DNA of 51,742 nt from Armatimonadota bacterium (GTDB lineage Bacteria; Armatimonadota; SYMT01): positions 1 through 51,742 of the forward strand of contig JBKBRF010000047.1 of NCBI GenBank assembly GCA_046292385.1, read 5' to 3'. The position numbers and the translations under genes were made by a program. Below are positions 1 to 51,742 of the stretch, piece after piece. Below the pieces are notes generated by a model. That model was not told where the DNA came from. It ran no database searches and saw only the letters and a list, made by a program, of their open reading frames with translations. How positions within the stretch are numbered: the stretch's first letter is position 1; the number at the start of each line of letters is the position of its first letter.

Positions 1-229
1 CGGAACGGAGCCGGCGGCGAAGAACCCGTGATGTCTTCGGCGCCGTCGGCTCCGTGGGGCTACGTACGGGAGCTACCCTCGAACTTTCCGCTTGACGCGA
101 AGCATAGAATCTCCAAAAACCGCCCCGGTGACAGCCTCCGCCTCCCGAGACCATGACGCCATATCGTTATCCGAGCCGTGCGGGGGTTCAAAACTTTAGG
201 CCCCCGTTCGGGGGGTGAACCTTTACCCT

Positions 230-1018
230 TCAGCCTTTCAAGAGTGCCACGAGCGGTACCCCCTCTGTCGGGTGCTGCAGGACCTGGGCGCGGCAGCCGA
301 AGGCGGTTTCCAGCAGGTCCGGGCGGAGGACCTCGTGCGGCGAGCCGTCGGCGAGGATGCGGCCTTCGTGCAGGAGCAGGAGGCGGTCGAACCAGAGGGC
401 GGCGAGGTTGACATCGTGGATTGCGGCGAGGACCGTAAGCCCGCGCTCCCGGTTCAGGCTGCGGACCAGCCGCAGCAGGTCGAGCTGGTGGCGGAGGTCG
501 AGGTGGGCGGTCGCCTCGTCCAGGAGCAGCAGCTGCGGCTCCTGCGCCAGCGCCTGGGCGAGGGCGGCGCGCTGGCGCTCCCCGCCGGAGATCTCCCCCA
601 CCAGCCGGTCCGCCAGCGCTTCCACCCCCGCCGCCTGCAGCGCCTGCGCCACCACCTCCCGGTCCGCGTCCCGCTCGCCGCGCCAGGGGGAGAGGTACGG
701 CGTGCGGCCGAGAGAGACCCACTCCCGGACGGTGAACGAGAACGGGACCGCCGCCGACTGCGGCACCAGCGCCACCTGCCGGGCGCGCTCCCGGGCGGAG
801 ATCTCCGTGAGCGGCCGGCCGTCGAGGCGAATGGCTCCGGCGGAGGGCGCTCGCACGCCGGAGACGAGGCTCAGCAGCGTGCTCTTCCCCGCTCCGTTGC
901 GCCCCAGCAGCGCCGCCATCTCTCCCGGCTCCAGCCGCAGCGACAGCTCTCGCAGCACCGGGGCGTCCCCGTACGCGAATCCAACGCCCTCCAGTTCCAG
1001 CGAGACTCCGCTCACCAC
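230..1018 (-). CDS. ABC transporter ATP-binding protein, cobalamin/Fe-siderophore type (BtuD/FepC-like)
   Basis: Walker A GRNGAGKST, signature ISGGERQR, Walker B LLLLDEAT, H-loop AIHD; last gene of the riboswitch-led operon. Confidence 0.93.
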   Translation of the reverse strand: MVSGVSLELEGVGFAYGDAPVLRELSLRLEPGEMAALLGRNGAGKSTLLSLVSGVRAPSAGAIRLDGRPLTEISARERARQVALVPQSAAVPFSFTVREWVSLGRTPYLSPWRGERDADREVVAQALQAAGVEALADRLVGEISGGERQRAALAQALAQEPQLLLLDEATAHLDLRHQLDLLRLVRSLNRERGLTVLAAIHDVNLAALWFDRLLLLHEGRILADGSPHEVLRPDLLETAFGCRAQVLQHPTEGVPLVALLKG

Positions 1019-2061
1019 TGGTACTCCTTCTTGGTGCGGCGCAGGAGCCAGAGGAAGAACGGACCGCCCAGGAACGCGGTGAGGATGCCGACCGGGATCT
1101 CGGTCGGCGGGCGGACGGAGCGGGCGGCGAGATCGGCCAGCACCATGAACGCCGCGCCGCCGAGGGCCGCGGCCGGAAGCAGGCGGCGGTGGTCCGGGCC
1201 GCAGAGCAGGCGCAGCACGTGCGGGACGAGGAGCCCGACGAAGCCGATCAGCCCTCCGAGCGTGACCGCGGCGGCGGTGAGGAGCGACCCGAGCGCCAGT
1301 ACCACGCGTTTGTCCCGCTCTACGTCGATCCCCAGCCGGGCGGCCCCGTCCTCCCCCAGGCTGAAGGCGTTGAGGGTCCGCGCCATTCCGATCCCGCCTA
1401 GGATGCCGCCGAGCACGAGCGCGCCGAGGAGCGCGAGCTGCGGCCAGCCGCTGACGGAGATGCCGCCGAGCATCCAGCCGTAGACGCGCGGCAGCTGAAG
1501 CTGGAGGCGGTCGTCCAGGACCAGCAGGAGCGGGACGGTGTAGCCGAGCATCGTGCTCAGGGCGAAGCCGGTCAGCAGCACCGTCACCACCGGAAGGCGG
1601 CCGCCGATGCTCGCCACCTGCACCACCACCAGCATCGCCGCCAGCGCCCCGACGAACGCCGCGGCCGGCACGATCCCCAACCCGAGGACGCTCGCCTGTC
1701 CCCCGAGCAGCATCCCGAGCACCGCCCCGAGGGCGGCCCCGCCGGAGGTGCCGACCACGTACGGATCGGCAAGCGGGTTGCGCAGAAGCCCCTGGAAGAG
1801 CGCGCCCGCCGTGGCCAGCGCCGCGCCGACGATCGCCGCGCCGACCACCCGCGGGAGCCGCAGCGTGAAGAGGATCGCCTCCTCCTCCGGAGCCCAGCCG
1901 CCGCCGCCCAGCCCGAGCCGCGCCAGCACCATCGCGAGCACCCGCCCCGGCGGAATGGCGACCTGACCGTACGCCGCCGCAGCCGCGATCGCCGCCAGCA
2001 GGAGCGCCAGCAGCCCCAGCAGCACCAGGGAGATCGGGAGCCGGCGAAGCAGTCGCGGCAT
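1012..2061 (-). CDS. FecCD/BtuC-family ABC permease
   Basis: Motifs LRLPR, FQGLLRNPLADP, GLIGFVGLLVPH, EIPVGILTAFLGGPFF. Start reassigned to ATG at 2061 (MPRLLRR), which overlaps the upstream stop as TGATG. Confidence 0.92.
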   Translation of the reverse strand: MPRLLRRLPISLVLLGLLALLLAAIAAAAAYGQVAIPPGRVLAMVLARLGLGGGGWAPEEEAILFTLRLPRVVGAAIVGAALATAGALFQGLLRNPLADPYVVGTSGGAALGAVLGMLLGGQASVLGLGIVPAAAFVGALAAMLVVVQVASIGGRLPVVTVLLTGFALSTMLGYTVPLLLVLDDRLQLQLPRVYGWMLGGISVSGWPQLALLGALVLGGILGGIGMARTLNAFSLGEDGAARLGIDVERDKRVVLALGSLLTAAAVTLGGLIGFVGLLVPHVLRLLCGPDHRRLLPAAALGGAAFMVLADLAARSVRPPTEIPVGILTAFLGGPFFLWLLRRTKKEYQW

Positions 2062-3014
2062 CAGCGCGCCGCCTCTCGGAAGCGCTCCGGGTGCAGGCGG
2101 CGCGCGATCTCCTCCAGCCCCTCGATCAGGCGGGGACCGGGACGCGTGATCCGGTCGCTGTCGATCCCGAAGACCCGCCCTTCCCGCACGGCGGAAATCC
2201 GGCCCCAACCCGGACGCTGCCGGACCAGCTCCGGGCTCTGGGGGAGTACGGGCGAACGGGTATCGCCGAGCAGGATCACCTCCGGGCTGCGGGCGATCAC
2301 CTGCTCCGCGCTCACCTGTCCGGACGGGCCGCGGAGGTCCTCGAAGACGTTCCGGCCGCCCGCGTGAGGGATGAGCTGGCCATAGAAGCCGCCGCTTCCC
2401 GCCACGTAGGGGCGGGCCGGATCGCTGGCGTCGAGCTCGAACATCACCGTACGCGGCGTCACGCCCTGCAGGGAGCGCTCCACCCGGGTCACGCGCCGGC
2501 GGATGTCGTCCACGATCTCCTGCGCCCGCTGCTCTCGCTCGGTGATCCGCCCCAGGAGCAGGATGCGGTCCCAGGCGGCGTCGAGCGTCTCCGGAAAGAT
2601 CTTGAGCACTCGCAGGCCGGCCGCCTCCATCTGCGAGATCTCTTCGTCCTCCTGCGTCAGGATCAGTACCAGGTCCGGCCGCAGCGCCACCAGCTCCTCC
2701 AGCGGTACCCGCGGAAAGCACCGCAGACGTGCCAGGTGCTTCGCTTCCGGAGGGTAGTCGGAATAGCTGTCGGCCGCCACCACCCGCTCCCCCGCTCCCA
2801 GGGCGAAGAGCGTCTCCGTGTGCGCCGCGGCGAGCGAGACGATCCGCCGCGGGGGCGCCGGAATCGCCACCTGGCGTTTCTCGTCATCGGTCACGGTGAG
2901 CGGAAACGTCTCCGAGGGCGACGGCGGGGTCGGCTCCACGGTGGGCCGGCCCCCGCAGCCGCCAAGCAGGAGGAGGGAGACGAGCAGCAGCGCTCGCGAG
3001 GCGCGCTCAAGCAT
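2061..3014 (-). CDS. Cobalamin-type ABC substrate-binding lipoprotein (BtuF-like)
   Basis: Lipobox LLLGGC; motifs FPLTVTDD, PRRIVSL, TETLFALG, RPGPRLIEGLE. Confidence 0.9.
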   Translation of the reverse strand: MLERASRALLLVSLLLLGGCGGRPTVEPTPPSPSETFPLTVTDDEKRQVAIPAPPRRIVSLAAAHTETLFALGAGERVVAADSYSDYPPEAKHLARLRCFPRVPLEELVALRPDLVLILTQEDEEISQMEAAGLRVLKIFPETLDAAWDRILLLGRITEREQRAQEIVDDIRRRVTRVERSLQGVTPRTVMFELDASDPARPYVAGSGGFYGQLIPHAGGRNVFEDLRGPSGQVSAEQVIARSPEVILLGDTRSPVLPQSPELVRQRPGWGRISAVREGRVFGIDSDRITRPGPRLIEGLEEIARRLHPERFREAAR

Positions 3015-3960
3015 GGGGGAGCGCCTCCGGGTGCGCCAGCGCGGCGAGCTGCTCCAGACCGTCGATCAGCCGCGGCGAGGGACGGCAGAAGAGTCCCTCT
3101 TCCATCACGTGGATCCGTCCGGTTCGCACGGCGGTGATTTCCTGCCAACCGGGACGCCGGCGGACCACCTCCGGCCGGACCTTCTCGGTCGCAACCCCGG
3201 TCCACGCCAGCAGGATCAGCTCCGGGTTGGTCCGGACGATCTCCTCCGGCTCGGGACGCGCGGCGGCGGCGTCGACATGCCGGGTCACGCTGGCGCACCC
3301 CGCCAGCTCGGAGAGGGGCGTCAGCCAGTTCCGTCCGCCGGGAGAAAACAGGGGCTTTGGCCACCACTCCCAGTAGACCCTCGGCCGTCTCCGCGCCCGC
3401 GCGACCGCCGCACGGACCCGCTGGATCCGCTCCTGGAGGCCGGCGATCACCGCCTCGGCACGCTCCGCAGTGCCGGTCGCGCGGCCCACGGTCCGGATGC
3501 TCTCCCAGATCTCGCCCAGGCTGTGCCCGTCCAGCACGAGATGGGGCAGCCCGCGGCGGCGCAGCCCCTCCACGTTGCGCTCCATTCCGGGAACGGAGAG
3601 CGAGGCGATCACCAGGTCCGGGCGCAGCGCTTCCACCCGGTCCAGGTCGACTCCCAGGTCCGGCCCCACGCACGGCTTCTCCGCCACCTGCGGCGGCCAG
3701 TCGCTCCAGTCGTCTACCCCCACCACGCGGTCGAGCAGTCCCAGCGCGTGCAGGATCTCCGTATTGCTGGGACAGAGCGAGACGATCCGCCGCGGTACTC
3801 GCGCCGGGATGACGGCCGGAGCGGGTGCCGGCCCGCAGCCGTCGTAGGGGCAGTTGCGGCAGCCGTTCCCGCAGCAGTAGCCGCGGTGCAGCAGGTACTC
3901 CCGGGAGAGCGCGCCGTCCGCGTCGAAGAGCGGGACCTCGGGGGGCAGGCAGAGAGTCAT
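3007..3960 (-). CDS. Second BtuF-like cobalamin-binding protein with N-terminal Cys-rich (DUF5522-like) motif and no signal peptide
   Basis: ATG at 3960 (MTLCLPP); RGYCCGNGCRNCPY, then PRRIVSLCPSNTEIL...RPSPRLIDGLEQL. Confidence 0.85.
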   Translation of the reverse strand: MTLCLPPEVPLFDADGALSREYLLHRGYCCGNGCRNCPYDGCGPAPAPAVIPARVPRRIVSLCPSNTEILHALGLLDRVVGVDDWSDWPPQVAEKPCVGPDLGVDLDRVEALRPDLVIASLSVPGMERNVEGLRRRGLPHLVLDGHSLGEIWESIRTVGRATGTAERAEAVIAGLQERIQRVRAAVARARRRPRVYWEWWPKPLFSPGGRNWLTPLSELAGCASVTRHVDAAAARPEPEEIVRTNPELILLAWTGVATEKVRPEVVRRRPGWQEITAVRTGRIHVMEEGLFCRPSPRLIDGLEQLAALAHPEALPHA

Positions 3961-3968
3961 CGGAGCGG

Positions 3969-4322
3969 CTACTCGCAGTGGAAGACGATCTTCCGGAGGG
4001 TGAAGTCGTCGCAGACCCCGAAGCCGTGGAACGGCGAGACGTGAATCGCCACCCGGTGAATGCCCGCGTCCAGAACCGGCAGCACCGTGAACTCCGCCTC
4101 GCTGGCGGTGAGCCGGCCGAGCAGCGTGTGGTCCAGGTAGACCGGGTGCGCCGCGATCTCCTTGTGCAGCTCCGCGCCGAGGATCTCCACCCCCTGGCAG
4201 GAGATTCGCAGGCGCCGGTCCCCCAGCGCGCACTGCTCCACCCGGAAGTCCTGTGCAAAGACCATCGTCGCGTCCTTGCTGTCGCCCAGCCGCAGCTCCC
4301 CTTCGAACACCGTCACTTCCAT
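3969..4322 (-). CDS. Hypothetical 117-aa protein, first gene downstream of the B12 riboswitch
   Basis: GGAGGG RBS before ATG at 4322 (MEVTVFEGEL); normal globular composition; 8 nt from the next gene. Confidence 0.7.
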   Translation of the reverse strand: MEVTVFEGELRLGDSKDATMVFAQDFRVEQCALGDRRLRISCQGVEILGAELHKEIAAHPVYLDHTLLGRLTASEAEFTVLPVLDAGIHRVAIHVSPFHGFGVCDDFTLRKIVFHCE

Positions 4323-4362
4323 CTTGCCCTCCGCCCCATCCACACGTCCGCGCGCCGGCCAG

Positions 4363-4397
4363 AAACCCAAAACGCCTCTCACCAGGGGCGAGAGGCG
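4363..4397 (-). terminator. Putative intrinsic terminator in the riboswitch expression platform
   Basis: Minus strand reads CGCCTCTC-loop-GAGAGGCG followed by TTTTGGGTTT, between the aptamer and the first ATG. Confidence 0.55.
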
Positions 4398-4528
4398 GGA
4401 AACGGCCGGCGCACCGGAGCCGCGGATCCCACCGGCGGAGCGGGCGTGCCGCGGAGGCCGGAGGAGCAGGGCCGGGTGCGCGCGTGTCCGTCCGGCCCCT
4501 TTGTCCGAAGGGGGAGTCGGCCGAAGCT

Positions 4529-4691
4529 CCCGAAGTGCAGGTCTCCTGGCTCCCGGATCCTCGCTCTCCGCGCCTTCTCCTCTCGGATGGCTGCTGCGGA
4601 TCACTTCCCGGTTACAGTGGCGGCACCGCGCCGGCTTTCCACCGGCTTCCCTATTCTTCCCGGCTCCTTACGAGCCGGGACACACTTCAGG
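4529..4691 (-). promoter_or_regulatory. Cobalamin (B12) riboswitch
   Basis: Minus strand has AATAGGGAAGCCGGTG..., GCCGCCACTGTAA, B12-box GAGCCAGGAGACCTGC and closing P1 CCTGAAGTG/CACTTCGGG; lies upstream of btuF/C/D-like genes. Confidence 0.93.
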
Positions 4692-4859
4692 CCACGCGAA
4701 CGATGCAGTTTTCAATGACGAACTGAGTCTATCAGCGTCCGGGGAGCCTGTGTCTCTCCCGGCAGCGGGGTGCGCCCGAAGGGATGCACCCGCCCGACGG
4801 GGAACCGTCCCCAGTGCGGAGCACAGGCGCCCGCTATCTCGATTTGCGTGGGAGCAGGA

Positions 4860-5543
4860 ATGGAACCGATCGTCCAGGTATCGCTCGATCTGATGACCAT
4901 CGAAGACGCCATGCCGGTGGCGGAGACCGCGGTCCGCGCCGGGGTGGACTGGCTGGAGGCGGGCACGCCGCTGATCCTGGGTGAGGGCCTCCACGCCGTG
5001 CGCGCGCTCCGCCAGGCGTTCCCGAACCACCCGATCGTGGCCGACCTCAAGACGATGGACGCCGGCTACCTGGAGGCCGAGATGATGTTCAAGGCGGGCG
5101 CGACCCACGTGGTGGTGATGGGAGTCGCCCACCCGGCCACGATCGCCAACGCGGTGCGGGCCGCGAGGGAGTACGGCGGCAAGGTGATGGGCGACATCAT
5201 GGTCCACCCGGACAAGCCGGCCTGCGCGCGGATGATGGAAGAGCTGGGGGTCGACTACATCATCGTCCACACCGGGCTCGACGAGCGGAACGCGGAGAAG
5301 GGCAAGCACCCGTTCGACGACCTCTCCGCCGTGGTGGAAGCGGTTTCGATTCCGGTACAGGCGGTGGGCGGCCTCACGCTGGAGCAGGCGGTCCAGTGCC
5401 CGAAGATGGGCGCGCCTCTGGTCGTGATCGGCGCCCCGCTGGTGGTGGAGAACGAAGAGTTCAAGCCGAGCGCCACCGACACCCGCCTTTACGACCTGCT
5501 GAAGCGGATCGTCACCGAAGTGAAGGGCGCCGCCGGAAAGTAA
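4860..5543 (+). CDS. 3-hexulose-6-phosphate synthase / OMP-decarboxylase (HUMPS) family protein
   Basis: Motifs QVSLD, WLEAGTPLI, IVADLKTMDAG, HTGLD, AVGG; ATG at 4860 after GGAGCAGGA. Confidence 0.85.
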   Translation: MEPIVQVSLDLMTIEDAMPVAETAVRAGVDWLEAGTPLILGEGLHAVRALRQAFPNHPIVADLKTMDAGYLEAEMMFKAGATHVVVMGVAHPATIANAVRAAREYGGKVMGDIMVHPDKPACARMMEELGVDYIIVHTGLDERNAEKGKHPFDDLSAVVEAVSIPVQAVGGLTLEQAVQCPKMGAPLVVIGAPLVVENEEFKPSATDTRLYDLLKRIVTEVKGAAGK

Positions 5544-5649
5544 GAACTGTGAAACTCCGGGGCAAGCACCTGCGTATTGCACTCCGGAGGCAAGCACGCG
5601 CACCGGCGGGCATCCTGAAACCGGCGTGCGGGTACTGGTTGGCCAAGCC

Positions 5650-5751
5650 GTGCCGGAGAATTGTGGGTCGCCAGCGAGCAAGAGCAAGAGCAGGTCCTAC
5701 CGGACACGGAGGGTTCGGACTTTTGCCTTCAGCCTTCTGCCTTTAGCCTTT
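5650..5751. repeat. Dispersed composite repeat module, copy 1
   Basis: GTGCCGGA..GGTCGCCAGCGAGCA..(GAGCAR)n..ACGGAGGGTTCGG followed by four TTNNGCC heptamers; the same scaffold occurs at 22550-22658. Confidence 0.75.
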
Positions 5752-5896
5752 AAAGGCCTTTTGCCTTATCCGGTGGTGTCACACGAACGCAAGCAACCCC
5801 GCCGCTCGTGGTGCATCACAGCGGAGTAAGAGTGCCCGCTCGTCGCGGTGGGCCGACTTCTTCCCCTTTTGACCTCAGGCCGGAGAACTGCCAGGG

Positions 5897-8800
5897 ATGA
5901 GTACGCTGCGCAATCAGTCTCGAAGCCGCCAGGCAGCCGGGATCGTATCGGCCTTGCTGCTTCCGCTGGCCGTCGCCCTCTGGTCGGAGGCGGCGCCGGC
6001 GGCGAAGGCATCGGCCGCGAAGAAACCGGCGACCAGCACTCGCAAACCGGCGGCCAACGCGAAGGCAGCTCCGAAAGCCGCTGCGGCGGCGCTGCCGGCG
6101 GAGGTCCGGTACAACCGCGACGTGCGGCCGATCCTCGCCGACAACTGCTTTGCCTGCCACGGGCCCGACTCCGCCGCCCGCAAGGCGAACCTGCGCCTCG
6201 ATACCTTCGCGGACGCCACGCAGGCCCGCAATGGGCGTGCCGCGGTGGTGCCGAAGAACCCGGCGAAGAGCGAGCTGGTGAAGCGGATCCTGGGCGACGG
6301 TCCGCTGATGCCGCCCGCCAGCAGCCACAAGAAGCTGACGAAAGCGCAGATCGAGATCCTGAAGCGCTGGGTGGCCCAGGGCGCGGAGTACGAGAAGCAC
6401 TGGTCCTACATCCCGCCGCGGCGCTCGGCCCTGCCGAAGGTGAAGAACGCGGCGTGGGTGCGCAACCCGATCGACCGCTTCGTCCTGGCGCGCCTGGAGG
6501 CCGCGGGTCTCTCCCCCGCGCCGGAGGCTGACCGCCCCGCGCTGATCCGCCGGCTCTCGCTCGACCTCACCGGGCTGCCGCCGAAGCCGGAAGAGGTGGA
6601 GGCGTTCGTGAAGGACAGGTCGCCCGACGCCTACGAGAAGCTGGTCGACCGGCTCCTCGCCTCCCCGCACTGGGGCGAGCACCGAGGCCGCTACTGGCTG
6701 GACGGCGCCCGCTACGCGGACACGCACGGGATCCACTTCGACAACTTCCGCGAGGTCTGGTCGTACCGCGACTGGGTGATCCAGGCGTTCAACCAGAACC
6801 TGCCGTTCGACCAGTTCACGATCGAGCAGCTCGCCGGCGACCTCCTGCCGAAGCCGTCGCTGGACCAGCTCGTGGCGACCGGCTTCAACCGGTGCAACAT
6901 CACCACCAACGAAGGCGGCGTCATCCCGGAGGAGTACGCGGTCCTCTACACCCGCGACCGCACGGAGACGGTGGCGCAGGTCTGGATGGGCCAGACCGCC
7001 GGCTGCGCGGTCTGCCACGACCACAAGTTCGACCCGCTCTCCCAGCGCGAGTTCTACGAGCTGGCGGCGTTCTTCAACAACAGCACGCAGAACCCGATGG
7101 ACGGCAACATCAAAGACACGCCGCCGATCGTCAATGTGCCGCTGCGGGAAGACCGGTCGCGCTTCGAGGCGCTGCAGGGCGAGCTGGAGACCGGACGCAA
7201 GCAGGCGGAGGCGCGGAAGCAGGCCGCCCGCGCTGACTTCGACGCCTGGCTGGCCCGCGGCGCCTCCGACGAGGTGAAGAAGACGGTTCCCGGGGAGAAG
7301 CTCGCCTTCCACGCCCCGCTCTCGCAGGCGCAGGGGGACGGGCTGGCGGCGACCGCCAACGGGCAGCCGGTCACGCTGAAAGCGGCGGCGGCTCCGGCCT
7401 GGACCGCGGGTCACGTCTCAGAGAAGGCGTTCCAGCGCCCGGCGGGCGGCGCGATCGAGGCGCCGGAGGCGGGCGACTTCGAGAAGGACCGGCCCTTCAC
7501 CGCCGCGGCGTGGGTGAAGATCGTAAACGGCCAGGGCGGCTCGATCCTCGCCCGGATGGACGATCAGAACGACTTCCGCGGCTGGGACCTCTGGCTGGAG
7601 GGCGGCCGGATTGGCACGCACCTGGTCAACAAGTGGCCGGAGGATGCGCTGAAGGTGGTCGCCCGGGAGCCGCTGCAAGCGGGACGCTGGCACCACGTGG
7701 CGCTCGTCTACAACGGCACGCCGAACCCCGGCGGGATCCGGATCTACGTCGACGGCGTGGCGAAGGAGCACGACACCCAGGCCAACGCGCTGAAGAGCAC
7801 GATCCGCACTACCGTGCCGCTCAAGATCGGACAGCGGCACACCACCGCCGGCGTCGACGGCGCCGGGATCGAGGACGTGCGCCTCTACGACGCCGCTCTC
7901 GATGCCGACGCGATCCAGCGCCTGGCGAAGGGCACCCGCGCGGCTTACCTCGCTTCGCGCGGGGTGGACAAGCTCCAGCCGGCGGAGAAGGACGAGCTGT
8001 TCGGCTGGTGGCTCCCCGGGGTGGACGAGCAGTTCCGCACCCTCGCGGTGCGGCTGGCGTCGCTGGAGAGCGAAGAGCGCGCGATCCGCTTCCGCGGCAC
8101 CATCGCCCACGTAATGCAGGAGCGCTCCGAGCCGGCGAAGGCGTTCATCCTCTTCCGCGGCGACTACGACAAGCGGCGCGACGAGGTGAAGCCGGGCACG
8201 CCGGCGGTCCTCCCGCCGATGCCGGCCGACTTCCCCCGGAACCGCCTCGGCTTCGCGAAGTGGCTCCTGCTGCCGGAGCACCCGCTCACCACCCGCGTGA
8301 CGGTAAACCGCTTCTGGCAGGAGCTGTTCGGCACCGGCCTGGTGAGCACTCCCGGCGACTTCGGGATCACCGGCCAGCTTCCGAGCCACCCGGAGCTGCT
8401 CGACTGGCTCGCCGTCGACTTCCGCGAGGGCGGCTGGGACATGAAGCGGCTGTTCAAGCTGATCGTCACCTCCGCCACCTACCGGCAGTCGTCGATCATC
8501 TCCCCGGAGAAGGCGAAGAAGGACCCGGAGAACCGGCTCCTCTCCCGCGGCCCGCGCTACCGCCTCGACGCGGAGGTGATCCGCGACTACGCGCTGGCGG
8601 CGAGCGGCCTGCTGGTGCCGAAGCTCGGCGGTCCGAGCGTGAAGCCGTACCAGCCGGATGGCGTGTGGGAAGCGGTCGCGATGATCGGCAGCAACACCCG
8701 CGACTACCGGCGCGACAGCGGCGAGAGCCTCTACCGGCGCAGCATGTATACCTTCTGGAAGCGCAGCGCCCCGCCGGCGAGCATGGACGTGCTGAACGCC

Positions 8801-9187
8801 CCGAGCCGCGAGTTCTGCGTGGTGAAGCGCGAGCGGACCAACACCCCGCTCCAGGCGCTGGTGACGCTGAACGACGTCCAGTATGTCGAAGCGGCCCGCC
8901 ACCTGGCGCAGCAGGCGCTGAAGGAAGGGGGCCCGTCCGCGGACAGCCGGATCCAGCACGTCGCCCGCCGCCTCCTCGCCCGCTCCTTCCGGCCGGAAGA
9001 GATGCAGGTAGTCCGGCAGAGCCTGGCGGAGCTGGAAGGCTTCTATCGCGGCCACGGCAAGGAAGCGCGCGAGCTGATCGCCGTCGGCGAGTCGAAGGCG
9101 GATCCCACCGTCCAGCCGGAGCGGCTGGCGGCGTGGACGATGCTCGTCAATCAGTTGATGAACCTCGATGAGGTACTGAACAAGTAG
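5897..9187 (+). CDS. PSD1/planctomycete cytochrome c protein (DUF1549+DUF1553) with LamG-like insert
   Basis: Signal-like N-terminus; [30 protein letters not shown]; LamG-like GRWHHVALVY..IYVDG; PSHPELLDWLA; TPLQAL. Confidence 0.92.
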   Translation: MSTLRNQSRSRQAAGIVSALLLPLAVALWSEAAPAAKASAAKKPATSTRKPAANAKAAPKAAAAALPAEVRYNRDVRPILADNCFACHGPDSAARKANLRLDTFADATQARNGRAAVVPKNPAKSELVKRILGDGPLMPPASSHKKLTKAQIEILKRWVAQGAEYEKHWSYIPPRRSALPKVKNAAWVRNPIDRFVLARLEAAGLSPAPEADRPALIRRLSLDLTGLPPKPEEVEAFVKDRSPDAYEKLVDRLLASPHWGEHRGRYWLDGARYADTHGIHFDNFREVWSYRDWVIQAFNQNLPFDQFTIEQLAGDLLPKPSLDQLVATGFNRCNITTNEGGVIPEEYAVLYTRDRTETVAQVWMGQTAGCAVCHDHKFDPLSQREFYELAAFFNNSTQNPMDGNIKDTPPIVNVPLREDRSRFEALQGELETGRKQAEARKQAARADFDAWLARGASDEVKKTVPGEKLAFHAPLSQAQGDGLAATANGQPVTLKAAAAPAWTAGHVSEKAFQRPAGGAIEAPEAGDFEKDRPFTAAAWVKIVNGQGGSILARMDDQNDFRGWDLWLEGGRIGTHLVNKWPEDALKVVAREPLQAGRWHHVALVYNGTPNPGGIRIYVDGVAKEHDTQANALKSTIRTTVPLKIGQRHTTAGVDGAGIEDVRLYDAALDADAIQRLAKGTRAAYLASRGVDKLQPAEKDELFGWWLPGVDEQFRTLAVRLASLESEERAIRFRGTIAHVMQERSEPAKAFILFRGDYDKRRDEVKPGTPAVLPPMPADFPRNRLGFAKWLLLPEHPLTTRVTVNRFWQELFGTGLVSTPGDFGITGQLPSHPELLDWLAVDFREGGWDMKRLFKLIVTSATYRQSSIISPEKAKKDPENRLLSRGPRYRLDAEVIRDYALAASGLLVPKLGGPSVKPYQPDGVWEAVAMIGSNTRDYRRDSGESLYRRSMYTFWKRSAPPASMDVLNAPSREFCVVKRERTNTPLQALVTLNDVQYVEAARHLAQQALKEGGPSADSRIQHVARRLLARSFRPEEMQVVRQSLAELEGFYRGHGKEARELIAVGESKADPTVQPERLAAWTMLVNQLMNLDEVLNK

Positions 9188-9197
9188 CTGAACTGAG

Positions 9198-9742
9198 TGG
9201 GAGAGTGGGCGCAAGGGAGAGTGGGAGACACTATCCTCGATGGCAGTGACGCATTTTCGAGAGCTTCGCGTCTATCAGCTTGCCTTCGAAGCTGCGATGG
9301 AGATCTACACCCTTTCGAAGGTCTGGCCGAAGGAAGAGCGCTGGTCGCTGACCGATCAGATTCGGCGTTCGTCGAGGTCGATCTGTGCGTCGGTTGCTGA
9401 AGCTTGGAAGAAGCGTCGCTACGCAGCGCATTTTGTGAGCAAGCTATCCGATGCAGACAGCGAGGCAGCAGAGACCCAGGCGTGGCTGGACTTCGCGCGG
9501 CAGTGCGGGTATTTGACGGAGACCGAGCACGGACGCCTCAACGAGAAATACCAGATCATCAGCGGTGGACTGGTCAAGATGATGGCCGAGCCGGAGAAAT
9601 GGTGTTTCCAGGCTGACCGGATCCGAGAGCCCCCGACCGCATACCTGATTGACGATGGCTCGACGGAGGTGGATGGAGATGAGTGAGAAAGGTCCGCCAT
9701 TCGATCTCGGCTCTCCCACTCCCCCTTGCGCCCACTCTCCCA
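9198..9742. repeat. 31-bp inverted repeat (1 mismatch) of GA-rich octamers bracketing the four-helix-bundle gene
   Basis: 9198-9228 TGGGAGAGTGGGCGCAAGGGAGAGTGGGAGA versus 9712-9742, whose reverse complement is TGGGAGAGTGGGCGCAAGGGGGAGTGGGAGA. Confidence 0.9.
9240..9686 (+). CDS. Four helix bundle protein (23S rRNA IVS protein / TIGR02436-like)
   Basis: FRELRVYQ, WPKEERWSLTDQIRRSSRSICASVAEA, FVSKLSDADSEAAETQAWL; visibly lower GC than its neighbours. Confidence 0.92.
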   Translation: MAVTHFRELRVYQLAFEAAMEIYTLSKVWPKEERWSLTDQIRRSSRSICASVAEAWKKRRYAAHFVSKLSDADSEAAETQAWLDFARQCGYLTETEHGRLNEKYQIISGGLVKMMAEPEKWCFQADRIREPPTAYLIDDGSTEVDGDE

Positions 9743-9820
9743 TTCCAAAACCGTAAGCACATCTTTACCGGTCGTCTCGGTATCCGAGAACGATAGCAAG
9801 CAGATCGCGGGAGAAGCACC

Positions 9821-11305
9821 ATGCACCCGATGTTGAAAGAATGGGTCCGGCTGGAGACCCGGCGGCAGTTCCTGAGCCGCGGCGCCAACGCCCTGGGGTG
9901 GGCGGCGGCGAGCGCGCTGGCGATGGGCGAGGCGCAGGCGGCCGTGCAGAAGACGCCGACGCCCGGCGCGGCGGCGGCGGGCGCGACTCCCTTCTCGCTG
10001 CAGCACTTCGCCGGCAAGGCGAAGCACGTCATCTACCTGCACATGGTCGGCGGTCCGCCGCAGATGGACCTGTACGACTACAAGCCGCAGATGCAGGAGT
10101 GGTTCGACAAGGACCTGCCCGAGTCGATCCGCATGGGGCAGCGCCTCACGACCATGACCTCCGGCCAGGCGCGCTTCCCCATCGCGCCTTCCAAGTACCA
10201 GTTCGCCCAGCACGGCAAGAGCGGGATGTGGGTTTCCGAGCTGCTGCCGTGGACCGCCAAGATGGTCGACGACATGTGCTTCATCCGGAGCATGCACACG
10301 GAGGCGATCAACCACGAGCCGGCGATCACCTACATGCAGACCGGCAACCAGATCACGGGGCGGCCCTGCCTCGGAGCGTGGGCATCCTACGGTCTCGGGT
10401 CGCTGAACCAGAACCTGCCGACCTTCGTGGTGCTGGTGGCCCGCCCCTCCAACCAGGAGCAGGTGCAGGCGATCTCCGCCCGGCTCTGGTCGTCCGGCTA
10501 CCTGCCGGGAGAGCATGCCGGCGTCTCGTTCCGCTCCGCGGGCGACCCGATCCTCTACATCAACAACCCGCCCGGCGTGCCGACCGAAGTGCGGCGCAAG
10601 ACGCTCGACGGCCTGAAGCGGCTGAATGAGATCACGCACAAGATCGTCGGCGACCCGGAGACCCACACGCGCATCCAGCAGTATGAGCTGGCGTTCCGGA
10701 TGCAGGCCTCCGTACCGGAGCTGACCAACATCTCCGGCGAGCCGGAGAGCACCTACCAGCTCTACGGCGACGAGGCAAAGAACCCCGGCACCTTCGCCCA
10801 CTCGGCGCTGCTGGCCCGGCGGATGGTGGAGCGCGGCGTCCGGTTCGTCCAGATCTACCACAACAACTGGGACACGCACGGCAACGTCGCCGGCCGCCTG
10901 CCGAGCCAGTGCAAAGACGTGGACCAGCCGTGCTACGGCCTGGTGCAGGACCTGAAGCAGCGCGGCCTGCTGGACGACACGCTCATTATCTGGGGCGGCG
11001 AGTTCGGCCGGACGATCTACTCGCAGGGCGGGCTCAGTAAGGACAACTACGGGCGCGACCATCATCCCCGCTGCTACACGATGTGGATGGCGGGCGGCGG
11101 CTCGAGGCCAGGGGTCGTCCACGGAGAGACGGACGAGTTCTCGTACAACATCACCAAGGATCCGGTCCATATCCACGATTTCCACGCGACGGTCCTGCAC
11201 CTGCTCGGCTTCGACCACGAGCGGTTCACCTTCCGGCACCAGGGCCTGGACCAGAAGCTGACCGGCGTCGAGCCGGCCACGCTGATCAAGGACCTGATCG
11301 CATAA
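9821..11305 (+). CDS. DUF1501 family protein (sulfatase/alkaline-phosphatase-like)
   Basis: Twin-Arg [47 protein letters not shown]. Confidence 0.92.
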   Translation: MHPMLKEWVRLETRRQFLSRGANALGWAAASALAMGEAQAAVQKTPTPGAAAAGATPFSLQHFAGKAKHVIYLHMVGGPPQMDLYDYKPQMQEWFDKDLPESIRMGQRLTTMTSGQARFPIAPSKYQFAQHGKSGMWVSELLPWTAKMVDDMCFIRSMHTEAINHEPAITYMQTGNQITGRPCLGAWASYGLGSLNQNLPTFVVLVARPSNQEQVQAISARLWSSGYLPGEHAGVSFRSAGDPILYINNPPGVPTEVRRKTLDGLKRLNEITHKIVGDPETHTRIQQYELAFRMQASVPELTNISGEPESTYQLYGDEAKNPGTFAHSALLARRMVERGVRFVQIYHNNWDTHGNVAGRLPSQCKDVDQPCYGLVQDLKQRGLLDDTLIIWGGEFGRTIYSQGGLSKDNYGRDHHPRCYTMWMAGGGSRPGVVHGETDEFSYNITKDPVHIHDFHATVLHLLGFDHERFTFRHQGLDQKLTGVEPATLIKDLIA

Positions 11306-11414
11306 GGGCGGGGCGGCACTACGGACGAAACTTGTGGGTCCGAATTCGGACAAATCCCGTCGGAGACGCGGAGCTCGCCGATAGGCGGCCTCGACGTCGC
11401 AGGACGAGTGGGGC

Positions 11415-11469
11415 CTCAGCCCGCGCAGGCGGGCTTCGCTCTGAGTAGCCTCGACTTCAGTCGCAGGCG
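11415..11469 (+). repeat. REP-like double-hairpin repeat (GTAG type)
   Basis: AGCCCGC-GCAG-GCGGGCT...GTAG-CCTCGACTTCAGTCGCAGG; near-identical inverted copy at 41041-41092. Confidence 0.85.
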
Positions 11470-11509
11470 AGTTGCCGGAAGCACGAACCTTCGCGTCGAG
11501 GAGAATGCC

Positions 11510-12997
11510 TTGAATCCCGAGCTCGAGAAGTATCTGCACCTGTCGCGGCGGCAGTTCTTTGGCCGAACCGCCTCCGGGATCGGCATCGCCGCGCTCGCCT
11601 CGCTGCTTCAGGAAGAGGGCCTCGCCGCGCCCGCAAAGCCGGCGAAGAAGACCGGCCCCGCCGTGAAGCCGGCCGCGGCGGCGGGGCCTCGCACCCACCT
11701 CCCGGCGAAGGCGAAGCGGGTGATCGTGCTCTGGCAGGGCGGCGCGCCCTCGCACGTCGACCTCTTCGACCATAAGCCCGGCCTTGACGCCCTCCGGGGG
11801 GAGCAGGTGCCGGAGTCGGTGCGCTCCAAGGTCCGCCTCTCCACCATGACCGCGGGGCAGCAGAGCCATCCGGTCCTGCCGGCTCAGAAGCCGTTCAAGC
11901 AGTATGGGAAGAGCGGCATGTGGCTCTCCGAGCTGCTGCCGCACACCGGGTCGATCGCGGACGATCTCTGCCTGATCAACTCGATGCACACCGAGGCGGT
12001 GAACCACGCGCCGGGTGTGACCTTCATGCTCACCGGCAGCCAGATTCCCGGCCGGCCGAGCATGGGCGCGTGGGCGACCTACGGCCTCGGGAGCATGACG
12101 AGCGACCTGCCCTCGTTCTGCGTGATGACCTCCACCGACGTCGGCCGCACCTGCGGGCAGCTCTTCTACGACTACTACTGGGGCAGCGGCTTCCTGCCCT
12201 CCAAGTTCCAGGGCGTCCGCTTCCGCAGCGACGGCGAGCCGGTCCCCTATCTCGCCACTCCGGAAGGCATGCCGCAGGCGCTGCGCCGGGGCGTGCTGGA
12301 CGATATCGCCGCGCTCAACAAGCGGCGGCTGCAGGACTACGGCGACCCGGAGATCGAGACGCGGATCACCCAGTACGAGCTCGCCTACCGGATGCAGGCC
12401 TCCGTGCCGGAGCTGCTCGACATCTCCACCGAGACCAAGCAGACGCTGGAGATGTACGGGCCGGACGTGGAACGGCCCGGCTCCTACGCGCGCAACTGCC
12501 TCCTGGCGCGGCGGCTGGTGGAGCGGGGCGTCCGGTTCGTGCAGCTCATGCACTCCGGCTGGGACCAGCACAGCAACTGGAGCACGCAGCTCGCGGTCCA
12601 GTGCCGCGACACCGACCAGCCGAGCGCGGCGCTGGTGAAAGACCTGAAGCAGCGCGGCCTGCTGGAAGACACGATCGTCCTCTGGGCGAGCGAGTTCGGG
12701 CGGACCGTTTTCGTGCAGGGCGACATCACCAAGCCGGCCGGGCACGGGCGCGACCACCTCGGCTCCGTCTACAGCATGTGGGCGGCGGGCGGCGGCTTCA
12801 AGGGCGGCACCGTCTACGGCGAGAGCGACGAGTTCTGCTACAACGTCGCCCGCGACGGGGTGCACGTCCACGACCTGCAGGCGACGATCCTGAACCAGCT
12901 CGGGCTGGATCACACCCGGCTCACCTACGAGTACCAGGGGCGGAACTTCCGCCTGACGGATGTATTCGGCAATGTCGTGAAAGGGCTCCTGGCCTGA
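11510..12997 (+). CDS. DUF1501 family protein
   Basis: Probable TTG start at 11510 after GAGGAG; SRRQFF; GGAPSHVDLFDHKP; WDQH; EFGRT; GRDH. Confidence 0.9.
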   Translation: MNPELEKYLHLSRRQFFGRTASGIGIAALASLLQEEGLAAPAKPAKKTGPAVKPAAAAGPRTHLPAKAKRVIVLWQGGAPSHVDLFDHKPGLDALRGEQVPESVRSKVRLSTMTAGQQSHPVLPAQKPFKQYGKSGMWLSELLPHTGSIADDLCLINSMHTEAVNHAPGVTFMLTGSQIPGRPSMGAWATYGLGSMTSDLPSFCVMTSTDVGRTCGQLFYDYYWGSGFLPSKFQGVRFRSDGEPVPYLATPEGMPQALRRGVLDDIAALNKRRLQDYGDPEIETRITQYELAYRMQASVPELLDISTETKQTLEMYGPDVERPGSYARNCLLARRLVERGVRFVQLMHSGWDQHSNWSTQLAVQCRDTDQPSAALVKDLKQRGLLEDTIVLWASEFGRTVFVQGDITKPAGHGRDHLGSVYSMWAAGGGFKGGTVYGESDEFCYNVARDGVHVHDLQATILNQLGLDHTRLTYEYQGRNFRLTDVFGNVVKGLLA

Positions 12998-13024
12998 CGA
13001 TCGACGCCGGCGGAGGAGCCCCGG

Positions 13025-15625
13025 ATGCGGCGCGTCCCACGACCTCTTCGAGCAGCACTCCCGCTTCTGGCGGGGGTTCCGCTGCTTGCCGCGCTGGTCG
13101 GCGCCGCGGGGGCCGAGCCCGCGCGCCCCGGAAAGCCGGACCTCCCCACCCAGGCACGCGCGGTGCTCGCAAAGCACTGCGTCTCCTGTCACGGTACCGC
13201 ACAGCAGGCGGGCGGGCTGCGCCTCGATAGCCGCGCGGCCGTCCTCGCCGGCGGCGGCTCCGGCCAGCCGGCGATCGTCCCCGGCAGCAGCGCCGGGAGC
13301 CGGCTGATCCGGCTGGTCACCGGCACCAGGCCCGGGGAGCGAATGCCGCCGCAGGGCCCGCGCCTCTCCCCAGCGGAGGTGGCGACGCTCCGCCGCTGGA
13401 TCGATGACGGCGCCGCGTGGCCGGAGACGAAGGCCGCACCGGCTGCCGCGGCAAAGAAATGGTGGGCCTTCCGCCCGCTCCAGGTGGTGAAGCCGCCGGT
13501 GCCGAAGCGCTCCGGCTGGGCGGTGAACGCCGTCGACCGCTTCCTCCTGGCGGCGCAGGAGGCGAAGGGGCTCTCCCCCACCCCGCCCGTCGACCGCCGC
13601 CGGCTGATCCGCCGCCTCTACTTCGACCTGACCGGCCTTCCCCCCACGCCGGAAGAGGTCGAGGCGTTCGTGGCGGATCCCGCGCCGGATGCCTACGAGA
13701 AGCGGGTCGACCGGCTCCTCGCCTCGCCGCACTTCGGGGAGCGCTGGGCGCGTCACTGGCTCGACGTCGCCCGCTACGCGGACAGCAACGGGCAGGAGGG
13801 CGACCAGGACCGCCCCACCGCCTATCACTACCGCGACTTCGTCATTCGCGCCTTCAACGACGACCTTCCGTACGACACGTTCGTGAAGTGGCAGCTCGCC
13901 GGCGACGAATACGAGCCGGACAATCCGCTCGCCCTCTCCGCCACCGGGTTCATCACCGCCGGCCCGCACACCGTGCTGAACGTCCCGATGGAAGAGGAGA
14001 AGATCCGCAACCGGCTCAACGAGCTGGACGATCAGCTCTCCACCACCGGCTCCGCGTTCCTGGCGCTGACGGTCGGCTGCGCGCGGTGTCACGACCACAA
14101 GTTCGATCCCATCCCCACGCGCGACTACTACCGGCTGCAGGCCGCCTTCAACGGCGGCGACCGGGCGGAGGTGCCGCTGCTTCCGCGGGAGGAGCTGGCG
14201 CGGCGGCGGGAGGCGGAACGGGCGTGGAACGACCGGCTGAAAGGCGCGCGCCAGGAGCTGGAAGGCTGGCGCGCGGAGAAGCTGAAGCCGCTCGAGGCCC
14301 GGGTGCGGAAGGCGAAGATCGACGCGCTGCCGATCGACGATCCGGACAAGGCGCTCCTGCTGCGCGACCCGGAGAGCCCGCGCGCGAAGGAGCTGGCGAA
14401 GCAGCAGGCGCGGCGGCTGCAGGTCGACGACCGCGACTACCATCCGCTCCTCACCCGTCCGGATCGCGAGCGGCTCGAGGCGCTCACCGCGGCGGTAACG
14501 CGCTTCGAAGGCCAGAAGCCGGAGCCGGTCCCCACGGCGCTGGCGATGGCCGACTTCGGCCCGACGCCGCGGGAGACATGGCTGCTCGACCGCGGCGACC
14601 TGCGGCTGAAGAAGGAGCGGGTGGAGCTCGGCTTCCTGAGCGCGCTTACCAGCAAGAGCGCCGCCGAGTACTGGACCGCCGCGCGCGCCGCCGGGACCCG
14701 GGCCGACACCACCTACCAGCGCCGGGCGCTGGCGGAGTGGATGACCGACCTGGACCACGGTGCCGGCGCGCTGCTCGCGCGAGTCATCGTGAACCGGCTC
14801 TGGCAGCACCACTTCGGCGAGGGGCTGGTGCGCACCGTCAACGACTTCGGCCTGCAGGGGGAGCCGCCGAGCCACCCGGAGCTGCTGGAGTGGCTGGCCT
14901 CGGAGCTGGTCCGCGGCGGGTGGAAGCTGAAGCGGATCCACCGGATGCTGGTGACCAGCGCTGCCTACCGGCAGGGCACCGAGCTCGACGTCCGCAAGGC
15001 GAAGATCGACCCGGAGAACCGGCTGCTCTGGCGGCGGCGCCCGCACCGGCTGGAGGCGGAGATCTACCGGGACGCCATGCTGGCGGTCAGCGGCACGCTA
15101 AACCCCGAGGCGTTCGGGCCGGCGGTCCGCCCGCCGATCCCCGCCGAGGCGATCCAGGCGCGCAACCTGAAGGACCCCTACCCGGCCAACCTGAAGGACA
15201 CGCCGGAGACCCGCCGCCGGAGCCTCTACCTCTTCCACAAGCGGGTGGTGCAGTATCCATTCCTGCAGGTCTTCGACGCACCGGACGCCGCCGCGAGCTG
15301 CGGACGGCGGAGCGTGACGACGGTCGCCCCGCAGGCGCTGGCGGTGCTTAACGAGCCGTTCGTGCGGCTCCGCGCGATCGAGCTCGGCGAGCGGCTCTTG
15401 CAAGAAGCCGGAGAAGCGCCTCGGGCACAGGTCGACCGCGCCTACCACCACGCTCTCGGCCGGGCGCCATCGCCCGCCGAGCTGGAGGCCTCCGCCGCGT
15501 TCCTCCGGGCACAGGAAGCGCGGCGGCGCGGCCGGGGAGAAACTCCGGAAGAAGCGAAGCGGCTGGCGCTGGCCGACTTCGCGCAGGTGATCTTCGGATT
15601 GAACGAGTTTGTCTATGTCGACTAA
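13025..15625 (+). CDS. PSD1/planctomycete cytochrome c protein (DUF1549+DUF1553)
   Basis: Signal peptide; [44 protein letters not shown]; ends NEFVYVD. Confidence 0.92.
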   Translation: MRRVPRPLRAALPLLAGVPLLAALVGAAGAEPARPGKPDLPTQARAVLAKHCVSCHGTAQQAGGLRLDSRAAVLAGGGSGQPAIVPGSSAGSRLIRLVTGTRPGERMPPQGPRLSPAEVATLRRWIDDGAAWPETKAAPAAAAKKWWAFRPLQVVKPPVPKRSGWAVNAVDRFLLAAQEAKGLSPTPPVDRRRLIRRLYFDLTGLPPTPEEVEAFVADPAPDAYEKRVDRLLASPHFGERWARHWLDVARYADSNGQEGDQDRPTAYHYRDFVIRAFNDDLPYDTFVKWQLAGDEYEPDNPLALSATGFITAGPHTVLNVPMEEEKIRNRLNELDDQLSTTGSAFLALTVGCARCHDHKFDPIPTRDYYRLQAAFNGGDRAEVPLLPREELARRREAERAWNDRLKGARQELEGWRAEKLKPLEARVRKAKIDALPIDDPDKALLLRDPESPRAKELAKQQARRLQVDDRDYHPLLTRPDRERLEALTAAVTRFEGQKPEPVPTALAMADFGPTPRETWLLDRGDLRLKKERVELGFLSALTSKSAAEYWTAARAAGTRADTTYQRRALAEWMTDLDHGAGALLARVIVNRLWQHHFGEGLVRTVNDFGLQGEPPSHPELLEWLASELVRGGWKLKRIHRMLVTSAAYRQGTELDVRKAKIDPENRLLWRRRPHRLEAEIYRDAMLAVSGTLNPEAFGPAVRPPIPAEAIQARNLKDPYPANLKDTPETRRRSLYLFHKRVVQYPFLQVFDAPDAAASCGRRSVTTVAPQALAVLNEPFVRLRAIELGERLLQEAGEAPRAQVDRAYHHALGRAPSPAELEASAAFLRAQEARRRGRGETPEEAKRLALADFAQVIFGLNEFVYVD

Positions 15626-17045
15626 AGGCCACTGCGGACGCTATGAGCCGTGCTTGAGCCGGCGCGACCTCCTCCGGAAGGCGGGTGGAGGGTTCGGCAT
15701 GCTCGCGCTCGCCGATCTCTTCGGCGCGGAAGGCTTGCTCGCCGCGCCGCAGCGGGAGGCGCCGTCGCGGGAGCTCGACCCGCTCGCGCCGCGGCCGACC
15801 CACTTCCCGGCGAAGGCGAAGAACGTCATCTGGCTCTTCATGGAAGGCGGGCCGAGTGGGGTCGACCTCTTCGACCCGAAGCCGGAGCTGACGAAGCGCC
15901 ACGGGCAGAAGTTCGACATCGACGTCTTCTTCGGCAACCCGGGCCCCCTGATGCGCTCGCCCTTCTCGTTCCAGCAGCACGGGCAGAGCGGCGCGTGGGT
16001 CTGCGACCGCTACCCGAACGTGGCGAAGCACGTCGACGAGATTGCCTTCGTCAAGAGCTGCTACACCGAGTCGAGCAACCACGTCCCCGCGCTCTACCAG
16101 ATCAACACCGGCATCCCCCGGCCGGGCTTCCCCAGCGCCGGCGCCTGGATCACCTACGGGCTCGGCTCCGAGAGCCGCAATCTGCCCGGCTACGTGGTGC
16201 TCGGCAACAGCCAGGGCGTCAAGGGCGGCCCGCTCAACTGGAGCGCCGGCTTCCTCCCCACCGGCTACCAGGGCACCCTTTTCCGCTCGCAGGGCACCCC
16301 GGTCCTCAACCTCACGCGGCCCGAGAAGGTGACCGAAGACGACCAGCGGGCGCAGCTCGATCTCCTCGGCAGGCTGAACGGCGAGCACCTGCGGAGCCAC
16401 GCCGGTGAGCCGGACCTGACTGCCCGGATCCAGAGCTTCGAGCTGGCGTTCCGGATGCAGAAGGAGGCGATGGGGCTGGTCGACTTCTCCGACGAGAGCG
16501 CCAAGACGCGGGAGCTCTACGGCCTCGACCGGGACGTCACCCGCAACTTCGGGACCAAGTGCCTGATGGCGCGGCGCCTGGTGGAGCGGGGCGTGCGGTT
16601 CATCCAGCTCTACAGCGACGGCGAGTGGGACGCGCACGGCAACCTGACCGCGAACCACAGCGGCCACTGCGCCGCCACCGACCAGCCGATCCACGGCCTG
16701 CTGACCGACCTCCGCCAGCGCGGCCTGCTCGACTCCACCCTGGTCATCTGGGGCGGCGAGTTCGGCCGGATGCCGGTGTCGCAGGACGGTGACGGCCGCG
16801 ACCACAACCCGCACGGCTTCCTCACCTGGATGGCCGGAGCGGGTATCCGCGGCGGCACCAGCTACGGAGAGACCGACGAGATCGGCTACAAGGCGGCGGT
16901 CGACCGCGTGAGCGTCCACGACCTTCACGCGACCATGCTCCACCTGCTCGGCATCGACCACACCCGGCTCACCTACTTCCACCAGGGCCGCCGCTTCCGC
17001 CTTACCGACGTGGCCGGCACCGTGCTCAAGAAGATCCTGGCGTGA
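15615..17045 (+). CDS. DUF1501 family protein
   Basis: ATG at 15615 overlaps the upstream stop; SRRDLL; GGPSGVDLFDPKP; WDAH; GRDHNP. Confidence 0.92.
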   Translation: MSTKGHCGRYEPCLSRRDLLRKAGGGFGMLALADLFGAEGLLAAPQREAPSRELDPLAPRPTHFPAKAKNVIWLFMEGGPSGVDLFDPKPELTKRHGQKFDIDVFFGNPGPLMRSPFSFQQHGQSGAWVCDRYPNVAKHVDEIAFVKSCYTESSNHVPALYQINTGIPRPGFPSAGAWITYGLGSESRNLPGYVVLGNSQGVKGGPLNWSAGFLPTGYQGTLFRSQGTPVLNLTRPEKVTEDDQRAQLDLLGRLNGEHLRSHAGEPDLTARIQSFELAFRMQKEAMGLVDFSDESAKTRELYGLDRDVTRNFGTKCLMARRLVERGVRFIQLYSDGEWDAHGNLTANHSGHCAATDQPIHGLLTDLRQRGLLDSTLVIWGGEFGRMPVSQDGDGRDHNPHGFLTWMAGAGIRGGTSYGETDEIGYKAAVDRVSVHDLHATMLHLLGIDHTRLTYFHQGRRFRLTDVAGTVLKKILA

Positions 17046-17341
17046 CGTTCCGCCGGCAGCTATGAGCCGGCTGGATCGACTCCGCCGACTTCCAGCCGCC
17101 CCTCACCGGCAGCCGACAAGCAGCAGCAGCGCTGCCCCCGACGGTGGATTCTTGATACGTCGGCGCCCCGCGTTACCGGTGGGGCCGCGAGGCACTGGAA
17201 GTACCTCGCTGGACGGCCTGCGGCCACGCGTCCTCCGGACGCCGGAGCCAGGCTACCGTGGGTTGCCGCAGGACGCCCGCGTCCGGTGTGAGAGTGATAC
17301 GTCGTGCCGTTACCGCAGCGTTGCGAACCCGGCAGGTTTCG

Positions 17342-18361
17342 TCAGAGTTCAGACGGCTTGCGGCCGGGCTTCCACTCTTCGGCTTTCTTGAAACGGAACG
17401 GCGTCGGCTCGAAGCGCCCGACGAGGCGCACATCGCTCTTCGCGGGGAGGCGGTCCTCCAGGCCGAGTGCCCAGTAGGCGCCGTTCACGATCATCCGGCG
17501 GGTGCCTTCGTAGGCGAAGTCCTGGGAAGCGCCCATCGTGGTGACGAAGATGCGCGCGGGCTTGCCGGCTTCTCCGCGGTAGCTGCGGGTCCAGGCGACC
17601 GGCATCATCGGCGCGTTCTTCGCGGTGACGGGGGCCGAGTCCGGCTCCAGCGTGGCGGTGACCTGTCCCATCACCACCGGGGTGCTCTCCGGCAGCGGGA
17701 GGCGCACGCCGTAGACGTCGGTGGTGCCGAAGATCGCGCCGGGCTCGATGCCGCGGACGATCGGGTGCAACTCCTGTCCCGGCGCCACCACGCCCCGCGT
17801 GCCTTCCTTGCCGTGCTCTCCGTGGTGCGAAATCCAGGTCTCCCCCAGCACCCGCCGCCCGAAGCCGCCTTCCCAACCCGGCTCTTTGCTCTGCCAGTGG
17901 TAGCGGGCGTAGTCGCCGGCGGTAGTGCTGAACGCGTGCGTGGAGGTGCGGAGCGCCACGATCGGCCGGCCGCTCTCCACGTACTCCGCAATCGGCTTCA
18001 TCTGATCCGCCGGCAAGTCCAGCATGCGCGTGAACAGGATCAGCAGGTCGGCGTCGCGCAGCTTCTCCAGCCCGGGGATGTTGTTGATCGTCGGGTTGAC
18101 GGTGCCGGTGGAGGGGTCGACCGTAAAGAGGACCGTGCAATCGAAGCCGTGCCGTTCAGAGAGGATGCGGGCCAACTGCGGCATCGTCTCCTCGGAGCGG
18201 TACTCCTGATCGCCGCTGATGAGCACCACCTTCTTGCCGCTCCCGGGACCGCTCTTCCCCGGCAGCGCGAGCCAGGGATCGTCCGCAGCGGCGGCGAAAC
18301 CTCCGCCATACACCAGGGCAGCCGCGGAGGCCCCGCAGGCGAGTAGCTCTCGTCGATTCAT
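17342..18361 (-). CDS. ThuA-like (class I GAT-fold) exported protein
   Basis: Tat-like MNRRELL; VLISGDQEYRSEET; PVAWTR; RIFVTTMG. Confidence 0.75.
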   Translation of the reverse strand: MNRRELLACGASAAALVYGGGFAAAADDPWLALPGKSGPGSGKKVVLISGDQEYRSEETMPQLARILSERHGFDCTVLFTVDPSTGTVNPTINNIPGLEKLRDADLLILFTRMLDLPADQMKPIAEYVESGRPIVALRTSTHAFSTTAGDYARYHWQSKEPGWEGGFGRRVLGETWISHHGEHGKEGTRGVVAPGQELHPIVRGIEPGAIFGTTDVYGVRLPLPESTPVVMGQVTATLEPDSAPVTAKNAPMMPVAWTRSYRGEAGKPARIFVTTMGASQDFAYEGTRRMIVNGAYWALGLEDRLPAKSDVRLVGRFEPTPFRFKKAEEWKPGRKPSEL

Positions 18362-18429
18362 CTGGAATTCCCTCCTCGGTGATGGCGCCGATCCCGACCT
18401 ACTTCCGCGTGCGCACCAACCTGCCTACT

Positions 18430-18675
18430 CTACACACCCTCGCCCATTCCGCCCATCCCCGGGGAGAGGTACCAGCCGATGAGAGTGAGGGCGACCGAGA
18501 TCAGTGCGACGCTGAAGCCCCCCAACACAACCGCGCAGTTGAACTCCGCCCAGCGATCAGAAGACGTTTGGGCTCGATAGCGACGGAACGCTGCAATCGA
18601 CTGCGCGCCACAGAATAACCCCGCGCTCGCGAGCAGCACGATCAGGGCAATTATCCCAGCATAGATTGAGACCAT
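18430..18675 (-). CDS. Small hypothetical membrane protein (2 TM)
   Basis: 81 aa with two hydrophobic stretches; fills the gap between co-oriented genes; lower GC. Confidence 0.45.
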   Translation of the reverse strand: MVSIYAGIIALIVLLASAGLFCGAQSIAAFRRYRAQTSSDRWAEFNCAVVLGGFSVALISVALTLIGWYLSPGMGGMGEGV

Positions 18676-18708
18676 CAGCGTCGGCCGCGCAGCCCTTCTC
18701 GATCAGCG

Positions 18709-19479
18709 TTACACGTCTTCGTCTTTCGGGTCGCGGGGCAGCAGGTCGGTCTTGCTGCTGATCTGGAAGGCGTTGTCCTTCGGTGCGTAGCCGAGGCGCT
18801 CCCGGGCGCTGGTGATATCCATCCGCTTCAGCTGGTTATCCGAGACTCCCTGCACGATCAGGAACCGGAGTTCGTCCGGCGCCTCGATGCAGCGCTCCAG
18901 CAGGTGACAGAGGTCGTCCTCGCTCACCCAGAGCGCCAGCAGACGCGAGTCGTCGGAGTCGGCTACTTTCTCCGGCGTGCCGCAGGCGCCGATCCGCACC
19001 GCGATGCAGCTCAGCCCTTCCCGGTCGGCATAGTAGGAGCAGAGCGCCTCGCCGAAGCACTTGGTCACGCCGTAGAGGTCGCCGGGGCGGATCGGGTCGT
19101 GCGGGTGGATCTGGTAGTCGAGCGGATAGGCGTTCACCGCGTGGATGCTGCTGGCGAAGATCAGCCGGCGACAGCCCTGCTCCACCGCCGCGTGGAACAT
19201 GTTGTAGGTCATCCGGATGTTCAGCGGTAGCAGCGTATCGTAGAAGGTCGCCGCCGGGCTCGGGTCGGCGGCGAGGTGGACTATCGTATCGATCCCCTCA
19301 CACGCGGCCCGGGCGGCGTCGAGCTCCACCAGGTCGGCTTCCCGGCACTCGTGTCCGGCCGGATCGGCAATCGGCCGCTGGTCGACCAGCCGCAGCCGGT
19401 AGCGCTCGCCGTACCGCTTCCGAAAGGCCGTGCCGATGCGCCCGGCCGCGCCAGTAACGAGGACTCTCCGCTGCTCCAC
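18709..19479 (-). CDS. NAD-dependent epimerase/dehydratase (uronate dehydrogenase-like)
   Basis: VLVTGAAGRIG; FASSIHA; catalytic YGVTK. Confidence 0.88.
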   Translation of the reverse strand: MEQRRVLVTGAAGRIGTAFRKRYGERYRLRLVDQRPIADPAGHECREADLVELDAARAACEGIDTIVHLAADPSPAATFYDTLLPLNIRMTYNMFHAAVEQGCRRLIFASSIHAVNAYPLDYQIHPHDPIRPGDLYGVTKCFGEALCSYYADREGLSCIAVRIGACGTPEKVADSDDSRLLALWVSEDDLCHLLERCIEAPDELRFLIVQGVSDNQLKRMDITSARERLGYAPKDNAFQISSKTDLLPRDPKDEDV

Positions 19480-19534
19480 GCTTCCTCCAAACGGGGAGGC
19501 CCGGCTTCCCGGGTCCTTCCCCGCGCCGTTCCGG

Positions 19535-20005
19535 CTACTTGCCTTCCGGAACGTACTTCACCCAGTAGAACTCGAGCGGCTGGGTGCCGGTGTTCTTGAT
19601 CCCGTGCTCCACGTTCGGATCGGTGAACATCACCGCGCCCGGCTTGACCGCGGTGGTCTTGCCGTCGCACTCGATCTCCCCGGTTCCGCGGCTCACGATG
19701 AGCACCTCTTCATCCGCGTGGCGGTGCGGCGCGTGCGGGGTGGCGCCCGGGTTCAGCAGGAAGCGGCCCACCTGCATCTTCCGCAGGCCCGCGGTGGAGC
19801 CGTCGACGTAGACGCCCGCCTTCCCCGCCGTCTTCCCCTGGTCCACGTGGTCCCCCATCTGCACCTCGGCCGCGTTGACCGTGCTGCTCGCAACCCGCTT
19901 CGCCTGCGCGGAGGCGAACTGCGCTTCCCGGACGCTCCAACCCGCCGCCAGCAGCACCGCCACCGTGCCGGTCGCCAGCGTGCCCACGTTCACTCGCTTC
20001 TTCAT
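19535..20005 (-). CDS. Secreted cupin-domain protein
   Basis: Start MKKRVNV with signal peptide; PHAPHRHADEEV and EHGIKNTG cupin motifs. Confidence 0.82.
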   Translation of the reverse strand: MKKRVNVGTLATGTVAVLLAAGWSVREAQFASAQAKRVASSTVNAAEVQMGDHVDQGKTAGKAGVYVDGSTAGLRKMQVGRFLLNPGATPHAPHRHADEEVLIVSRGTGEIECDGKTTAVKPGAVMFTDPNVEHGIKNTGTQPLEFYWVKYVPEGK

Positions 20006-20128
20006 CAGCTCTTCCTTTTCCAATGACAAGAACTTCCCTCTTAAGCGGGGCCCACCGGACCACGGTACATCAGTGTTGAGACGTCGCGAAAGGCGCAGCA
20101 TGCGGAGCGCTCGTCACACCTTTGCTAC

Positions 20129-20584
20129 CTATGGTCCGGCGGCTTCTTCAAGTTTCTCCACGTCTGCCAGATCCTGCAGACGCCCGGAGGCTTCCTTCGC
20201 CCGGATGAGGCTCCTCAGATCGATGAGCGGTACGGTGAGGCCCTGGTCATCGGCCAACACCTTCGCTTGATAGCACGCGTCAAACTCAACCCAAGGCACA
20301 GAGGTCAGCAAATCGATACGGTTCGGCGGCCGTCCGAGTTGGACAATCTGGTCATCCTGCAAGAAGTCCTCGATGGTCGCTCCAAGGTCTCCGAATCCGA
20401 ATTCACGCAGCACCGACAGCAGTCGCTCAGCGTTCGGCCTCGTCCGGTCGATCCACAGGTCGATGTCCTTCGTGAACCGGGGGTTTCCGTGGTAGGCGAC
20501 CGCGTACCCCCCTACCACCAGGTATCGGACCTGGTTCTCGTTTAACAATTGTAAGAACTCTCTGAAGTCCTGGCTGACAATCAT
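20129..20584 (-). CDS. Nucleotidyltransferase (DUF6036/MNT-like)
   Basis: YLVVGGYAVAYHG, PRFTKDIDL, LIRAKEASGRLQDLADVEKL. Confidence 0.85.
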   Translation of the reverse strand: MIVSQDFREFLQLLNENQVRYLVVGGYAVAYHGNPRFTKDIDLWIDRTRPNAERLLSVLREFGFGDLGATIEDFLQDDQIVQLGRPPNRIDLLTSVPWVEFDACYQAKVLADDQGLTVPLIDLRSLIRAKEASGRLQDLADVEKLEEAAGP

Positions 20585-20750
20585 CGCGCCCCCTCATGTA
20601 GTCTCTGCGGAGCGCTTCCAGCGCGGCTAGTCGGGCCATCGGCGGTTGGCTTCGCCAGTAGGCGACGTCGGATGGTTGCTCGCCCAGCCGCCATTTGGTG
20701 AGAACCCGCTCAATGCCCGAAGGAGCTTCCCGCTCATCGTTCTCCGCCAT
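20427..20750 (-). CDS. Small partner protein of the nucleotidyltransferase (toxin-antitoxin-like pair)
   Basis: GGAGGG RBS; DVAYWRSQPPMARLAALEALR...LQRVLTIVKR resembles the small genes I recall upstream of such NTases; 3' end overlaps the NTase gene. Confidence 0.6.
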   Translation of the reverse strand: MAENDEREAPSGIERVLTKWRLGEQPSDVAYWRSQPPMARLAALEALRRDYMRGRDDCQPGLQRVLTIVKREPGPIPGGRGVRGRLPRKPPVHEGHRPVDRPDEAER

Positions 20751-20895
20751 ACCACCCTCCCCCGGAATTCGACTCTCGGTTCTGGCAACTTCCGGGTCGA
20801 GGGGGCGGTTTCCTGCCCGAGGCGCCGGCCGGCGTTAGAGACGCTCCAGACGGGTATCGTTCAGTGATAAGGCAGTGTGAATCGGAGCGGGTTTT

Positions 20896-22380
20896 ATGAA
20901 ATCACGGTGGCTTTTCGGAGCGGCGGCCGTTGCGGGGGCTGCGGCGGGGGCGGCAGTGGTGCGGGCGCGCCGCAGCGCGTGGGAGTCGGCGGAGCGGGCG
21001 CGGCGGCTGCAGCAGGCCAAGGCGGAGCACGGACGCAACATCGTCATCCTCGGCGCGGGCTTCGCGGGGATCAACGCGGCCGACTGCCTGGTGAAGAAGC
21101 TGCCGGCGGAGAGCGGCTGGAAGGTGACGCTGGTCGACCGCCACAACTACCACCTCTTCACGCCGCTGCTCTACCACGCCGCCTCCGGCCTGGTCGACCC
21201 GTCGAGCATCCTCTTCCCGGTGCGGCGGCTCACCGACCGTCCCCACTTCCAGTTCCGGGAGGCCTCGGTCCAGGCGATCGACATGCACCGGCAGGTGGTG
21301 CACCTGGATGACGGTCCGCTGGCGTACGACCAGCTCGTGATCGCCCTGGGAAGCGTGACCAACTTCTTCGGCTCGGAAGAGAAGCTCCCCGGAGCGCTGA
21401 AGCTGAAGACGCTGGCGGACTCGATCATGATCCGCAACCACGTGATCGACGCCTTCGAGAAGGCGGAGGTGGAGACCGACCCGGAGATCCGGCGGCGGCA
21501 CCTGACGTTCGTGGTGGTCGGCGGCGGCGCGACCGGCGTAGAGCTGATCGGCTCGATCCGGGGGTTGGTGCGGGGGACCCTCGCCGAGCAATACCGCCGC
21601 ATCGATCCGTCCGAAGTGAAGCTGATCCTGCTGGAGGCGATGCCGGAGATCCTGCCGGGCATCAGCCGGGAGCTGGCGGAGCACGCGCTGCAACGGATGC
21701 GAGATCTGGAGATCGACGTGCGGCTGGAGACGAAGGTCGAGGCGGTCGAGGACGGCTGCGTCGTGCTCGCCTCCGGGGAGAGCATCCCCGCCGATACGGT
21801 GGTCTGGGCCGCCGGCGTGCGGCCGGCGCCCCTGGCCGCCCGGCTGGAGTTGCCGAAGGACCGGAAGGGCCGGCTGCAGGTGGACGACTTTCTCCAGGTG
21901 GAAGGGGTTCCGAACGTCTACGCGCTGGGAGACATCGCCGCGGTGACCGACCCGCAGACGGAGAAGACGCTCCCGCCGACCGCGGCCGTGGCGGTGCAGG
22001 AAGGAAAGGCGCTGGCGGAGATCCTGGTCGCCCGGCTGGAGAACCGCGCGCCGAAGCCGTTCCGCTACGAGCACCGCGGCGAGCTGATCTCTCTCGGCCG
22101 CCACGAAGCGGTGGCGGAGGTGATGGGGGTCCGGTTTACCGGCTTCCCGGCCTGGCTGATGTGGCGGGCGTTCTACCTGAGCCAGCTCATGGGCTTCAAG
22201 AACCAGCTCGCGGTGGCGCTCGACTGGAGCTTCGCCTACGCCTACCAGCGCGACGCCGTGCGGCTCGATCTGCCGATGCGGCGGGCGCTCACGGACGAAG
22301 GGGAAGCGGCCCTGGACGAGCAGCGAGACCGGTTGGAGCGCGCGGAGAAGGAGCCGGAAGCGGCAGGCTCGGCACACTAG
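20896..22380 (+). CDS. ndh: Type II NADH:quinone oxidoreductase (NDH-2 family)
   Basis: ILGAGFAG; HLFTPLLY; VVGGGATGVE; VVWAAGV; YALGD; AWLMWRAFYL. Confidence 0.88.
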   Translation: MKSRWLFGAAAVAGAAAGAAVVRARRSAWESAERARRLQQAKAEHGRNIVILGAGFAGINAADCLVKKLPAESGWKVTLVDRHNYHLFTPLLYHAASGLVDPSSILFPVRRLTDRPHFQFREASVQAIDMHRQVVHLDDGPLAYDQLVIALGSVTNFFGSEEKLPGALKLKTLADSIMIRNHVIDAFEKAEVETDPEIRRRHLTFVVVGGGATGVELIGSIRGLVRGTLAEQYRRIDPSEVKLILLEAMPEILPGISRELAEHALQRMRDLEIDVRLETKVEAVEDGCVVLASGESIPADTVVWAAGVRPAPLAARLELPKDRKGRLQVDDFLQVEGVPNVYALGDIAAVTDPQTEKTLPPTAAVAVQEGKALAEILVARLENRAPKPFRYEHRGELISLGRHEAVAEVMGVRFTGFPAWLMWRAFYLSQLMGFKNQLAVALDWSFAYAYQRDAVRLDLPMRRALTDEGEAALDEQRDRLERAEKEPEAAGSAH

Positions 22381-22399
22381 TATTCTGTCAGGCCGGGAT

Positions 22400-22700
22400 G
22401 GATGGGTGGATTTGGCAAGGGAGAGTGGGCGAGAGGGCGAGCTTGAGAAGCTGCTTACGGGTACGGTTCTCCCACTCCCCCACTCCCACTCAGGGCCGGA
22501 AGCCCCGCCTTCATCCCTGTCAGCGCGCGTGGAGCGAGCTCTCGGGAACGTGCCGGAAACACCCGGTCGCCAGCGAGCAGGAGCAAGACTAGGAGCAGGA
22601 GCAGGATCTGCCGTGTACGGAGGGTTCGGCTTCATCCCTCATCCCTCATCCTTCATCCCTCGGCCTCCCCCACTCTCCCTTGCTCCCACTCCAACCCATC
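22400..22700. repeat. Intergenic repeat-armed hairpin containing composite module copy 2
   Basis: 22415-22429 GCAAGGGAGAGTGGG is perfectly complementary to 22669-22683 and identical to 9211-9225; internal (YTCATCC)x4 heptamers at 22631-22658. Confidence 0.8.
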
Positions 22701-22793
22701 AGAGTGCCGGGCGCACCACGCCCACCCCTGGCCGGCTTCCCGGCCCGGTCCCCGGGCGGTCGAATGGTTGGCACTGCAGCGAGCGAAGTTCCG

Positions 22794-22837
22794 TGGTATA
22801 GTAGGACAACCTCGCGGGAACGCGGGGGCTTCTTTTT
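22794..22837 (+). promoter_or_regulatory. Extended -10 promoter plus leader terminator-like hairpin upstream of greA
   Basis: TGGTATAGT at 22794-22802, then CCTCGCG-GGAA-CGCGGGG followed by CTTCTTTTT. Confidence 0.55.
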
Positions 22838-22865
22838 GCGCCAGAGCGCCTTCAGGAGTGAGGCC

Positions 22866-23354
22866 GTGGAAGAACTACCCCGGGGAAAATACTACGTTAC
22901 GGTGCAGGGTGCCGAGAAGCTGGAGACGGAGCTCCGGGAGCTCGAGAGTAAGCGCACCGAGGTAGCCGGCAACATCCGTACCGCCAAAGCCTACGGCGAC
23001 CTGAGCGAGAACTTCGAGTACCACGAAGCGAAGCGGGAGCAGGGCTTCGTGGAAGGCCGGATCATCGAGCTGAAGCAGATCGTGCCGGAGATGCACGTGG
23101 TGCGGCCGGAAGAGGTCTCCACCGACAAGATCGGCTTCGGCTCCGTGGTGACGGTGCGCGAGGAGACCGGGGACGAGTGGGAGTTCCAGGTGGTCGGCCC
23201 GCTGGAGGCCGATCCGATGGCGGACCGCATCTCGTACGAGTCCCCGCTCGGCCGCGCGATGATCGGGCGGAAGGTCGGCGAGACGGTAGAGGCGGAGGTC
23301 CCCGCCGGCACCGTCCGCTACGAGATCGTCAGCATCGACACCTACACCGCTTAG
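22866..23354 (+). CDS. greA: Transcription elongation factor GreA
   Basis: AKAYGDLSENFEYHEAK; ISYESPLGRAMIG; GTG start after AGGAGTGAGG. Confidence 0.93.
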   Translation: MEELPRGKYYVTVQGAEKLETELRELESKRTEVAGNIRTAKAYGDLSENFEYHEAKREQGFVEGRIIELKQIVPEMHVVRPEEVSTDKIGFGSVVTVREETGDEWEFQVVGPLEADPMADRISYESPLGRAMIGRKVGETVEAEVPAGTVRYEIVSIDTYTA

Positions 23355-23415
23355 GGGACGAGAGCCGGGGGCGCGGCCTCCCGGGTTGGGATGGCCGGAG
23401 GTCTACCTCCGGCCA

Positions 23416-24168
23416 TCAGCGCTTCGGCTCGACGCGCTTCCTGTCCAGCTCTTCCAGCATCCGGCTCGCCTCGGCCGCCTTCGGGGCGCCGTCCGGCTTC
23501 GCCGCCTGCTCCGCGCGGAACTTCTCCAGCTCCGGCCGGATGTAGGAGAGCACTTCCTCGGGCGTATCGACGCAGTGGACGAAGTCGAAGTCGCCGGGGC
23601 TCACGAAGGCGCGGCCGAGCATCCGCTCCTCCATCCACTCCAGCAGCCCGCCCCACATCTCGCTGTCCAGCAGCACCACCGGGCGCTCCTCGATCATCCC
23701 CACCTGGATGAGCTGCCAGACGTAGGTCAGCTCCAGCAGCGTGCCGATGCCGCCCGGGGCGACGATGATCGCGTGCGACATCCGCATGAACTCGTCGAGG
23801 CGGCTGGAGAAGCGCTTGTGCTCGCTCTTGATGTCGAGGTGCTTGTTCGCGAGCTCCTTCACCTTCGGCAGGTGGATCGGCAGTCCGATCGAGCGGCTCG
23901 TTCCGTTGTGCGCGTCCCGCACCGCGCGGTTCGCCGCCTCCATCAGGCCGGGGCCGCCGCCCGTCACGATGTCGATGTTCAGCTCCGTGAGCATCCTCGA
24001 CATCTGGTACACGGTCTGGTAGGTGGGATCCTCCGGCCGGATGCGCGCCGAGCCGAAGATGCAGACTCTGAACCGGTCTCCTTCGAGCTGCTTGAGCTCG
24101 GCCTCCAGGTGGAAGTACTGCTCGAGCGTGCGCTGGATCTGCTCCCGGACTTCGTTGATCGTCGCCAT
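23416..24168 (-). CDS. LOG family (lonely-guy / TIGR00730-like) protein
   Basis: CIFGSAR, TGGGPGLMEAAN, PGGIGTLLEL. Confidence 0.88.
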   Translation of the reverse strand: MATINEVREQIQRTLEQYFHLEAELKQLEGDRFRVCIFGSARIRPEDPTYQTVYQMSRMLTELNIDIVTGGGPGLMEAANRAVRDAHNGTSRSIGLPIHLPKVKELANKHLDIKSEHKRFSSRLDEFMRMSHAIIVAPGGIGTLLELTYVWQLIQVGMIEERPVVLLDSEMWGGLLEWMEERMLGRAFVSPGDFDFVHCVDTPEEVLSYIRPELEKFRAEQAAKPDGAPKAAEASRMLEELDRKRVEPKR

Positions 24169-24234
24169 GCCGTACCCTTCGAGCCGAACACACGCTGCCA
24201 GACGCTGGGCCGCGGCGTGTCTCCTCTTCAGCGG

Positions 24235-27195
24235 TTAGAGCTCCGCCGGGCCGATGAGCGCGCGGAGGAAGCGCTGCTCTTCTGCGGAGAGAGGGCGGGA
24301 GCCCGTTCCCGGCGCGGAGCCATACAGTATTACCCTGCCGCTCCCCACTTTGCCCATCACCGCCACGGGCGCGCCGTTTGCCCCTGCTTCTCGCAGCAGT
24401 ACCGCGGTGCCCGCCGCGGGCAGCAGGCGCACGTGCTCGTCGGCGGCGTGCTCCAGCGCCGCGCCGGAGGCGAAGCCGGCCATCTCGCGGGTCACCGTCA
24501 GGCCGCGGCGGTCGCTGACCTCGCCGCCCACCCCCACCTCCGGGAAGAGCCGGGGGTGCCACCGCGCCCCCACCGCGTCGCCCGCGAGCAGCAGCGTGCC
24601 GCCGCCGTTCACCCACTGGCGCAGCGCCTGGACCGCCGTCGGGGTGAAGTCGGAAAGGTCGTGCAGCGGGGGGAGGACCAGCACCTCGCACGCCGCCAGG
24701 TGCTCCGAGAGCAGCCGGTAGACGAGCCCGACCTGCGTGCCGGGGGTCTCGCGCAGCAGCTCCTGCAGCGCGTAGGCGCCGGCGCCGCCGGTGTAGATCC
24801 CTACCTTGCGCCCGGTGCCGTTGAAGACCGGCGGTGCATCGTGCGCCCGCAGGGCTGCCACCTCGTCGCCGCCCAGGCCTTCGCAGAGCGGCCCGCGGAC
24901 GACGAACGGCCGCACGGTCCCGTCTTCCAGCGCCAGGTTGCCCCGCAGCACCGGGCGGAATTTGCCGGCGGGCGCGGCGGCCCTGGCCTTGCGGTTGGAG
25001 AACCCGCTGAAGCTTTCCAGCGACTGCAGGAGCCGCCCGGCGGTGTCTTCCAGCCGCAGCTCCATCTGCGCCGACTTCAGCTTCACCTTGAACGGAGCGT
25101 TCTGGAGCAGCTTGACCTCGAGCTGGAGCTGCTCTCCGACGGCGAACCCGAGCGGAGCGTCCTTACGCTCCAGGCTCGACTTCAACGTCCACTCCGCGCG
25201 CGGTGCCTGGATGCCGGGCCAGGTACCGCCGGAAGTCGCGCCGGCGCGCAGGGCGGCGAGCTGGCTCTCGATACCGGGGTGGTTCAGCGAGAAGAGGACG
25301 AAGCCGTCCGCCCCCTGCTCCCGGGCGGCTTCGACCTGGCGCACCAGCTCCAGCGGCCCCGGCAGCAGCCACGCTCCCAGGCCGGCGACCACCGGCACGC
25401 GGCCGCGGGCGGCGCTCACCTGCGCCTCCAGCGCCGTGGCAAGAGCCTCCTGCTCCGCCGTATAGGCCATCGGCACCACGAAGTCGAGCCAGCCCTTCTC
25501 CACCCAGTTCGGCCAGTCTTGCTTGACGGAGGAGCGGGCGGTCTGGTGCTTCCACCAGACCGCCGCGGAGACCTGGAGGTGCGGCTTCGCCTTCTTCACC
25601 TCTTCGTAGACCTGCTGCACCAGGCTGGAGATCCGCCCGCGCTCCCACTCTGCGTATTCCAGCTTCCGCGCGCCGGAGCGCACCTCGTCCGGCCACTGCT
25701 CCACCGCCTTGCCGCTCGACTTCTCGAACTCGCGGCGGGAGACCGCGCCGAAGTCCCCGTCGTTGTGCGGCTCTTCCGGATAGTGGAGGTAGTCGAGCTG
25801 GATCCCGTCCAGCTCGTAGCGGCTCGCCAGCTCCATCACCGCCGCCAGCTCGTGGGCCTGGTTGCGGGGATCGGCCGGGTTCAGGAAGCGGGTCGGCTTC
25901 CCCTGCAGGTCGCGCATCACCCGGTCCTCCGCCACCATCCGGTCGTACAGCTCGTCCGGGGCGCTGCCGAGGTGATAGCAGACACGCCAGGCGTGGATCG
26001 AGAGGTTGTGCTTACGCGCCGCGTCGATCGCCGCCTGGAGCTCGTCCGGCGGGCCGAGCGACCACTTCTCCTGCGGCAGTACCCGGCTCGGGTAAATGGC
26101 GCTGCCGCCGCGGCTGGCGCGGACGAAGACGGTGTTCAGACCCGCGTCGCGGACCTTCTTCATCAGCGCGTCCCAGTCGGCGCGCTCCGTCCGGAAGACC
26201 CAGACCCCGCGCACCTCCCCCTTCCGGGACGGGGTCATCTGGTAGCAGAGCTGGCGCGCTTCCTCTTCCACTCGCAGCGCTTCCTGCACCCGCTGCGCCA
26301 GCGCGGCGCGGTTCGCCTCGATCACCGCCGGCAGCGACTCCTGCGGGGCGATCCGCAGCCGCAGAGAGCGGATCGCCTCGCGCAGACGGGCGCTCTGCTC
26401 CCGGGAGATCTCCGGCTGCGCGCGGGCCTCCGCCCACCGCTCTCCGGCGTCGAGCACGCACTGCAGCGCCCGCTTGCGCGTCGCGGCGAGCGCCTGGCTC
26501 CAGACCTCCGGATCCATGTCCCCGAGCATCCCCAGCAGGAAGCCGGCGTGCTGCGGATGGTCCGCCGGCAGCGCGTTCACGAAGTAGCCGTACGGGCCGC
26601 GGACCACCGCCGCCAGGCCGGTCGCGCCGACCCACTCGGCCGCGTTGTAGCCGGGATCGACCGCCACCACCGGCCGGTGCCGCGAGGGGCCGCTCAGCGG
26701 CACCCGCTCCGGCATCCCGGGCCGCTCCTCGGGCTGCAGCGCAGTCGGCTGGAACGCCCCGACGACAGCCGCCGGCTTGACGCCGAGCATCTCGTCGACC
26801 GGCGAGGGCGTCTCCGCCATGTGCGTCATAAAGGCGATCCAGCGCCCGCCGCGCTCCGTGTAGCGCTTCAGCGGCTCCAGGCTGGCGGGTGTCAGCTCGT
26901 TGTACGGCAGGATGATCACGTTGAACGGGCGCAGCGCGACGTCGTTCAGCGCCGTGTCATCGAGCCGCCGATGCGCCACCCCCATCCGGTCCAGGCTCCG
27001 CTCCACCGCCGTCACCGCCGCCTCGACCGCTTCGGCTCCCGCTCCCCCCTTCGAAGCGAGGTGCCCGCCCCGCACCACGCCGATCTCCGCCGCGGCGGGG
27101 CTGCCGGAGAGCAGCAGCACCACGGCGACTACCAGCCGCAGCGCGGCGGCCAGCGCGCGGGCCGGAACGGGTTGAAGGGCAGACAATACAGCCAT
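24235..27195 (-). CDS. Glycosyl hydrolase-like family 10 (DUF187/GHL10) protein with flanking GAT-like domains
   Basis: EVRGVW, AGLNTVFV, SIHAW, FLNPA, LDGIQLDYLHYP, QDWPNW, DFVVPMAY; signal-like N-terminus; start uncertain. Confidence 0.82.
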   Translation of the reverse strand: MAVLSALQPVPARALAAALRLVVAVVLLLSGSPAAAEIGVVRGGHLASKGGAGAEAVEAAVTAVERSLDRMGVAHRRLDDTALNDVALRPFNVIILPYNELTPASLEPLKRYTERGGRWIAFMTHMAETPSPVDEMLGVKPAAVVGAFQPTALQPEERPGMPERVPLSGPSRHRPVVAVDPGYNAAEWVGATGLAAVVRGPYGYFVNALPADHPQHAGFLLGMLGDMDPEVWSQALAATRKRALQCVLDAGERWAEARAQPEISREQSARLREAIRSLRLRIAPQESLPAVIEANRAALAQRVQEALRVEEEARQLCYQMTPSRKGEVRGVWVFRTERADWDALMKKVRDAGLNTVFVRASRGGSAIYPSRVLPQEKWSLGPPDELQAAIDAARKHNLSIHAWRVCYHLGSAPDELYDRMVAEDRVMRDLQGKPTRFLNPADPRNQAHELAAVMELASRYELDGIQLDYLHYPEEPHNDGDFGAVSRREFEKSSGKAVEQWPDEVRSGARKLEYAEWERGRISSLVQQVYEEVKKAKPHLQVSAAVWWKHQTARSSVKQDWPNWVEKGWLDFVVPMAYTAEQEALATALEAQVSAARGRVPVVAGLGAWLLPGPLELVRQVEAAREQGADGFVLFSLNHPGIESQLAALRAGATSGGTWPGIQAPRAEWTLKSSLERKDAPLGFAVGEQLQLEVKLLQNAPFKVKLKSAQMELRLEDTAGRLLQSLESFSGFSNRKARAAAPAGKFRPVLRGNLALEDGTVRPFVVRGPLCEGLGGDEVAALRAHDAPPVFNGTGRKVGIYTGGAGAYALQELLRETPGTQVGLVYRLLSEHLAACEVLVLPPLHDLSDFTPTAVQALRQWVNGGGTLLLAGDAVGARWHPRLFPEVGVGGEVSDRRGLTVTREMAGFASGAALEHAADEHVRLLPAAGTAVLLREAGANGAPVAVMGKVGSGRVILYGSAPGTGSRPLSAEEQRFLRALIGPAEL

Positions 27196-27259
27196 AGGAT
27201 TCGTTGGTTTTCGAGGCCGTCCCACCGGCGCGGCCCCGGGTACGGAGGGGGCGGGCGAC

Positions 27260-28273
27260 CTACCGCGGGGATTCGACGAGCGGGCAGGTCTCCGCTTCCG
27301 GAGCGGAGCCGAGCAGGTAGCGGCGGGGCAGCTCGGCGCCGGCCACGTAGCTCAGCTTGCCGAGGCGGCACATCTGGTAGACGTTGATGCGGAACTCGGG
27401 ACAGGTGCTCACCAGGCAGTAGGCGTCGGTCGGGGTGAAGCCGTAGTCTTCGATCAGCCATTCCATCAGGCTGATCGTCGCGGTTTCGACGGCGACCTCC
27501 AGCGGCCGGAAGGCGTAGAGCGCCACGATCGAGTCCGGCTTCTCGATCCGCATCCACGGCACCCGCCGGCCCTTGATCACCTCCAGCCGCACCCGGACCG
27601 TCGCCATCGTCTCCGCCGCGGTCCCGGTGAACTCGGTATCCCCCTGGCTGGCGTGGACGTCTCCCAGGTAGAAGAGCGCGCCGGGGTGGAAGACCGGCAG
27701 CAGCACGCGGTGACCGGGGCAGACGTCGCGCACGTCGAGGTTGCCTCCCCACTCCCCCTGCCCGTCGATGCTGGTGGTCACCTCCCGGTCCGGCGCCACC
27801 CCGAGCGTGCCCACGAACGGCGTGATCGGCCAGCGGATCCGCTCGCTGAACTGGAGCGTCCCGTCGCGCATGGTGCCGCTAGGGCCCGGATGATGCGGGA
27901 AGATGCGGGTGGTGTACTGGCTGGAGAGCTCCGGCCAGCGGGTCGACTCGCCCAGCGGTCCCCGCCGCGGCCCGATCGCGATCCAGGAGTAGTCCTCGAC
28001 CACGATCTCCTCGATCGTGATCGCCAGCGTGTCCCCCCGCTCCGCCCCTTCCACCCAGACCGGTCCGCCGATCGGATTCGCGAGCGGTGGGGAGCGGTCG
28101 AAGCCGGGCCGGTTGGCGGGGATGGCGCGGTCGTGCGGGGTCCGGAAGAAGCCGGTGCTGGCGTCGTACGTCTCGATCTCGACCGTCTCGCCGGACCGCA
28201 CCCGCAGCAGCGGCTCGTCTCGACTATCGAACGCATACTTCCGCGCCTGCTCGCGAGTGATCCGCTGCACCAT
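27260..28273 (-). CDS. Acetamidase/formamidase family protein
   Basis: GETVEIET, GGPVWVEGAERGDTL, GGNLD, GDVHASQGDTE; GGAGG RBS before ATG at 28273. Confidence 0.88.
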   Translation of the reverse strand: MVQRITREQARKYAFDSRDEPLLRVRSGETVEIETYDASTGFFRTPHDRAIPANRPGFDRSPPLANPIGGPVWVEGAERGDTLAITIEEIVVEDYSWIAIGPRRGPLGESTRWPELSSQYTTRIFPHHPGPSGTMRDGTLQFSERIRWPITPFVGTLGVAPDREVTTSIDGQGEWGGNLDVRDVCPGHRVLLPVFHPGALFYLGDVHASQGDTEFTGTAAETMATVRVRLEVIKGRRVPWMRIEKPDSIVALYAFRPLEVAVETATISLMEWLIEDYGFTPTDAYCLVSTCPEFRINVYQMCRLGKLSYVAGAELPRRYLLGSAPEAETCPLVESPR

Positions 28274-28534
28274 CGCACCTCCAGGGACCGGGTGGAGCCC
28301 GAGGCCTCGACCGGCCGCCGGCCTACCGCGCGCTCTCGTTTCGGTTTCGTCGGCTTCGGGCGCCGTTCCTGTTACCAACTGATTGAGATCTTACGGACGA
28401 ACTTCTAGAGGCTTCTTCCCAGGGCAGAAGGCCGGGGCGCAGCCGGGCGGAATGGACAGGAATTCTCGACGGCGCGGCGCAATTGCTCCGGGTGGTGACA
28501 CCCTGCCAGGCGAGCGAGGGAGACGGAGAGAGCC

Positions 28535-29728
28535 ATGAAATACGCGGAGCGAATGTCCCGGCTCGGGACGGAGAACGCCTTTACGGTGCTGGCGGAAGTG
28601 GAGCGGCTGCGGTCTGCCGGCCGGCACATCGTGAGCCTCGGCATCGGCGATCCGGATTTCGATACCCCCGCCAACATCCGGGAGGCCGCGAAGCGTGCCC
28701 TCGACTCCGGCCGCACGCACTACACTCCGTCCGCCGGGACCCCGGCGCTGCGCGAGGCGGTGTCGGCCTACCTCACCCGGACCCGCGGCGTGCCGTTCAC
28801 CCCGGAAGAGGTGGTGATCACCCCGGGCGGCAAGCCGGTGATCTTCAACACGATCATGGCGGTCGCCGAGCCGGGCGACGAGGTGATCTACCCGAACCCC
28901 GGCTTTCCGATCTACGAGTCGGTGATCCAATTCGCTGGCGCGAAGCCGGTGCCGCTCGCGCTGGTGGAGAGCCGCGACTTCCGGCTCGACCTGGACCAGC
29001 TCCGCCGCGCCGCCTCGGACCGGACCCGCCTGATCATCCTCAACTCCCCTAACAACCCGACTGGCGGCGTGCTGAGCCGCGCCGACATGGAAGCGGTCGC
29101 CGAGGTAGCGCGGGAGTGCGACGCCTGGGTGCTGGCGGACGAGATCTACAGCGAGTTCCTCTTCGAGGGAGAGCACGTCAGCATTACGCAGGTGCCGGGG
29201 ATGAAGGAGCGCACGATCCTGCTCGACGGCTTCTCCAAGACCTTCGCGATGACCGGCTGGCGGATGGGCTACGGCGCCATGCCGGTGGAGATGGCCCGGC
29301 GGATCGCGCAGCTCAACACGAACATCCTCTCCTGCACCGCCACCTTCAGCCAGGATGCCGGCGTGGAGGCGCTCACCGGGCCGCAGGACGACGTCCGCGC
29401 CATGCTTGCCGAGTTCCGCGCCCGCCGCGACATGGCGGTGGCCGAGCTGAACCGCATCCCCGGCATCTCCTGCGTGATGCCGCGCGGCGCCTTCTACGCG
29501 TTCCCGAACGTCACCGGGGCGTGCCGCCGCCTCGGTCTCCGCACCGCGGAGGAGTTCCAGCACGCGATGCTCCACGACGGCGGCGTGGCGGTGCTCGCCC
29601 GGACCAACTTCGGCCCGCGCAACGAAGGGGAGGACCAGGAGTACGTCCGCATCTCCTTCGCCACCTCGCGAGAGCTGCTGATGGAAGGCCTCCGCCGCAT
29701 GAGGGCACTGATCGAGTCCGCGGGCTGA
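28535..29728 (+). CDS. Class I/II PLP-dependent aminotransferase (aspartate aminotransferase-like)
   Basis: GDPDFDTP, NSPNNPTG, DEIY, GFSKTFAMTGWRMGY. Confidence 0.93.
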   Translation: MKYAERMSRLGTENAFTVLAEVERLRSAGRHIVSLGIGDPDFDTPANIREAAKRALDSGRTHYTPSAGTPALREAVSAYLTRTRGVPFTPEEVVITPGGKPVIFNTIMAVAEPGDEVIYPNPGFPIYESVIQFAGAKPVPLALVESRDFRLDLDQLRRAASDRTRLIILNSPNNPTGGVLSRADMEAVAEVARECDAWVLADEIYSEFLFEGEHVSITQVPGMKERTILLDGFSKTFAMTGWRMGYGAMPVEMARRIAQLNTNILSCTATFSQDAGVEALTGPQDDVRAMLAEFRARRDMAVAELNRIPGISCVMPRGAFYAFPNVTGACRRLGLRTAEEFQHAMLHDGGVAVLARTNFGPRNEGEDQEYVRISFATSRELLMEGLRRMRALIESAG

Positions 29729-29933
29729 TCCGAACGAACGCGAAGGCGCGAAGTTTGCGCGAAGGACGCGAAGAGGAGCCTAAGAAAGCAATCAGGCTCT
29801 CCGCCGTAGGGGGTTCGCAGCCCGCGGAGGCGGGCTTTGCTCTATGTAGCGCCGAGTTCACTCGCGCGCGGGTCTGCGAATCCTGACCGACTTCGCGTTC
29901 TTCCCTCCCTTCGCGCCTTCGCGTTCGTTCGGA
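29729..29933. repeat. Perfect 25-bp inverted repeat of CGCGAAG units enclosing a REP copy (29818-29869)
   Basis: TCCGAACGAACGCGAAGGCGCGAAG (29729-29753) is the reverse complement of 29909-29933. Confidence 0.9.
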
Positions 29934-29937
29934 AAGG

Positions 29938-30714
29938 TCACTCCTTGCGCCACTCAATGCCGGCGGTCATCCACGCCAGGATGCGGTCGGCCACCCGGGG
30001 CGCGAAGCGGCTGCCCCAGATGCCGAAGCCGTAGTAGCGCGGCACGACGGCCCGGCGGCGGGGGCGGCGGAGGAGGTTCACGACGAGGCGGCCGACGACC
30101 GCGGCCGGCGGCATGGGAAGCGGCACCGCGGCCGTCATCTCGGTACGGATAAAGCCGGGCTGAATGGTGGTGACGTGCAGGCCCTGCGGCTCCACTTCCC
30201 GCCGCAGCCCCTCCGTGAAGCCGCTGACGCCGCCCTTGGTCGCCGCGTAGATCACGCCGCGCGGCGACGGGATGTCGGCGGCGACCGAGGAGATCGTGAG
30301 AATGTGGCCGGAGCCGCGGGCCAGCATCTCCGGCAGCACCTCCCGCACCGGGCGGATCACGCCGAGCAGGTTCACCTCCACCTGGTGGAGCAGGTGCTCC
30401 TCCGTGCTCTCCGCCACCGTCTCTTCGTAGCCGACGCCGGCGTTGGCCACCAGGGCGTCGATCCGCCCGAACCGCTCCCGGGTGCGGGCGATCATCTCCC
30501 GGATCTGCTCCAGGTCCCGGATGTCGCTCTGCATCACTAGCGTCTGCTCCGGCCGGCCGATCCGCTCCTCCAGCGCCTCGAGGCGGTCGAGCCGGCGCCC
30601 CGTGAGCGCCACCCGGTGTCCCGCCTCCGCGCACGCCAGGCCGATCGCCTCCCCCAGCCCGCTGCTCGCCCCGGTGACGAGGACGACCTTCCCCGCTTTC
30701 CCCTGCTTACTCAT
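29938..30714 (-). CDS. Short-chain dehydrogenase/reductase
   Basis: TGASSGLG, ANAG, YAATK; start likely MSKQGK at 30714. Confidence 0.9.
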   Translation of the reverse strand: MSKQGKAGKVVLVTGASSGLGEAIGLACAEAGHRVALTGRRLDRLEALEERIGRPEQTLVMQSDIRDLEQIREMIARTRERFGRIDALVANAGVGYEETVAESTEEHLLHQVEVNLLGVIRPVREVLPEMLARGSGHILTISSVAADIPSPRGVIYAATKGGVSGFTEGLRREVEPQGLHVTTIQPGFIRTEMTAAVPLPMPPAAVVGRLVVNLLRRPRRRAVVPRYYGFGIWGSRFAPRVADRILAWMTAGIEWRKE

Positions 30715-31543
30715 GTGCGACAGGTTCGGCGGAGCGGGTGAAAGGTCATTCCGCGGGATGGTGCGTCGCATGGCTCTCGGAATCGGTGGCCCTGAAGGAC
30801 CACCCTGACTCTCGGGCAAGCCGGCTAATGGGAGTTAAGAAATAAAGCGAGGAGAAGTCAAGCTCGGTTGGCTACCAAGTACGTCTCGCTCTCGGGACCT
30901 CACGCGGACTGCTCAATTCAGGTCGCCGCGGCCTCAGGTTGAACGGTCAGGATTATCTCCGGCTATTTTCTTTACTTTCATAAGCCGGCTGTACTTTCGC
31001 AGGGCTCTACGGAGGCATAGCGCACTCATGAAAGTGCACGAATTCGTCGGGTAGCAGCCACCGGGCGGTTGAAACCGCAGCAACCACGGCACGAAGTTTT
31101 ATCCCCCGGGAAGCGGGACCGCCTTCGTGGATTGAGAAGGCCCCGTTTGGGCGTCCGGAGGACGCGTGGCCGCAGGCCCTCCAGCGAGGTATTTCAATGC
31201 CTCGCGGCCCCACGGATACTCCGCCTGGCTGCCCGGTTACTTGGTAAACCTTCTTCAGCCTGCGTTCCATTCCGCCGCAGGCGGGTCGTTTACCGCCCGC
31301 ACGCAGCCTACCGGAGACGCTCCGCCCGGATTCCGGCACAGCGCCTCGGTGGGAGGCGGGCCAAGCTGGCGGGCGCGTTCCTGGCGCGGCTCGCAGGCCC
31401 CTACCGACCGACGACTCCCTCCGTCCGCTGCCCGGCAGGTTGGAGAGTGTACCTGCCTCGGGTAAACTGTGCGTATCGTCCGGAACACGCAGATGGCGGC
31501 GCCCGGAGCCGAAATTGCGGAACACGACTGAAAGGAACGCCCG

Positions 31544-32011
31544 ATGGCAGACCAGGAGATCCTCGACGGCTTGAACGAGGTGATGTGCACCGAATACACC
31601 AGCATGATCCAGCTCATGCAGCACAGCTTCCTCATGCAGGGCGCTGACCGGTACGTGTTCGCGGATCTGCTGCGCGACCACGCTAAGGATACGCTCACCC
31701 ACGCGCGGGAGCTCGGCGACAAGATTGTCTCGCTCGGCGGCGTGCCGACCGTGCAGATCGGCGAGGTGCGCCAGTCGACCGACACGCAGGAGATGCTCCG
31801 GCAGGACCTGGAGCAGCACCGGGCGGCGGTCGAGAAGATCAACGAGATGGTGGAGAAGGCAGACGCGCGCAAGATGGTGGCGCTGCGCGTGCTGCTGGAA
31901 GAGATGAGCTACGAGGAGACCCAGTTCCTGGAAGAGTTGGAGAAGGCGCTGGCGATGAAGACCGTCTCCGCGGAGCAGCTCAACCGCCCCCGCCGCGCGC
32001 GCACGGCCTGA
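31544..32011 (+). CDS. Ferritin-like (bacterioferritin-fold) protein
   Basis: ILDGLNE..E..Q..QH, HARELGDKIVSLGGVP, EMLRQDL; RBS AAAGGAA. Confidence 0.8.
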   Translation: MADQEILDGLNEVMCTEYTSMIQLMQHSFLMQGADRYVFADLLRDHAKDTLTHARELGDKIVSLGGVPTVQIGEVRQSTDTQEMLRQDLEQHRAAVEKINEMVEKADARKMVALRVLLEEMSYEETQFLEELEKALAMKTVSAEQLNRPRRARTA

Positions 32012-32090
32012 GCGCGCAGTAGGAACGCGGTTTAGCTCTGCCTAAAGAACTTGCCGAACCCTGCTGACATCGACCCTTCGCCGTGACATA

Positions 32091-32459
32091 ATGGGGTTGT
32101 GCGGTCACCCGGACCGCAGCCCTTTCGTCACGGAGCTGGAGATGCAGCAGGGTTCAGCGCAAGTTTCGCAGGCCGGAAGCCGCATGCTGGGAGAGCTTCC
32201 CAGCGCCGACAGCCGCACCCGGGTGGAGCTCTGGGAGCGCACGGGCGAGGACGGCAGCACGCTGCTCGACCTGGTGGAGTACTCCTGGGGCTCCGGGCTC
32301 GGCTGGTACGTCCAGAAGCGGATGACCTTGGACGGCGCCCAGGCTCAGGCGCTGCGGAGCATCCTGGCACCGGCGGTCACCGCTCCCCCCACCCCGCGCC
32401 TGATCCAGCCGCGCCCGCCGGTGCAGCGGGACGGCAACGTGGTGCGGCTCGTCTTCTGA
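32091..32459 (+). CDS. Hypothetical protein
   Basis: Globular core RVELWE..LVEYSWGSGLGWYVQKR; followed by a terminator; start uncertain. Confidence 0.6.
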   Translation: MGLCGHPDRSPFVTELEMQQGSAQVSQAGSRMLGELPSADSRTRVELWERTGEDGSTLLDLVEYSWGSGLGWYVQKRMTLDGAQAQALRSILAPAVTAPPTPRLIQPRPPVQRDGNVVRLVF

Positions 32460-32483
32460 GCCGAGTCGCCCTCCCCCATTCCG

Positions 32484-32520
32484 GAAAGCCCCGCCCGTGG
32501 TACGGACGGGGCTTTCTTCT
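32484..32520 (+). terminator. Intrinsic terminator
   Basis: GAAAGCCCCG...CGGGGCTTTC followed by TTCT. Confidence 0.7.
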
Positions 32521-32674
32521 GTACGGCGAGCTGCCAGGCCCCCGATTGTTCCCTGGTTTACAGAATCGTCAACTTGCCGCACAATTCGCTTACCGGGGTA
32601 TCACCCGGTATACCGGGCGGCGCTCGCGCTTCCGGCCGCGACCGGTCGCCGCTGCCGCAGGAAGAGGGGGACCG

Positions 32675-33109
32675 ATGGCTACCGTAGATGATCTACTCGC
32701 CCGAAAGGGGACGCACGTCTACACCGTGCCGCCCCGCGCCTCCGTGCTGGAGGCGGTCCGGCGCATGAACGAGTACCGGGTCGGCGCGCTGGTGGTGATG
32801 GACGACTACCGGATCCGCGGCATCTTCACGGAACGGGACGTGCTCCGCCGGGTGGTGGCGGACGAGCGGCTTCCTTCGGAGGTGCGGGTGCAGGAGGTGA
32901 TGAGCGAAGATATCCTCTGCGTCCGGCCCGGCACCCCGGTCGACCAGGTGGCCCGCATCCTGAAGGACCGCCGCATCCGGCACCTGCCGGTCTGCGATGA
33001 GGAGGGGCGCGTCCTGGGCCTCGTCTCAATCGGCGACGTTAACGCCTTCCACGCCAGCGACCAGGAGGCGACGATCCACCTCCTGAACGAGCTGTTCTGC
33101 GCGCGATAG
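32675..33109 (+). CDS. CBS-domain protein
   Basis: MATVDDLL..., VGALVV, GIFTERD, RIRHLPV, GLVSIGD. Confidence 0.9.
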   Translation: MATVDDLLARKGTHVYTVPPRASVLEAVRRMNEYRVGALVVMDDYRIRGIFTERDVLRRVVADERLPSEVRVQEVMSEDILCVRPGTPVDQVARILKDRRIRHLPVCDEEGRVLGLVSIGDVNAFHASDQEATIHLLNELFCAR

Positions 33110-33529
33110 GCGTCCGGGCTCGGAGAGTGGGCGATGTCAAGGAGAGTCGCTTCCACTCTCCGGGCCTGGAGAAGTGGCGTCTGACCCTTCGGCCTCGCAG
33201 CGGCGACCCGGCAGCACGAGCGCCCCAGAGATCAGCCCGAGCGTATCCACCACGGCGAACCACTTGCGCCCTTCCAGGCGTTTGCCTCTGTGAGATCCAA
33301 CCGAGCCGGTGCTCCCCCCATTTTCCGCGCTCCTGGCACGCCGTTCTGTACTCTCGATTACCGAGCTCCCGCCGAGCAACTTCTTCATTACCAACCCGCT
33401 CCCCAAAAAGAAACGTCGCCCTCGTTTCTCTCCTCCACACCTCGGGTAAGTCCCGAGAAAGACAACTCGAAGGCTCGCTGCCCGCGTGGGAGAGATCCCG
33501 CCGGACGCGGGCCGGGAGGAGGAATGAGG

Positions 33530-34207
33530 ATGAATCGATTTGATGAGCCGATCGGTGATGCCGATACCGTGGAGACCGGGCGCAAGGGCGGCGCGGTCGC
33601 CGGCACCTACGCGGGCGGGATCCCGATCGTTTCCCACGCGGAACAGGCCGAGCTGGGCGAAGCCGCGTACCTCGGCGTCAGCCGGGTGAGCTGGTCGGCG
33701 ATCTGGGCCGCGCTGTTCATCGGCACGATGACCTACCTGATCATGGCGCTGCTCGGCGCGGCGATCGGGATGACCTGGGTGAACAACGATGACGTGCAGG
33801 CGGGGACGATGCGTACCGCCGGCTTGGTCTGGATGCTATTCTGCAGCGCGGTCTCTGCTTTCGTGGGCGGCTTCATCAGCGGGTGGATGCACCGCCTGCC
33901 GGGCAAAGGGAACGGCGCGATGAACGGGCTACTCTACGGCTCGTTCAGCATCCTGTTCCTGTCGATCCTCGGGGCGATCCCGATCATGCAGGCCGTGCCC
34001 ACTTTCGCGAACCTGTTCGCGCAGCTGGGCGTGGGCAGCCCGCAGATCGACCCCCAGAGAGCGGCGACGATTGCGCAGAATACCGCCTGGTGGGCGCTCG
34101 GCGGGATCCTGCTGGCGCTCGGCATTTCGGCCCTGGGCGGCTACGTGGGCGCCCGGCGCGCTCCGATCGACCCGCTGGCTACCGGCGACGCGGCTCATCG
34201 GCACTAA
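33530..34207 (+). CDS. Membrane protein (4 TM, 'SWSAIWAG'-type)
   Basis: GGAGGAGG RBS; RVSWSAIWAALF motif; four hydrophobic helices. Confidence 0.72.
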   Translation: MNRFDEPIGDADTVETGRKGGAVAGTYAGGIPIVSHAEQAELGEAAYLGVSRVSWSAIWAALFIGTMTYLIMALLGAAIGMTWVNNDDVQAGTMRTAGLVWMLFCSAVSAFVGGFISGWMHRLPGKGNGAMNGLLYGSFSILFLSILGAIPIMQAVPTFANLFAQLGVGSPQIDPQRAATIAQNTAWWALGGILLALGISALGGYVGARRAPIDPLATGDAAHRH

Positions 34208-34254
34208 CCGGTAGTCCGACCTAGATCCGGGACAGGCGGGATCGCTACCCCGCC

Positions 34255-34302
34255 GGTGGACGGGATCCCTCGAAACGGGTCCCGTCCACCCGTTCGTTTT
34301 TT
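34255..34302 (+). terminator. Intrinsic terminator
   Basis: GGTGGACGGGA...TCCCGTCCACC followed by CGTTCGTTTTTT. Confidence 0.72.
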
Positions 34303-34382
34303 TGGCGATCTTTTTTCCGTGGAGCGCAACCCGCAGCGCCTCCCCTCGTTAGGAGAGGGAGAGCAACGCGAGGAGCCGGAAC

Positions 34383-35609
34383 ATGCGCGCCATTCCACTC
34401 ATCCTCTGCCTGGTCGGGTTGACCGTCGTCGAAAGCGTCCGCGCCCACGCGCAGGCACCGGCCCCGGAGTCTGGGGTTTCCGTCTTCGAGCAGGTGATCC
34501 CGAACCCCACCGGGGAGAACGGCTACGAGGAGCTGGTGCTGGCCGGGCAGATGTTGAAGGCGAGCCCCTACGCCGAGCTGCTGGGCCAGAATCCGCCGCT
34601 CTCGGTAAAGCGCAAGATCCTGGCGGACCGCACCTGCCAGCAGGCCCTGCGCCTGCTGCGGCGGGGAGTGGAGAAGCCGGTCCTCTCGCCGCGCCAGCAG
34701 GTCACCTTCAGCACGCTGCTTCCGGAGCTCAGTCTCTTCCGGAATCTAGGCCGGCTGCTCGCCGTGGAGCAGTACGTGCTGCTGGCCGACGGCAAGACGA
34801 CGGAGGCGGTCGGGGAGGTGCGGCTCTGCTTCCGCTTCGCGGAGGCGATCCAGACCGACACCATCATCAGCGGCCTCGTCGGGGTGGCGATCGCCACGGT
34901 CTGCCTGCAGCCGATGCTCGACCACCTGGACCAGCTCTCCGTGCGGGACCTCCAGGCGCTCCAGGCGGTCTGCCTGGAATGGCTCGCGAAGCCGAGCCCG
35001 CTGGTGCGGCTGATCGAGGCGGAGCGCTTCTCGATGCGGCATTGCCTGGCGGAGATGCGGGACAACGCCCGCCAGAAAGGGCTTCTCGCCGCCTTTTCGG
35101 AGCTGACGCCGGACAGCGAGGAAGTCCGGCCGTACGCCGGCCAGATTCCCGCGACGGAAGAAGGGTTGGACCGGTTCTTCGGGCAGGTCCACCAGGAAAT
35201 GGATCGGTATTACGCGCGGACCCTGGAGGAGCTGAAGAAGCCCGCCTGGCTGCGACAGATTCCGGATCCGGAAGAGGGAAAGGACCTGCCCGGCGCGGTC
35301 GCGCGGGCGCTGCTGACCGACTTCGGCACGCTGGACGACCGCTACACTCACGAGGCGGCAAAGGTGCGGCTTATGGTGGTTCACACGGTCATCCGGCGCT
35401 ACCGGTGGGAACACGACGCGCTGCCCGATTCCCTGGAGGGGCTGCGCCTGGGCGAGCTGGCGCGCGATCCGTTCAACGGCGCGTCCCTGGAGTACGTCTG
35501 GCGCGGCAGCCGCTACTCGCTGACCAGCATCGGCGCGCCCGCTTCGAACGCCGACGATCCGCGGCAGGTCAACGGCCGCATCCCGGTTGCGCTCACGCCT
35601 GACGACTGA
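34383..35609 (+). CDS. Secreted hypothetical protein
   Basis: Signal peptide MRAIPLILCLVGL..AHA; helical body; C-terminal LPDSLE..DPFNG..Y..YSLTSIG. Confidence 0.75.
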   Translation: MRAIPLILCLVGLTVVESVRAHAQAPAPESGVSVFEQVIPNPTGENGYEELVLAGQMLKASPYAELLGQNPPLSVKRKILADRTCQQALRLLRRGVEKPVLSPRQQVTFSTLLPELSLFRNLGRLLAVEQYVLLADGKTTEAVGEVRLCFRFAEAIQTDTIISGLVGVAIATVCLQPMLDHLDQLSVRDLQALQAVCLEWLAKPSPLVRLIEAERFSMRHCLAEMRDNARQKGLLAAFSELTPDSEEVRPYAGQIPATEEGLDRFFGQVHQEMDRYYARTLEELKKPAWLRQIPDPEEGKDLPGAVARALLTDFGTLDDRYTHEAAKVRLMVVHTVIRRYRWEHDALPDSLEGLRLGELARDPFNGASLEYVWRGSRYSLTSIGAPASNADDPRQVNGRIPVALTPDD

Positions 35610-35633
35610 CCCGCGCTCCCGGCGGCCGACCCC

Positions 35634-36599
35634 CTATTTCGGCTGCGGCACGTTGCGGTACTTCGCGTGGCAAGACCCGCACCCGGCTGCCAGCCTGCCG
35701 AGCTGCCTGCTCGCCTCGTCCAGGCGGCCGGCCCGGAGCGCCGTCTCCAGCGCCTTTCCGTCCGCCTCCCCCTCGGCCATCCACTTGCGGTAGTCAGCCG
35801 GGCGCTGCTTCAGCTCGTCGGTGCGGTTCAGCTCCGTATACAGCTCCTGGAGCTGGAGCGCCTCGTAAGCCGCATCCACCCCCGGCCGCAGCCGCCACTC
35901 GTCCTTCTGAAGCTCCATCAGGCGGTCGAAGCGCTGCTCGATCTGCACCATCGCCTCCACCAGCGGCGGCGTGGGAGCGACTTCCGGGAGCTCGACCTTC
36001 AGCCGGTCGAGCTGCTCCTGCGTGGGCGGGCGATAGGCGCGCACGTTCGCGTAGAGGCCGGTGTAGCTCTTACCCGTGCCGGCCCGCTCCAACTCCCGGA
36101 CGGCTTCCTCGTTAGAGATGCCGTCGAGGGCGATGCGCGCCATCGCCGCGCCCACCGGGCTGCGATGCTTGCCGTGGTGGCAGTGGATGTAAACCGGCCC
36201 GGGGAGGTCGCGCACCGCCTTCGCCAGCGCGTTCGCCACCGGGGACGGGCAGCCGTCGTAGCCGAACGGGAGGTGGACGTAGCGCATCTGGTACTTCCGA
36301 GCCGTCTCCAGGTCCGGCTTCGCCCCGTCTACGGTGATGACGGTCTTCACGCCGAGCCGCTGCAGGGCCCGGAACCCCTCGTCCCCTTCCGGCACCCCGC
36401 CGGAGTAGAGCTTCTCCGAAAGGCGGATGACGTTGTGCAGCGCCGGGATGTCGACCGGCTGCGCGCCGACCGGCAGCGGGCCGTCCGGCAGGTCGTCCGC
36501 CCGGAGCGCCCCGGCCAGGAGCAGCACCGGTACGAGGAGGATCCCCCCCACCAGTGCCCCGGTTAGCGCCACTCCGAATCGCCGCCACTGCCTGCGCAT
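35634..36599 (-). CDS. Exported Cys-phosphatase-like (CX5R) domain fused to a C-terminal cytochrome c'-type heme motif
   Basis: Signal/TM; VYIHCHHGKHRS; C-terminal CGSCHAKYR. Confidence 0.78.
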   Translation of the reverse strand: MRRQWRRFGVALTGALVGGILLVPVLLLAGALRADDLPDGPLPVGAQPVDIPALHNVIRLSEKLYSGGVPEGDEGFRALQRLGVKTVITVDGAKPDLETARKYQMRYVHLPFGYDGCPSPVANALAKAVRDLPGPVYIHCHHGKHRSPVGAAMARIALDGISNEEAVRELERAGTGKSYTGLYANVRAYRPPTQEQLDRLKVELPEVAPTPPLVEAMVQIEQRFDRLMELQKDEWRLRPGVDAAYEALQLQELYTELNRTDELKQRPADYRKWMAEGEADGKALETALRAGRLDEASRQLGRLAAGCGSCHAKYRNVPQPK

Positions 36600-36639
36600 C
36601 AAAACCCCCTCGCCCGCACGGGTCGCCACAACCTAAGTT

Positions 36640-36665
36640 AACGGACCGGGGGGCCGAAACGTTAC
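36640..36665 (-). promoter_or_regulatory. Possible ECF-type promoter
   Basis: Minus strand GTAAC-N17-CGTT about 40 nt upstream of the phosphatase-cytochrome gene. Confidence 0.35.
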
Positions 36666-36801
36666 CGGAGCAGCCGCGAGCGCCGGCGCTCGTCGCGGAC
36701 TCTCAACGTCGCGCGCCGCCACCCGCGCTGAAACGAGCGGCCCCCGCGGGTGTCTGAAAGCGGCGGCGGGCTTTCCACCGCCGTCGGCTGTGGCACTGGC
36801 T

Positions 36802-39570
36802 ATGCGTTTTCGATCCGGACTGATCGTCGTCTCTCTCTGTGGGATCTTCGGCCTCGGCGCCGCGCACGCGCTCCCGATGCCCAAGCGATCGGGCTCGAAG
36901 CGGCCCGTCGCCCGGGCGAAGCCGGTCGCGAAGGCGGCCGCCGCCAAACCGGCGCCGCCGGCGCTCAGTTTCGAGCGCGACGTCCGCCCGGTCCTGAAGG
37001 CCTACTGCATCGACTGCCACGGCGGTGAGACGACCGAGGCGAAGCTCGACCTCCGGCTGAAGCGCTTCCTCGCGAAGGGCGGCCACAGCGGACCGGTGAT
37101 CGTGGCGCGAAAGCCGTCGGAGAGCCTGCTGATCAAGCGGATGAAGAGCGGGACGATGCCCCCGGTCGGCAAGAAGGTGCCGCCGGAGCAGATCGCCATC
37201 GTGGAGCGCTGGATCGCCGCCGGGGCGCCGACCGCGCGCACCGAGCCGCTCCAGCTTCCGCCCGGGATCGACATCACCCCGGAAGACCGCGCCTACTGGT
37301 TCTTCCAGCCGGTCCGCCGCCCCACCCCACCCGCGTTCAAGCCGGCCGACCGGGTCCGCACGCCGATCGACGCCTTCGTCCTGCAGCGGCTGCGCGCGAA
37401 AGGGCTCAGCTTCGCGCCGGACGCCGACCGGCGCACGCTGATCCGCCGCGCCACGCTCGACCTGACCGGTCTCGCGCCCACCCCGGCGGAAGTCGACGCA
37501 TTCGTCGGCGATGCCCGCCCGGACGCCTACGAGCGGTTGATCGACCGGCTTCTCGCCTCCCCGCAGTACGGCGAGCGCTGGGGCCGGCACTGGCTCGACG
37601 TGGCGGGCTACGCCGACTCGGAAGGCGACGGCAGCGCCGATTCCCCGCGCCCGTATGCCTACAAGTACCGCGACTACGTGATCCGCTCCCTCAACGCGGA
37701 CAAGCCGTTCGACCAGTTCCTCACCGAGCAGTTGGCGGGTGACGAGCTGGTTCCCCGCCCCTGGACCAACCTGAAGCCGGACCAGATCGAGAAGCTCACC
37801 GCCACCGGCTTCCTCCGCACCGCCGCGCACGTGGGGGGAGACCCCGCTTCCGCCAACCAGGTAGTCGGCGACACGCTCAAGATCGTCAGCTCCAGCCTGC
37901 TCGGGCTCAGCGTCGGCTGCGCGCAGTGTCACGACCACCGCTACGATCCGATCCCGCAGGTCGACTACTTCCGCCTCCGCGCGCTCTTCGAGCCGGCGCT
38001 CAACCCGGCGGCGTGGCGCGGCCCGGCACAGCGGCGCCTCTCCCTCTACACCGATGAAGAGCGCGCCCGCGCCGCCGCGGTGGAGGCCGAAGTGCAGAAG
38101 CTCCAGCAGGCCTACAACGAAAAGCAGGCGCGCCTGGTCGAAACGGCGTTCGAAGCGGAGCTCCAGAAGTTTCCGGCGGAGCAGCGGGAGGCGCTCCGGG
38201 CCGCGGTCAAGACCCCGGACGACCAGCGCACCGCGGAGCAGAAACAGCTCGTCGCAACCAATCCGAAGCTCCTGATCAGCCCCGGCGTGCTCTACCAGTA
38301 CAACCAGGCCGCGGCGGACGAGCTGACCCGGGCCATGGAGGCGATCAACAAGAAGCGCGGTGAGCGTCCGCCGGAAGAATTCGTCAGCGTGCTGGACGAG
38401 GTTCCGGGGCAGGTCCCGACGACCCACCTCTTCCACCGCGGCGACTACCGCGCGCCGAAGGAAGCGGTCACTCCCGGTGACCTGACCATCGCCGCGCCGG
38501 ATGGCGAGCGCCTGGAGATCCCCGCCGACGACGCGAGCCTGCCGACCACCGGCCGCCGTCTCGCCTGGGCGAAGCACCTGACCAGCGGGAAGCACCCACT
38601 TGTCGGCCGCGTCCTGGTCAACCGCGTCTGGCTCCACCACTTCGGGCGCGGCATCGTCGACACCCCCGGCGAGTTCGGTAAGCTCGGCGCGCTGCCCACG
38701 CACCCCGAGCTACTCGATTACCTGGCCTCTCTCTTCACGGAGCGAGCTGCTTCTCACGGAATTGACAGAGAGACAGAGCGACAGAGTGAGGGGGAGAAGT
38801 CTTCAGCGGCAGCGGAGGCTGCCTCCCGGTCGGAGCTCTCGCCGACTCTCCGTCCCTCTGTCTCTCCGTCGAAGCTCGAAGGGCTGGGCTGGAGCTTGAA
38901 GGCGCTGCACAAGACGATCATGCTTTCCACCGTCTACCGCCAGTCTTCGGTCGCGAGTGCGGCGGCGCGGAAGATCGATACGGACGGGTCGCTCTACAGC
39001 CGCTTCTCGGTCCGCCGCCTCGACGCCGAGTCGCTGCGGGACCGGATGCTGCAGGCGGCGGGCCGGCTCGACCCGGCGCAGTTCGGACCGCCGGTGCCGG
39101 TGGTGGAGGATGCGGTCGGCCAGGTCGCCGCGAAGGACGACACGCCGCGGCGGAGCGTCTACCTCCAGGTGCGGCGCTCGCAGCCGATCTCGTTCCTGGT
39201 GGCGTTCGACGCGCCGGTGATGGCGCTGAACTGCGAGCGCCGGCAGACGACCAACTCCGCTCCGCAGGCGCTGATGCTGATGAACAGCGACTTCACCCTG
39301 GCGCAGGCAAAGCACTTCGCGCAGCGGCTCCGGAAAGAGGCGCCGGAAGGCCCGGAGCGGCAGGTCGCGCTGGCCTGGAGCCTCGCCTTCTGCCGGCCGG
39401 TCACGGCGGAGGAGACGGCAGCCTCGGTCGCCTATCTCCAGCGGCAGCAAGAGCTTCACAAAGCCGCGCCTGGGGGCGAGAAGCTGATGCCGGAGCAGAT
39501 TCAGCTCTCCGCACTCACCAACTTCTGTCAGCAGTTGCTCAGCTCCAACGAGTTCCTCTATGTCGACTGA
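36802..39570 (+). CDS. PSD1/planctomycete cytochrome c protein with in-frame hairpin insertion
   Basis: CIDCH; GERWGRHWLDVAGYADS; CAQCHDHRYDP; PTHPELLDYLA, then a ~47-aa insert, then GWSLK; ends NEFLYVD. Confidence 0.9.
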   Translation: MRFRSGLIVVSLCGIFGLGAAHALPMPKRSGSKRPVARAKPVAKAAAAKPAPPALSFERDVRPVLKAYCIDCHGGETTEAKLDLRLKRFLAKGGHSGPVIVARKPSESLLIKRMKSGTMPPVGKKVPPEQIAIVERWIAAGAPTARTEPLQLPPGIDITPEDRAYWFFQPVRRPTPPAFKPADRVRTPIDAFVLQRLRAKGLSFAPDADRRTLIRRATLDLTGLAPTPAEVDAFVGDARPDAYERLIDRLLASPQYGERWGRHWLDVAGYADSEGDGSADSPRPYAYKYRDYVIRSLNADKPFDQFLTEQLAGDELVPRPWTNLKPDQIEKLTATGFLRTAAHVGGDPASANQVVGDTLKIVSSSLLGLSVGCAQCHDHRYDPIPQVDYFRLRALFEPALNPAAWRGPAQRRLSLYTDEERARAAAVEAEVQKLQQAYNEKQARLVETAFEAELQKFPAEQREALRAAVKTPDDQRTAEQKQLVATNPKLLISPGVLYQYNQAAADELTRAMEAINKKRGERPPEEFVSVLDEVPGQVPTTHLFHRGDYRAPKEAVTPGDLTIAAPDGERLEIPADDASLPTTGRRLAWAKHLTSGKHPLVGRVLVNRVWLHHFGRGIVDTPGEFGKLGALPTHPELLDYLASLFTERAASHGIDRETERQSEGEKSSAAAEAASRSELSPTLRPSVSPSKLEGLGWSLKALHKTIMLSTVYRQSSVASAAARKIDTDGSLYSRFSVRRLDAESLRDRMLQAAGRLDPAQFGPPVPVVEDAVGQVAAKDDTPRRSVYLQVRRSQPISFLVAFDAPVMALNCERRQTTNSAPQALMLMNSDFTLAQAKHFAQRLRKEAPEGPERQVALAWSLAFCRPVTAEETAASVAYLQRQQELHKAAPGGEKLMPEQIQLSALTNFCQQLLSSNEFLYVD
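38762..38872. repeat. Intragenic in-frame octamer-repeat hairpin
   Basis: Left arm TTGACAGAGAGACAGAGCGACAGAGTG; right arm CTCTCCGTCCCTCTGTCTCTCCGTCGA (38846-38872). Confidence 0.85.
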
Positions 39571-41011
39571 CCCCCGCTACTACTCCCGGCGCCGGCTGCT
39601 GTCGCAGTCCGCGTTCGGCATCGGCTCGTTCGCGCTCGCGCACCTGCTGCAGCAGGACGGCCTGCTCGCCGCCCCGCCCAAGCCGGCGGAGAACCTGCCG
39701 CTGAACCTGAAGGCGCGGCCGCCGATGTTCGCGCCGCAGGCGAAGGCGATGATCTCGCTCTTCATGCACGGGGGACCCTCGCACGTCGACCTCCTCGACC
39801 CGAAGCCGGATCTCACGAAGCACCACGGGCAGGACTACGGCGGGGACGTCCACTTCAGCTTCGTCAACCGGGCCAGCAAGAAGCTGTTCGGCACGCCGTT
39901 CAAGTTCCAGAAGCACGGGCAGTGCGGCACGGAGGTCTCCGAGCTGCTGCCCCACACCGCCGGTATCGTGGACGATCTTTGCGTCATCCGCTCGATGCAC
40001 ACCGGCCACAACGGTCACGAGGTCTCGATCCGCTACTTCCACGGCGGCATCGCGGGCGTGACCGGCCGCCCGACGCTGGGGAGCTGGCTCGTCTACGGCC
40101 TCGGAAGCCCCTCGCAGAACCTGCCGGCCTACATGGTGCTCTCGGACCCGGGCGGCCACCCGGTCGACGGCACGATCAACTGGTCCAGCGGCTTCATGCC
40201 GCCGCTCTACCAGGGCACGGTGCTGCGCCCGCAGGAGCCGCGCATCCTGAACCTCGATCCGCCGGCGCACCTCCGCGGCGGGATCCAGGAGGACAACCTG
40301 AAGTTCCTGGAAGCCCTGAACCGCCGGCACCTGGCGCGGCATCCGGGAGAGGACGACCTGGAGACGCGCATCTCCGGCTACGAGATGGCCGCGCGGATGC
40401 AGGTGGCCGCCAAGGAAGCGCTCGACGTCTCCGGCGAGCCGGAATACGTCAAGAAGCTCTACGGCCTGGACCAGGAGCACACCCGGGAGTACGGAACGCG
40501 CTGTCTCATTGCGCGGCGGCTGGTGGAGCGCGGCGTCCGGTTCGTGCAGCTCTTCCTCGGCGGCCAGCCGTGGGACAACCACAACAACATCCGGGCGGAG
40601 CTCCCCAACATCTGCCGCCGCACCGACCAGCCCGCCGCGGCGCTGGTGCAGGACCTGAAGCAGCGCGGGCTGCTCGACACCACGCTGGTCCACTGGGGCG
40701 GCGAGATCGGCCGGCTCCCGGTCTGCGAGGGAGACCTGAACGACGTCTCCGGCCGCGACCACAACGGCCAGGGCTTCTCCATCTGGCTCGCCGGCGGCGG
40801 GATCAAGCCCGGCATGACCTTTGGCGCCACGGACGAGGTGGGCCACAAGGCAGTCGAGAACGTCGTCACCCCCAACGACTACCAGGCGACGGTCCTCCAC
40901 CTCTTCGGACTGGACCACGAGCGCCTGGCCTACCACATCAACGGCCGCGACCAGAAGCTCACCGACGGCCGCCCCGCCCGCGTGGTGAAGGAGATCCTGA
41001 AGAGCGCGTAG
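39560..41011 (+). CDS. DUF1501 family protein
   Basis: SRRRLL; HGGPSHVDLLDPKP; WDNH; GRDHN. Confidence 0.92.
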   Translation: MSTDPRYYSRRRLLSQSAFGIGSFALAHLLQQDGLLAAPPKPAENLPLNLKARPPMFAPQAKAMISLFMHGGPSHVDLLDPKPDLTKHHGQDYGGDVHFSFVNRASKKLFGTPFKFQKHGQCGTEVSELLPHTAGIVDDLCVIRSMHTGHNGHEVSIRYFHGGIAGVTGRPTLGSWLVYGLGSPSQNLPAYMVLSDPGGHPVDGTINWSSGFMPPLYQGTVLRPQEPRILNLDPPAHLRGGIQEDNLKFLEALNRRHLARHPGEDDLETRISGYEMAARMQVAAKEALDVSGEPEYVKKLYGLDQEHTREYGTRCLIARRLVERGVRFVQLFLGGQPWDNHNNIRAELPNICRRTDQPAAALVQDLKQRGLLDTTLVHWGGEIGRLPVCEGDLNDVSGRDHNGQGFSIWLAGGGIKPGMTFGATDEVGHKAVENVVTPNDYQATVLHLFGLDHERLAYHINGRDQKLTDGRPARVVKEILKSA

Positions 41012-41040
41012 CGCGGGGGTCTGCGGGGAAGGGCTCGGGC

Positions 41041-41233
41041 CGCCTGCGACTGAAGTCGAGGCTACAGAAAGCGAAGCCCGCCTGCGCGGGCTAAGACTTC
41101 CATCAGCCATCAGCTCCGATCGATGCGGTCACCAGGACGCTGTCGAGGGCTTCAGAAGGCTGGAGGCCGTTTCGACGCTCAGCCCGCGCAGGCGGGCTTC
41201 GCCCTGAGTAGCGTGCGACTTCCAGTCGCACGC
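41041..41233. repeat. Inverted REP doublet (REPIN/BIME-like) between convergent genes
   Basis: Minus-strand copy at 41041-41092 and plus-strand copy at 41178-41233 of AGCCCGCGCAGGCGGGCTTCGC..GTAG..CGACT..AGTCG. Confidence 0.85.
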
Positions 41234-41274
41234 GGCCGGCCGGACGTACGCCCGCCCGCGGCCGGACGCAGCCC

Positions 41275-41715
41275 CTACTCTTCCGGAGACTGGTGCAGCA
41301 CCTGCATCAAGGCGTCGTGAGCCGACGCCAGCTCCGCCACGGCCGTTTCGACGTGCGCCATCTCGTCGGGCGGGAGAAGTCGGCGCATCGGCTCGCAGAT
41401 GAAGGCGGTGCAGCCGAAGGGGCGGAGGTCGCGCGGAAAGCGGCAGCCGGTCGCGCCGAGGTAGTCGCACGGCTCCGCGGCCTCCTCGAGGCCGGCGCGG
41501 GCGGTGGAAAGGATCTCTCCCGCCAGCTCCGGCGCGGCCGAGACGGGAGCGACCTTGAAGCCCAGCTCCTCGACCAGGATCAGGTCTACGGGGCGGATGC
41601 GCGCCGGCTTCCGGCAGCACGGCGTGGCGCAGGCGGCGCAGTGCCGGGCGGTAAACGGGTCAAACAGCGCCCGCAGCCGAAGCTGCGCCCGCCGGTAGCG
41701 CTCCAGAGGGTTCAT
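41275..41715 (-). CDS. Cys-cluster protein (CxxCxxxCC...C...C...C; possible Zn/Fe-S binding, YkgJ-like)
   Basis: HCAACATPCC, PCDYLGATGC, RPFGCTAFIC. Confidence 0.72.
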   Translation of the reverse strand: MNPLERYRRAQLRLRALFDPFTARHCAACATPCCRKPARIRPVDLILVEELGFKVAPVSAAPELAGEILSTARAGLEEAAEPCDYLGATGCRFPRDLRPFGCTAFICEPMRRLLPPDEMAHVETAVAELASAHDALMQVLHQSPEE

Positions 41716-41720
41716 TCTTT

Positions 41721-41898
41721 GGGGCTAGGGGCTAGGGTATAGGGTTTAGGGTGTAAAGGTCCGGTCGGCGCAGTTCATCCAAACCGGTACCGATCGCCGC
41801 AGGGGATCGGTACCGAGCAGAGGGAAGTGCAGGCGTGGCCGTCCACGGATGGCGCACCCCTGCACCCAAAGACCTAGACCCTAGACCCTAGACCCTAG
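41721..41898. repeat. Heptamer-armed hairpin (TAGGGNN / GACCCTA) with internal palindrome
   Basis: GGGGCTAGGGGCTAGGGTATAGGGTTTAGGG (41721-41751) versus tandem GACCCTA units ending at about 41897; internal GGTACCGATC...GATCGGTACC. Confidence 0.82.
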
Positions 41899-42419
41899 AA
41901 TTGAGACGCGGTGCTCCGCAGCCAGGTGTTGATCTGGCGGCAGAGGTCGTCGCCTTCTTTGCCCAGGATGCGGCGCAACTCGCGCTGGTCGACCTTGAGC
42001 AGCGAGTTCCGGGTCTTCTTCACCTCGTGGCGTCCGCGTGCCAGGCGCGCCTCGCGAATCAGTTTCTGGGTGTTGGCCTGCAAGCGCTCCCGCTCTTCCC
42101 GCTTCCGCTCTCGCCGCGGGTGGTAGGTCCGCGGACCGGTGTCCTGCACGGCGTTCTCTTCGATGAAACGCTTCACGTGCTCCCGCGCGAAGATGTTGTC
42201 CGGACGGCTCTCCTCCTCGTTCAGGTCCCGCAGCACTTCCGCGCTGGACCGGAGGCTGGCGCCGATGAAGGCGGCCGGCATGCCGCGCTCCACCAGGTTT
42301 GCGGCCATGTCCCGCAGGCGAGACTGGTCTTCCGCCGCCATCCGCCCCCAGGCGGGGACGTAGCTCTCGATCATCCGGTCCAGATCCTCAGGTACCCGTC
42401 CGCAGTCTTCGTTTCGCAT
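41895..42419 (-). CDS. Hypothetical protein
   Basis: RBS GGAAGGGAG; charged helical sequence; no recognised family. Confidence 0.62.
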   Translation of the reverse strand: MRNEDCGRVPEDLDRMIESYVPAWGRMAAEDQSRLRDMAANLVERGMPAAFIGASLRSSAEVLRDLNEEESRPDNIFAREHVKRFIEENAVQDTGPRTYHPRRERKREERERLQANTQKLIREARLARGRHEVKKTRNSLLKVDQRELRRILGKEGDDLCRQINTWLRSTASQF

Positions 42420-42502
42420 CCAGATCTCCCTTCCGAATACCACTGAGCCGACACTGCATCAATCGAGCGGACACTGTTCGGTAGCTACGCTCTGGGCGTT
42501 TC

Positions 42503-42531
42503 TTGCAGGACTCACCTCCCCTTGCTATAAT
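42503..42531 (+). promoter_or_regulatory. Sigma70-type promoter upstream of the ECF sigma gene
   Basis: TTGCAG-N17-TATAAT with TG extension. Confidence 0.68.
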
Positions 42532-42822
42532 CGATCCACGCTTCCCCGCAGCCGGTTCCCACCTTGGGCGCTTTCGCCCGGCGAATCACCGGCCTGGGGA
42601 GGGGATAGTCCGACCAGTCCTGAAGACTCTTAACGTCTCCGATGGCTGATGCCGCACCGCAAGCCGAATTCCATGGTGGAGCCAAATCTGCTCCTTCCGG
42701 TGGCCGCTGCGGGCGACCTTGTCACCATTATTGTCGGCTGATTGCCCGGACGGCAAACCCACGCGGTTGCCGCAGCCGGAACCGGGTCGTCGTGCCGCGC
42801 GTAAAAACATTTAGAGGTCAGC

Positions 42823-43398
42823 GTGATTACTCCTGAAACCCAGGCCCTCACCCCCTCGGTCTCGATTCCGCAGGACCGCACTCTCAGCGCGGCCGACCGG
42901 AAGCTCTTCGAAGAGCTCTCCGCCCGGCATTATAAGCAGGCGTACCATATCGCGTACCGAATGACCGGCACCCACGCCGGCGCAGAGGATCTCACCCAGG
43001 AAGCAATGGTGCGGGCGTTCCAGTCGTTCCACCGCTACCGCCGGGAGCTCCCCTTCGCCAACTGGCTCTACCGGATCATCGTGAACCTGCATATCGACGA
43101 GCTGCGACGACGGCCTAAAGCGTGGATCGACTCCGTGGACGAGATGCCGGGGCTGATGGAGATCCCGGATGGCAACAGCGATCCCTCGGATCTGGTGCTC
43201 TCCCAGGAAATCGACACGCGCCTCCAACAGGCGTTGAACGCTCTGCCAAAGGACTTCCGCACCGCCGTAGTGCTGTGCGATATCGAAGGCCTTTCTTACG
43301 AAGAGATCGCGGAAGTGATGCGGTGCTCCATCGGCACCGTGCGCTCGCGGATTCACCGGGGCCGCAACCAGCTCCGGAGGTTCCTGGGCGTGTGCTGA
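42823..43398 (+). CDS. ECF RNA polymerase sigma factor (RpoE/SigE-like)
   Basis: AEDLTQE, FANWLYRI, LSYEEIAEVMRCSIGTVRSRIHRGR. Confidence 0.93.
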   Translation: MITPETQALTPSVSIPQDRTLSAADRKLFEELSARHYKQAYHIAYRMTGTHAGAEDLTQEAMVRAFQSFHRYRRELPFANWLYRIIVNLHIDELRRRPKAWIDSVDEMPGLMEIPDGNSDPSDLVLSQEIDTRLQQALNALPKDFRTAVVLCDIEGLSYEEIAEVMRCSIGTVRSRIHRGRNQLRRFLGVC

Positions 43399-43514
43399 TC
43401 CCGACCTTCTAAAGAGAGGTGGTTTCAGCCACCCGGCCAGAGCGTACAACAGGATTACGTTCCTCTTAGGGCGCCCCTTCGCCCGCACACCGAGGTGATC
43501 CAGGAGTCCTTCGG

Positions 43515-44168
43515 ATGCTCTGCAACCGGGTTCAGAACCTCCTCTCTGCCTATATCGACTCCGAGCTCACGGGCCAGGAGATGCTCTCCATCCGCGGCCA
43601 CGTGGAGCGCTGTCCAGACTGCCGTCAGGAGTTGGAGAGCCTGCGCGGCGTGAAGCGGCTCTTTGCTTCGCTCGACACGCCCGCGGCCGTCCCCGCCTTC
43701 TCCATGGAGGCGGTGGAAGAGCGCCTGCGAGAACGCAGCGCCTCGGCGACGGTAGCGCGCGGCTTCGCCCGGCTGGTCCGGCCGCTGAAGACGCTCGCCG
43801 CCTCCGCGCGGCGCGCCGCTTCGTATCGCCTCGCCGGCAGCATGCTCGCGCGGGAAGCGCCGGTACCCCTCATGATGGGTGGAGCCGCCATGCTCGCCGC
43901 GCTCGCCATCGGGGTGATCCAGCAGCCGCAGGCGCCGGACGCCGTGAGCGCGCGGGTGCCGGCCCTGATCGCGGCCGAGCCGGATCCGCACGTGCACTGG
44001 CAGCTCCAGCCGCTGCTGCCGGCGATCGACCCGCACGCGCAGCCGGTCTACTACGACGCGGGACGCCTCCCGCGGCGCCTCCCGCTCGGCTTCACGCCGG
44101 CTCCCGGCGCTCACGCGCTCCGCACCGTCTCCTTCGAACGGTACCCGTCCCACCGTGCACTCCGTTGA
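43515..44168 (+). CDS. Zinc-finger anti-sigma factor (zf-HC2/ZAS)
   Basis: C..VQNLLSAYIDSEL...HVERCPDC; one TM segment. Confidence 0.88.
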   Translation: MLCNRVQNLLSAYIDSELTGQEMLSIRGHVERCPDCRQELESLRGVKRLFASLDTPAAVPAFSMEAVEERLRERSASATVARGFARLVRPLKTLAASARRAASYRLAGSMLAREAPVPLMMGGAAMLAALAIGVIQQPQAPDAVSARVPALIAAEPDPHVHWQLQPLLPAIDPHAQPVYYDAGRLPRRLPLGFTPAPGAHALRTVSFERYPSHRALR

Positions 44169-44182
44169 GAATGTACGGCGGC

Positions 44183-44209
44183 GGAACTCCACGCACGCGG
44201 CTCCGTCTA
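44183..44209 (+). promoter_or_regulatory. ECF sigma promoter upstream of htrA
   Basis: GGAACT-N15-CGTCTA matches the canonical ECF GGAAC-N16-CGTC pattern. Confidence 0.65.
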
Positions 44210-44323
44210 TAAGATCATGTGCGACACGCCTGTGGGCGAGCACGGCGAGCACCCCAGTGAGCTGCTCGACCCGCCCGCAGACCCTGACCTGGCCGTCCTC
44301 TACGGATGAAGAGGTTCGCTTCC

Positions 44324-45898
44324 ATGAGAACAGTGAGAGAGCTCTTGAAGGCTAAGACGAATAACTGGGCAGTCTGCCTGCTGAGCGCCTCGGTGCTCGC
44401 GCTCGCCGTGAGCAACTGGGGGCGCCCGTCCCCGGTCGTGGCGCAGGCCCCGGCAAACGGACCCGTCAAGATGTCCGGCGAGTCCCGCGCGGTGCTGAAC
44501 GCGCTGGAAGACGCCTTTGTCAATATCGCGGACAGCGTGGAGCCGGCGGTGGTGACCATCGAGGCGCGCGCTGAGCCCCCGGCTGCGGGCCGGGAGCGGC
44601 CCGCGCCGGACGGCGGCATGATCCAGGACGACGACGTGCCGGCGCCGTTCCGGGACTTCCTCCGCCGCCTGCCGCAGGGCGGCCCGGACGCACCGCGACC
44701 GCGCGGCGCCTCCACCGGCTCCGGCGTCATCATCCGGCAGAACGGCCGCACCGCCTACGTGCTCACCAACAACCACGTGGTGGACAACCGGGACAAGTTC
44801 CGGGTGACCCTGAGCGACAAGCGGGAGTACCTCGGCACGCTCGTCGGCCGCGATGAGCGGACTGACCTGGCGGTCCTGAAGTTCGAGGCCCGCGAGAACC
44901 TGCCGGCCGGCTCCGTGGCCCGCCTCGGCAACAGCGACGACGTGAAGGTAGGCCAGTGGGCGATCGCCATCGGCAGCCCGCTCGGCTACAAGTCCACCCT
45001 CACCGTCGGCGTCATCAGCGCCCTCGGCCGCGAGCTGAACGGCCTCGGGCCCGGCACCACGAACTACGCCGACCTGATCCAGACCGATGCCTCCATCAAC
45101 CCCGGCAACTCCGGCGGCGCGCTGGTGAACATCGAAGGCCAGGTGGTCGGTATCAACGTGGCGATCGCCTCCAACGGCATGTCGCAGGGCAACATCGGCA
45201 TCGGCTTCGCCATCCCGGTGAATACCGCGCGGATGGTGGCCGACCAGCTCATCACCACCGGAAAGGTGACCCGCGGCTACCTCGGCATCGGCTGCAGCTC
45301 GGATAACCGCGAGCTGGCACATGAGCTGAAGGAGCACCTGAAGGTGCCGAACGGCGGCGCCCTGGCGGAGACCGTCCACCCGAACACGCCGGCCGCGCGC
45401 GCCGGGCTGCAGGACGGCGACGTCATCGTGAAGCTCGGCACCAAGCAGGTCCGCAACTTCACCGACCTGGAGAACGTCGTGGCGTCCACTGCCCCCGGCA
45501 GCACCCTCCCGGCGGAAGTGGTGCGGAACGGCGAGCTGAAGCGGATGAGCATCACGATCGCCCAGCGGCCGTCCGAGAAGGAGCTGCTGCAGGGGCTCAC
45601 TCCCGGCGAGCAGGCGAAGCCGCGCACCGCCGCGCAGGACGTAGTGGAGAGCAAGTTCGGCCTCGGGATCCGCCCCGCGGAGGACGGCAAGGGCGTCGAG
45701 GTGGCGAACGTAGCCCCCGGCAGCTCCGCCTTCGAAGCGGGACTGCGCCCCGGCGACGTGGTGCTGCAGGTCGGCAACACCCCCACCCCTACCCCGCAGG
45801 CCTTCCAGAAGGCGATGGACGGAGTGACAGGTGACCGGGGCGTGGTGATGCGCGTCCGCACTGCGGTGGGCCTGCGGTTCGTCGTAGTGAAGCCGTAA
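44324..45898 (+). CDS. htrA: DegP/HtrA serine protease with two PDZ domains
   Basis: GSGVII, LTNNHVV, TDLAVL, IQTDASINPGNSGGAL; two PDZ domains; alternative start at 44306. Confidence 0.93.
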   Translation: MRTVRELLKAKTNNWAVCLLSASVLALAVSNWGRPSPVVAQAPANGPVKMSGESRAVLNALEDAFVNIADSVEPAVVTIEARAEPPAAGRERPAPDGGMIQDDDVPAPFRDFLRRLPQGGPDAPRPRGASTGSGVIIRQNGRTAYVLTNNHVVDNRDKFRVTLSDKREYLGTLVGRDERTDLAVLKFEARENLPAGSVARLGNSDDVKVGQWAIAIGSPLGYKSTLTVGVISALGRELNGLGPGTTNYADLIQTDASINPGNSGGALVNIEGQVVGINVAIASNGMSQGNIGIGFAIPVNTARMVADQLITTGKVTRGYLGIGCSSDNRELAHELKEHLKVPNGGALAETVHPNTPAARAGLQDGDVIVKLGTKQVRNFTDLENVVASTAPGSTLPAEVVRNGELKRMSITIAQRPSEKELLQGLTPGEQAKPRTAAQDVVESKFGLGIRPAEDGKGVEVANVAPGSSAFEAGLRPGDVVLQVGNTPTPTPQAFQKAMDGVTGDRGVVMRVRTAVGLRFVVVKP

Positions 45899-45919
45899 CC
45901 TGATACGGCAGCACAGCTC

Positions 45920-45953
45920 AACCCCCGGGGGCAGATGCTTCCCGGGGGTTTTT
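45920..45953 (+). terminator. Intrinsic terminator
   Basis: AACCCCCGGG...CCCGGGGGTT followed by TTT. Confidence 0.8.
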
Positions 45954-46017
45954 GATTCGCGGTAGACCTGCGCCGCACTCGTGGAAGCGCAGGACTCGCT
46001 CGCCAGGATGAACGCGG

Positions 46018-46728
46018 ATGCGACGTGAGGCCCGACGACGGCGCTGTGCTATCTGCGGACGCGAGCTGCCCCTCTCCGAGCTGATACCGGGCGACAGCGT
46101 TCGGGAGCCGATCGCCTCCGAGATCCGCGAGCAGTACCCGGAGTGGAGCGCTGCCGGACTGATCTGCGCGCGGGACCTCAATCACTTCCGCACGCAGCAC
46201 GTCCAGCGGGCGCTCGAGGCGGAGCGGGGTGAGTTGACCGCCCTGGAGGCGCAGGTGCTCTCCAGCCTACGGGAAGACGAGACGCTGGCCCGCGACATCA
46301 ACCGGGAGTTCGATCGCGATCTGACCGTCGGCGAGCGGATTGCCGATCGGGTCGCCGAATTCGGCGGCAGCTGGCGGTTCATTCTCAGCTTCGGCGCGTT
46401 CCTGGCGGTGTGGATCCTGGTGAACTCCACCCTGCTCGTGGTCCGCCCGTGGGACCCCTACCCGTTCATCCTGCTCAACCTGCTGCTCTCGTGTCTCGCC
46501 GCCCTCCAGGCCCCGATCATCATGATGAGCCAGAACCGGCTGGAGGCAAAGGACCGGCTGCGGGCGGAAAATGACTACCGGGTGAACCTGAAGGCGGAGC
46601 TGGAGATCCGCAGTCTCCACGCCAAGCTCGACCTCCTTCTGTCTCACCAGTGGCAGCGTCTGCTGGAGATTCAGGAGATCCAGACGGAGATGATGGAAGA
46701 GCTGGTCGCAAAGCAAAGTAACCGTTAG
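46018..46728 (+). CDS. DUF1003 membrane protein
   Basis: [44 protein letters not shown]. Confidence 0.9.
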
Positions 46729-46757
46729 GCCGCGAACTGCAGAGGAGCTCCGCTCGA

Positions 46758-47246
46758 ATGCCCCTGTCCCCCCACATCCAACATCTCCGCGCCGCGGTCG
46801 GAACGCACCTGCTTCTCCTGCCCGGGGTTGCCGCCGTCGTCCGGAGCTCCCACGGCGAGATCCTGCTGCACCGGCGCGCGGATGATGGGAAGTGGAGCCT
46901 CCCCGCCGGCGCCATCGAACCGGGGGAGTCGCCGGCAGAGGCAGTAGTTCGGGAAGTTCGGGAAGAGACGGGGCTAACCGTAGCTCCGGAGCTGATCCTC
47001 GGGGTCTTCGGAGGGCGGGAGCTCCGGCACACCTACCCGAATGGAGACGAGGTGGAGTACACCGTCATCGTCTTCGGCTGCCGGGTGGTCGGCGGAGAGC
47101 TCCACGCCGGCGACGGAGAGGCTCTCGAGTTCGGCCACTTCGCTCCGGAGGCATTGCCGCCGCTCGGGTTACCGTACCCGCCGGAGCTGTTCCGCGGAGG
47201 TGCGTCGGGTCCCGCGCTCTTCCAGGGAGTCGGTCAGTCCACCTGA
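46758..47246 (+). CDS. NUDIX hydrolase
   Basis: Nudix box [27 protein letters not shown]. Confidence 0.92.
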
Positions 47247-47264
47247 CGGCGAGGACCGCTCCCC

Positions 47265-48713
47265 TCAGGCGAGGACCTCTTTGACCACGCTGCCGCCGAA
47301 ATCGGTGAGGCGCTCGTGGCGGCCGTTGTGGAGCACGGTGAGCCGCATGTGGTCGAGCCCCAGCAGGTGCAGGATCGTCGCGTGGAAGTCGCGGGGGTGG
47401 ATCGGGTTCTCGATCGCGCGGTAGCCGATCTCGTCGGTTGCGCCGACCACCGTCCCGCCCTTCACGCCGCCGCCGGCCATCCACATGGTAAAGCCGTACG
47501 GGTTGTGGTCTCGCCCCTTCCCGTTCTGGGTCACCGGCGTGCGGCCGAACTCCCCGCCCCAGATCACCAGCGTCTCGTCCAGGAGCCCGCGGCGCTTCAG
47601 GTCCTTCAGCAGCGCCGCGACGGGTCGGTCGGTCATGCCGCACATCTTGTTGTGGTTCTCGACCATGTTGTCGTGCGCGTCCCACTGCACGCTCACCGGC
47701 CCGCCGCCGGAGTAAAGCTGGACGAAGCGGACGCCCCGCTCCACCAGCCGCCGGGCGAGCAGGCAGCGCGTGCCGAACTCGGTGGTCCGCGGGTCGTCCA
47801 GCCCGTAGAGCGCGCGGGTCTCCGCCGTCTCCCGGCTCAGGTCGACCGCCTCCGACGCGTGCTGCTGCATCCGGAACGCCAGCTCGTAGGAGGCGATTCG
47901 CGCGGAGAGGTCCTGGCCGTCCTCCGTCAGCGTCGCCTCGTTCACTTCGCGCAGGTAATCGAGGATCCGCCGCTGCTGGCGCGGCGCAACTCCCGGCGGC
48001 GGCTTCAGGTGCAGGATCGGCTTCGGACCGGGGCGGAGCTGGGTCCCCTGGAACGCCGGCGGCAGATAGCCGGAGTCCCACATCGGCGCGCCGCCCTCCG
48101 GCAGGCCCTCCGGCTGCGTGAGCACGCAGAAAGCCGGCAGGTTCTGCCCCACGCTGCCGAGGCCGTAGGCGACCCAGCTCCCGAGCGAGGGATGACCGGA
48201 GATGGTGCGGCCGGACATGAACTGGTACATCGCCGGCGCGTGGACGAAGCTGTCCGAGACGCAGGAGCGTAGCACGCAGAGATCGTCCGCGCACTGCGCT
48301 ACGTTCGGGAGCAGCTCGCTCACCTCCAGCCCGGACCGGCCGTGCTTCCCGAACTTCCACTGGCTCCGCATCAGCGGGGTTCCCGCCTGGATGAACTGGC
48401 TCTTGATCTCCCCGAAGCTCGGCGGAAGCGGCTGCCCGTCCAGGCGCTCGAGCTCCGGCTTCGGGTCGAACGTCTCGAGGTGGCTCGGTCCCCCGACCAT
48501 GAAGAGAAAGATCACGCTCTTGGCGCGAGGCTGGAAATGCGGCTGCCGCGGCGCAAGCGGGTTCGCCCGGGCCGGGGCCGGCGCGGCGAGGCCGTCTTCC
48601 GCCAGCAGGGTGGAGAGCGCGAGCGCGCCCAGCCCGCCGCCCGCGCGGAAGAGCAGGTCGCGGCGAGTCATCGCCGCCGGAAGATGGGAGCTACGTCCGG
48701 GCATCGATCGCAT
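47265..48713 (-). CDS. DUF1501 family protein
   Basis: [39 protein letters not shown]; start 2 nt after the PSD1 stop. Confidence 0.92.
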
Positions 48714-48715
48714 CC

Positions 48716-51445
48716 TCACTTCAGGTAGACGAACCCGTTCAGGTTCAGCGCCGCCAGGCTGAGATCGACCCACGCCGCCGCCTCGGCCGGCTCGACGCCC
48801 GCCGGCACCGGCTCCGGCAAGCGCAGCTCGCCGCCCTCGGCCGCGCGGTCTCGGAGCAGTGCCACCTGGTCCCTCAGGAACCGTTCGGTAGCGTCCCGCT
48901 CCTGCACTGTCGGGCCGCGGCCCTGCGTCACCAGGAACAGCCGTCGGATGCGCGCGCTCACGTCTCGCTGCTGCTCCCGCAGGAGGCGCCCCGCCAGCCG
49001 GGCGCTCTGCTGGGCCATGAAGTCGCTGTTCATCAGCGTCAGCGCCTGGAGGGCGTGGACGCTCTGGTTGCGGGCGCCGCACGACGTCATCATGTCGGGC
49101 GCGTCGAAGACCACGAAAAGCGGCAGGCGGACGTTCCGCTTCCGCAGCAGGTAGAGGCTGCGGCGGTCGTGCTCCCGCGGGTCGGGCGTGACCGGCCACA
49201 GGTTGTCCGGCTCCCCCTCCGTAAAGATCGTGTCGTACACCTCCGGCTCCAGCGGCACCCGCACGGAGGGCCCGCCCGGCCGGACGTTCAAGCTGCCGGA
49301 CGCCGTCAGCACCGCGTCCCGCACCGCTTCCGCGTCGAGCCGCCGGCGGTTCTGCCGCCAGAGCAGCTCGTTCGCCGGATCGAGCTTCGCCTTCCGCGCG
49401 TCCCCATCGCTCGCCTGCCGGTAAGTGCTGCTGGTCACCACCAGCCGGACCAGCCGCTTGAGGCTCCAGCCCAATCCACTCGACGGAGAGACAGAGGGAC
49501 GGAGAGACAGAGAGATCTGTGACCGCAAGGCGGGCTTTGCTTCGCGAGAGCCGGCGGTTCGGACTCTCTCCGTCCCTCTGTCTCTCCGTCTCTCCGTCGC
49601 CTCCGCAGGAGCGGGAGCCGGTGCCGTAAACGAGGAGGCCAGGTAATCAAGAAGTTCGCGATGGGTCGGCGTCGCGCCGTTGCGGCCGAAGTCGTTGGGG
49701 GTGGCGACGATGCCGCGGCCGAAGAGCGTGTGCCAGACGCGGTTGACTAGCACGCGGCCGGTAAGCGGGTGGTCCGGCCGGGTCAGCCAGCGGGCCAGCG
49801 CCAGGCGATCGTTGCCGGGAGCCGGCTCGCCGCAGGCCGCTGCATCCGAGGCGTCCTTCACACGCAGGGCGGCGGGGAAGCCGGGCTGGACCGGGGCCCC
49901 GAGGGAGTGCGGATCGCCGCGCTCCAGCACGTGGACCGCCGGCCGGGGCTGCAGACCGTCGGTGACGCCCGGCGCGACCGGCAGCGGCTCCGGCTCCTCG
50001 AAGGCGAGGACGTGCATCCGGGCACGCAGCGCGGATCGGCGCGCGCGGTCTTCCGGCGAGAGTGCGGCCACCACCTCCGTCCACTCCAGGTTGAGCTGCA
50101 CCTGCGCCGCGGCCGCCTGCTTCCGCTCTTCCGGGGTGCGGTCCTTGGCGGGGATCTCCAGCACGCGCCGGTCTTCCGGATCGAGGCGCTCCAGCTTCTG
50201 CCGGCGCAGGTGCTCCCGGTACGGCTTCTCCAGCTCTGCGATCTCCGCGCGGATCGGCTTCAGCTTCTCCTGATGAGCGGCGGCTGCCGCCTGGTACGCC
50301 GCTTCGTCCGCCTCCGTGGCCACGGAAAGCTCGTGGTTGATCGTGGGCGCGAAGAACGCCTGGAGGCGGTAATAGTCGGCCTGGCTGACCGGGTCGTACT
50401 TGTGGTCGTGGCAGCGCGCGCAGCCGATCGTCAGCCCCATCACCGCGGAGCCGACTCCTGCCACCGCCTCGGTGAGCCACTCCTGCCGGTTGACCGCCTC
50501 GTCCTGGTTGCCGCCGACCACGTGCTGCGGACCGGCGCGCAGGAAGCCGGTCGCCACCCGCAGATCGAAGCTCTTCGGATCGAGCAGGTCCCCGGCGATC
50601 TGCTCCGTGAGGAAGCGATCGTAGGGGCGGTCCTCGTTCAGGCTGCGGACCACGTAATCCCGGTAGCGCCAGGCCTGCGGGCGGTCGCCGTCCAGCTCGA
50701 AGCCGTTCGTCTCCCCGAACCGCACCACGTCGAGCCAGTGCTGTGCCCAGCGCTCCCCGAACCGCGGCGAGGCGAGGAGCCGGTCGACGGCCCGCTCGTA
50801 GGCGTCCGGCCGGCGGTCGCCCAGAAACCCGGCGATCTCGGCCGTCGTGGGGGGCAGTCCGGTGAGGTCGAGGGTCACCCGGCGAAGCAGCGTGAGGCGA
50901 TCGGCTTCCGGGCTCGGCTTCAGCCCCCGCGCCTCCAGTCGCGCCAGCACGAAGGCGTCGACCGGATTGCGCGCCCAGCCCTGCTGCCGCGGACGAGGAA
51001 CCGCGGGGCGGACGGGAGACTGAAAGGCCCAGTGTCCCTGCGGTTCTTTCGGGGCAGCACCCGCTCCGGACGGGTACGGCGCGCCGGCGTCAATCCACCG
51101 GCGGAGTAGGGCGACTTCCGCCGCGGCGAGCGGGGCGCCCTGGGGCATCGCCGGCTCGCCGGCGCCGGAGACGAGAAGAATCAGGAGGCTGCGCTTACTG
51201 TCCCGCGCCACGAGCGCGGCGCCGCGTCCGCCGCCCAGCAGGGCGGCCTCGCGGGTGCGGAGATCGAGCCCGCCCTGCTTCTTGTCGCCGTGGCAGTTGA
51301 AGCAGCGCCGCTCCAGCACCCCGAAAGCGCCGCGTGCCAGCTCACCGGGCGCCGCCTCCGCCAGGGCCAGCCGCCCCAGCACCCCGGCGCCCGCGAGCAA
51401 CACGACCGGGAGCGCGGCCCGCCTGATCGACCCGAATACGCCCAC
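48716..51445 (-). CDS. PSD1/planctomycete cytochrome c protein with in-frame hairpin insertion
   Basis: [41 protein letters not shown], then a ~49-aa insert, then GWSLK. Confidence 0.9.
49480..49599. repeat. Intragenic in-frame octamer-repeat hairpin with a REP fragment in the loop
   Basis: 49482-49507 GACGGAGAGACAGAGGGACGGAGAGA is perfectly complementary to 49565-49590; the loop contains CCGCAAGGCGGGCTTTGCT. Confidence 0.9.
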
Positions 51446-51742
51446 AGAACCCTCCGGCTGACGGCCCGGCAGCAGCCGTCCTCTCCCTGGGAGGTTCGAG
51501 GGTGGCGAGGGTTGCTCCTTTTATGGTCGGGCCGTGCTGCCGGCGCCGACGAGCCAGTTTATCCCGGTCTGACTCCGATGCGTCCGGCGCTGCGGCGCTA
51601 TTCCCGCGCCGCGGGAAGCGGGGCTTGTGTCACACGCTGTAAAGTTGGTGCGCCCCGGGGCGCAGAGTATGTTTTGCCGGCTGCAGGGCGGGTACTCGCT
51701 TTACAGCCGGAATCAGGGCCGGAGGTCCGCACGCTGGAAGCG

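Follow-up and report, generated by a model that had tools for sequence, protein, structure and literature searches.

The protein of the 23S rRNA intervening sequences (IVS) is very widespread and small, its fold is solved and, to our knowledge, it has no known function. We likewise know of no explanation for the surplus of 7-8-base tandem repeats in bacteria, which often form inverted pairs near stop codons. In the REP/REPIN and RAYT systems, short hairpin repeats enclose a single-copy gene and also lie scattered without any gene. The Rickettsia palindromic elements are inserted in frame within genes. In the available part of PMC4990558, the Coxiella IVS is described as carrying heptamer repeats beside an S23p ORF and as being excised by RNase III, and ORF-bearing 23S IVS are also cited for Leptospira and others. 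Inverted pairs of G-rich heptamers, with the units GGGAATC in Xanthomonas and GGGGAYT in Nostoc, are described in the available text of Rehm et al. 2015 (PMC4692102), where the STRR repeats of cyanobacteria are cited as well.

The window analysed here is the whole stretch of 51,742 nt and contains a gene-bearing cassette at 9195-9745. The 5' arm (9195..9228) repeats an octamer of the GAGTGGGA / GCAAGGGA type ~4 times and starts 7-10 nt past the TAG that ends the PSCyt/PSD1 gene 5897-9187. It is followed on the plus strand by a gene (9240..9686) that matches the profiles PF05635 (102.6 bits, cut-off 33.8) and TIGR02436 (92.6 bits, cut-off 24), which bears out the four-helix-bundle identity proposed in the initial annotation. 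The sequence also matches the PDB entries 2rld and 2gsc (E 1e-7), each deposited with 5 chains. The 3' arm (9712..9745) is the C-rich complement of the first and lies 78 nt ahead of the DUF1501 gene 9821-11305. Both arms are 94% complementary over 34 nt, and RNA folding closes a stem of ~33 bp. The element 9198-9742, with a GC content of 0.59 versus 0.689 for the genome, is a four-helix-bundle gene hugged by arms in the same orientation as the host operon. By analogy, its layout is that of an ORF-bearing 23S rRNA IVS relocated into mRNA.

With the Coxiella burnetii IVS, as presented in the available part of PMC4990558, these elements share the long stem with an S23p/PF05635 ORF in its loop, the tandem heptamers just 5' of the ORF, the G-rich side placed first (GACAGAT x3 in Coxiella) and the absence of a mobility gene. 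The long closing stem around an S23p/PF05635 ORF that characterizes the IVS is present in the window cassette. On the other hand, the elements here reside in an mRNA operon or a coding frame instead of a 23S rRNA helix, their units measure 8-10 nt as well as 7 nt, a large gene-less population exists and RNase III excision is only predicted. The element is not a true 23S rRNA IVS, its flanks being the PSCyt/PSD1 and DUF1501 genes with no 23S helix; the remaining 7 gene-bearing cassettes of the genome likewise lie between protein-coding genes, and the 23S gene is absent from the assembly. The Avd protein of diversity-generating retroelements (DGR) belongs to the same four-helix-bundle fold family and gives weak profile matches to 9240-9686. 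These scores are below the cut-offs (27.6 bits versus 80 for NF033474 and 32.5 versus 40 for bAvd) and no RVT_1 match to a reverse transcriptase is found in the genome (98.45% complete), so the gene was rejected as an Avd.

The other five hairpins of the window are gene-less forms. All six inverted repeats with short tandem units described in the initial annotation are present, as seen from arm identities, TRF and simulations: the inverted-repeat scan (arms of at least 20 nt, at least 85% identity, spacing up to 1.5 kb) yields 9 rows at 7 loci versus a mean of 0.33 in thirty order-2 Markov simulations. The arms are tandem units of 7-9 nt. TRF assigns period 8 to the arrays at 9195, 22418, 38764 and 49482 and period 7 to those at 41721 and 41873, in agreement with the octamers and heptamers first annotated, whereas the unit annotated as CGCGAAG is really 8-9 nt, since TRF finds period 8-9 with indels at 29738. 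The first arm is G-rich in 6/6 pairs, and "G more than C" fits this polarity better than "purine".

The locus at 22415 is composite. A short hairpin of the same octamer family as the cassette (arms 22415-22441 / 22468-22492) lies 35 nt past the TAG of the gene 20896-22380. An outer pair (22415-22433 / 22665-22683; 19 nt, 95%) shares its first arm with the inner partner 22468-22490. The tail of the locus (22575..22691) consists of GAGCAG hexamers (22575-22606), TCATCCC heptamers (22632-22661) and the outer 3' arm (22665-22691), which pairs with 22415-22433. The TCATCCC array has no partner arm. The hairpin at 29729..29933 occupies a convergent gap completely: it begins immediately past a TGA, and 4 nt separate its far end from the convergent gene's stop. 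Its arms (29729-29753 / 29909-29933) are fully complementary over 25 nt (100%), a second stem layer is formed by 29757-29774 / 29899-29916 and the loop contains a GC-rich palindrome. The heptamer hairpin at 41712..41904, built from GGGGCTA / GGGTNTA units, is the entire spacer of two minus-strand genes (arms 41725-41750 / 41873-41898; 26 nt, 88%). Its last unit contributes the TAG of the upstream gene 41895-42443, and its other end is 5 nt from the next start codon.

Two further hairpins are placed in frame. On the plus strand, 38764..38870 carries GACAGAGA octamers within the PSD1 domain of the gene 36790-39570 (arms 38764-38797 / 38837-38870; 34 nt, 79%; RNA fold z-score -3.7) and is translated as DRETERQSEGE...LRPSVSPS. 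On the minus strand, 49481..49599 carries GACGGAGA / GACAGAGG octamers in the paralog 48716-51445 (arms 49481-49515 / 49565-49599; 35 nt, 86% overall and 100% over a 26-nt core; fold z-score -5.7). Both copies occupy one fixed site within the PSD1-domain paralog group, a surface linker where they are tolerated because their unit is free of stop codons in all frames. As with the Rickettsia palindromic elements, translation of a palindromic insert adds a loop to the protein (38764, 49481). The sequences, however, are unrelated, and here the arms are tandem units and the site is a single one in a paralog family.

The window is representative of a larger population, as ~145 tandem-unit-armed hairpins are detected across the 7-Mb genome and the same unit families repeat at dozens of unrelated loci. 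Their arrays contain ~3-5 tandem units of 6-10 nt, with a median of 3.6 units in the paired arm. The first arm has more G than C in 136/145 hairpins, more C than G in 7 and equal numbers in 2, whereas non-periodic control repeats are G-first in 65 cases and C-first in 51. The hairpins are found in tandem (75), convergent (26) and divergent (14) gaps. The annotated anchoring at stop codons or in frame also holds, with 39 of the 75 tandem-gap hairpins beginning -9 to +10 nt from the upstream stop and the copies at 38764 and 49481 in frame. The host stop tracks the unit: it is TAA in 9/10 members of the AAAGGCT family and TAG in 11/12 members of the AGGGTNT families. On average, the units close 1.30 frames in the entering arm and 0.64 in the exiting arm, and units shutting all three frames are restricted to some families.

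These features recall the Xanthomonas repeats. According to the available text of PMC4692102, both have 7-nt units, ~4 per array, arranged as convergent pairs in co-directional gaps, with the G-rich strand on the coding strand and at most 50 bp from, or overlapping, the stop; convergent pairs of ~7-nt units whose G-rich array closely follows the stop on the coding strand are found here. They differ in that the available text interprets its arrays as quadruplex repeats and mentions no gene within them; the words "four-helix" and "intervening" have 0 occurrences in PMC4692102. Here many unit families exist, mostly not quadruplex-capable, and some bear a gene or lie in frame. The criterion of at least four G3 runs for a G-quadruplex does not describe this family: only 19/145 arms are capable of forming one, and among the window arms spaced GGG occurs only at 9198 and 41721. 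Neither are the hairpins intrinsic terminators, as at least 5 T within a 10-nt tail are seen in only 2/290 tails, and the 21 terminator-like sites in 9001-49000 include no hairpin of this family. The designation "undescribed" in the initial annotation stands only in part. Inverted G-rich heptamer arrays near stops and heptamers beside an S23p ORF are already published in the available parts of PMC4692102 and PMC4990558, respectively, whereas no paper was found that ties inverted arrays to a four-helix-bundle gene.

Orthologous sites in relatives display gain, loss and turnover, and the empty sites whose search had been suggested at the outset exist. In 5 genera nothing is inserted at the 9198 site, and G005 has a different, gene-less hairpin there. 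At the PSD1 in-frame site the insert is absent from the orthologs of G001 and G003, which have a 7-aa linker in its place, and G005 carries another unit family. At the 22415 site, G005 retains a hairpin of the same family immediately past the orthologous stop. The copies are old: in the largest family no two are more than 90% alike (maximum identity 0.90), which gives no indication that they moved recently in this genome. Their arms covary: at one pair position 11 copies have TA and 11 have CG, and pairing holds in 97% of cells over 31 copies with a median identity of 0.69. Stem mismatches on the sense strand are G·U in 38 cases versus A·C in 52 (p 0.17) in this genome and 31 versus 24 (p 0.42) in other genomes; with no G·U bias, they give no indication that the sense RNA is under selection.

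The retained hairpin at 22415 and the old copies with arms kept paired would also be expected of structural repeats serving the host, which would arise by slippage at gene ends, protect 3' ends, punctuate operons or form G-quadruplexes, the small gene being a regulator that uses the arrays. The Xanthomonas arrays, which in the available text of PMC4692102 are transcribed, adjoin stops and favour 4 units, point in the same direction. However, the recurrence of unit families at dozens of unrelated loci, the sites that in most genera are empty or hold another family, the scarcity of quadruplex-capable arms and T-rich tails and the recurrence of the whole cassette across phyla all stand against this reading, which is considered rather unlikely. 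Ordinary MITEs, mobilised in trans by a transposase encoded elsewhere, would equally have terminal inverted repeats, a small size and dispersal between genes. Yet no transposase was found among the 32 ORFs scanned in the window, as initially annotated, none with tandem-unit arms exists in the genome and no DDE_3 gene was found there. Beside the 4 DDE_Tnp_1 genes and the Y1 genes there are either repeats of another kind or no repeats at all; of 5 Y1_Tnp matches, the best two, whose flanks were read, carry plain palindromes, and the scan listed no tandem-unit repeats beside any of the 5. No target-site duplication is seen at the single junction read, that of 9198, which is a weak test, as exact junctions are unreadable with the nearest relatives only ~80% identical. 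Furthermore, a single transposase would not accept arms whose sequences vary from family to family as they do here. Membership among MITEs is therefore very improbable.

The association with the four-helix-bundle gene extends beyond the window, as the initial annotation anticipated. All 8 PF05635/TIGR02436 genes of the genome sit inside tandem-unit-armed hairpins, 7 with periodic inverted arrays found by the scan and the eighth (C7) recognized by eye. In all 6 cassettes in co-directional gaps the gene is on the host strand. In other phyla, periodic flanking arrays occur at 52/80 four-helix-bundle loci, and 49 of these 52 cassettes are G-first (reverse in 2, equal in 1), the order first noted in the window. 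Sequence comparison of the C49 and C25 proteins (dN/dS 0.11) indicates purifying selection on the four-helix-bundle protein.

This association resembles the REP/REPIN arrangement, in which a gene is likewise bracketed by hairpin repeats that also occur gene-less between genes; it differs in that the gene encodes a four-helix bundle and not a Y1 transposase. True REPIN/RAYT membership was rejected, in view of the plain palindromes beside the best two of the 5 Y1_Tnp matches. In a REPIN/RAYT-like system, the four-helix-bundle protein, probably as a pentameric ring on ~4-5 units, would copy or maintain the hairpins in trans, and the gene-less ones would depend on it. The arrays at 8/8 genes are in line with this, as are the six arm types of the gene-bearing cassettes, all of which recur in gene-less hairpins, and the gene-less loop core of the largest family, which is also found just 3' of the gene in the C7 cassette. 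The median paired arm of 3.6 units and the five chains of 2rld and 2gsc are consistent with such a ring, and one Actinomycetota cassette, whose protein falls within an Acidobacteriota clade, bears the unit of that clade. Against it, families with about one third of the hairpins, several of them abundant, have no four-helix-bundle gene sharing their unit in this genome, the copies are old and we know of no catalytic motif in the protein family. Moreover, the arm sequence differs even among fairly close proteins, which makes it less likely that the protein recognizes a strict sequence. Such a system is judged unlikely.

Beyond the observed architecture, gene tie, G-first polarity, stop-codon anchoring and covarying arms, the explanation proposed here, to which an even chance is given, is that all six structures are members of a single resident population of hairpin insertions, old and nearly neutral passengers. 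These elements would persist because their design insulates them. Ribosomes would halt at or ahead of the stem, and the insert would fold as a closed domain. The C-rich strand would never be unpaired in the RNA and, consequently, Rho would not be recruited. A DNA-level process, such as correction inside an extruded hairpin, would keep the two arms alike. In transcripts, by analogy with the rRNA intervening sequences, the 25-35-bp stem would be cut by RNase III, whose gene is present in the genome. The four-helix-bundle protein would act on the arrays. Several results weigh against this explanation: the missing G·U bias in the stems, the lack of recent movement and of a readable target-site duplication, the restriction of three-frame closure to some families, the hairpin families without a gene sharing their unit and the different arms of fairly close proteins. 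The reading as mRNA intervening sequences in the initial annotation is partly supported. That S23p/TIGR02436 proteins are the dedicated partner of widespread transposase-free hairpins, with a predicted ring reading 4-5 folded-arm units and driving copying, homogenisation or processing, is a doubtful extension of this proposal. The G-first polarity could record arm synthesis by unit-by-unit extension of both 3' ends at a break; inverted arrays would then result automatically.

An orphan protein family and the 7-8-base bacterial repeats would in this way be joined. Any mechanism has to account for three rules: the G-rich array leads on either strand, the elements are anchored at stop codons with the stop matching the unit, and a single fixed protein site accepts stop-free units in frame. 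The window also provides evidence that the likeness of the two arms is maintained in the DNA. If the partner reading were true, the excess of 7-8-nt repeats, the rRNA intervening sequences and the operon and in-frame inserts would be one system.

The genome that holds the window (G000) comprises 7.04 Mb in 91 contigs with 69% GC, and the window is one entire contig of 51.7 kb. In the window, PSCyt1-PSCyt2-PSD1 genes are abundant, and a DUF1501 gene follows each of them. The six inverted repeats with tandem-unit arms listed by the initial annotation are all present in the window sequence. Their arm units have a period of 8 at 9195, 22418, 38764 and 49482, of 7 at 41721 and 41873, and of 8-9 at 29738. 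A scan that required arms of 20 nt or more, complementarity of 85% or higher and a spacing of no more than 1.5 kb returned nine rows, which correspond to seven loci; the mean in 30 order-2 Markov simulations was 0.33. The hairpin at 9198 encloses an ORF (9240-9686) that profile searches assign to the PF05635/TIGR02436 four-helix-bundle proteins; the solved structures related to it by sequence are 2rld and 2gsc. In profile searches the protein falls below the Avd cut-offs and no RVT_1 reverse transcriptase is found in the genome. The window also carries a Cobalamin riboswitch at 4519-4702 on the reverse strand (100.6 bits against a gathering score of 31.5).

The hairpins belong to a genome-wide population. 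After removal of homopolymer runs, 526 inverted repeats of scan quality were found in the whole genome, and 170 of them have periodic arms (period score of at least 0.65). Merging overlapping rows and excluding GC-triplet-like units and loops above 700 nt leaves approximately 145 elements, counts that are lower bounds because the scan requires an exact 11-nt seed. Median lengths are 27 nt (3.6 units) for the paired arm and 96 nt for the loop. The unit families are numerous (e.g., CGTATTG, AGGGTNT, AAAGGCT, GGGATGA, GAGTGGGA, GACRGAGA and CAGGTTG), and CGTATTG is the largest with about 45 rows. Stacked forms occur at G000:C62:11429-12007 and G000:C1:31307-31639: four identical left arms at 139-nt spacing with one right arm opposite, and a long AAAGGCT run opposite a single right arm. 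In several unit families that are unrelated to each other, an inner-stem motif, TCCGAAC(C)/GGTTCGGA, lies at the loop edge, on 40 of the 290 arm sides in total; across the genome this motif occurs 0.09 times per kb per strand, and one example in the window is at 49520-49570.

The polarity of these arms is not random. The first arm contains more G than C in 136 of the 145 elements, the reverse in 7 and equal amounts in 2, whereas the non-periodic inverted repeats, taken as control, split 65 to 51. The polarity of an inverted repeat is the same when read from either strand and is therefore a real binary property. The claim that a purine/G-rich arm comes first thus holds genome-wide for G over C, and the purine-first component is weaker (101 vs 36). 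Closure of all three reading frames by the units was considered as a general reason for the polarity and is only partly true, in a count that took in 6 nt beyond the arm, where the host stop can fall. Rho loads on C-rich, G-poor untranslated RNA. The G-first rule may reflect that such RNA, if it emerged first, would recruit Rho. Intrinsic termination does not describe the hairpins, as only 2 of 290 tails are T-rich, and G-quadruplex formation fails as a general reason, since 19 of the 145 arms qualify. Rfam contains no family matching the hairpins.

The link with the four-helix-bundle gene is consistent throughout the genome. The profile search gives eight PF05635 matches; periodic inverted arrays bracket seven of these genes in the automatic scan, and the eighth, on contig C7, is bracketed too when judged by eye, with the order left arm, 96-nt loop, right arm, gene and second right arm. 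The predicted enrichment of such arms around these genes is therefore found at all eight. The proteins share only 22-29% identity with that of the window and are therefore not recent duplicates; the closest pair has a dN/dS of 0.11 with saturated dS, and the copy on contig C10 is frameshifted near its end. A C-terminal tail, R-I/V-x-E-P-x-x-x-Y, follows the bundle in three of the seven aligned proteins (contigs C47, C34 and C7; 9590-9686 in the window, L015 and L017). In all six gene-bearing hairpins (cassettes) located between co-directional genes, the gene is on the host strand, and in such gaps the arms take up nearly all of the space between the upstream stop (-3 to +10 nt) and the next start. 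A PSCyt/PSD1 gene and its DUF1501 partner flank four of the eight cassettes. The gene-bearing elements have a GC content of 58-63%, against 68.9% for the genome.

All six cassette arm types are found again in gene-less hairpins. Derivation of the gene-less loops from cassettes by deletion is supported for the CGTATTG family alone; in the other families few loop pairs are similar (6/120, 1/28 and 11/78). The four-helix-bundle gene is the only recurrent cargo gene: nothing else recurs in the large loops, and apparent loops with real genes are two neighboring hairpins. The initial annotation had seen no transposase in the window, and the genome-wide search tied none to the tandem-unit arms: DDE_3 is absent, and the four DDE_Tnp_1 genes and the two best of five Y1 matches adjoin repeats of other kinds or none. 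A GGGATGA array that begins at the upstream gene's stop is directly followed, at G000:C51:25500-26450, by a gene for a Y1 transposase with plain palindromes of its own, and this gene may represent another type of hairpin cargo. In the window, at 41061-41212 and also at 11417-11440, a GC-rich palindrome of the GAAGCCCGCC...GCGGGC type is found as an inverted pair after the DUF1501 gene. Three times it attains the Rfam score for CRISPR-DR28; no array is present, and it therefore appears to be a dispersed REP-like palindrome and not a CRISPR. The hairpins at 29729 and 49481 have similar palindromes in their loops.

The same cassette is encountered in other phyla. When four proteins were aligned and used as the query, the species-representative genomes yielded 485 relatives, of which 80 were kept; these 80 loci represent one branch of the family only, because the alignment used four closer proteins. 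A periodic inverted array stands on both sides of the gene in 52 of the 80, always with period 7, and the first arm is richer in G than C in 49 of these 52 (C over G in 2, equal in 1). The median distance from the end of the left arm to the start of the protein match is 28.5 nt, and the right arm begins at a median of 11 nt past the stop. In a quick tree of 73 proteins of other phyla and seven of the genome's own, the unit types track the protein clades, which mostly track taxonomy. One Actinomycetota cassette is placed inside an Acidobacteriota clade and carries that clade's unit. Given the small number of columns and the weak support of this tree, the placement is no more than a hint that gene and arms travel together.

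The elements are positioned with respect to stop codons. Gene calls were crude (ORFs filtered by third-position GC; 4358 genes, 75% coding). The 143 merged elements fall in tandem (75), convergent (26) and divergent (14) gaps, inside genes (9), partly over a called ORF (16) or at contig ends (3), and by length tandem gaps make up 59% of the intergenic space, convergent gaps 20% and divergent gaps 21%. Relative to the upstream stop, 39 of the 75 elements in tandem gaps start between -9 and +10 nt, as the initial annotation had seen in the window, and their distances to the next start vary widely. The host stop often coincides with a triplet of the first unit; it is TAA in 9 of 10 AAAGGCT-family cases and TAG in 11 of 12 AGGGTNT-family cases. 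The stops adjoining elements are 33 TAG, 17 TAA and 12 TGA, compared with 1670, 862 and 1824 genome-wide (p 0.0014). The host stop at the 9198 site has the same position in five relatives, and the PSD1 genes on contigs C25 and C49 have ordinary ends; the arrays therefore begin at native stops and the genes are not truncated. TAG and TAA triplets are rare within coding sequence (1.8 per kb). These data fit integration or growth via short homology with TAG or TAA, and also fit a later absorption of the host stop into the array. By the crude gene calls, the stop usage of this 69% GC genome is TGA 42%, TAG 38% and TAA 20%; the TAG and TAA share is above our expectation, and the arrays may partly shape it.

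Orthologous sites were compared in related genera. Empty sites, anticipated for inserted elements, exist at 9198 as a short gap without a hairpin in five genera (G001, G002, G003, G004 and G031), while a sixth (G005) has a different, gene-less hairpin with decamer arms at this site. At the 22415 site, G005 carries a hairpin of the same octamer family directly after the stop. The elements therefore undergo gain or loss, and a site can retain its family from one genus to another or come to hold a different element. Three soil/root DNA runs and one RNA run include pieces that match the window at more than 99%. The contigs from these public reads, a few hundred bases long and broken at repeats, contain no empty site and no RNA end, and a joint 9228>22665 only reflects that the arms belong to one family.

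Some copies are read in frame. Of the ten GACRGAGA hairpins, seven are found in ORFs with a PSD1 domain and share a single site, after HPELLDYLA and a 7-residue linker and before GLGW. From 53 PSD1 loci obtained by tblastn, 47 were examined and the site was readable in 28: the 7-residue linker stands alone in 11, 13 residues are present in 3, and the remaining 14 contain inserts of 54-67 residues. The second in-frame copy of the window was not caught by the site motif and was shown by separate inspection. A recent spread was rejected: the inserts (identity 0.63) are no more alike than their flanks (0.62 and 0.56) and are therefore old. Within each insert the arms are 79-100% complementary, and in 5 of the 14 the right arm is a TCATCCC array unpaired with the left arm. 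All six frames of the GACAGAGA unit are free of stop codons, which explains why read-through is possible for this family and for the C-rich TCATCCC strand. Orthologs of the window's PSD1 gene at 36790-39570 have the plain 7-residue linker in G001 and G003, an unrelated 28-residue insert in G006, and GGGGCCA heptamer arms with a nested TCATCCT array in G005. The TCCGAAC(C)/GGTTCGGA motif reads as VRTAA in the PSD1 inserts. A composite module is repeated at 5660-5770 and 22565-22661. It opens with an array of GAGCAA/GAGCAG hexamers, continues with CGGAGGGTTCGG and closes with an array of pyrimidine-rich heptamers, which are AGCCTTT in one copy and TCATCCC in the other; the outer arrays of the module are unpaired with each other.

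The stems are well preserved. In the largest family, 31 copies have loops of 85-105 nt; among these, identity has a median of 0.69 and a maximum of 0.90, 97% of the stem cells are paired, and some pairs covary (TA 11 vs CG 11). If folding of the sense RNA were selected, G·U should outnumber A·C mismatches. No such excess is present in the 91 elements of the genome with an assignable strand (38 vs 52) or in the 52 cassettes elsewhere (31 vs 24), which argues against RNA-level selection on the stem. We infer maintenance at the DNA level, where the arms would be kept alike, e.g., by correction inside an extruded hairpin and by slippage.

Parts of this arrangement have precedents. The 23S intervening sequence of Coxiella has an S23p ORF preceded by three tandem GACAGAT heptamers and is excised by RNase III, and the Coxiella paper records an old idea that the ORF served mobility (PMC4990558). 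The 23S gene is absent from the present assembly. Rehm et al. described GGGAATC arrays in Xanthomonas, mostly of four units, and counted 70 and 75 convergent pairs. These arrays are transcribed and occur between aligned genes, with the G-rich strand on the coding strand and no more than 50 bp from the stop or overlapping it, and that paper makes no mention of the four-helix or intervening-sequence protein (PMC4692102). In Beggiatoaceae, TAACTGA repeats close all three frames (PMC4679880). No paper linking the four-helix-bundle gene to such arrays was found in the literature searched.

The observation of repeat-armed hairpins is sound. The initial annotation had read them as mRNA intervening sequences. 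As an architecture, the core of that reading has good support: a cassette like the rRNA intervening sequence lies outside rRNA and is accompanied by many gene-less hairpins. In our preferred account, the elements would represent an old, nearly neutral insertion class, with a design that would insulate the insertion, arms kept palindromic by upkeep of the DNA, and a stem probably cut by RNase III in the RNA. We consider the chances of this joint account to be evenly balanced. In the boldest reading, the four-helix-bundle protein would be the partner that makes or maintains the arrays.

Follow-up and report, generated by a model that had tools for sequence, protein, structure and literature searches.

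The window analyzed in this study is the whole 51,742-nt stretch, on the + strand, of contig JBKBRF010000047.1 from an Armatimonadota bacterium (SYMT01; GCA_046292385.1). It holds four PSCyt1-PSCyt2-PSD1 genes, referred to here as paralogs 1 to 4. Membership required that PF07587 score above its gathering threshold and that PF07583 and PF07635 lie upstream of it, and all four genes show this arrangement, with scores of 236-336 bits for PSD1 (cut-off 28.5), 252-290 bits for PSCyt2 and 40-61 bits for PSCyt1. DUF1501 genes are the usual partners of PSD1 (DUF1553) genes, and one directly follows each of the three paralogs whose next gene was scanned (2, 3, and 4). Another open reading frame, P0004 (23386-27387), was rejected as a paralog, being a shadow ORF that encodes arginine-rich nonsense; the real second paralog lies at 13025-15625. 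The host genes, their partners and the short loops are:

5897..9187, + strand: paralog 1 (P0003), PSCyt1-PSCyt2-PSD1 with Laminin_G_3, without insert
8414-8434, + strand: canonical 7-residue loop of paralog 1, VDFREGG
13025..15625, + strand: paralog 2, PSCyt1-PSCyt2-PSD1, without insert
14900-14920, + strand: canonical loop of paralog 2, SELVRGG
15609-17045, + strand: DUF1501 partner of paralog 2 (E 7.7e-157)
36790..39570, + strand: paralog 3 (P0001, 926 aa, putative start codon), PSCyt1-PSCyt2(DUF1549)-PSD1(DUF1553)
39560..41011, + strand: DUF1501 gene directly 3' of paralog 3 (E 6.6e-138)
47265-48713, - strand: DUF1501 partner of paralog 4 (E 5.4e-157)
48716..51445, - strand: paralog 4 (P0002, 909 aa), PSCyt1-PSCyt2-PSD1

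In paralogs 1 and 2, three residues separate ELL(D/E)WLAxx(F/L) from GW. Paralogs 3 and 4, both of which read LDYLA in this motif, carry 50 and 52 residues at the same place, and in paralog 3 the insert divides the PSD1 match into two stretches. These counts agree with a sequence-only reading of the same DNA, which had given about 50 and 52 residues and had placed the second insert at 49473-49630, vs. 49472-49627 here. The parts of the two inserts are:

38737..38886, + strand: in-frame insert of paralog 3, 150 nt or 50 codons, between ...LDYLASLF and GWSLK
38764..38787, + strand: left arm of the paralog 3 insert, three octamer units (GACAGAGA, GACAGAGC, GACAGAGT)
38788..38846, + strand: degenerate core of the paralog 3 insert, oriented to its gene as the paralog 4 core is
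38847..38870, + strand: right arm of the paralog 3 insert, three inverted units (TCTCCGTC, CCTCTGTC, TCTCCGTC), encoding ..LRPSVSPS
49472..49627, - strand: in-frame insert of paralog 4, 156 nt or 52 codons
49482..49513, + strand: GA-rich arm of the paralog 4 insert, four octamer units, the right arm in the gene sense
49514..49566, + strand: core of the paralog 4 insert, 53 nt between the marked arms, with the GGTTCGGACTC end; a full-length member of the core family
49567..49598, + strand: CT-rich arm of the paralog 4 insert, four inverted units

Both inserts are hairpins with octamer arms, as had been proposed. Ten matches to GACRGAGAGACRGAG with at most one mismatch occur in the window, vs. 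0.03 expected, and all lie within the two inserts. The sense strand folds at -63.2 kcal/mol in paralog 3 (z -3.7) and at -76.6 kcal/mol in paralog 4 (z -5.4), and none of 200 shuffles was as good in either case. As also first described, the 27 nt at 38846-38872 match the reverse complement of 49480-49506 exactly, with LRPSVSPS encoded by each copy. The claim that the loops of the two hairpins are unrelated did not survive, as both are diverged copies of a single core family of ~55 nt common to 24 copies in the genome. The whole element in paralog 4 scores 115.8 bits. Against a core-only profile from which the window copies had been left out, the paralog 4 core scores 39.7 bits and that of paralog 3 scores 9.7 bits over profile positions 1-30, the best of 500 shuffles reaching 2.9; the second half of the paralog 3 core is diverged or deleted. 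Because these cores are homologous, the suggestion of an ancestral insertion that kept its arms and had its loop replaced is superfluous for paralogs 3 and 4. Part-wise replacement was seen elsewhere, in type C inserts, whose right half differs and whose right arm is built of heptamers.

The repeat family across the genome

In the element, the 8-nt unit GACRGAGA is repeated in two inverted arrays that flank the ~55-nt core, which ends in GGTTCGGACTC. A 15-mer search gave 164 matches in the genome vs. 9 for the reversed control. By our own reading of a list of 60 nhmmer matches, 24 loci are full-length, 19 of them in DUF1553 loops and 5 free-standing. Full-length elements have z values of -3.7 to -6.1, with stems of -63 to -79 kcal/mol among the folded inserts, and the insert types termed A and B carry the core in opposite orientations relative to the gene. 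RNAalifold found no conserved RNA structure within the core (19 cores), and blastn against 40 other genomes returned, in place of the full element, arm-like matches in three of them. No DUF1553 homology was found in the flanks of the five free-standing copies, and the possibility that these are decayed DUF1553 genes was rejected, since blastx matched nothing but the element itself.

Both orientations of the octamer are present in 30 of 78 clusters. Seventeen of the 61 dense clusters lie inside ORFs that look coding, 16 of them in DUF1553 genes and one in a small ORF of doubtful standing, and 44 do not, the coding call being that of our own GC-frame heuristic, applied with no gene caller. In its behavior outside genes, the repeat resembles other simple-repeat hairpins of intergenic DNA. 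The 8-mer GGTTCGGA was rejected as a genome-wide marker; it has 574 matches and its reversed control 27, yet ~250 are expected from base composition and 124 of the 574 lie in ordinary-looking ORFs, so that its census is uninformative.

The loop of the DUF1553 paralogs

Within genes, the repeat was seen at a single site of the PSCyt1-DUF1549-DUF1553 family, a loop that lies between two helices and corresponds to PSD1 profile position 64/65. The element is in frame there in 19 of the 54 paralogs of the genome; the LA-to-GW spacing is 53-71 residues in these 19 and 6-13 in the other 35. In an AlphaFold2 model of paralog 4 (pLDDT 84.3), residues 618-642 fall below 50 and are framed by two confidently modelled helices (596-607 and 662-670), suggesting that the insert forms a disordered extra loop between helices.

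When the paralogs were aligned and the inserts mapped on their tree, insert-bearing paralogs proved polyphyletic. The tree requires at least 10 changes of insert state, at least 7 of them forced by starred branches, and the AU test rejects a single clade of insert-bearing paralogs (lnL difference 1179.6, p 5.6e-6). Insert-free nearest relatives were found in both protein halves (C2_187885 with C25_38770, and C30_83568 with C16_105690), and sister paralogs carry different insert types. Nucleotide identity rises from a host-gene background of 0.54-0.58 to peaks of 0.85-0.97 in the insert, and left flanks are 0.80-0.93 identical (60-nt windows) in two pairs from different clades. The inserts thus appear to be younger than their hosts, or homogenised relative to them, and appear not to have been inherited together with the host genes. 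At the protein level, once ~15 residues away from the site, insert-bearing paralogs resemble one another no more than they resemble insert-free ones. No long conversion tracts were seen at that level past 15 residues, so any tracts have to be short; a unit inserted independently along with short flanks of its own would give the same pattern. A role of the insert as a breakpoint for shuffling of N- and C-terminal modules was unsupported, the nearest neighbours of the two half-proteins agreeing in 13 of the 19 paralogs with an insert and in 11 of 21 without one.

Three fates of the RNA had been offered in the sequence-only reading, namely that the insert is translated through, bypassed or processed. 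The reading frame is kept in all 19 copies. A core landmark lies at 1 mod 3 in 12 of the 12 copies that have it, though the left part spans 67-103 nt. In types A and B, every genic core is 55 nt long and free of indels (10/10); their divergence by phase is 0.19/0.30/0.40, peaking at the third codon position in both orientations (permutation p 0.025, from 10 related copies and 55 columns). In contrast, four of the five free-standing cores are 54 nt and show no 3-nt period (p 0.47). Since bypass or removal would not impose a fixed core length, a 3-nt period and a fixed frame, these sequence patterns favor translation through the insert and speak against bypass; processing of the RNA at the hairpin may still occur. 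Contigs of four runs, RNA contigs included, stop at both window hairpins. One contig of the X2 run represents a hairpin-less form in which 23 letters replace 38737-38876 with the frame kept, at a depth of 4.4 and 90% likeness, and it may derive from a related organism.

Two sister genera occupy the same loop with different repeats of their own. Loops of at least 20 aa were found in 11 of 28 scored matches in genome G006, 27 of 34 in G005 and 0 of 10 in G001. These counts come from 361-nt pieces, which represent 29 of the 48 matches in G006, 41 of the 74 in G005 and 10 of the 52 in G001; six further G005 loops run off the fetched piece. The heptamer AACCRGA has 55 matches in G006 and none in G000, G005, or G001. 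Among folded inserts, 4 of 7 from G006 reach z <= -4.4, and 1 of 9 from G005 has a strong stem. A 7-residue loop is present in 59 of 62 scored diverse homologues, which is the unbiased figure; the share of long loops in a separate homologue search is biased, as its search words came partly from the insert. A hairpin-free class of extended loops, xxFxxP...GLGW, is present in G000, G001, G005, and G006, and loops of G005 share a core peptide with G000 (RTAAAS-like vs. VRTAAS).

Spread of the repeat and competing explanations

On balance, we consider it probable that the element is a translated selfish repeat similar to the Rickettsia palindromic elements (RPE), one that is restricted to a single permissive loop and moves between paralogs through recombination over short tracts. 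The loop would tolerate almost any peptide, so that an insert is retained, and gene conversion over short tracts between copies would pass the insert among paralogs and reshuffle its parts. Homology for such exchange could be provided by the conserved flanking coding blocks HPELLDxLA and GWSLKxLH and by the repeat itself, and one might speculate that hairpin-induced breaks drive the process. We infer concerted evolution between the repeat in the loop and the intergenic repeats of the same genome, which would explain the different repeats at the same codon in sister genera.

Site-specific insertion, in which an enzyme that moves hairpin repeats would recognise this DUF1553 codon and strike each paralog and genome independently, is possible but rather unlikely. 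It would account for the same codon being used in 19 polyphyletic paralogs, for the other genera with different repeats there, and for the two orientations that the core takes in its host genes (types A and B), and Y1-transposase-like genes are present in the genome (two strong PF01797 matches). However, neither octamer arrays nor the core's end motif occur within 600 nt of either strong Y1 gene; one is flanked by different palindromes, and no repeat was recognised beside the second. No target-site duplication was seen by eye at the 24 loci, no flank common to the five free-standing copies and the DUF1553 site was seen, and copying is the simpler account of the gene-side flanks SVFxxP... and ...GLGW that insert-bearing paralogs have in common. 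The sequence-only reading had spoken of a permissive surface loop repeatedly targeted by the repeat. Repeated occupation fits the 19 of 54 polyphyletic paralogs and the other repeats of sister genera; of the two senses that "targeted" may have, site-specific insertion and copying between paralogs, copying is favored. A cis-acting hairpin, under selection in mRNA or DNA because it serves as an RNase III site, adjusts expression of the family by pausing translation, or switches genes on and off through 8-nt slippage, seems improbable. The stems are indeed very stable (-63 to -79 kcal/mol) and kept in many paralogs, stems of other sequence occur in G006 (4/7) and G005 (1/9), and unit lengths of 8 and 7 nt are not divisible by 3. 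Against this, L024, L031, and most of G005 have one arm only or no strong fold, and most paralogs and homologues lack an insert altogether. With respect to switching, a phase-variable contingency locus would have a long, perfect tract in an ORF, with a unit length not divisible by 3 and length variants in the population. The units here are 8 nt, but the arms comprise only 2-4 imperfect units and would be poor slippage tracts. Every one of the 19 copies is in frame as assembled, and length variants were not seen in the contigs of four runs, which break at the hairpins and would not reveal them.

We regard as distinctly improbable an ordinary lineage-specific protein loop, derived from one old insertion by vertical descent with many losses and in-place expansion of its low-complexity sequence, its likeness to intergenic repeats being secondary. 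The hairpin-free xxFxxP...GLGW class in four genomes, the resemblance of the RTAAAS-like peptide of G005 to VRTAAS of G000, and some protein-level constraint on the core are in keeping with such a history, but the AU test rejects a single clade and the inserts are far more similar than their hosts. Insert types differ between sister paralogs and near-identical inserts sit in distant ones, and the same core and arms also stand free between genes. That the insert is untranslated, either bypassed by the ribosome or removed from RNA or protein, is scarcely credible; the sole point for it is the strong hairpin inside a coding region, and it is opposed by the intact frame of 19 of 19 copies, the fixed core frame in 12 of 12, the 3-nt periodicity, and core indels in 0 of 10 genic vs. 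4 of 5 free-standing copies. Neither a stop codon nor a take-off/landing pair was noticed in the inserts read. It is also conceivable, but doubtful, that the DUF1553 loop is a dedicated landing site, into which a novel machinery for spreading simple-repeat hairpins would purposely insert or copy them, and that the shared hairpin is an RNA or DNA handle by which dozens of DUF1553/DUF1501 pairs are co-regulated or recombined, with RNase III cleavage, pausing, and break-induced conversion as possible routes.

Relation to known repeats and meaning

Rickettsia is the main setting in which in-frame palindromic repeats have been described, and there they are spread over genes unrelated to one another; we found no printed account in the literature of in-frame hairpin repeats in the DUF1553 loop. 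As described in the excerpt of the source used here (PMC10969869), RPE are dispersed palindromes in frame in many unrelated genes. The present element resembles them, by description, as a dispersed palindromic family of ~100-150 nt with in-frame genic copies, whose putative added peptide would be tolerated by the fold (PMC10969869, in excerpt); the dispersed hairpin family is seen here in the 24 full-length loci. Unlike the RPE of that excerpt, the element is restricted to one gene family and one codon position (19/19 genic copies), its arms are tandem 8-nt simple repeats and not a unique palindrome, its copies appear to be exchanged among paralogs, and sister genera use other repeats at the site (PMC10969869).

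The GGGAATC heptamer repeats of Xanthomonas form convergent arrays able to fold into a stem-loop, with 70 and 75 cases in two strains, according to the part of that report consulted (Rehm et al., 2015; PMC4692102). They share with our arrays tandem units of 7-8 nt, convergent pairs, and a mostly non-coding location near gene ends (PMC4692102, same part), the pairing and the location outside ORFs being seen here in 30 of 78 clusters and 44 of 61 dense clusters, respectively. In contrast, the Xanthomonas repeats are rich in G-tracts and form quadruplexes, whereas GACRGAGA has no run of three G; they are also under-represented in coding regions, and that part of the report mentions neither a conserved core nor a family-wide in-frame site (PMC4692102). 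Miniature inverted-repeat elements (MITEs) that make in-frame fusions include, in the sections of the sources at hand, BOX, ERIC, QMITE1, and Anabaena MITEs (PMC10969869) and those of Coxiella (PMC5896051). As in those sections, the present repeats are small, non-autonomous and have inverted ends readable within a host ORF (PMC10969869), but no unique terminal inverted repeat, target-site duplication or (in a non-systematic search) parent insertion sequence was found, and the ends are simple-repeat arrays of variable length. REP/REPIN-RAYT systems, as far as the extracts of two papers describe them, likewise comprise intergenic hairpin-forming repeat pairs that spread in a genome, and Y1-like proteins are encoded here as well; however, one of the Y1 genes here is flanked by a different palindrome, and those extracts describe REPINs as extragenic (PMC3116915, PMC3733652). 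Borg tandem repeats, in the portion of the account available, are also fast-evolving nucleotide repeats that add disordered peptide to ORFs, but they are direct repeats arising in place in many genes, unlike the inverted arrays with a common core at one site of one family (PMC9879509).

In the genome studied here, insertion of this kind is limited to a single codon of one large family of paralogs, and the pattern recurs with different repeats in sister genera. For annotation and alignment, it serves as a warning that PSD1 matches split in two represent intact genes. The inserts mark a position that is structurally free within a widespread family of proteins of unknown function, and they offer a natural experiment in how intergenic repeats enter proteins and make disordered loops, and in how gene families swap short segments.

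Inserts in the window and across the DUF1553 family

The window (G+C 69%) carries four PSCyt1-PSCyt2(DUF1549)-PSD1(DUF1553) genes, with a DUF1501 gene next in each of the three that were checked.

Paralog 1, 5897-9187: loop of xxF/L, 3 residues and GW, no insert
Paralog 2, 13025-15625: loop of xxF/L, 3 residues and GW, no insert
Paralog 3, 36790-39570: insert at 38737-38886, 50 residues
Paralog 4, 48716-51445, minus strand: insert at 49472-49627, 52 residues

The longest plus-strand ORF of the window (23386-27387, 1333 codons) was rejected as a gene: it is a shadow frame rich in arginine. In paralogs 3 and 4, the match to the Pfam PSD1 profile is broken at position 64/65. The sequence-only reading had reported loops of 3 residues in paralogs 1 and 2 vs. 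50 and 52 in paralogs 3 and 4, a 27-nt sequence common to both inserts and a hairpin in each. All three observations were borne out, the identity being exact and both inserts folding as long hairpins: the sense strand reached -63.2 kcal/mol in paralog 3 (z -3.7) and -76.6 kcal/mol in paralog 4 (z -5.4), and 0 of 200 shuffles was as stable in either case. With at most one mismatch, GACRGAGAGACRGAG occurs 10 times in the window vs. 0.03 expected, and all 10 matches lie within the two inserts.

The DUF1553 family is very large, with 54 paralogs in the genome of the window (G000; by tblastn) and, in each of five same-family genomes, 36-74 matches to the conserved stretch that precedes the site. 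When all 54 paralogs were aligned, the LLDxLA-to-GW spacing was 53-71 residues in 19 and 6-13 in the other 35. The reported inserts are real and far more extensive than first noted (19/54 paralogs), and every one of the 19 genes is open and in frame. Three types were distinguished.

Insert types among the 19 insert-bearing paralogs
Type A, 7 genes including both window genes: ..VRTAASREA.. in the core
Type B, 5 genes: ..ESRDRxAGS.. in a flipped core
Type C, 7 genes: left arm with the initial part of the core, a different middle piece, and TCATCCY heptamers as the right arm

The heptamer TCATCCY is a second abundant repeat of G000 (84 matches vs. 0 for the control). An array of it also occurs at 22633-22658 of the window.

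A dispersed hairpin repeat and its coding hosts

The inserts belong to a hairpin repeat dispersed through G000 (7.04 Mb, 91 contigs), in which inverted arrays of the octamer GACRGAGA form arms around a core of ~55 nt common to the copies (GAGAGCYGTG...GGTTCGGACTC). A 15-mer had 164 exact matches vs. 9 for its reversed control, and in 30 of 78 clusters with at least three octamer units a GA-rich array is succeeded by an inverted version of itself. A profile of arms and core gave 60 matches, which we merged into 24 full-length loci. Near-perfect one-way octamer arrays of up to 15 units, not internal to ORFs, were also seen at C20:69661-69780, C10:105387, C85:6188 and C42:10434.

The two window loops had been described as unrelated, which proved wrong: paralog 3 carries the common core in decayed form. 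When the window's copies were kept out of a profile of the core alone, paralog 4 scored 39.7 bits and paralog 3 scored 9.7 bits (profile positions 1-30), while the best of 500 shuffles reached 2.9 bits. No conserved secondary structure was found within the core, indicating that the hairpin is due to the arms.

Coding hosts of the element are confined to one loop of one family, where it is in frame. By our own heuristic for coding assignment, 17 of 61 dense octamer clusters lie inside coding-like ORFs and 44 do not; 16 of the 17 are in DUF1553 genes and one is in a doubtful ORF of ~110 codons. Five full-length copies outside DUF1553 genes look intergenic by codon-position G+C, and their 1.5-kb flanks showed no DUF1553 similarity.

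Probable translation of the insert

Counted from the LA codon, the position of the landmark GAGTCCGAACC is 1 mod 3 in all 12 copies that have it, even though the left part of the insert varies from 67 to 103 nt. Core length is 55 nt in 10/10 genic copies of types A and B vs. 54 nt in four of the five free-standing ones. Genic cores diverge by column phase (0.19/0.30/0.40; permutation p 0.025), with the peak at third codon positions whichever way the core is read; the values for free-standing cores are 0.41/0.48/0.43 (p 0.47). In the AlphaFold2 prediction for paralog 4 (alignment of 70 rows; mean pLDDT 84.3, pTM 0.81), helices 596-607 and 662-670 flank the insert, and residues 618-642 fall below pLDDT 50. 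Judged from these sequence patterns and the model, the insert is probably translated. The results fit a translated, disordered loop, and together they argue, indirectly, against bypass or removal of the insert.

Part of the window is present in 18 sequencing-run rows, and four runs were compared with it; all four consist of contigs, which end at both hairpins. In one contig from a soil metagenome run (X2; 90% likeness, depth 4.4), positions 38736 and 38877 are connected by 23 other letters, in frame by our reading (...SLF-AAPASASG-EGLGW), giving a hairpin-less extended loop at the paralog 3 insert. This form could be allelic, or could represent the corresponding gene of a closely related organism.

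Gene tree, related genomes and origin of the inserts

Other genera fill the same site with genus-specific repeats. The full element was found in none of 40 relatives, all of other genera, and only in G000, with arm-like matches in 3 of the 40; the G000 octamer matches five times in G006, once in G004 and not at all in G005, G001 or G002. Loops were sampled from pieces of 361 nt around the site (G006, 29/48 matches; G005, 41/74; G001, 10/52).

Loop lengths in three relatives (residues)
G006: 28 scored; 10 of ≤8, 7 of 9-19, 11 of ≥20
G005: 34 scored; 6 of ≤8, 1 of 9-19, 27 of ≥20; 6 more exceed the 361-nt piece
G001: 10 scored; 7 of ≤8, 3 of 9-19, 0 of ≥20

The long loops consist of repeats other than the G000 octamer. 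Those of G006 are built from AACCRGA heptamers in inverted arrays (55 matches in G006; 0 in G000, G005 and G001), and four of seven folded inserts gave z of -4.4 to -6.9. Those of G005 mix several repeats, run to more than 110 residues and frequently contain an RTAAAS-like peptide resembling the G000 core peptide VRTAAS. Among the G005 repeats (pieces L050-L088) are GGGGCCAG-like and CGCAATAC-like units, CAATTG palindromes and TCATCCT heptamers. Hairpin-less extended loops of 13-21 residues (xxFxxP...GLGW) occur in G001, G005 and G006; the nearest G000 case, C2_256727, has 12 residues and lacks the GLGW end. As a baseline, a diverse set of 80 DUF1553 loci spanning many phyla yielded 62 scorable ones, with a 7-residue loop in 59, 13 residues in two and one mis-anchored. 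A word-based protein search, its candidates partly picked by insert-derived words, returned repeat-like loops of 30-57 residues in metagenomic homologues, some labelled Blastocatellia.

When the inserts were mapped, as had been proposed, on a tree of the 54 paralogs inferred by maximum likelihood (insert columns left out), they did not match the gene tree. The element is polyphyletic, with at least 10 gains or losses required and at least seven forced by well-supported branches; a single insert-bearing clade costs 1179.6 log-likelihood units and is rejected (AU p 5.6e-6). Insert-bearing genes are paired with insert-free sisters at ~55% identity (e.g., C2_187885 with C25_38770, C30_83568 with C16_105690), a relation that holds separately for the protein parts before and after the site, and sister paralogs frequently differ in insert type (e.g., C30_39585, type B, vs. 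C65, type C). That the insert is an ordinary loop, inherited with its gene, is therefore very improbable.

Similarity between inserts far exceeds that between the genes carrying them, and distant paralogs have nearly identical insert DNA: in 60-nt windows, identity is up to 0.85-0.97 within inserts vs. a paralog background of 0.54-0.58. In two pairs from different clades (C1/C25_17161 and C30_39585/C9_80854), the 30-50 nt from LLDxLA to the first octamer are also shared (0.80-0.93 identity). Among insert-bearing paralogs in general, no excess similarity was found beyond ~15 residues on either side of the site. Site-specific insertion of the repeat is conceivable given the single site, and we regard it as unlikely beside these shared flanks. 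A selected cis-acting hairpin or switch, to which the stable folds might point, seems more doubtful still. We favor a route in which short-tract recombination between copies would spread the insert through the paralogs and homogenize it; the conserved coding blocks flanking the site would aid such recombination, and the DUF1553 loop would tolerate the insert. G000 also has two Y1-transposase-like genes (C51:25920-26261 and C22:55627-55965; 145 and 149 codons). The first has a GCGAGGGGTT..AACCCCTCGC palindrome on both flanks and looks like a separate REP/RAYT-type system; no link between either gene and the element was found.

The nearest counterpart of the DUF1553-loop inserts is the family of Rickettsia palindromic elements, which are palindromic repeats lying in frame within numerous unrelated genes (PMC10969869), and the free-standing copies resemble the convergent heptamer-repeat pairs of Xanthomonas (PMC4692102). 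The present case stands apart on four points: the genic copies occupy a single equivalent codon across a family of paralogs, the arms consist of tandem simple repeats, copies would be exchanged among paralogs, and sister genera have other repeats in their place. In the literature searched, which lay outside subscription journals, work on in-frame palindromic repeats and intergenic simple repeats did not describe the site, and DUF1553 was mentioned in a single paper, on another subject. The element is best regarded as a selfish palindromic repeat of a known kind, putatively translated. Its distribution is unusual, being single-site, family-wide and recurrent.
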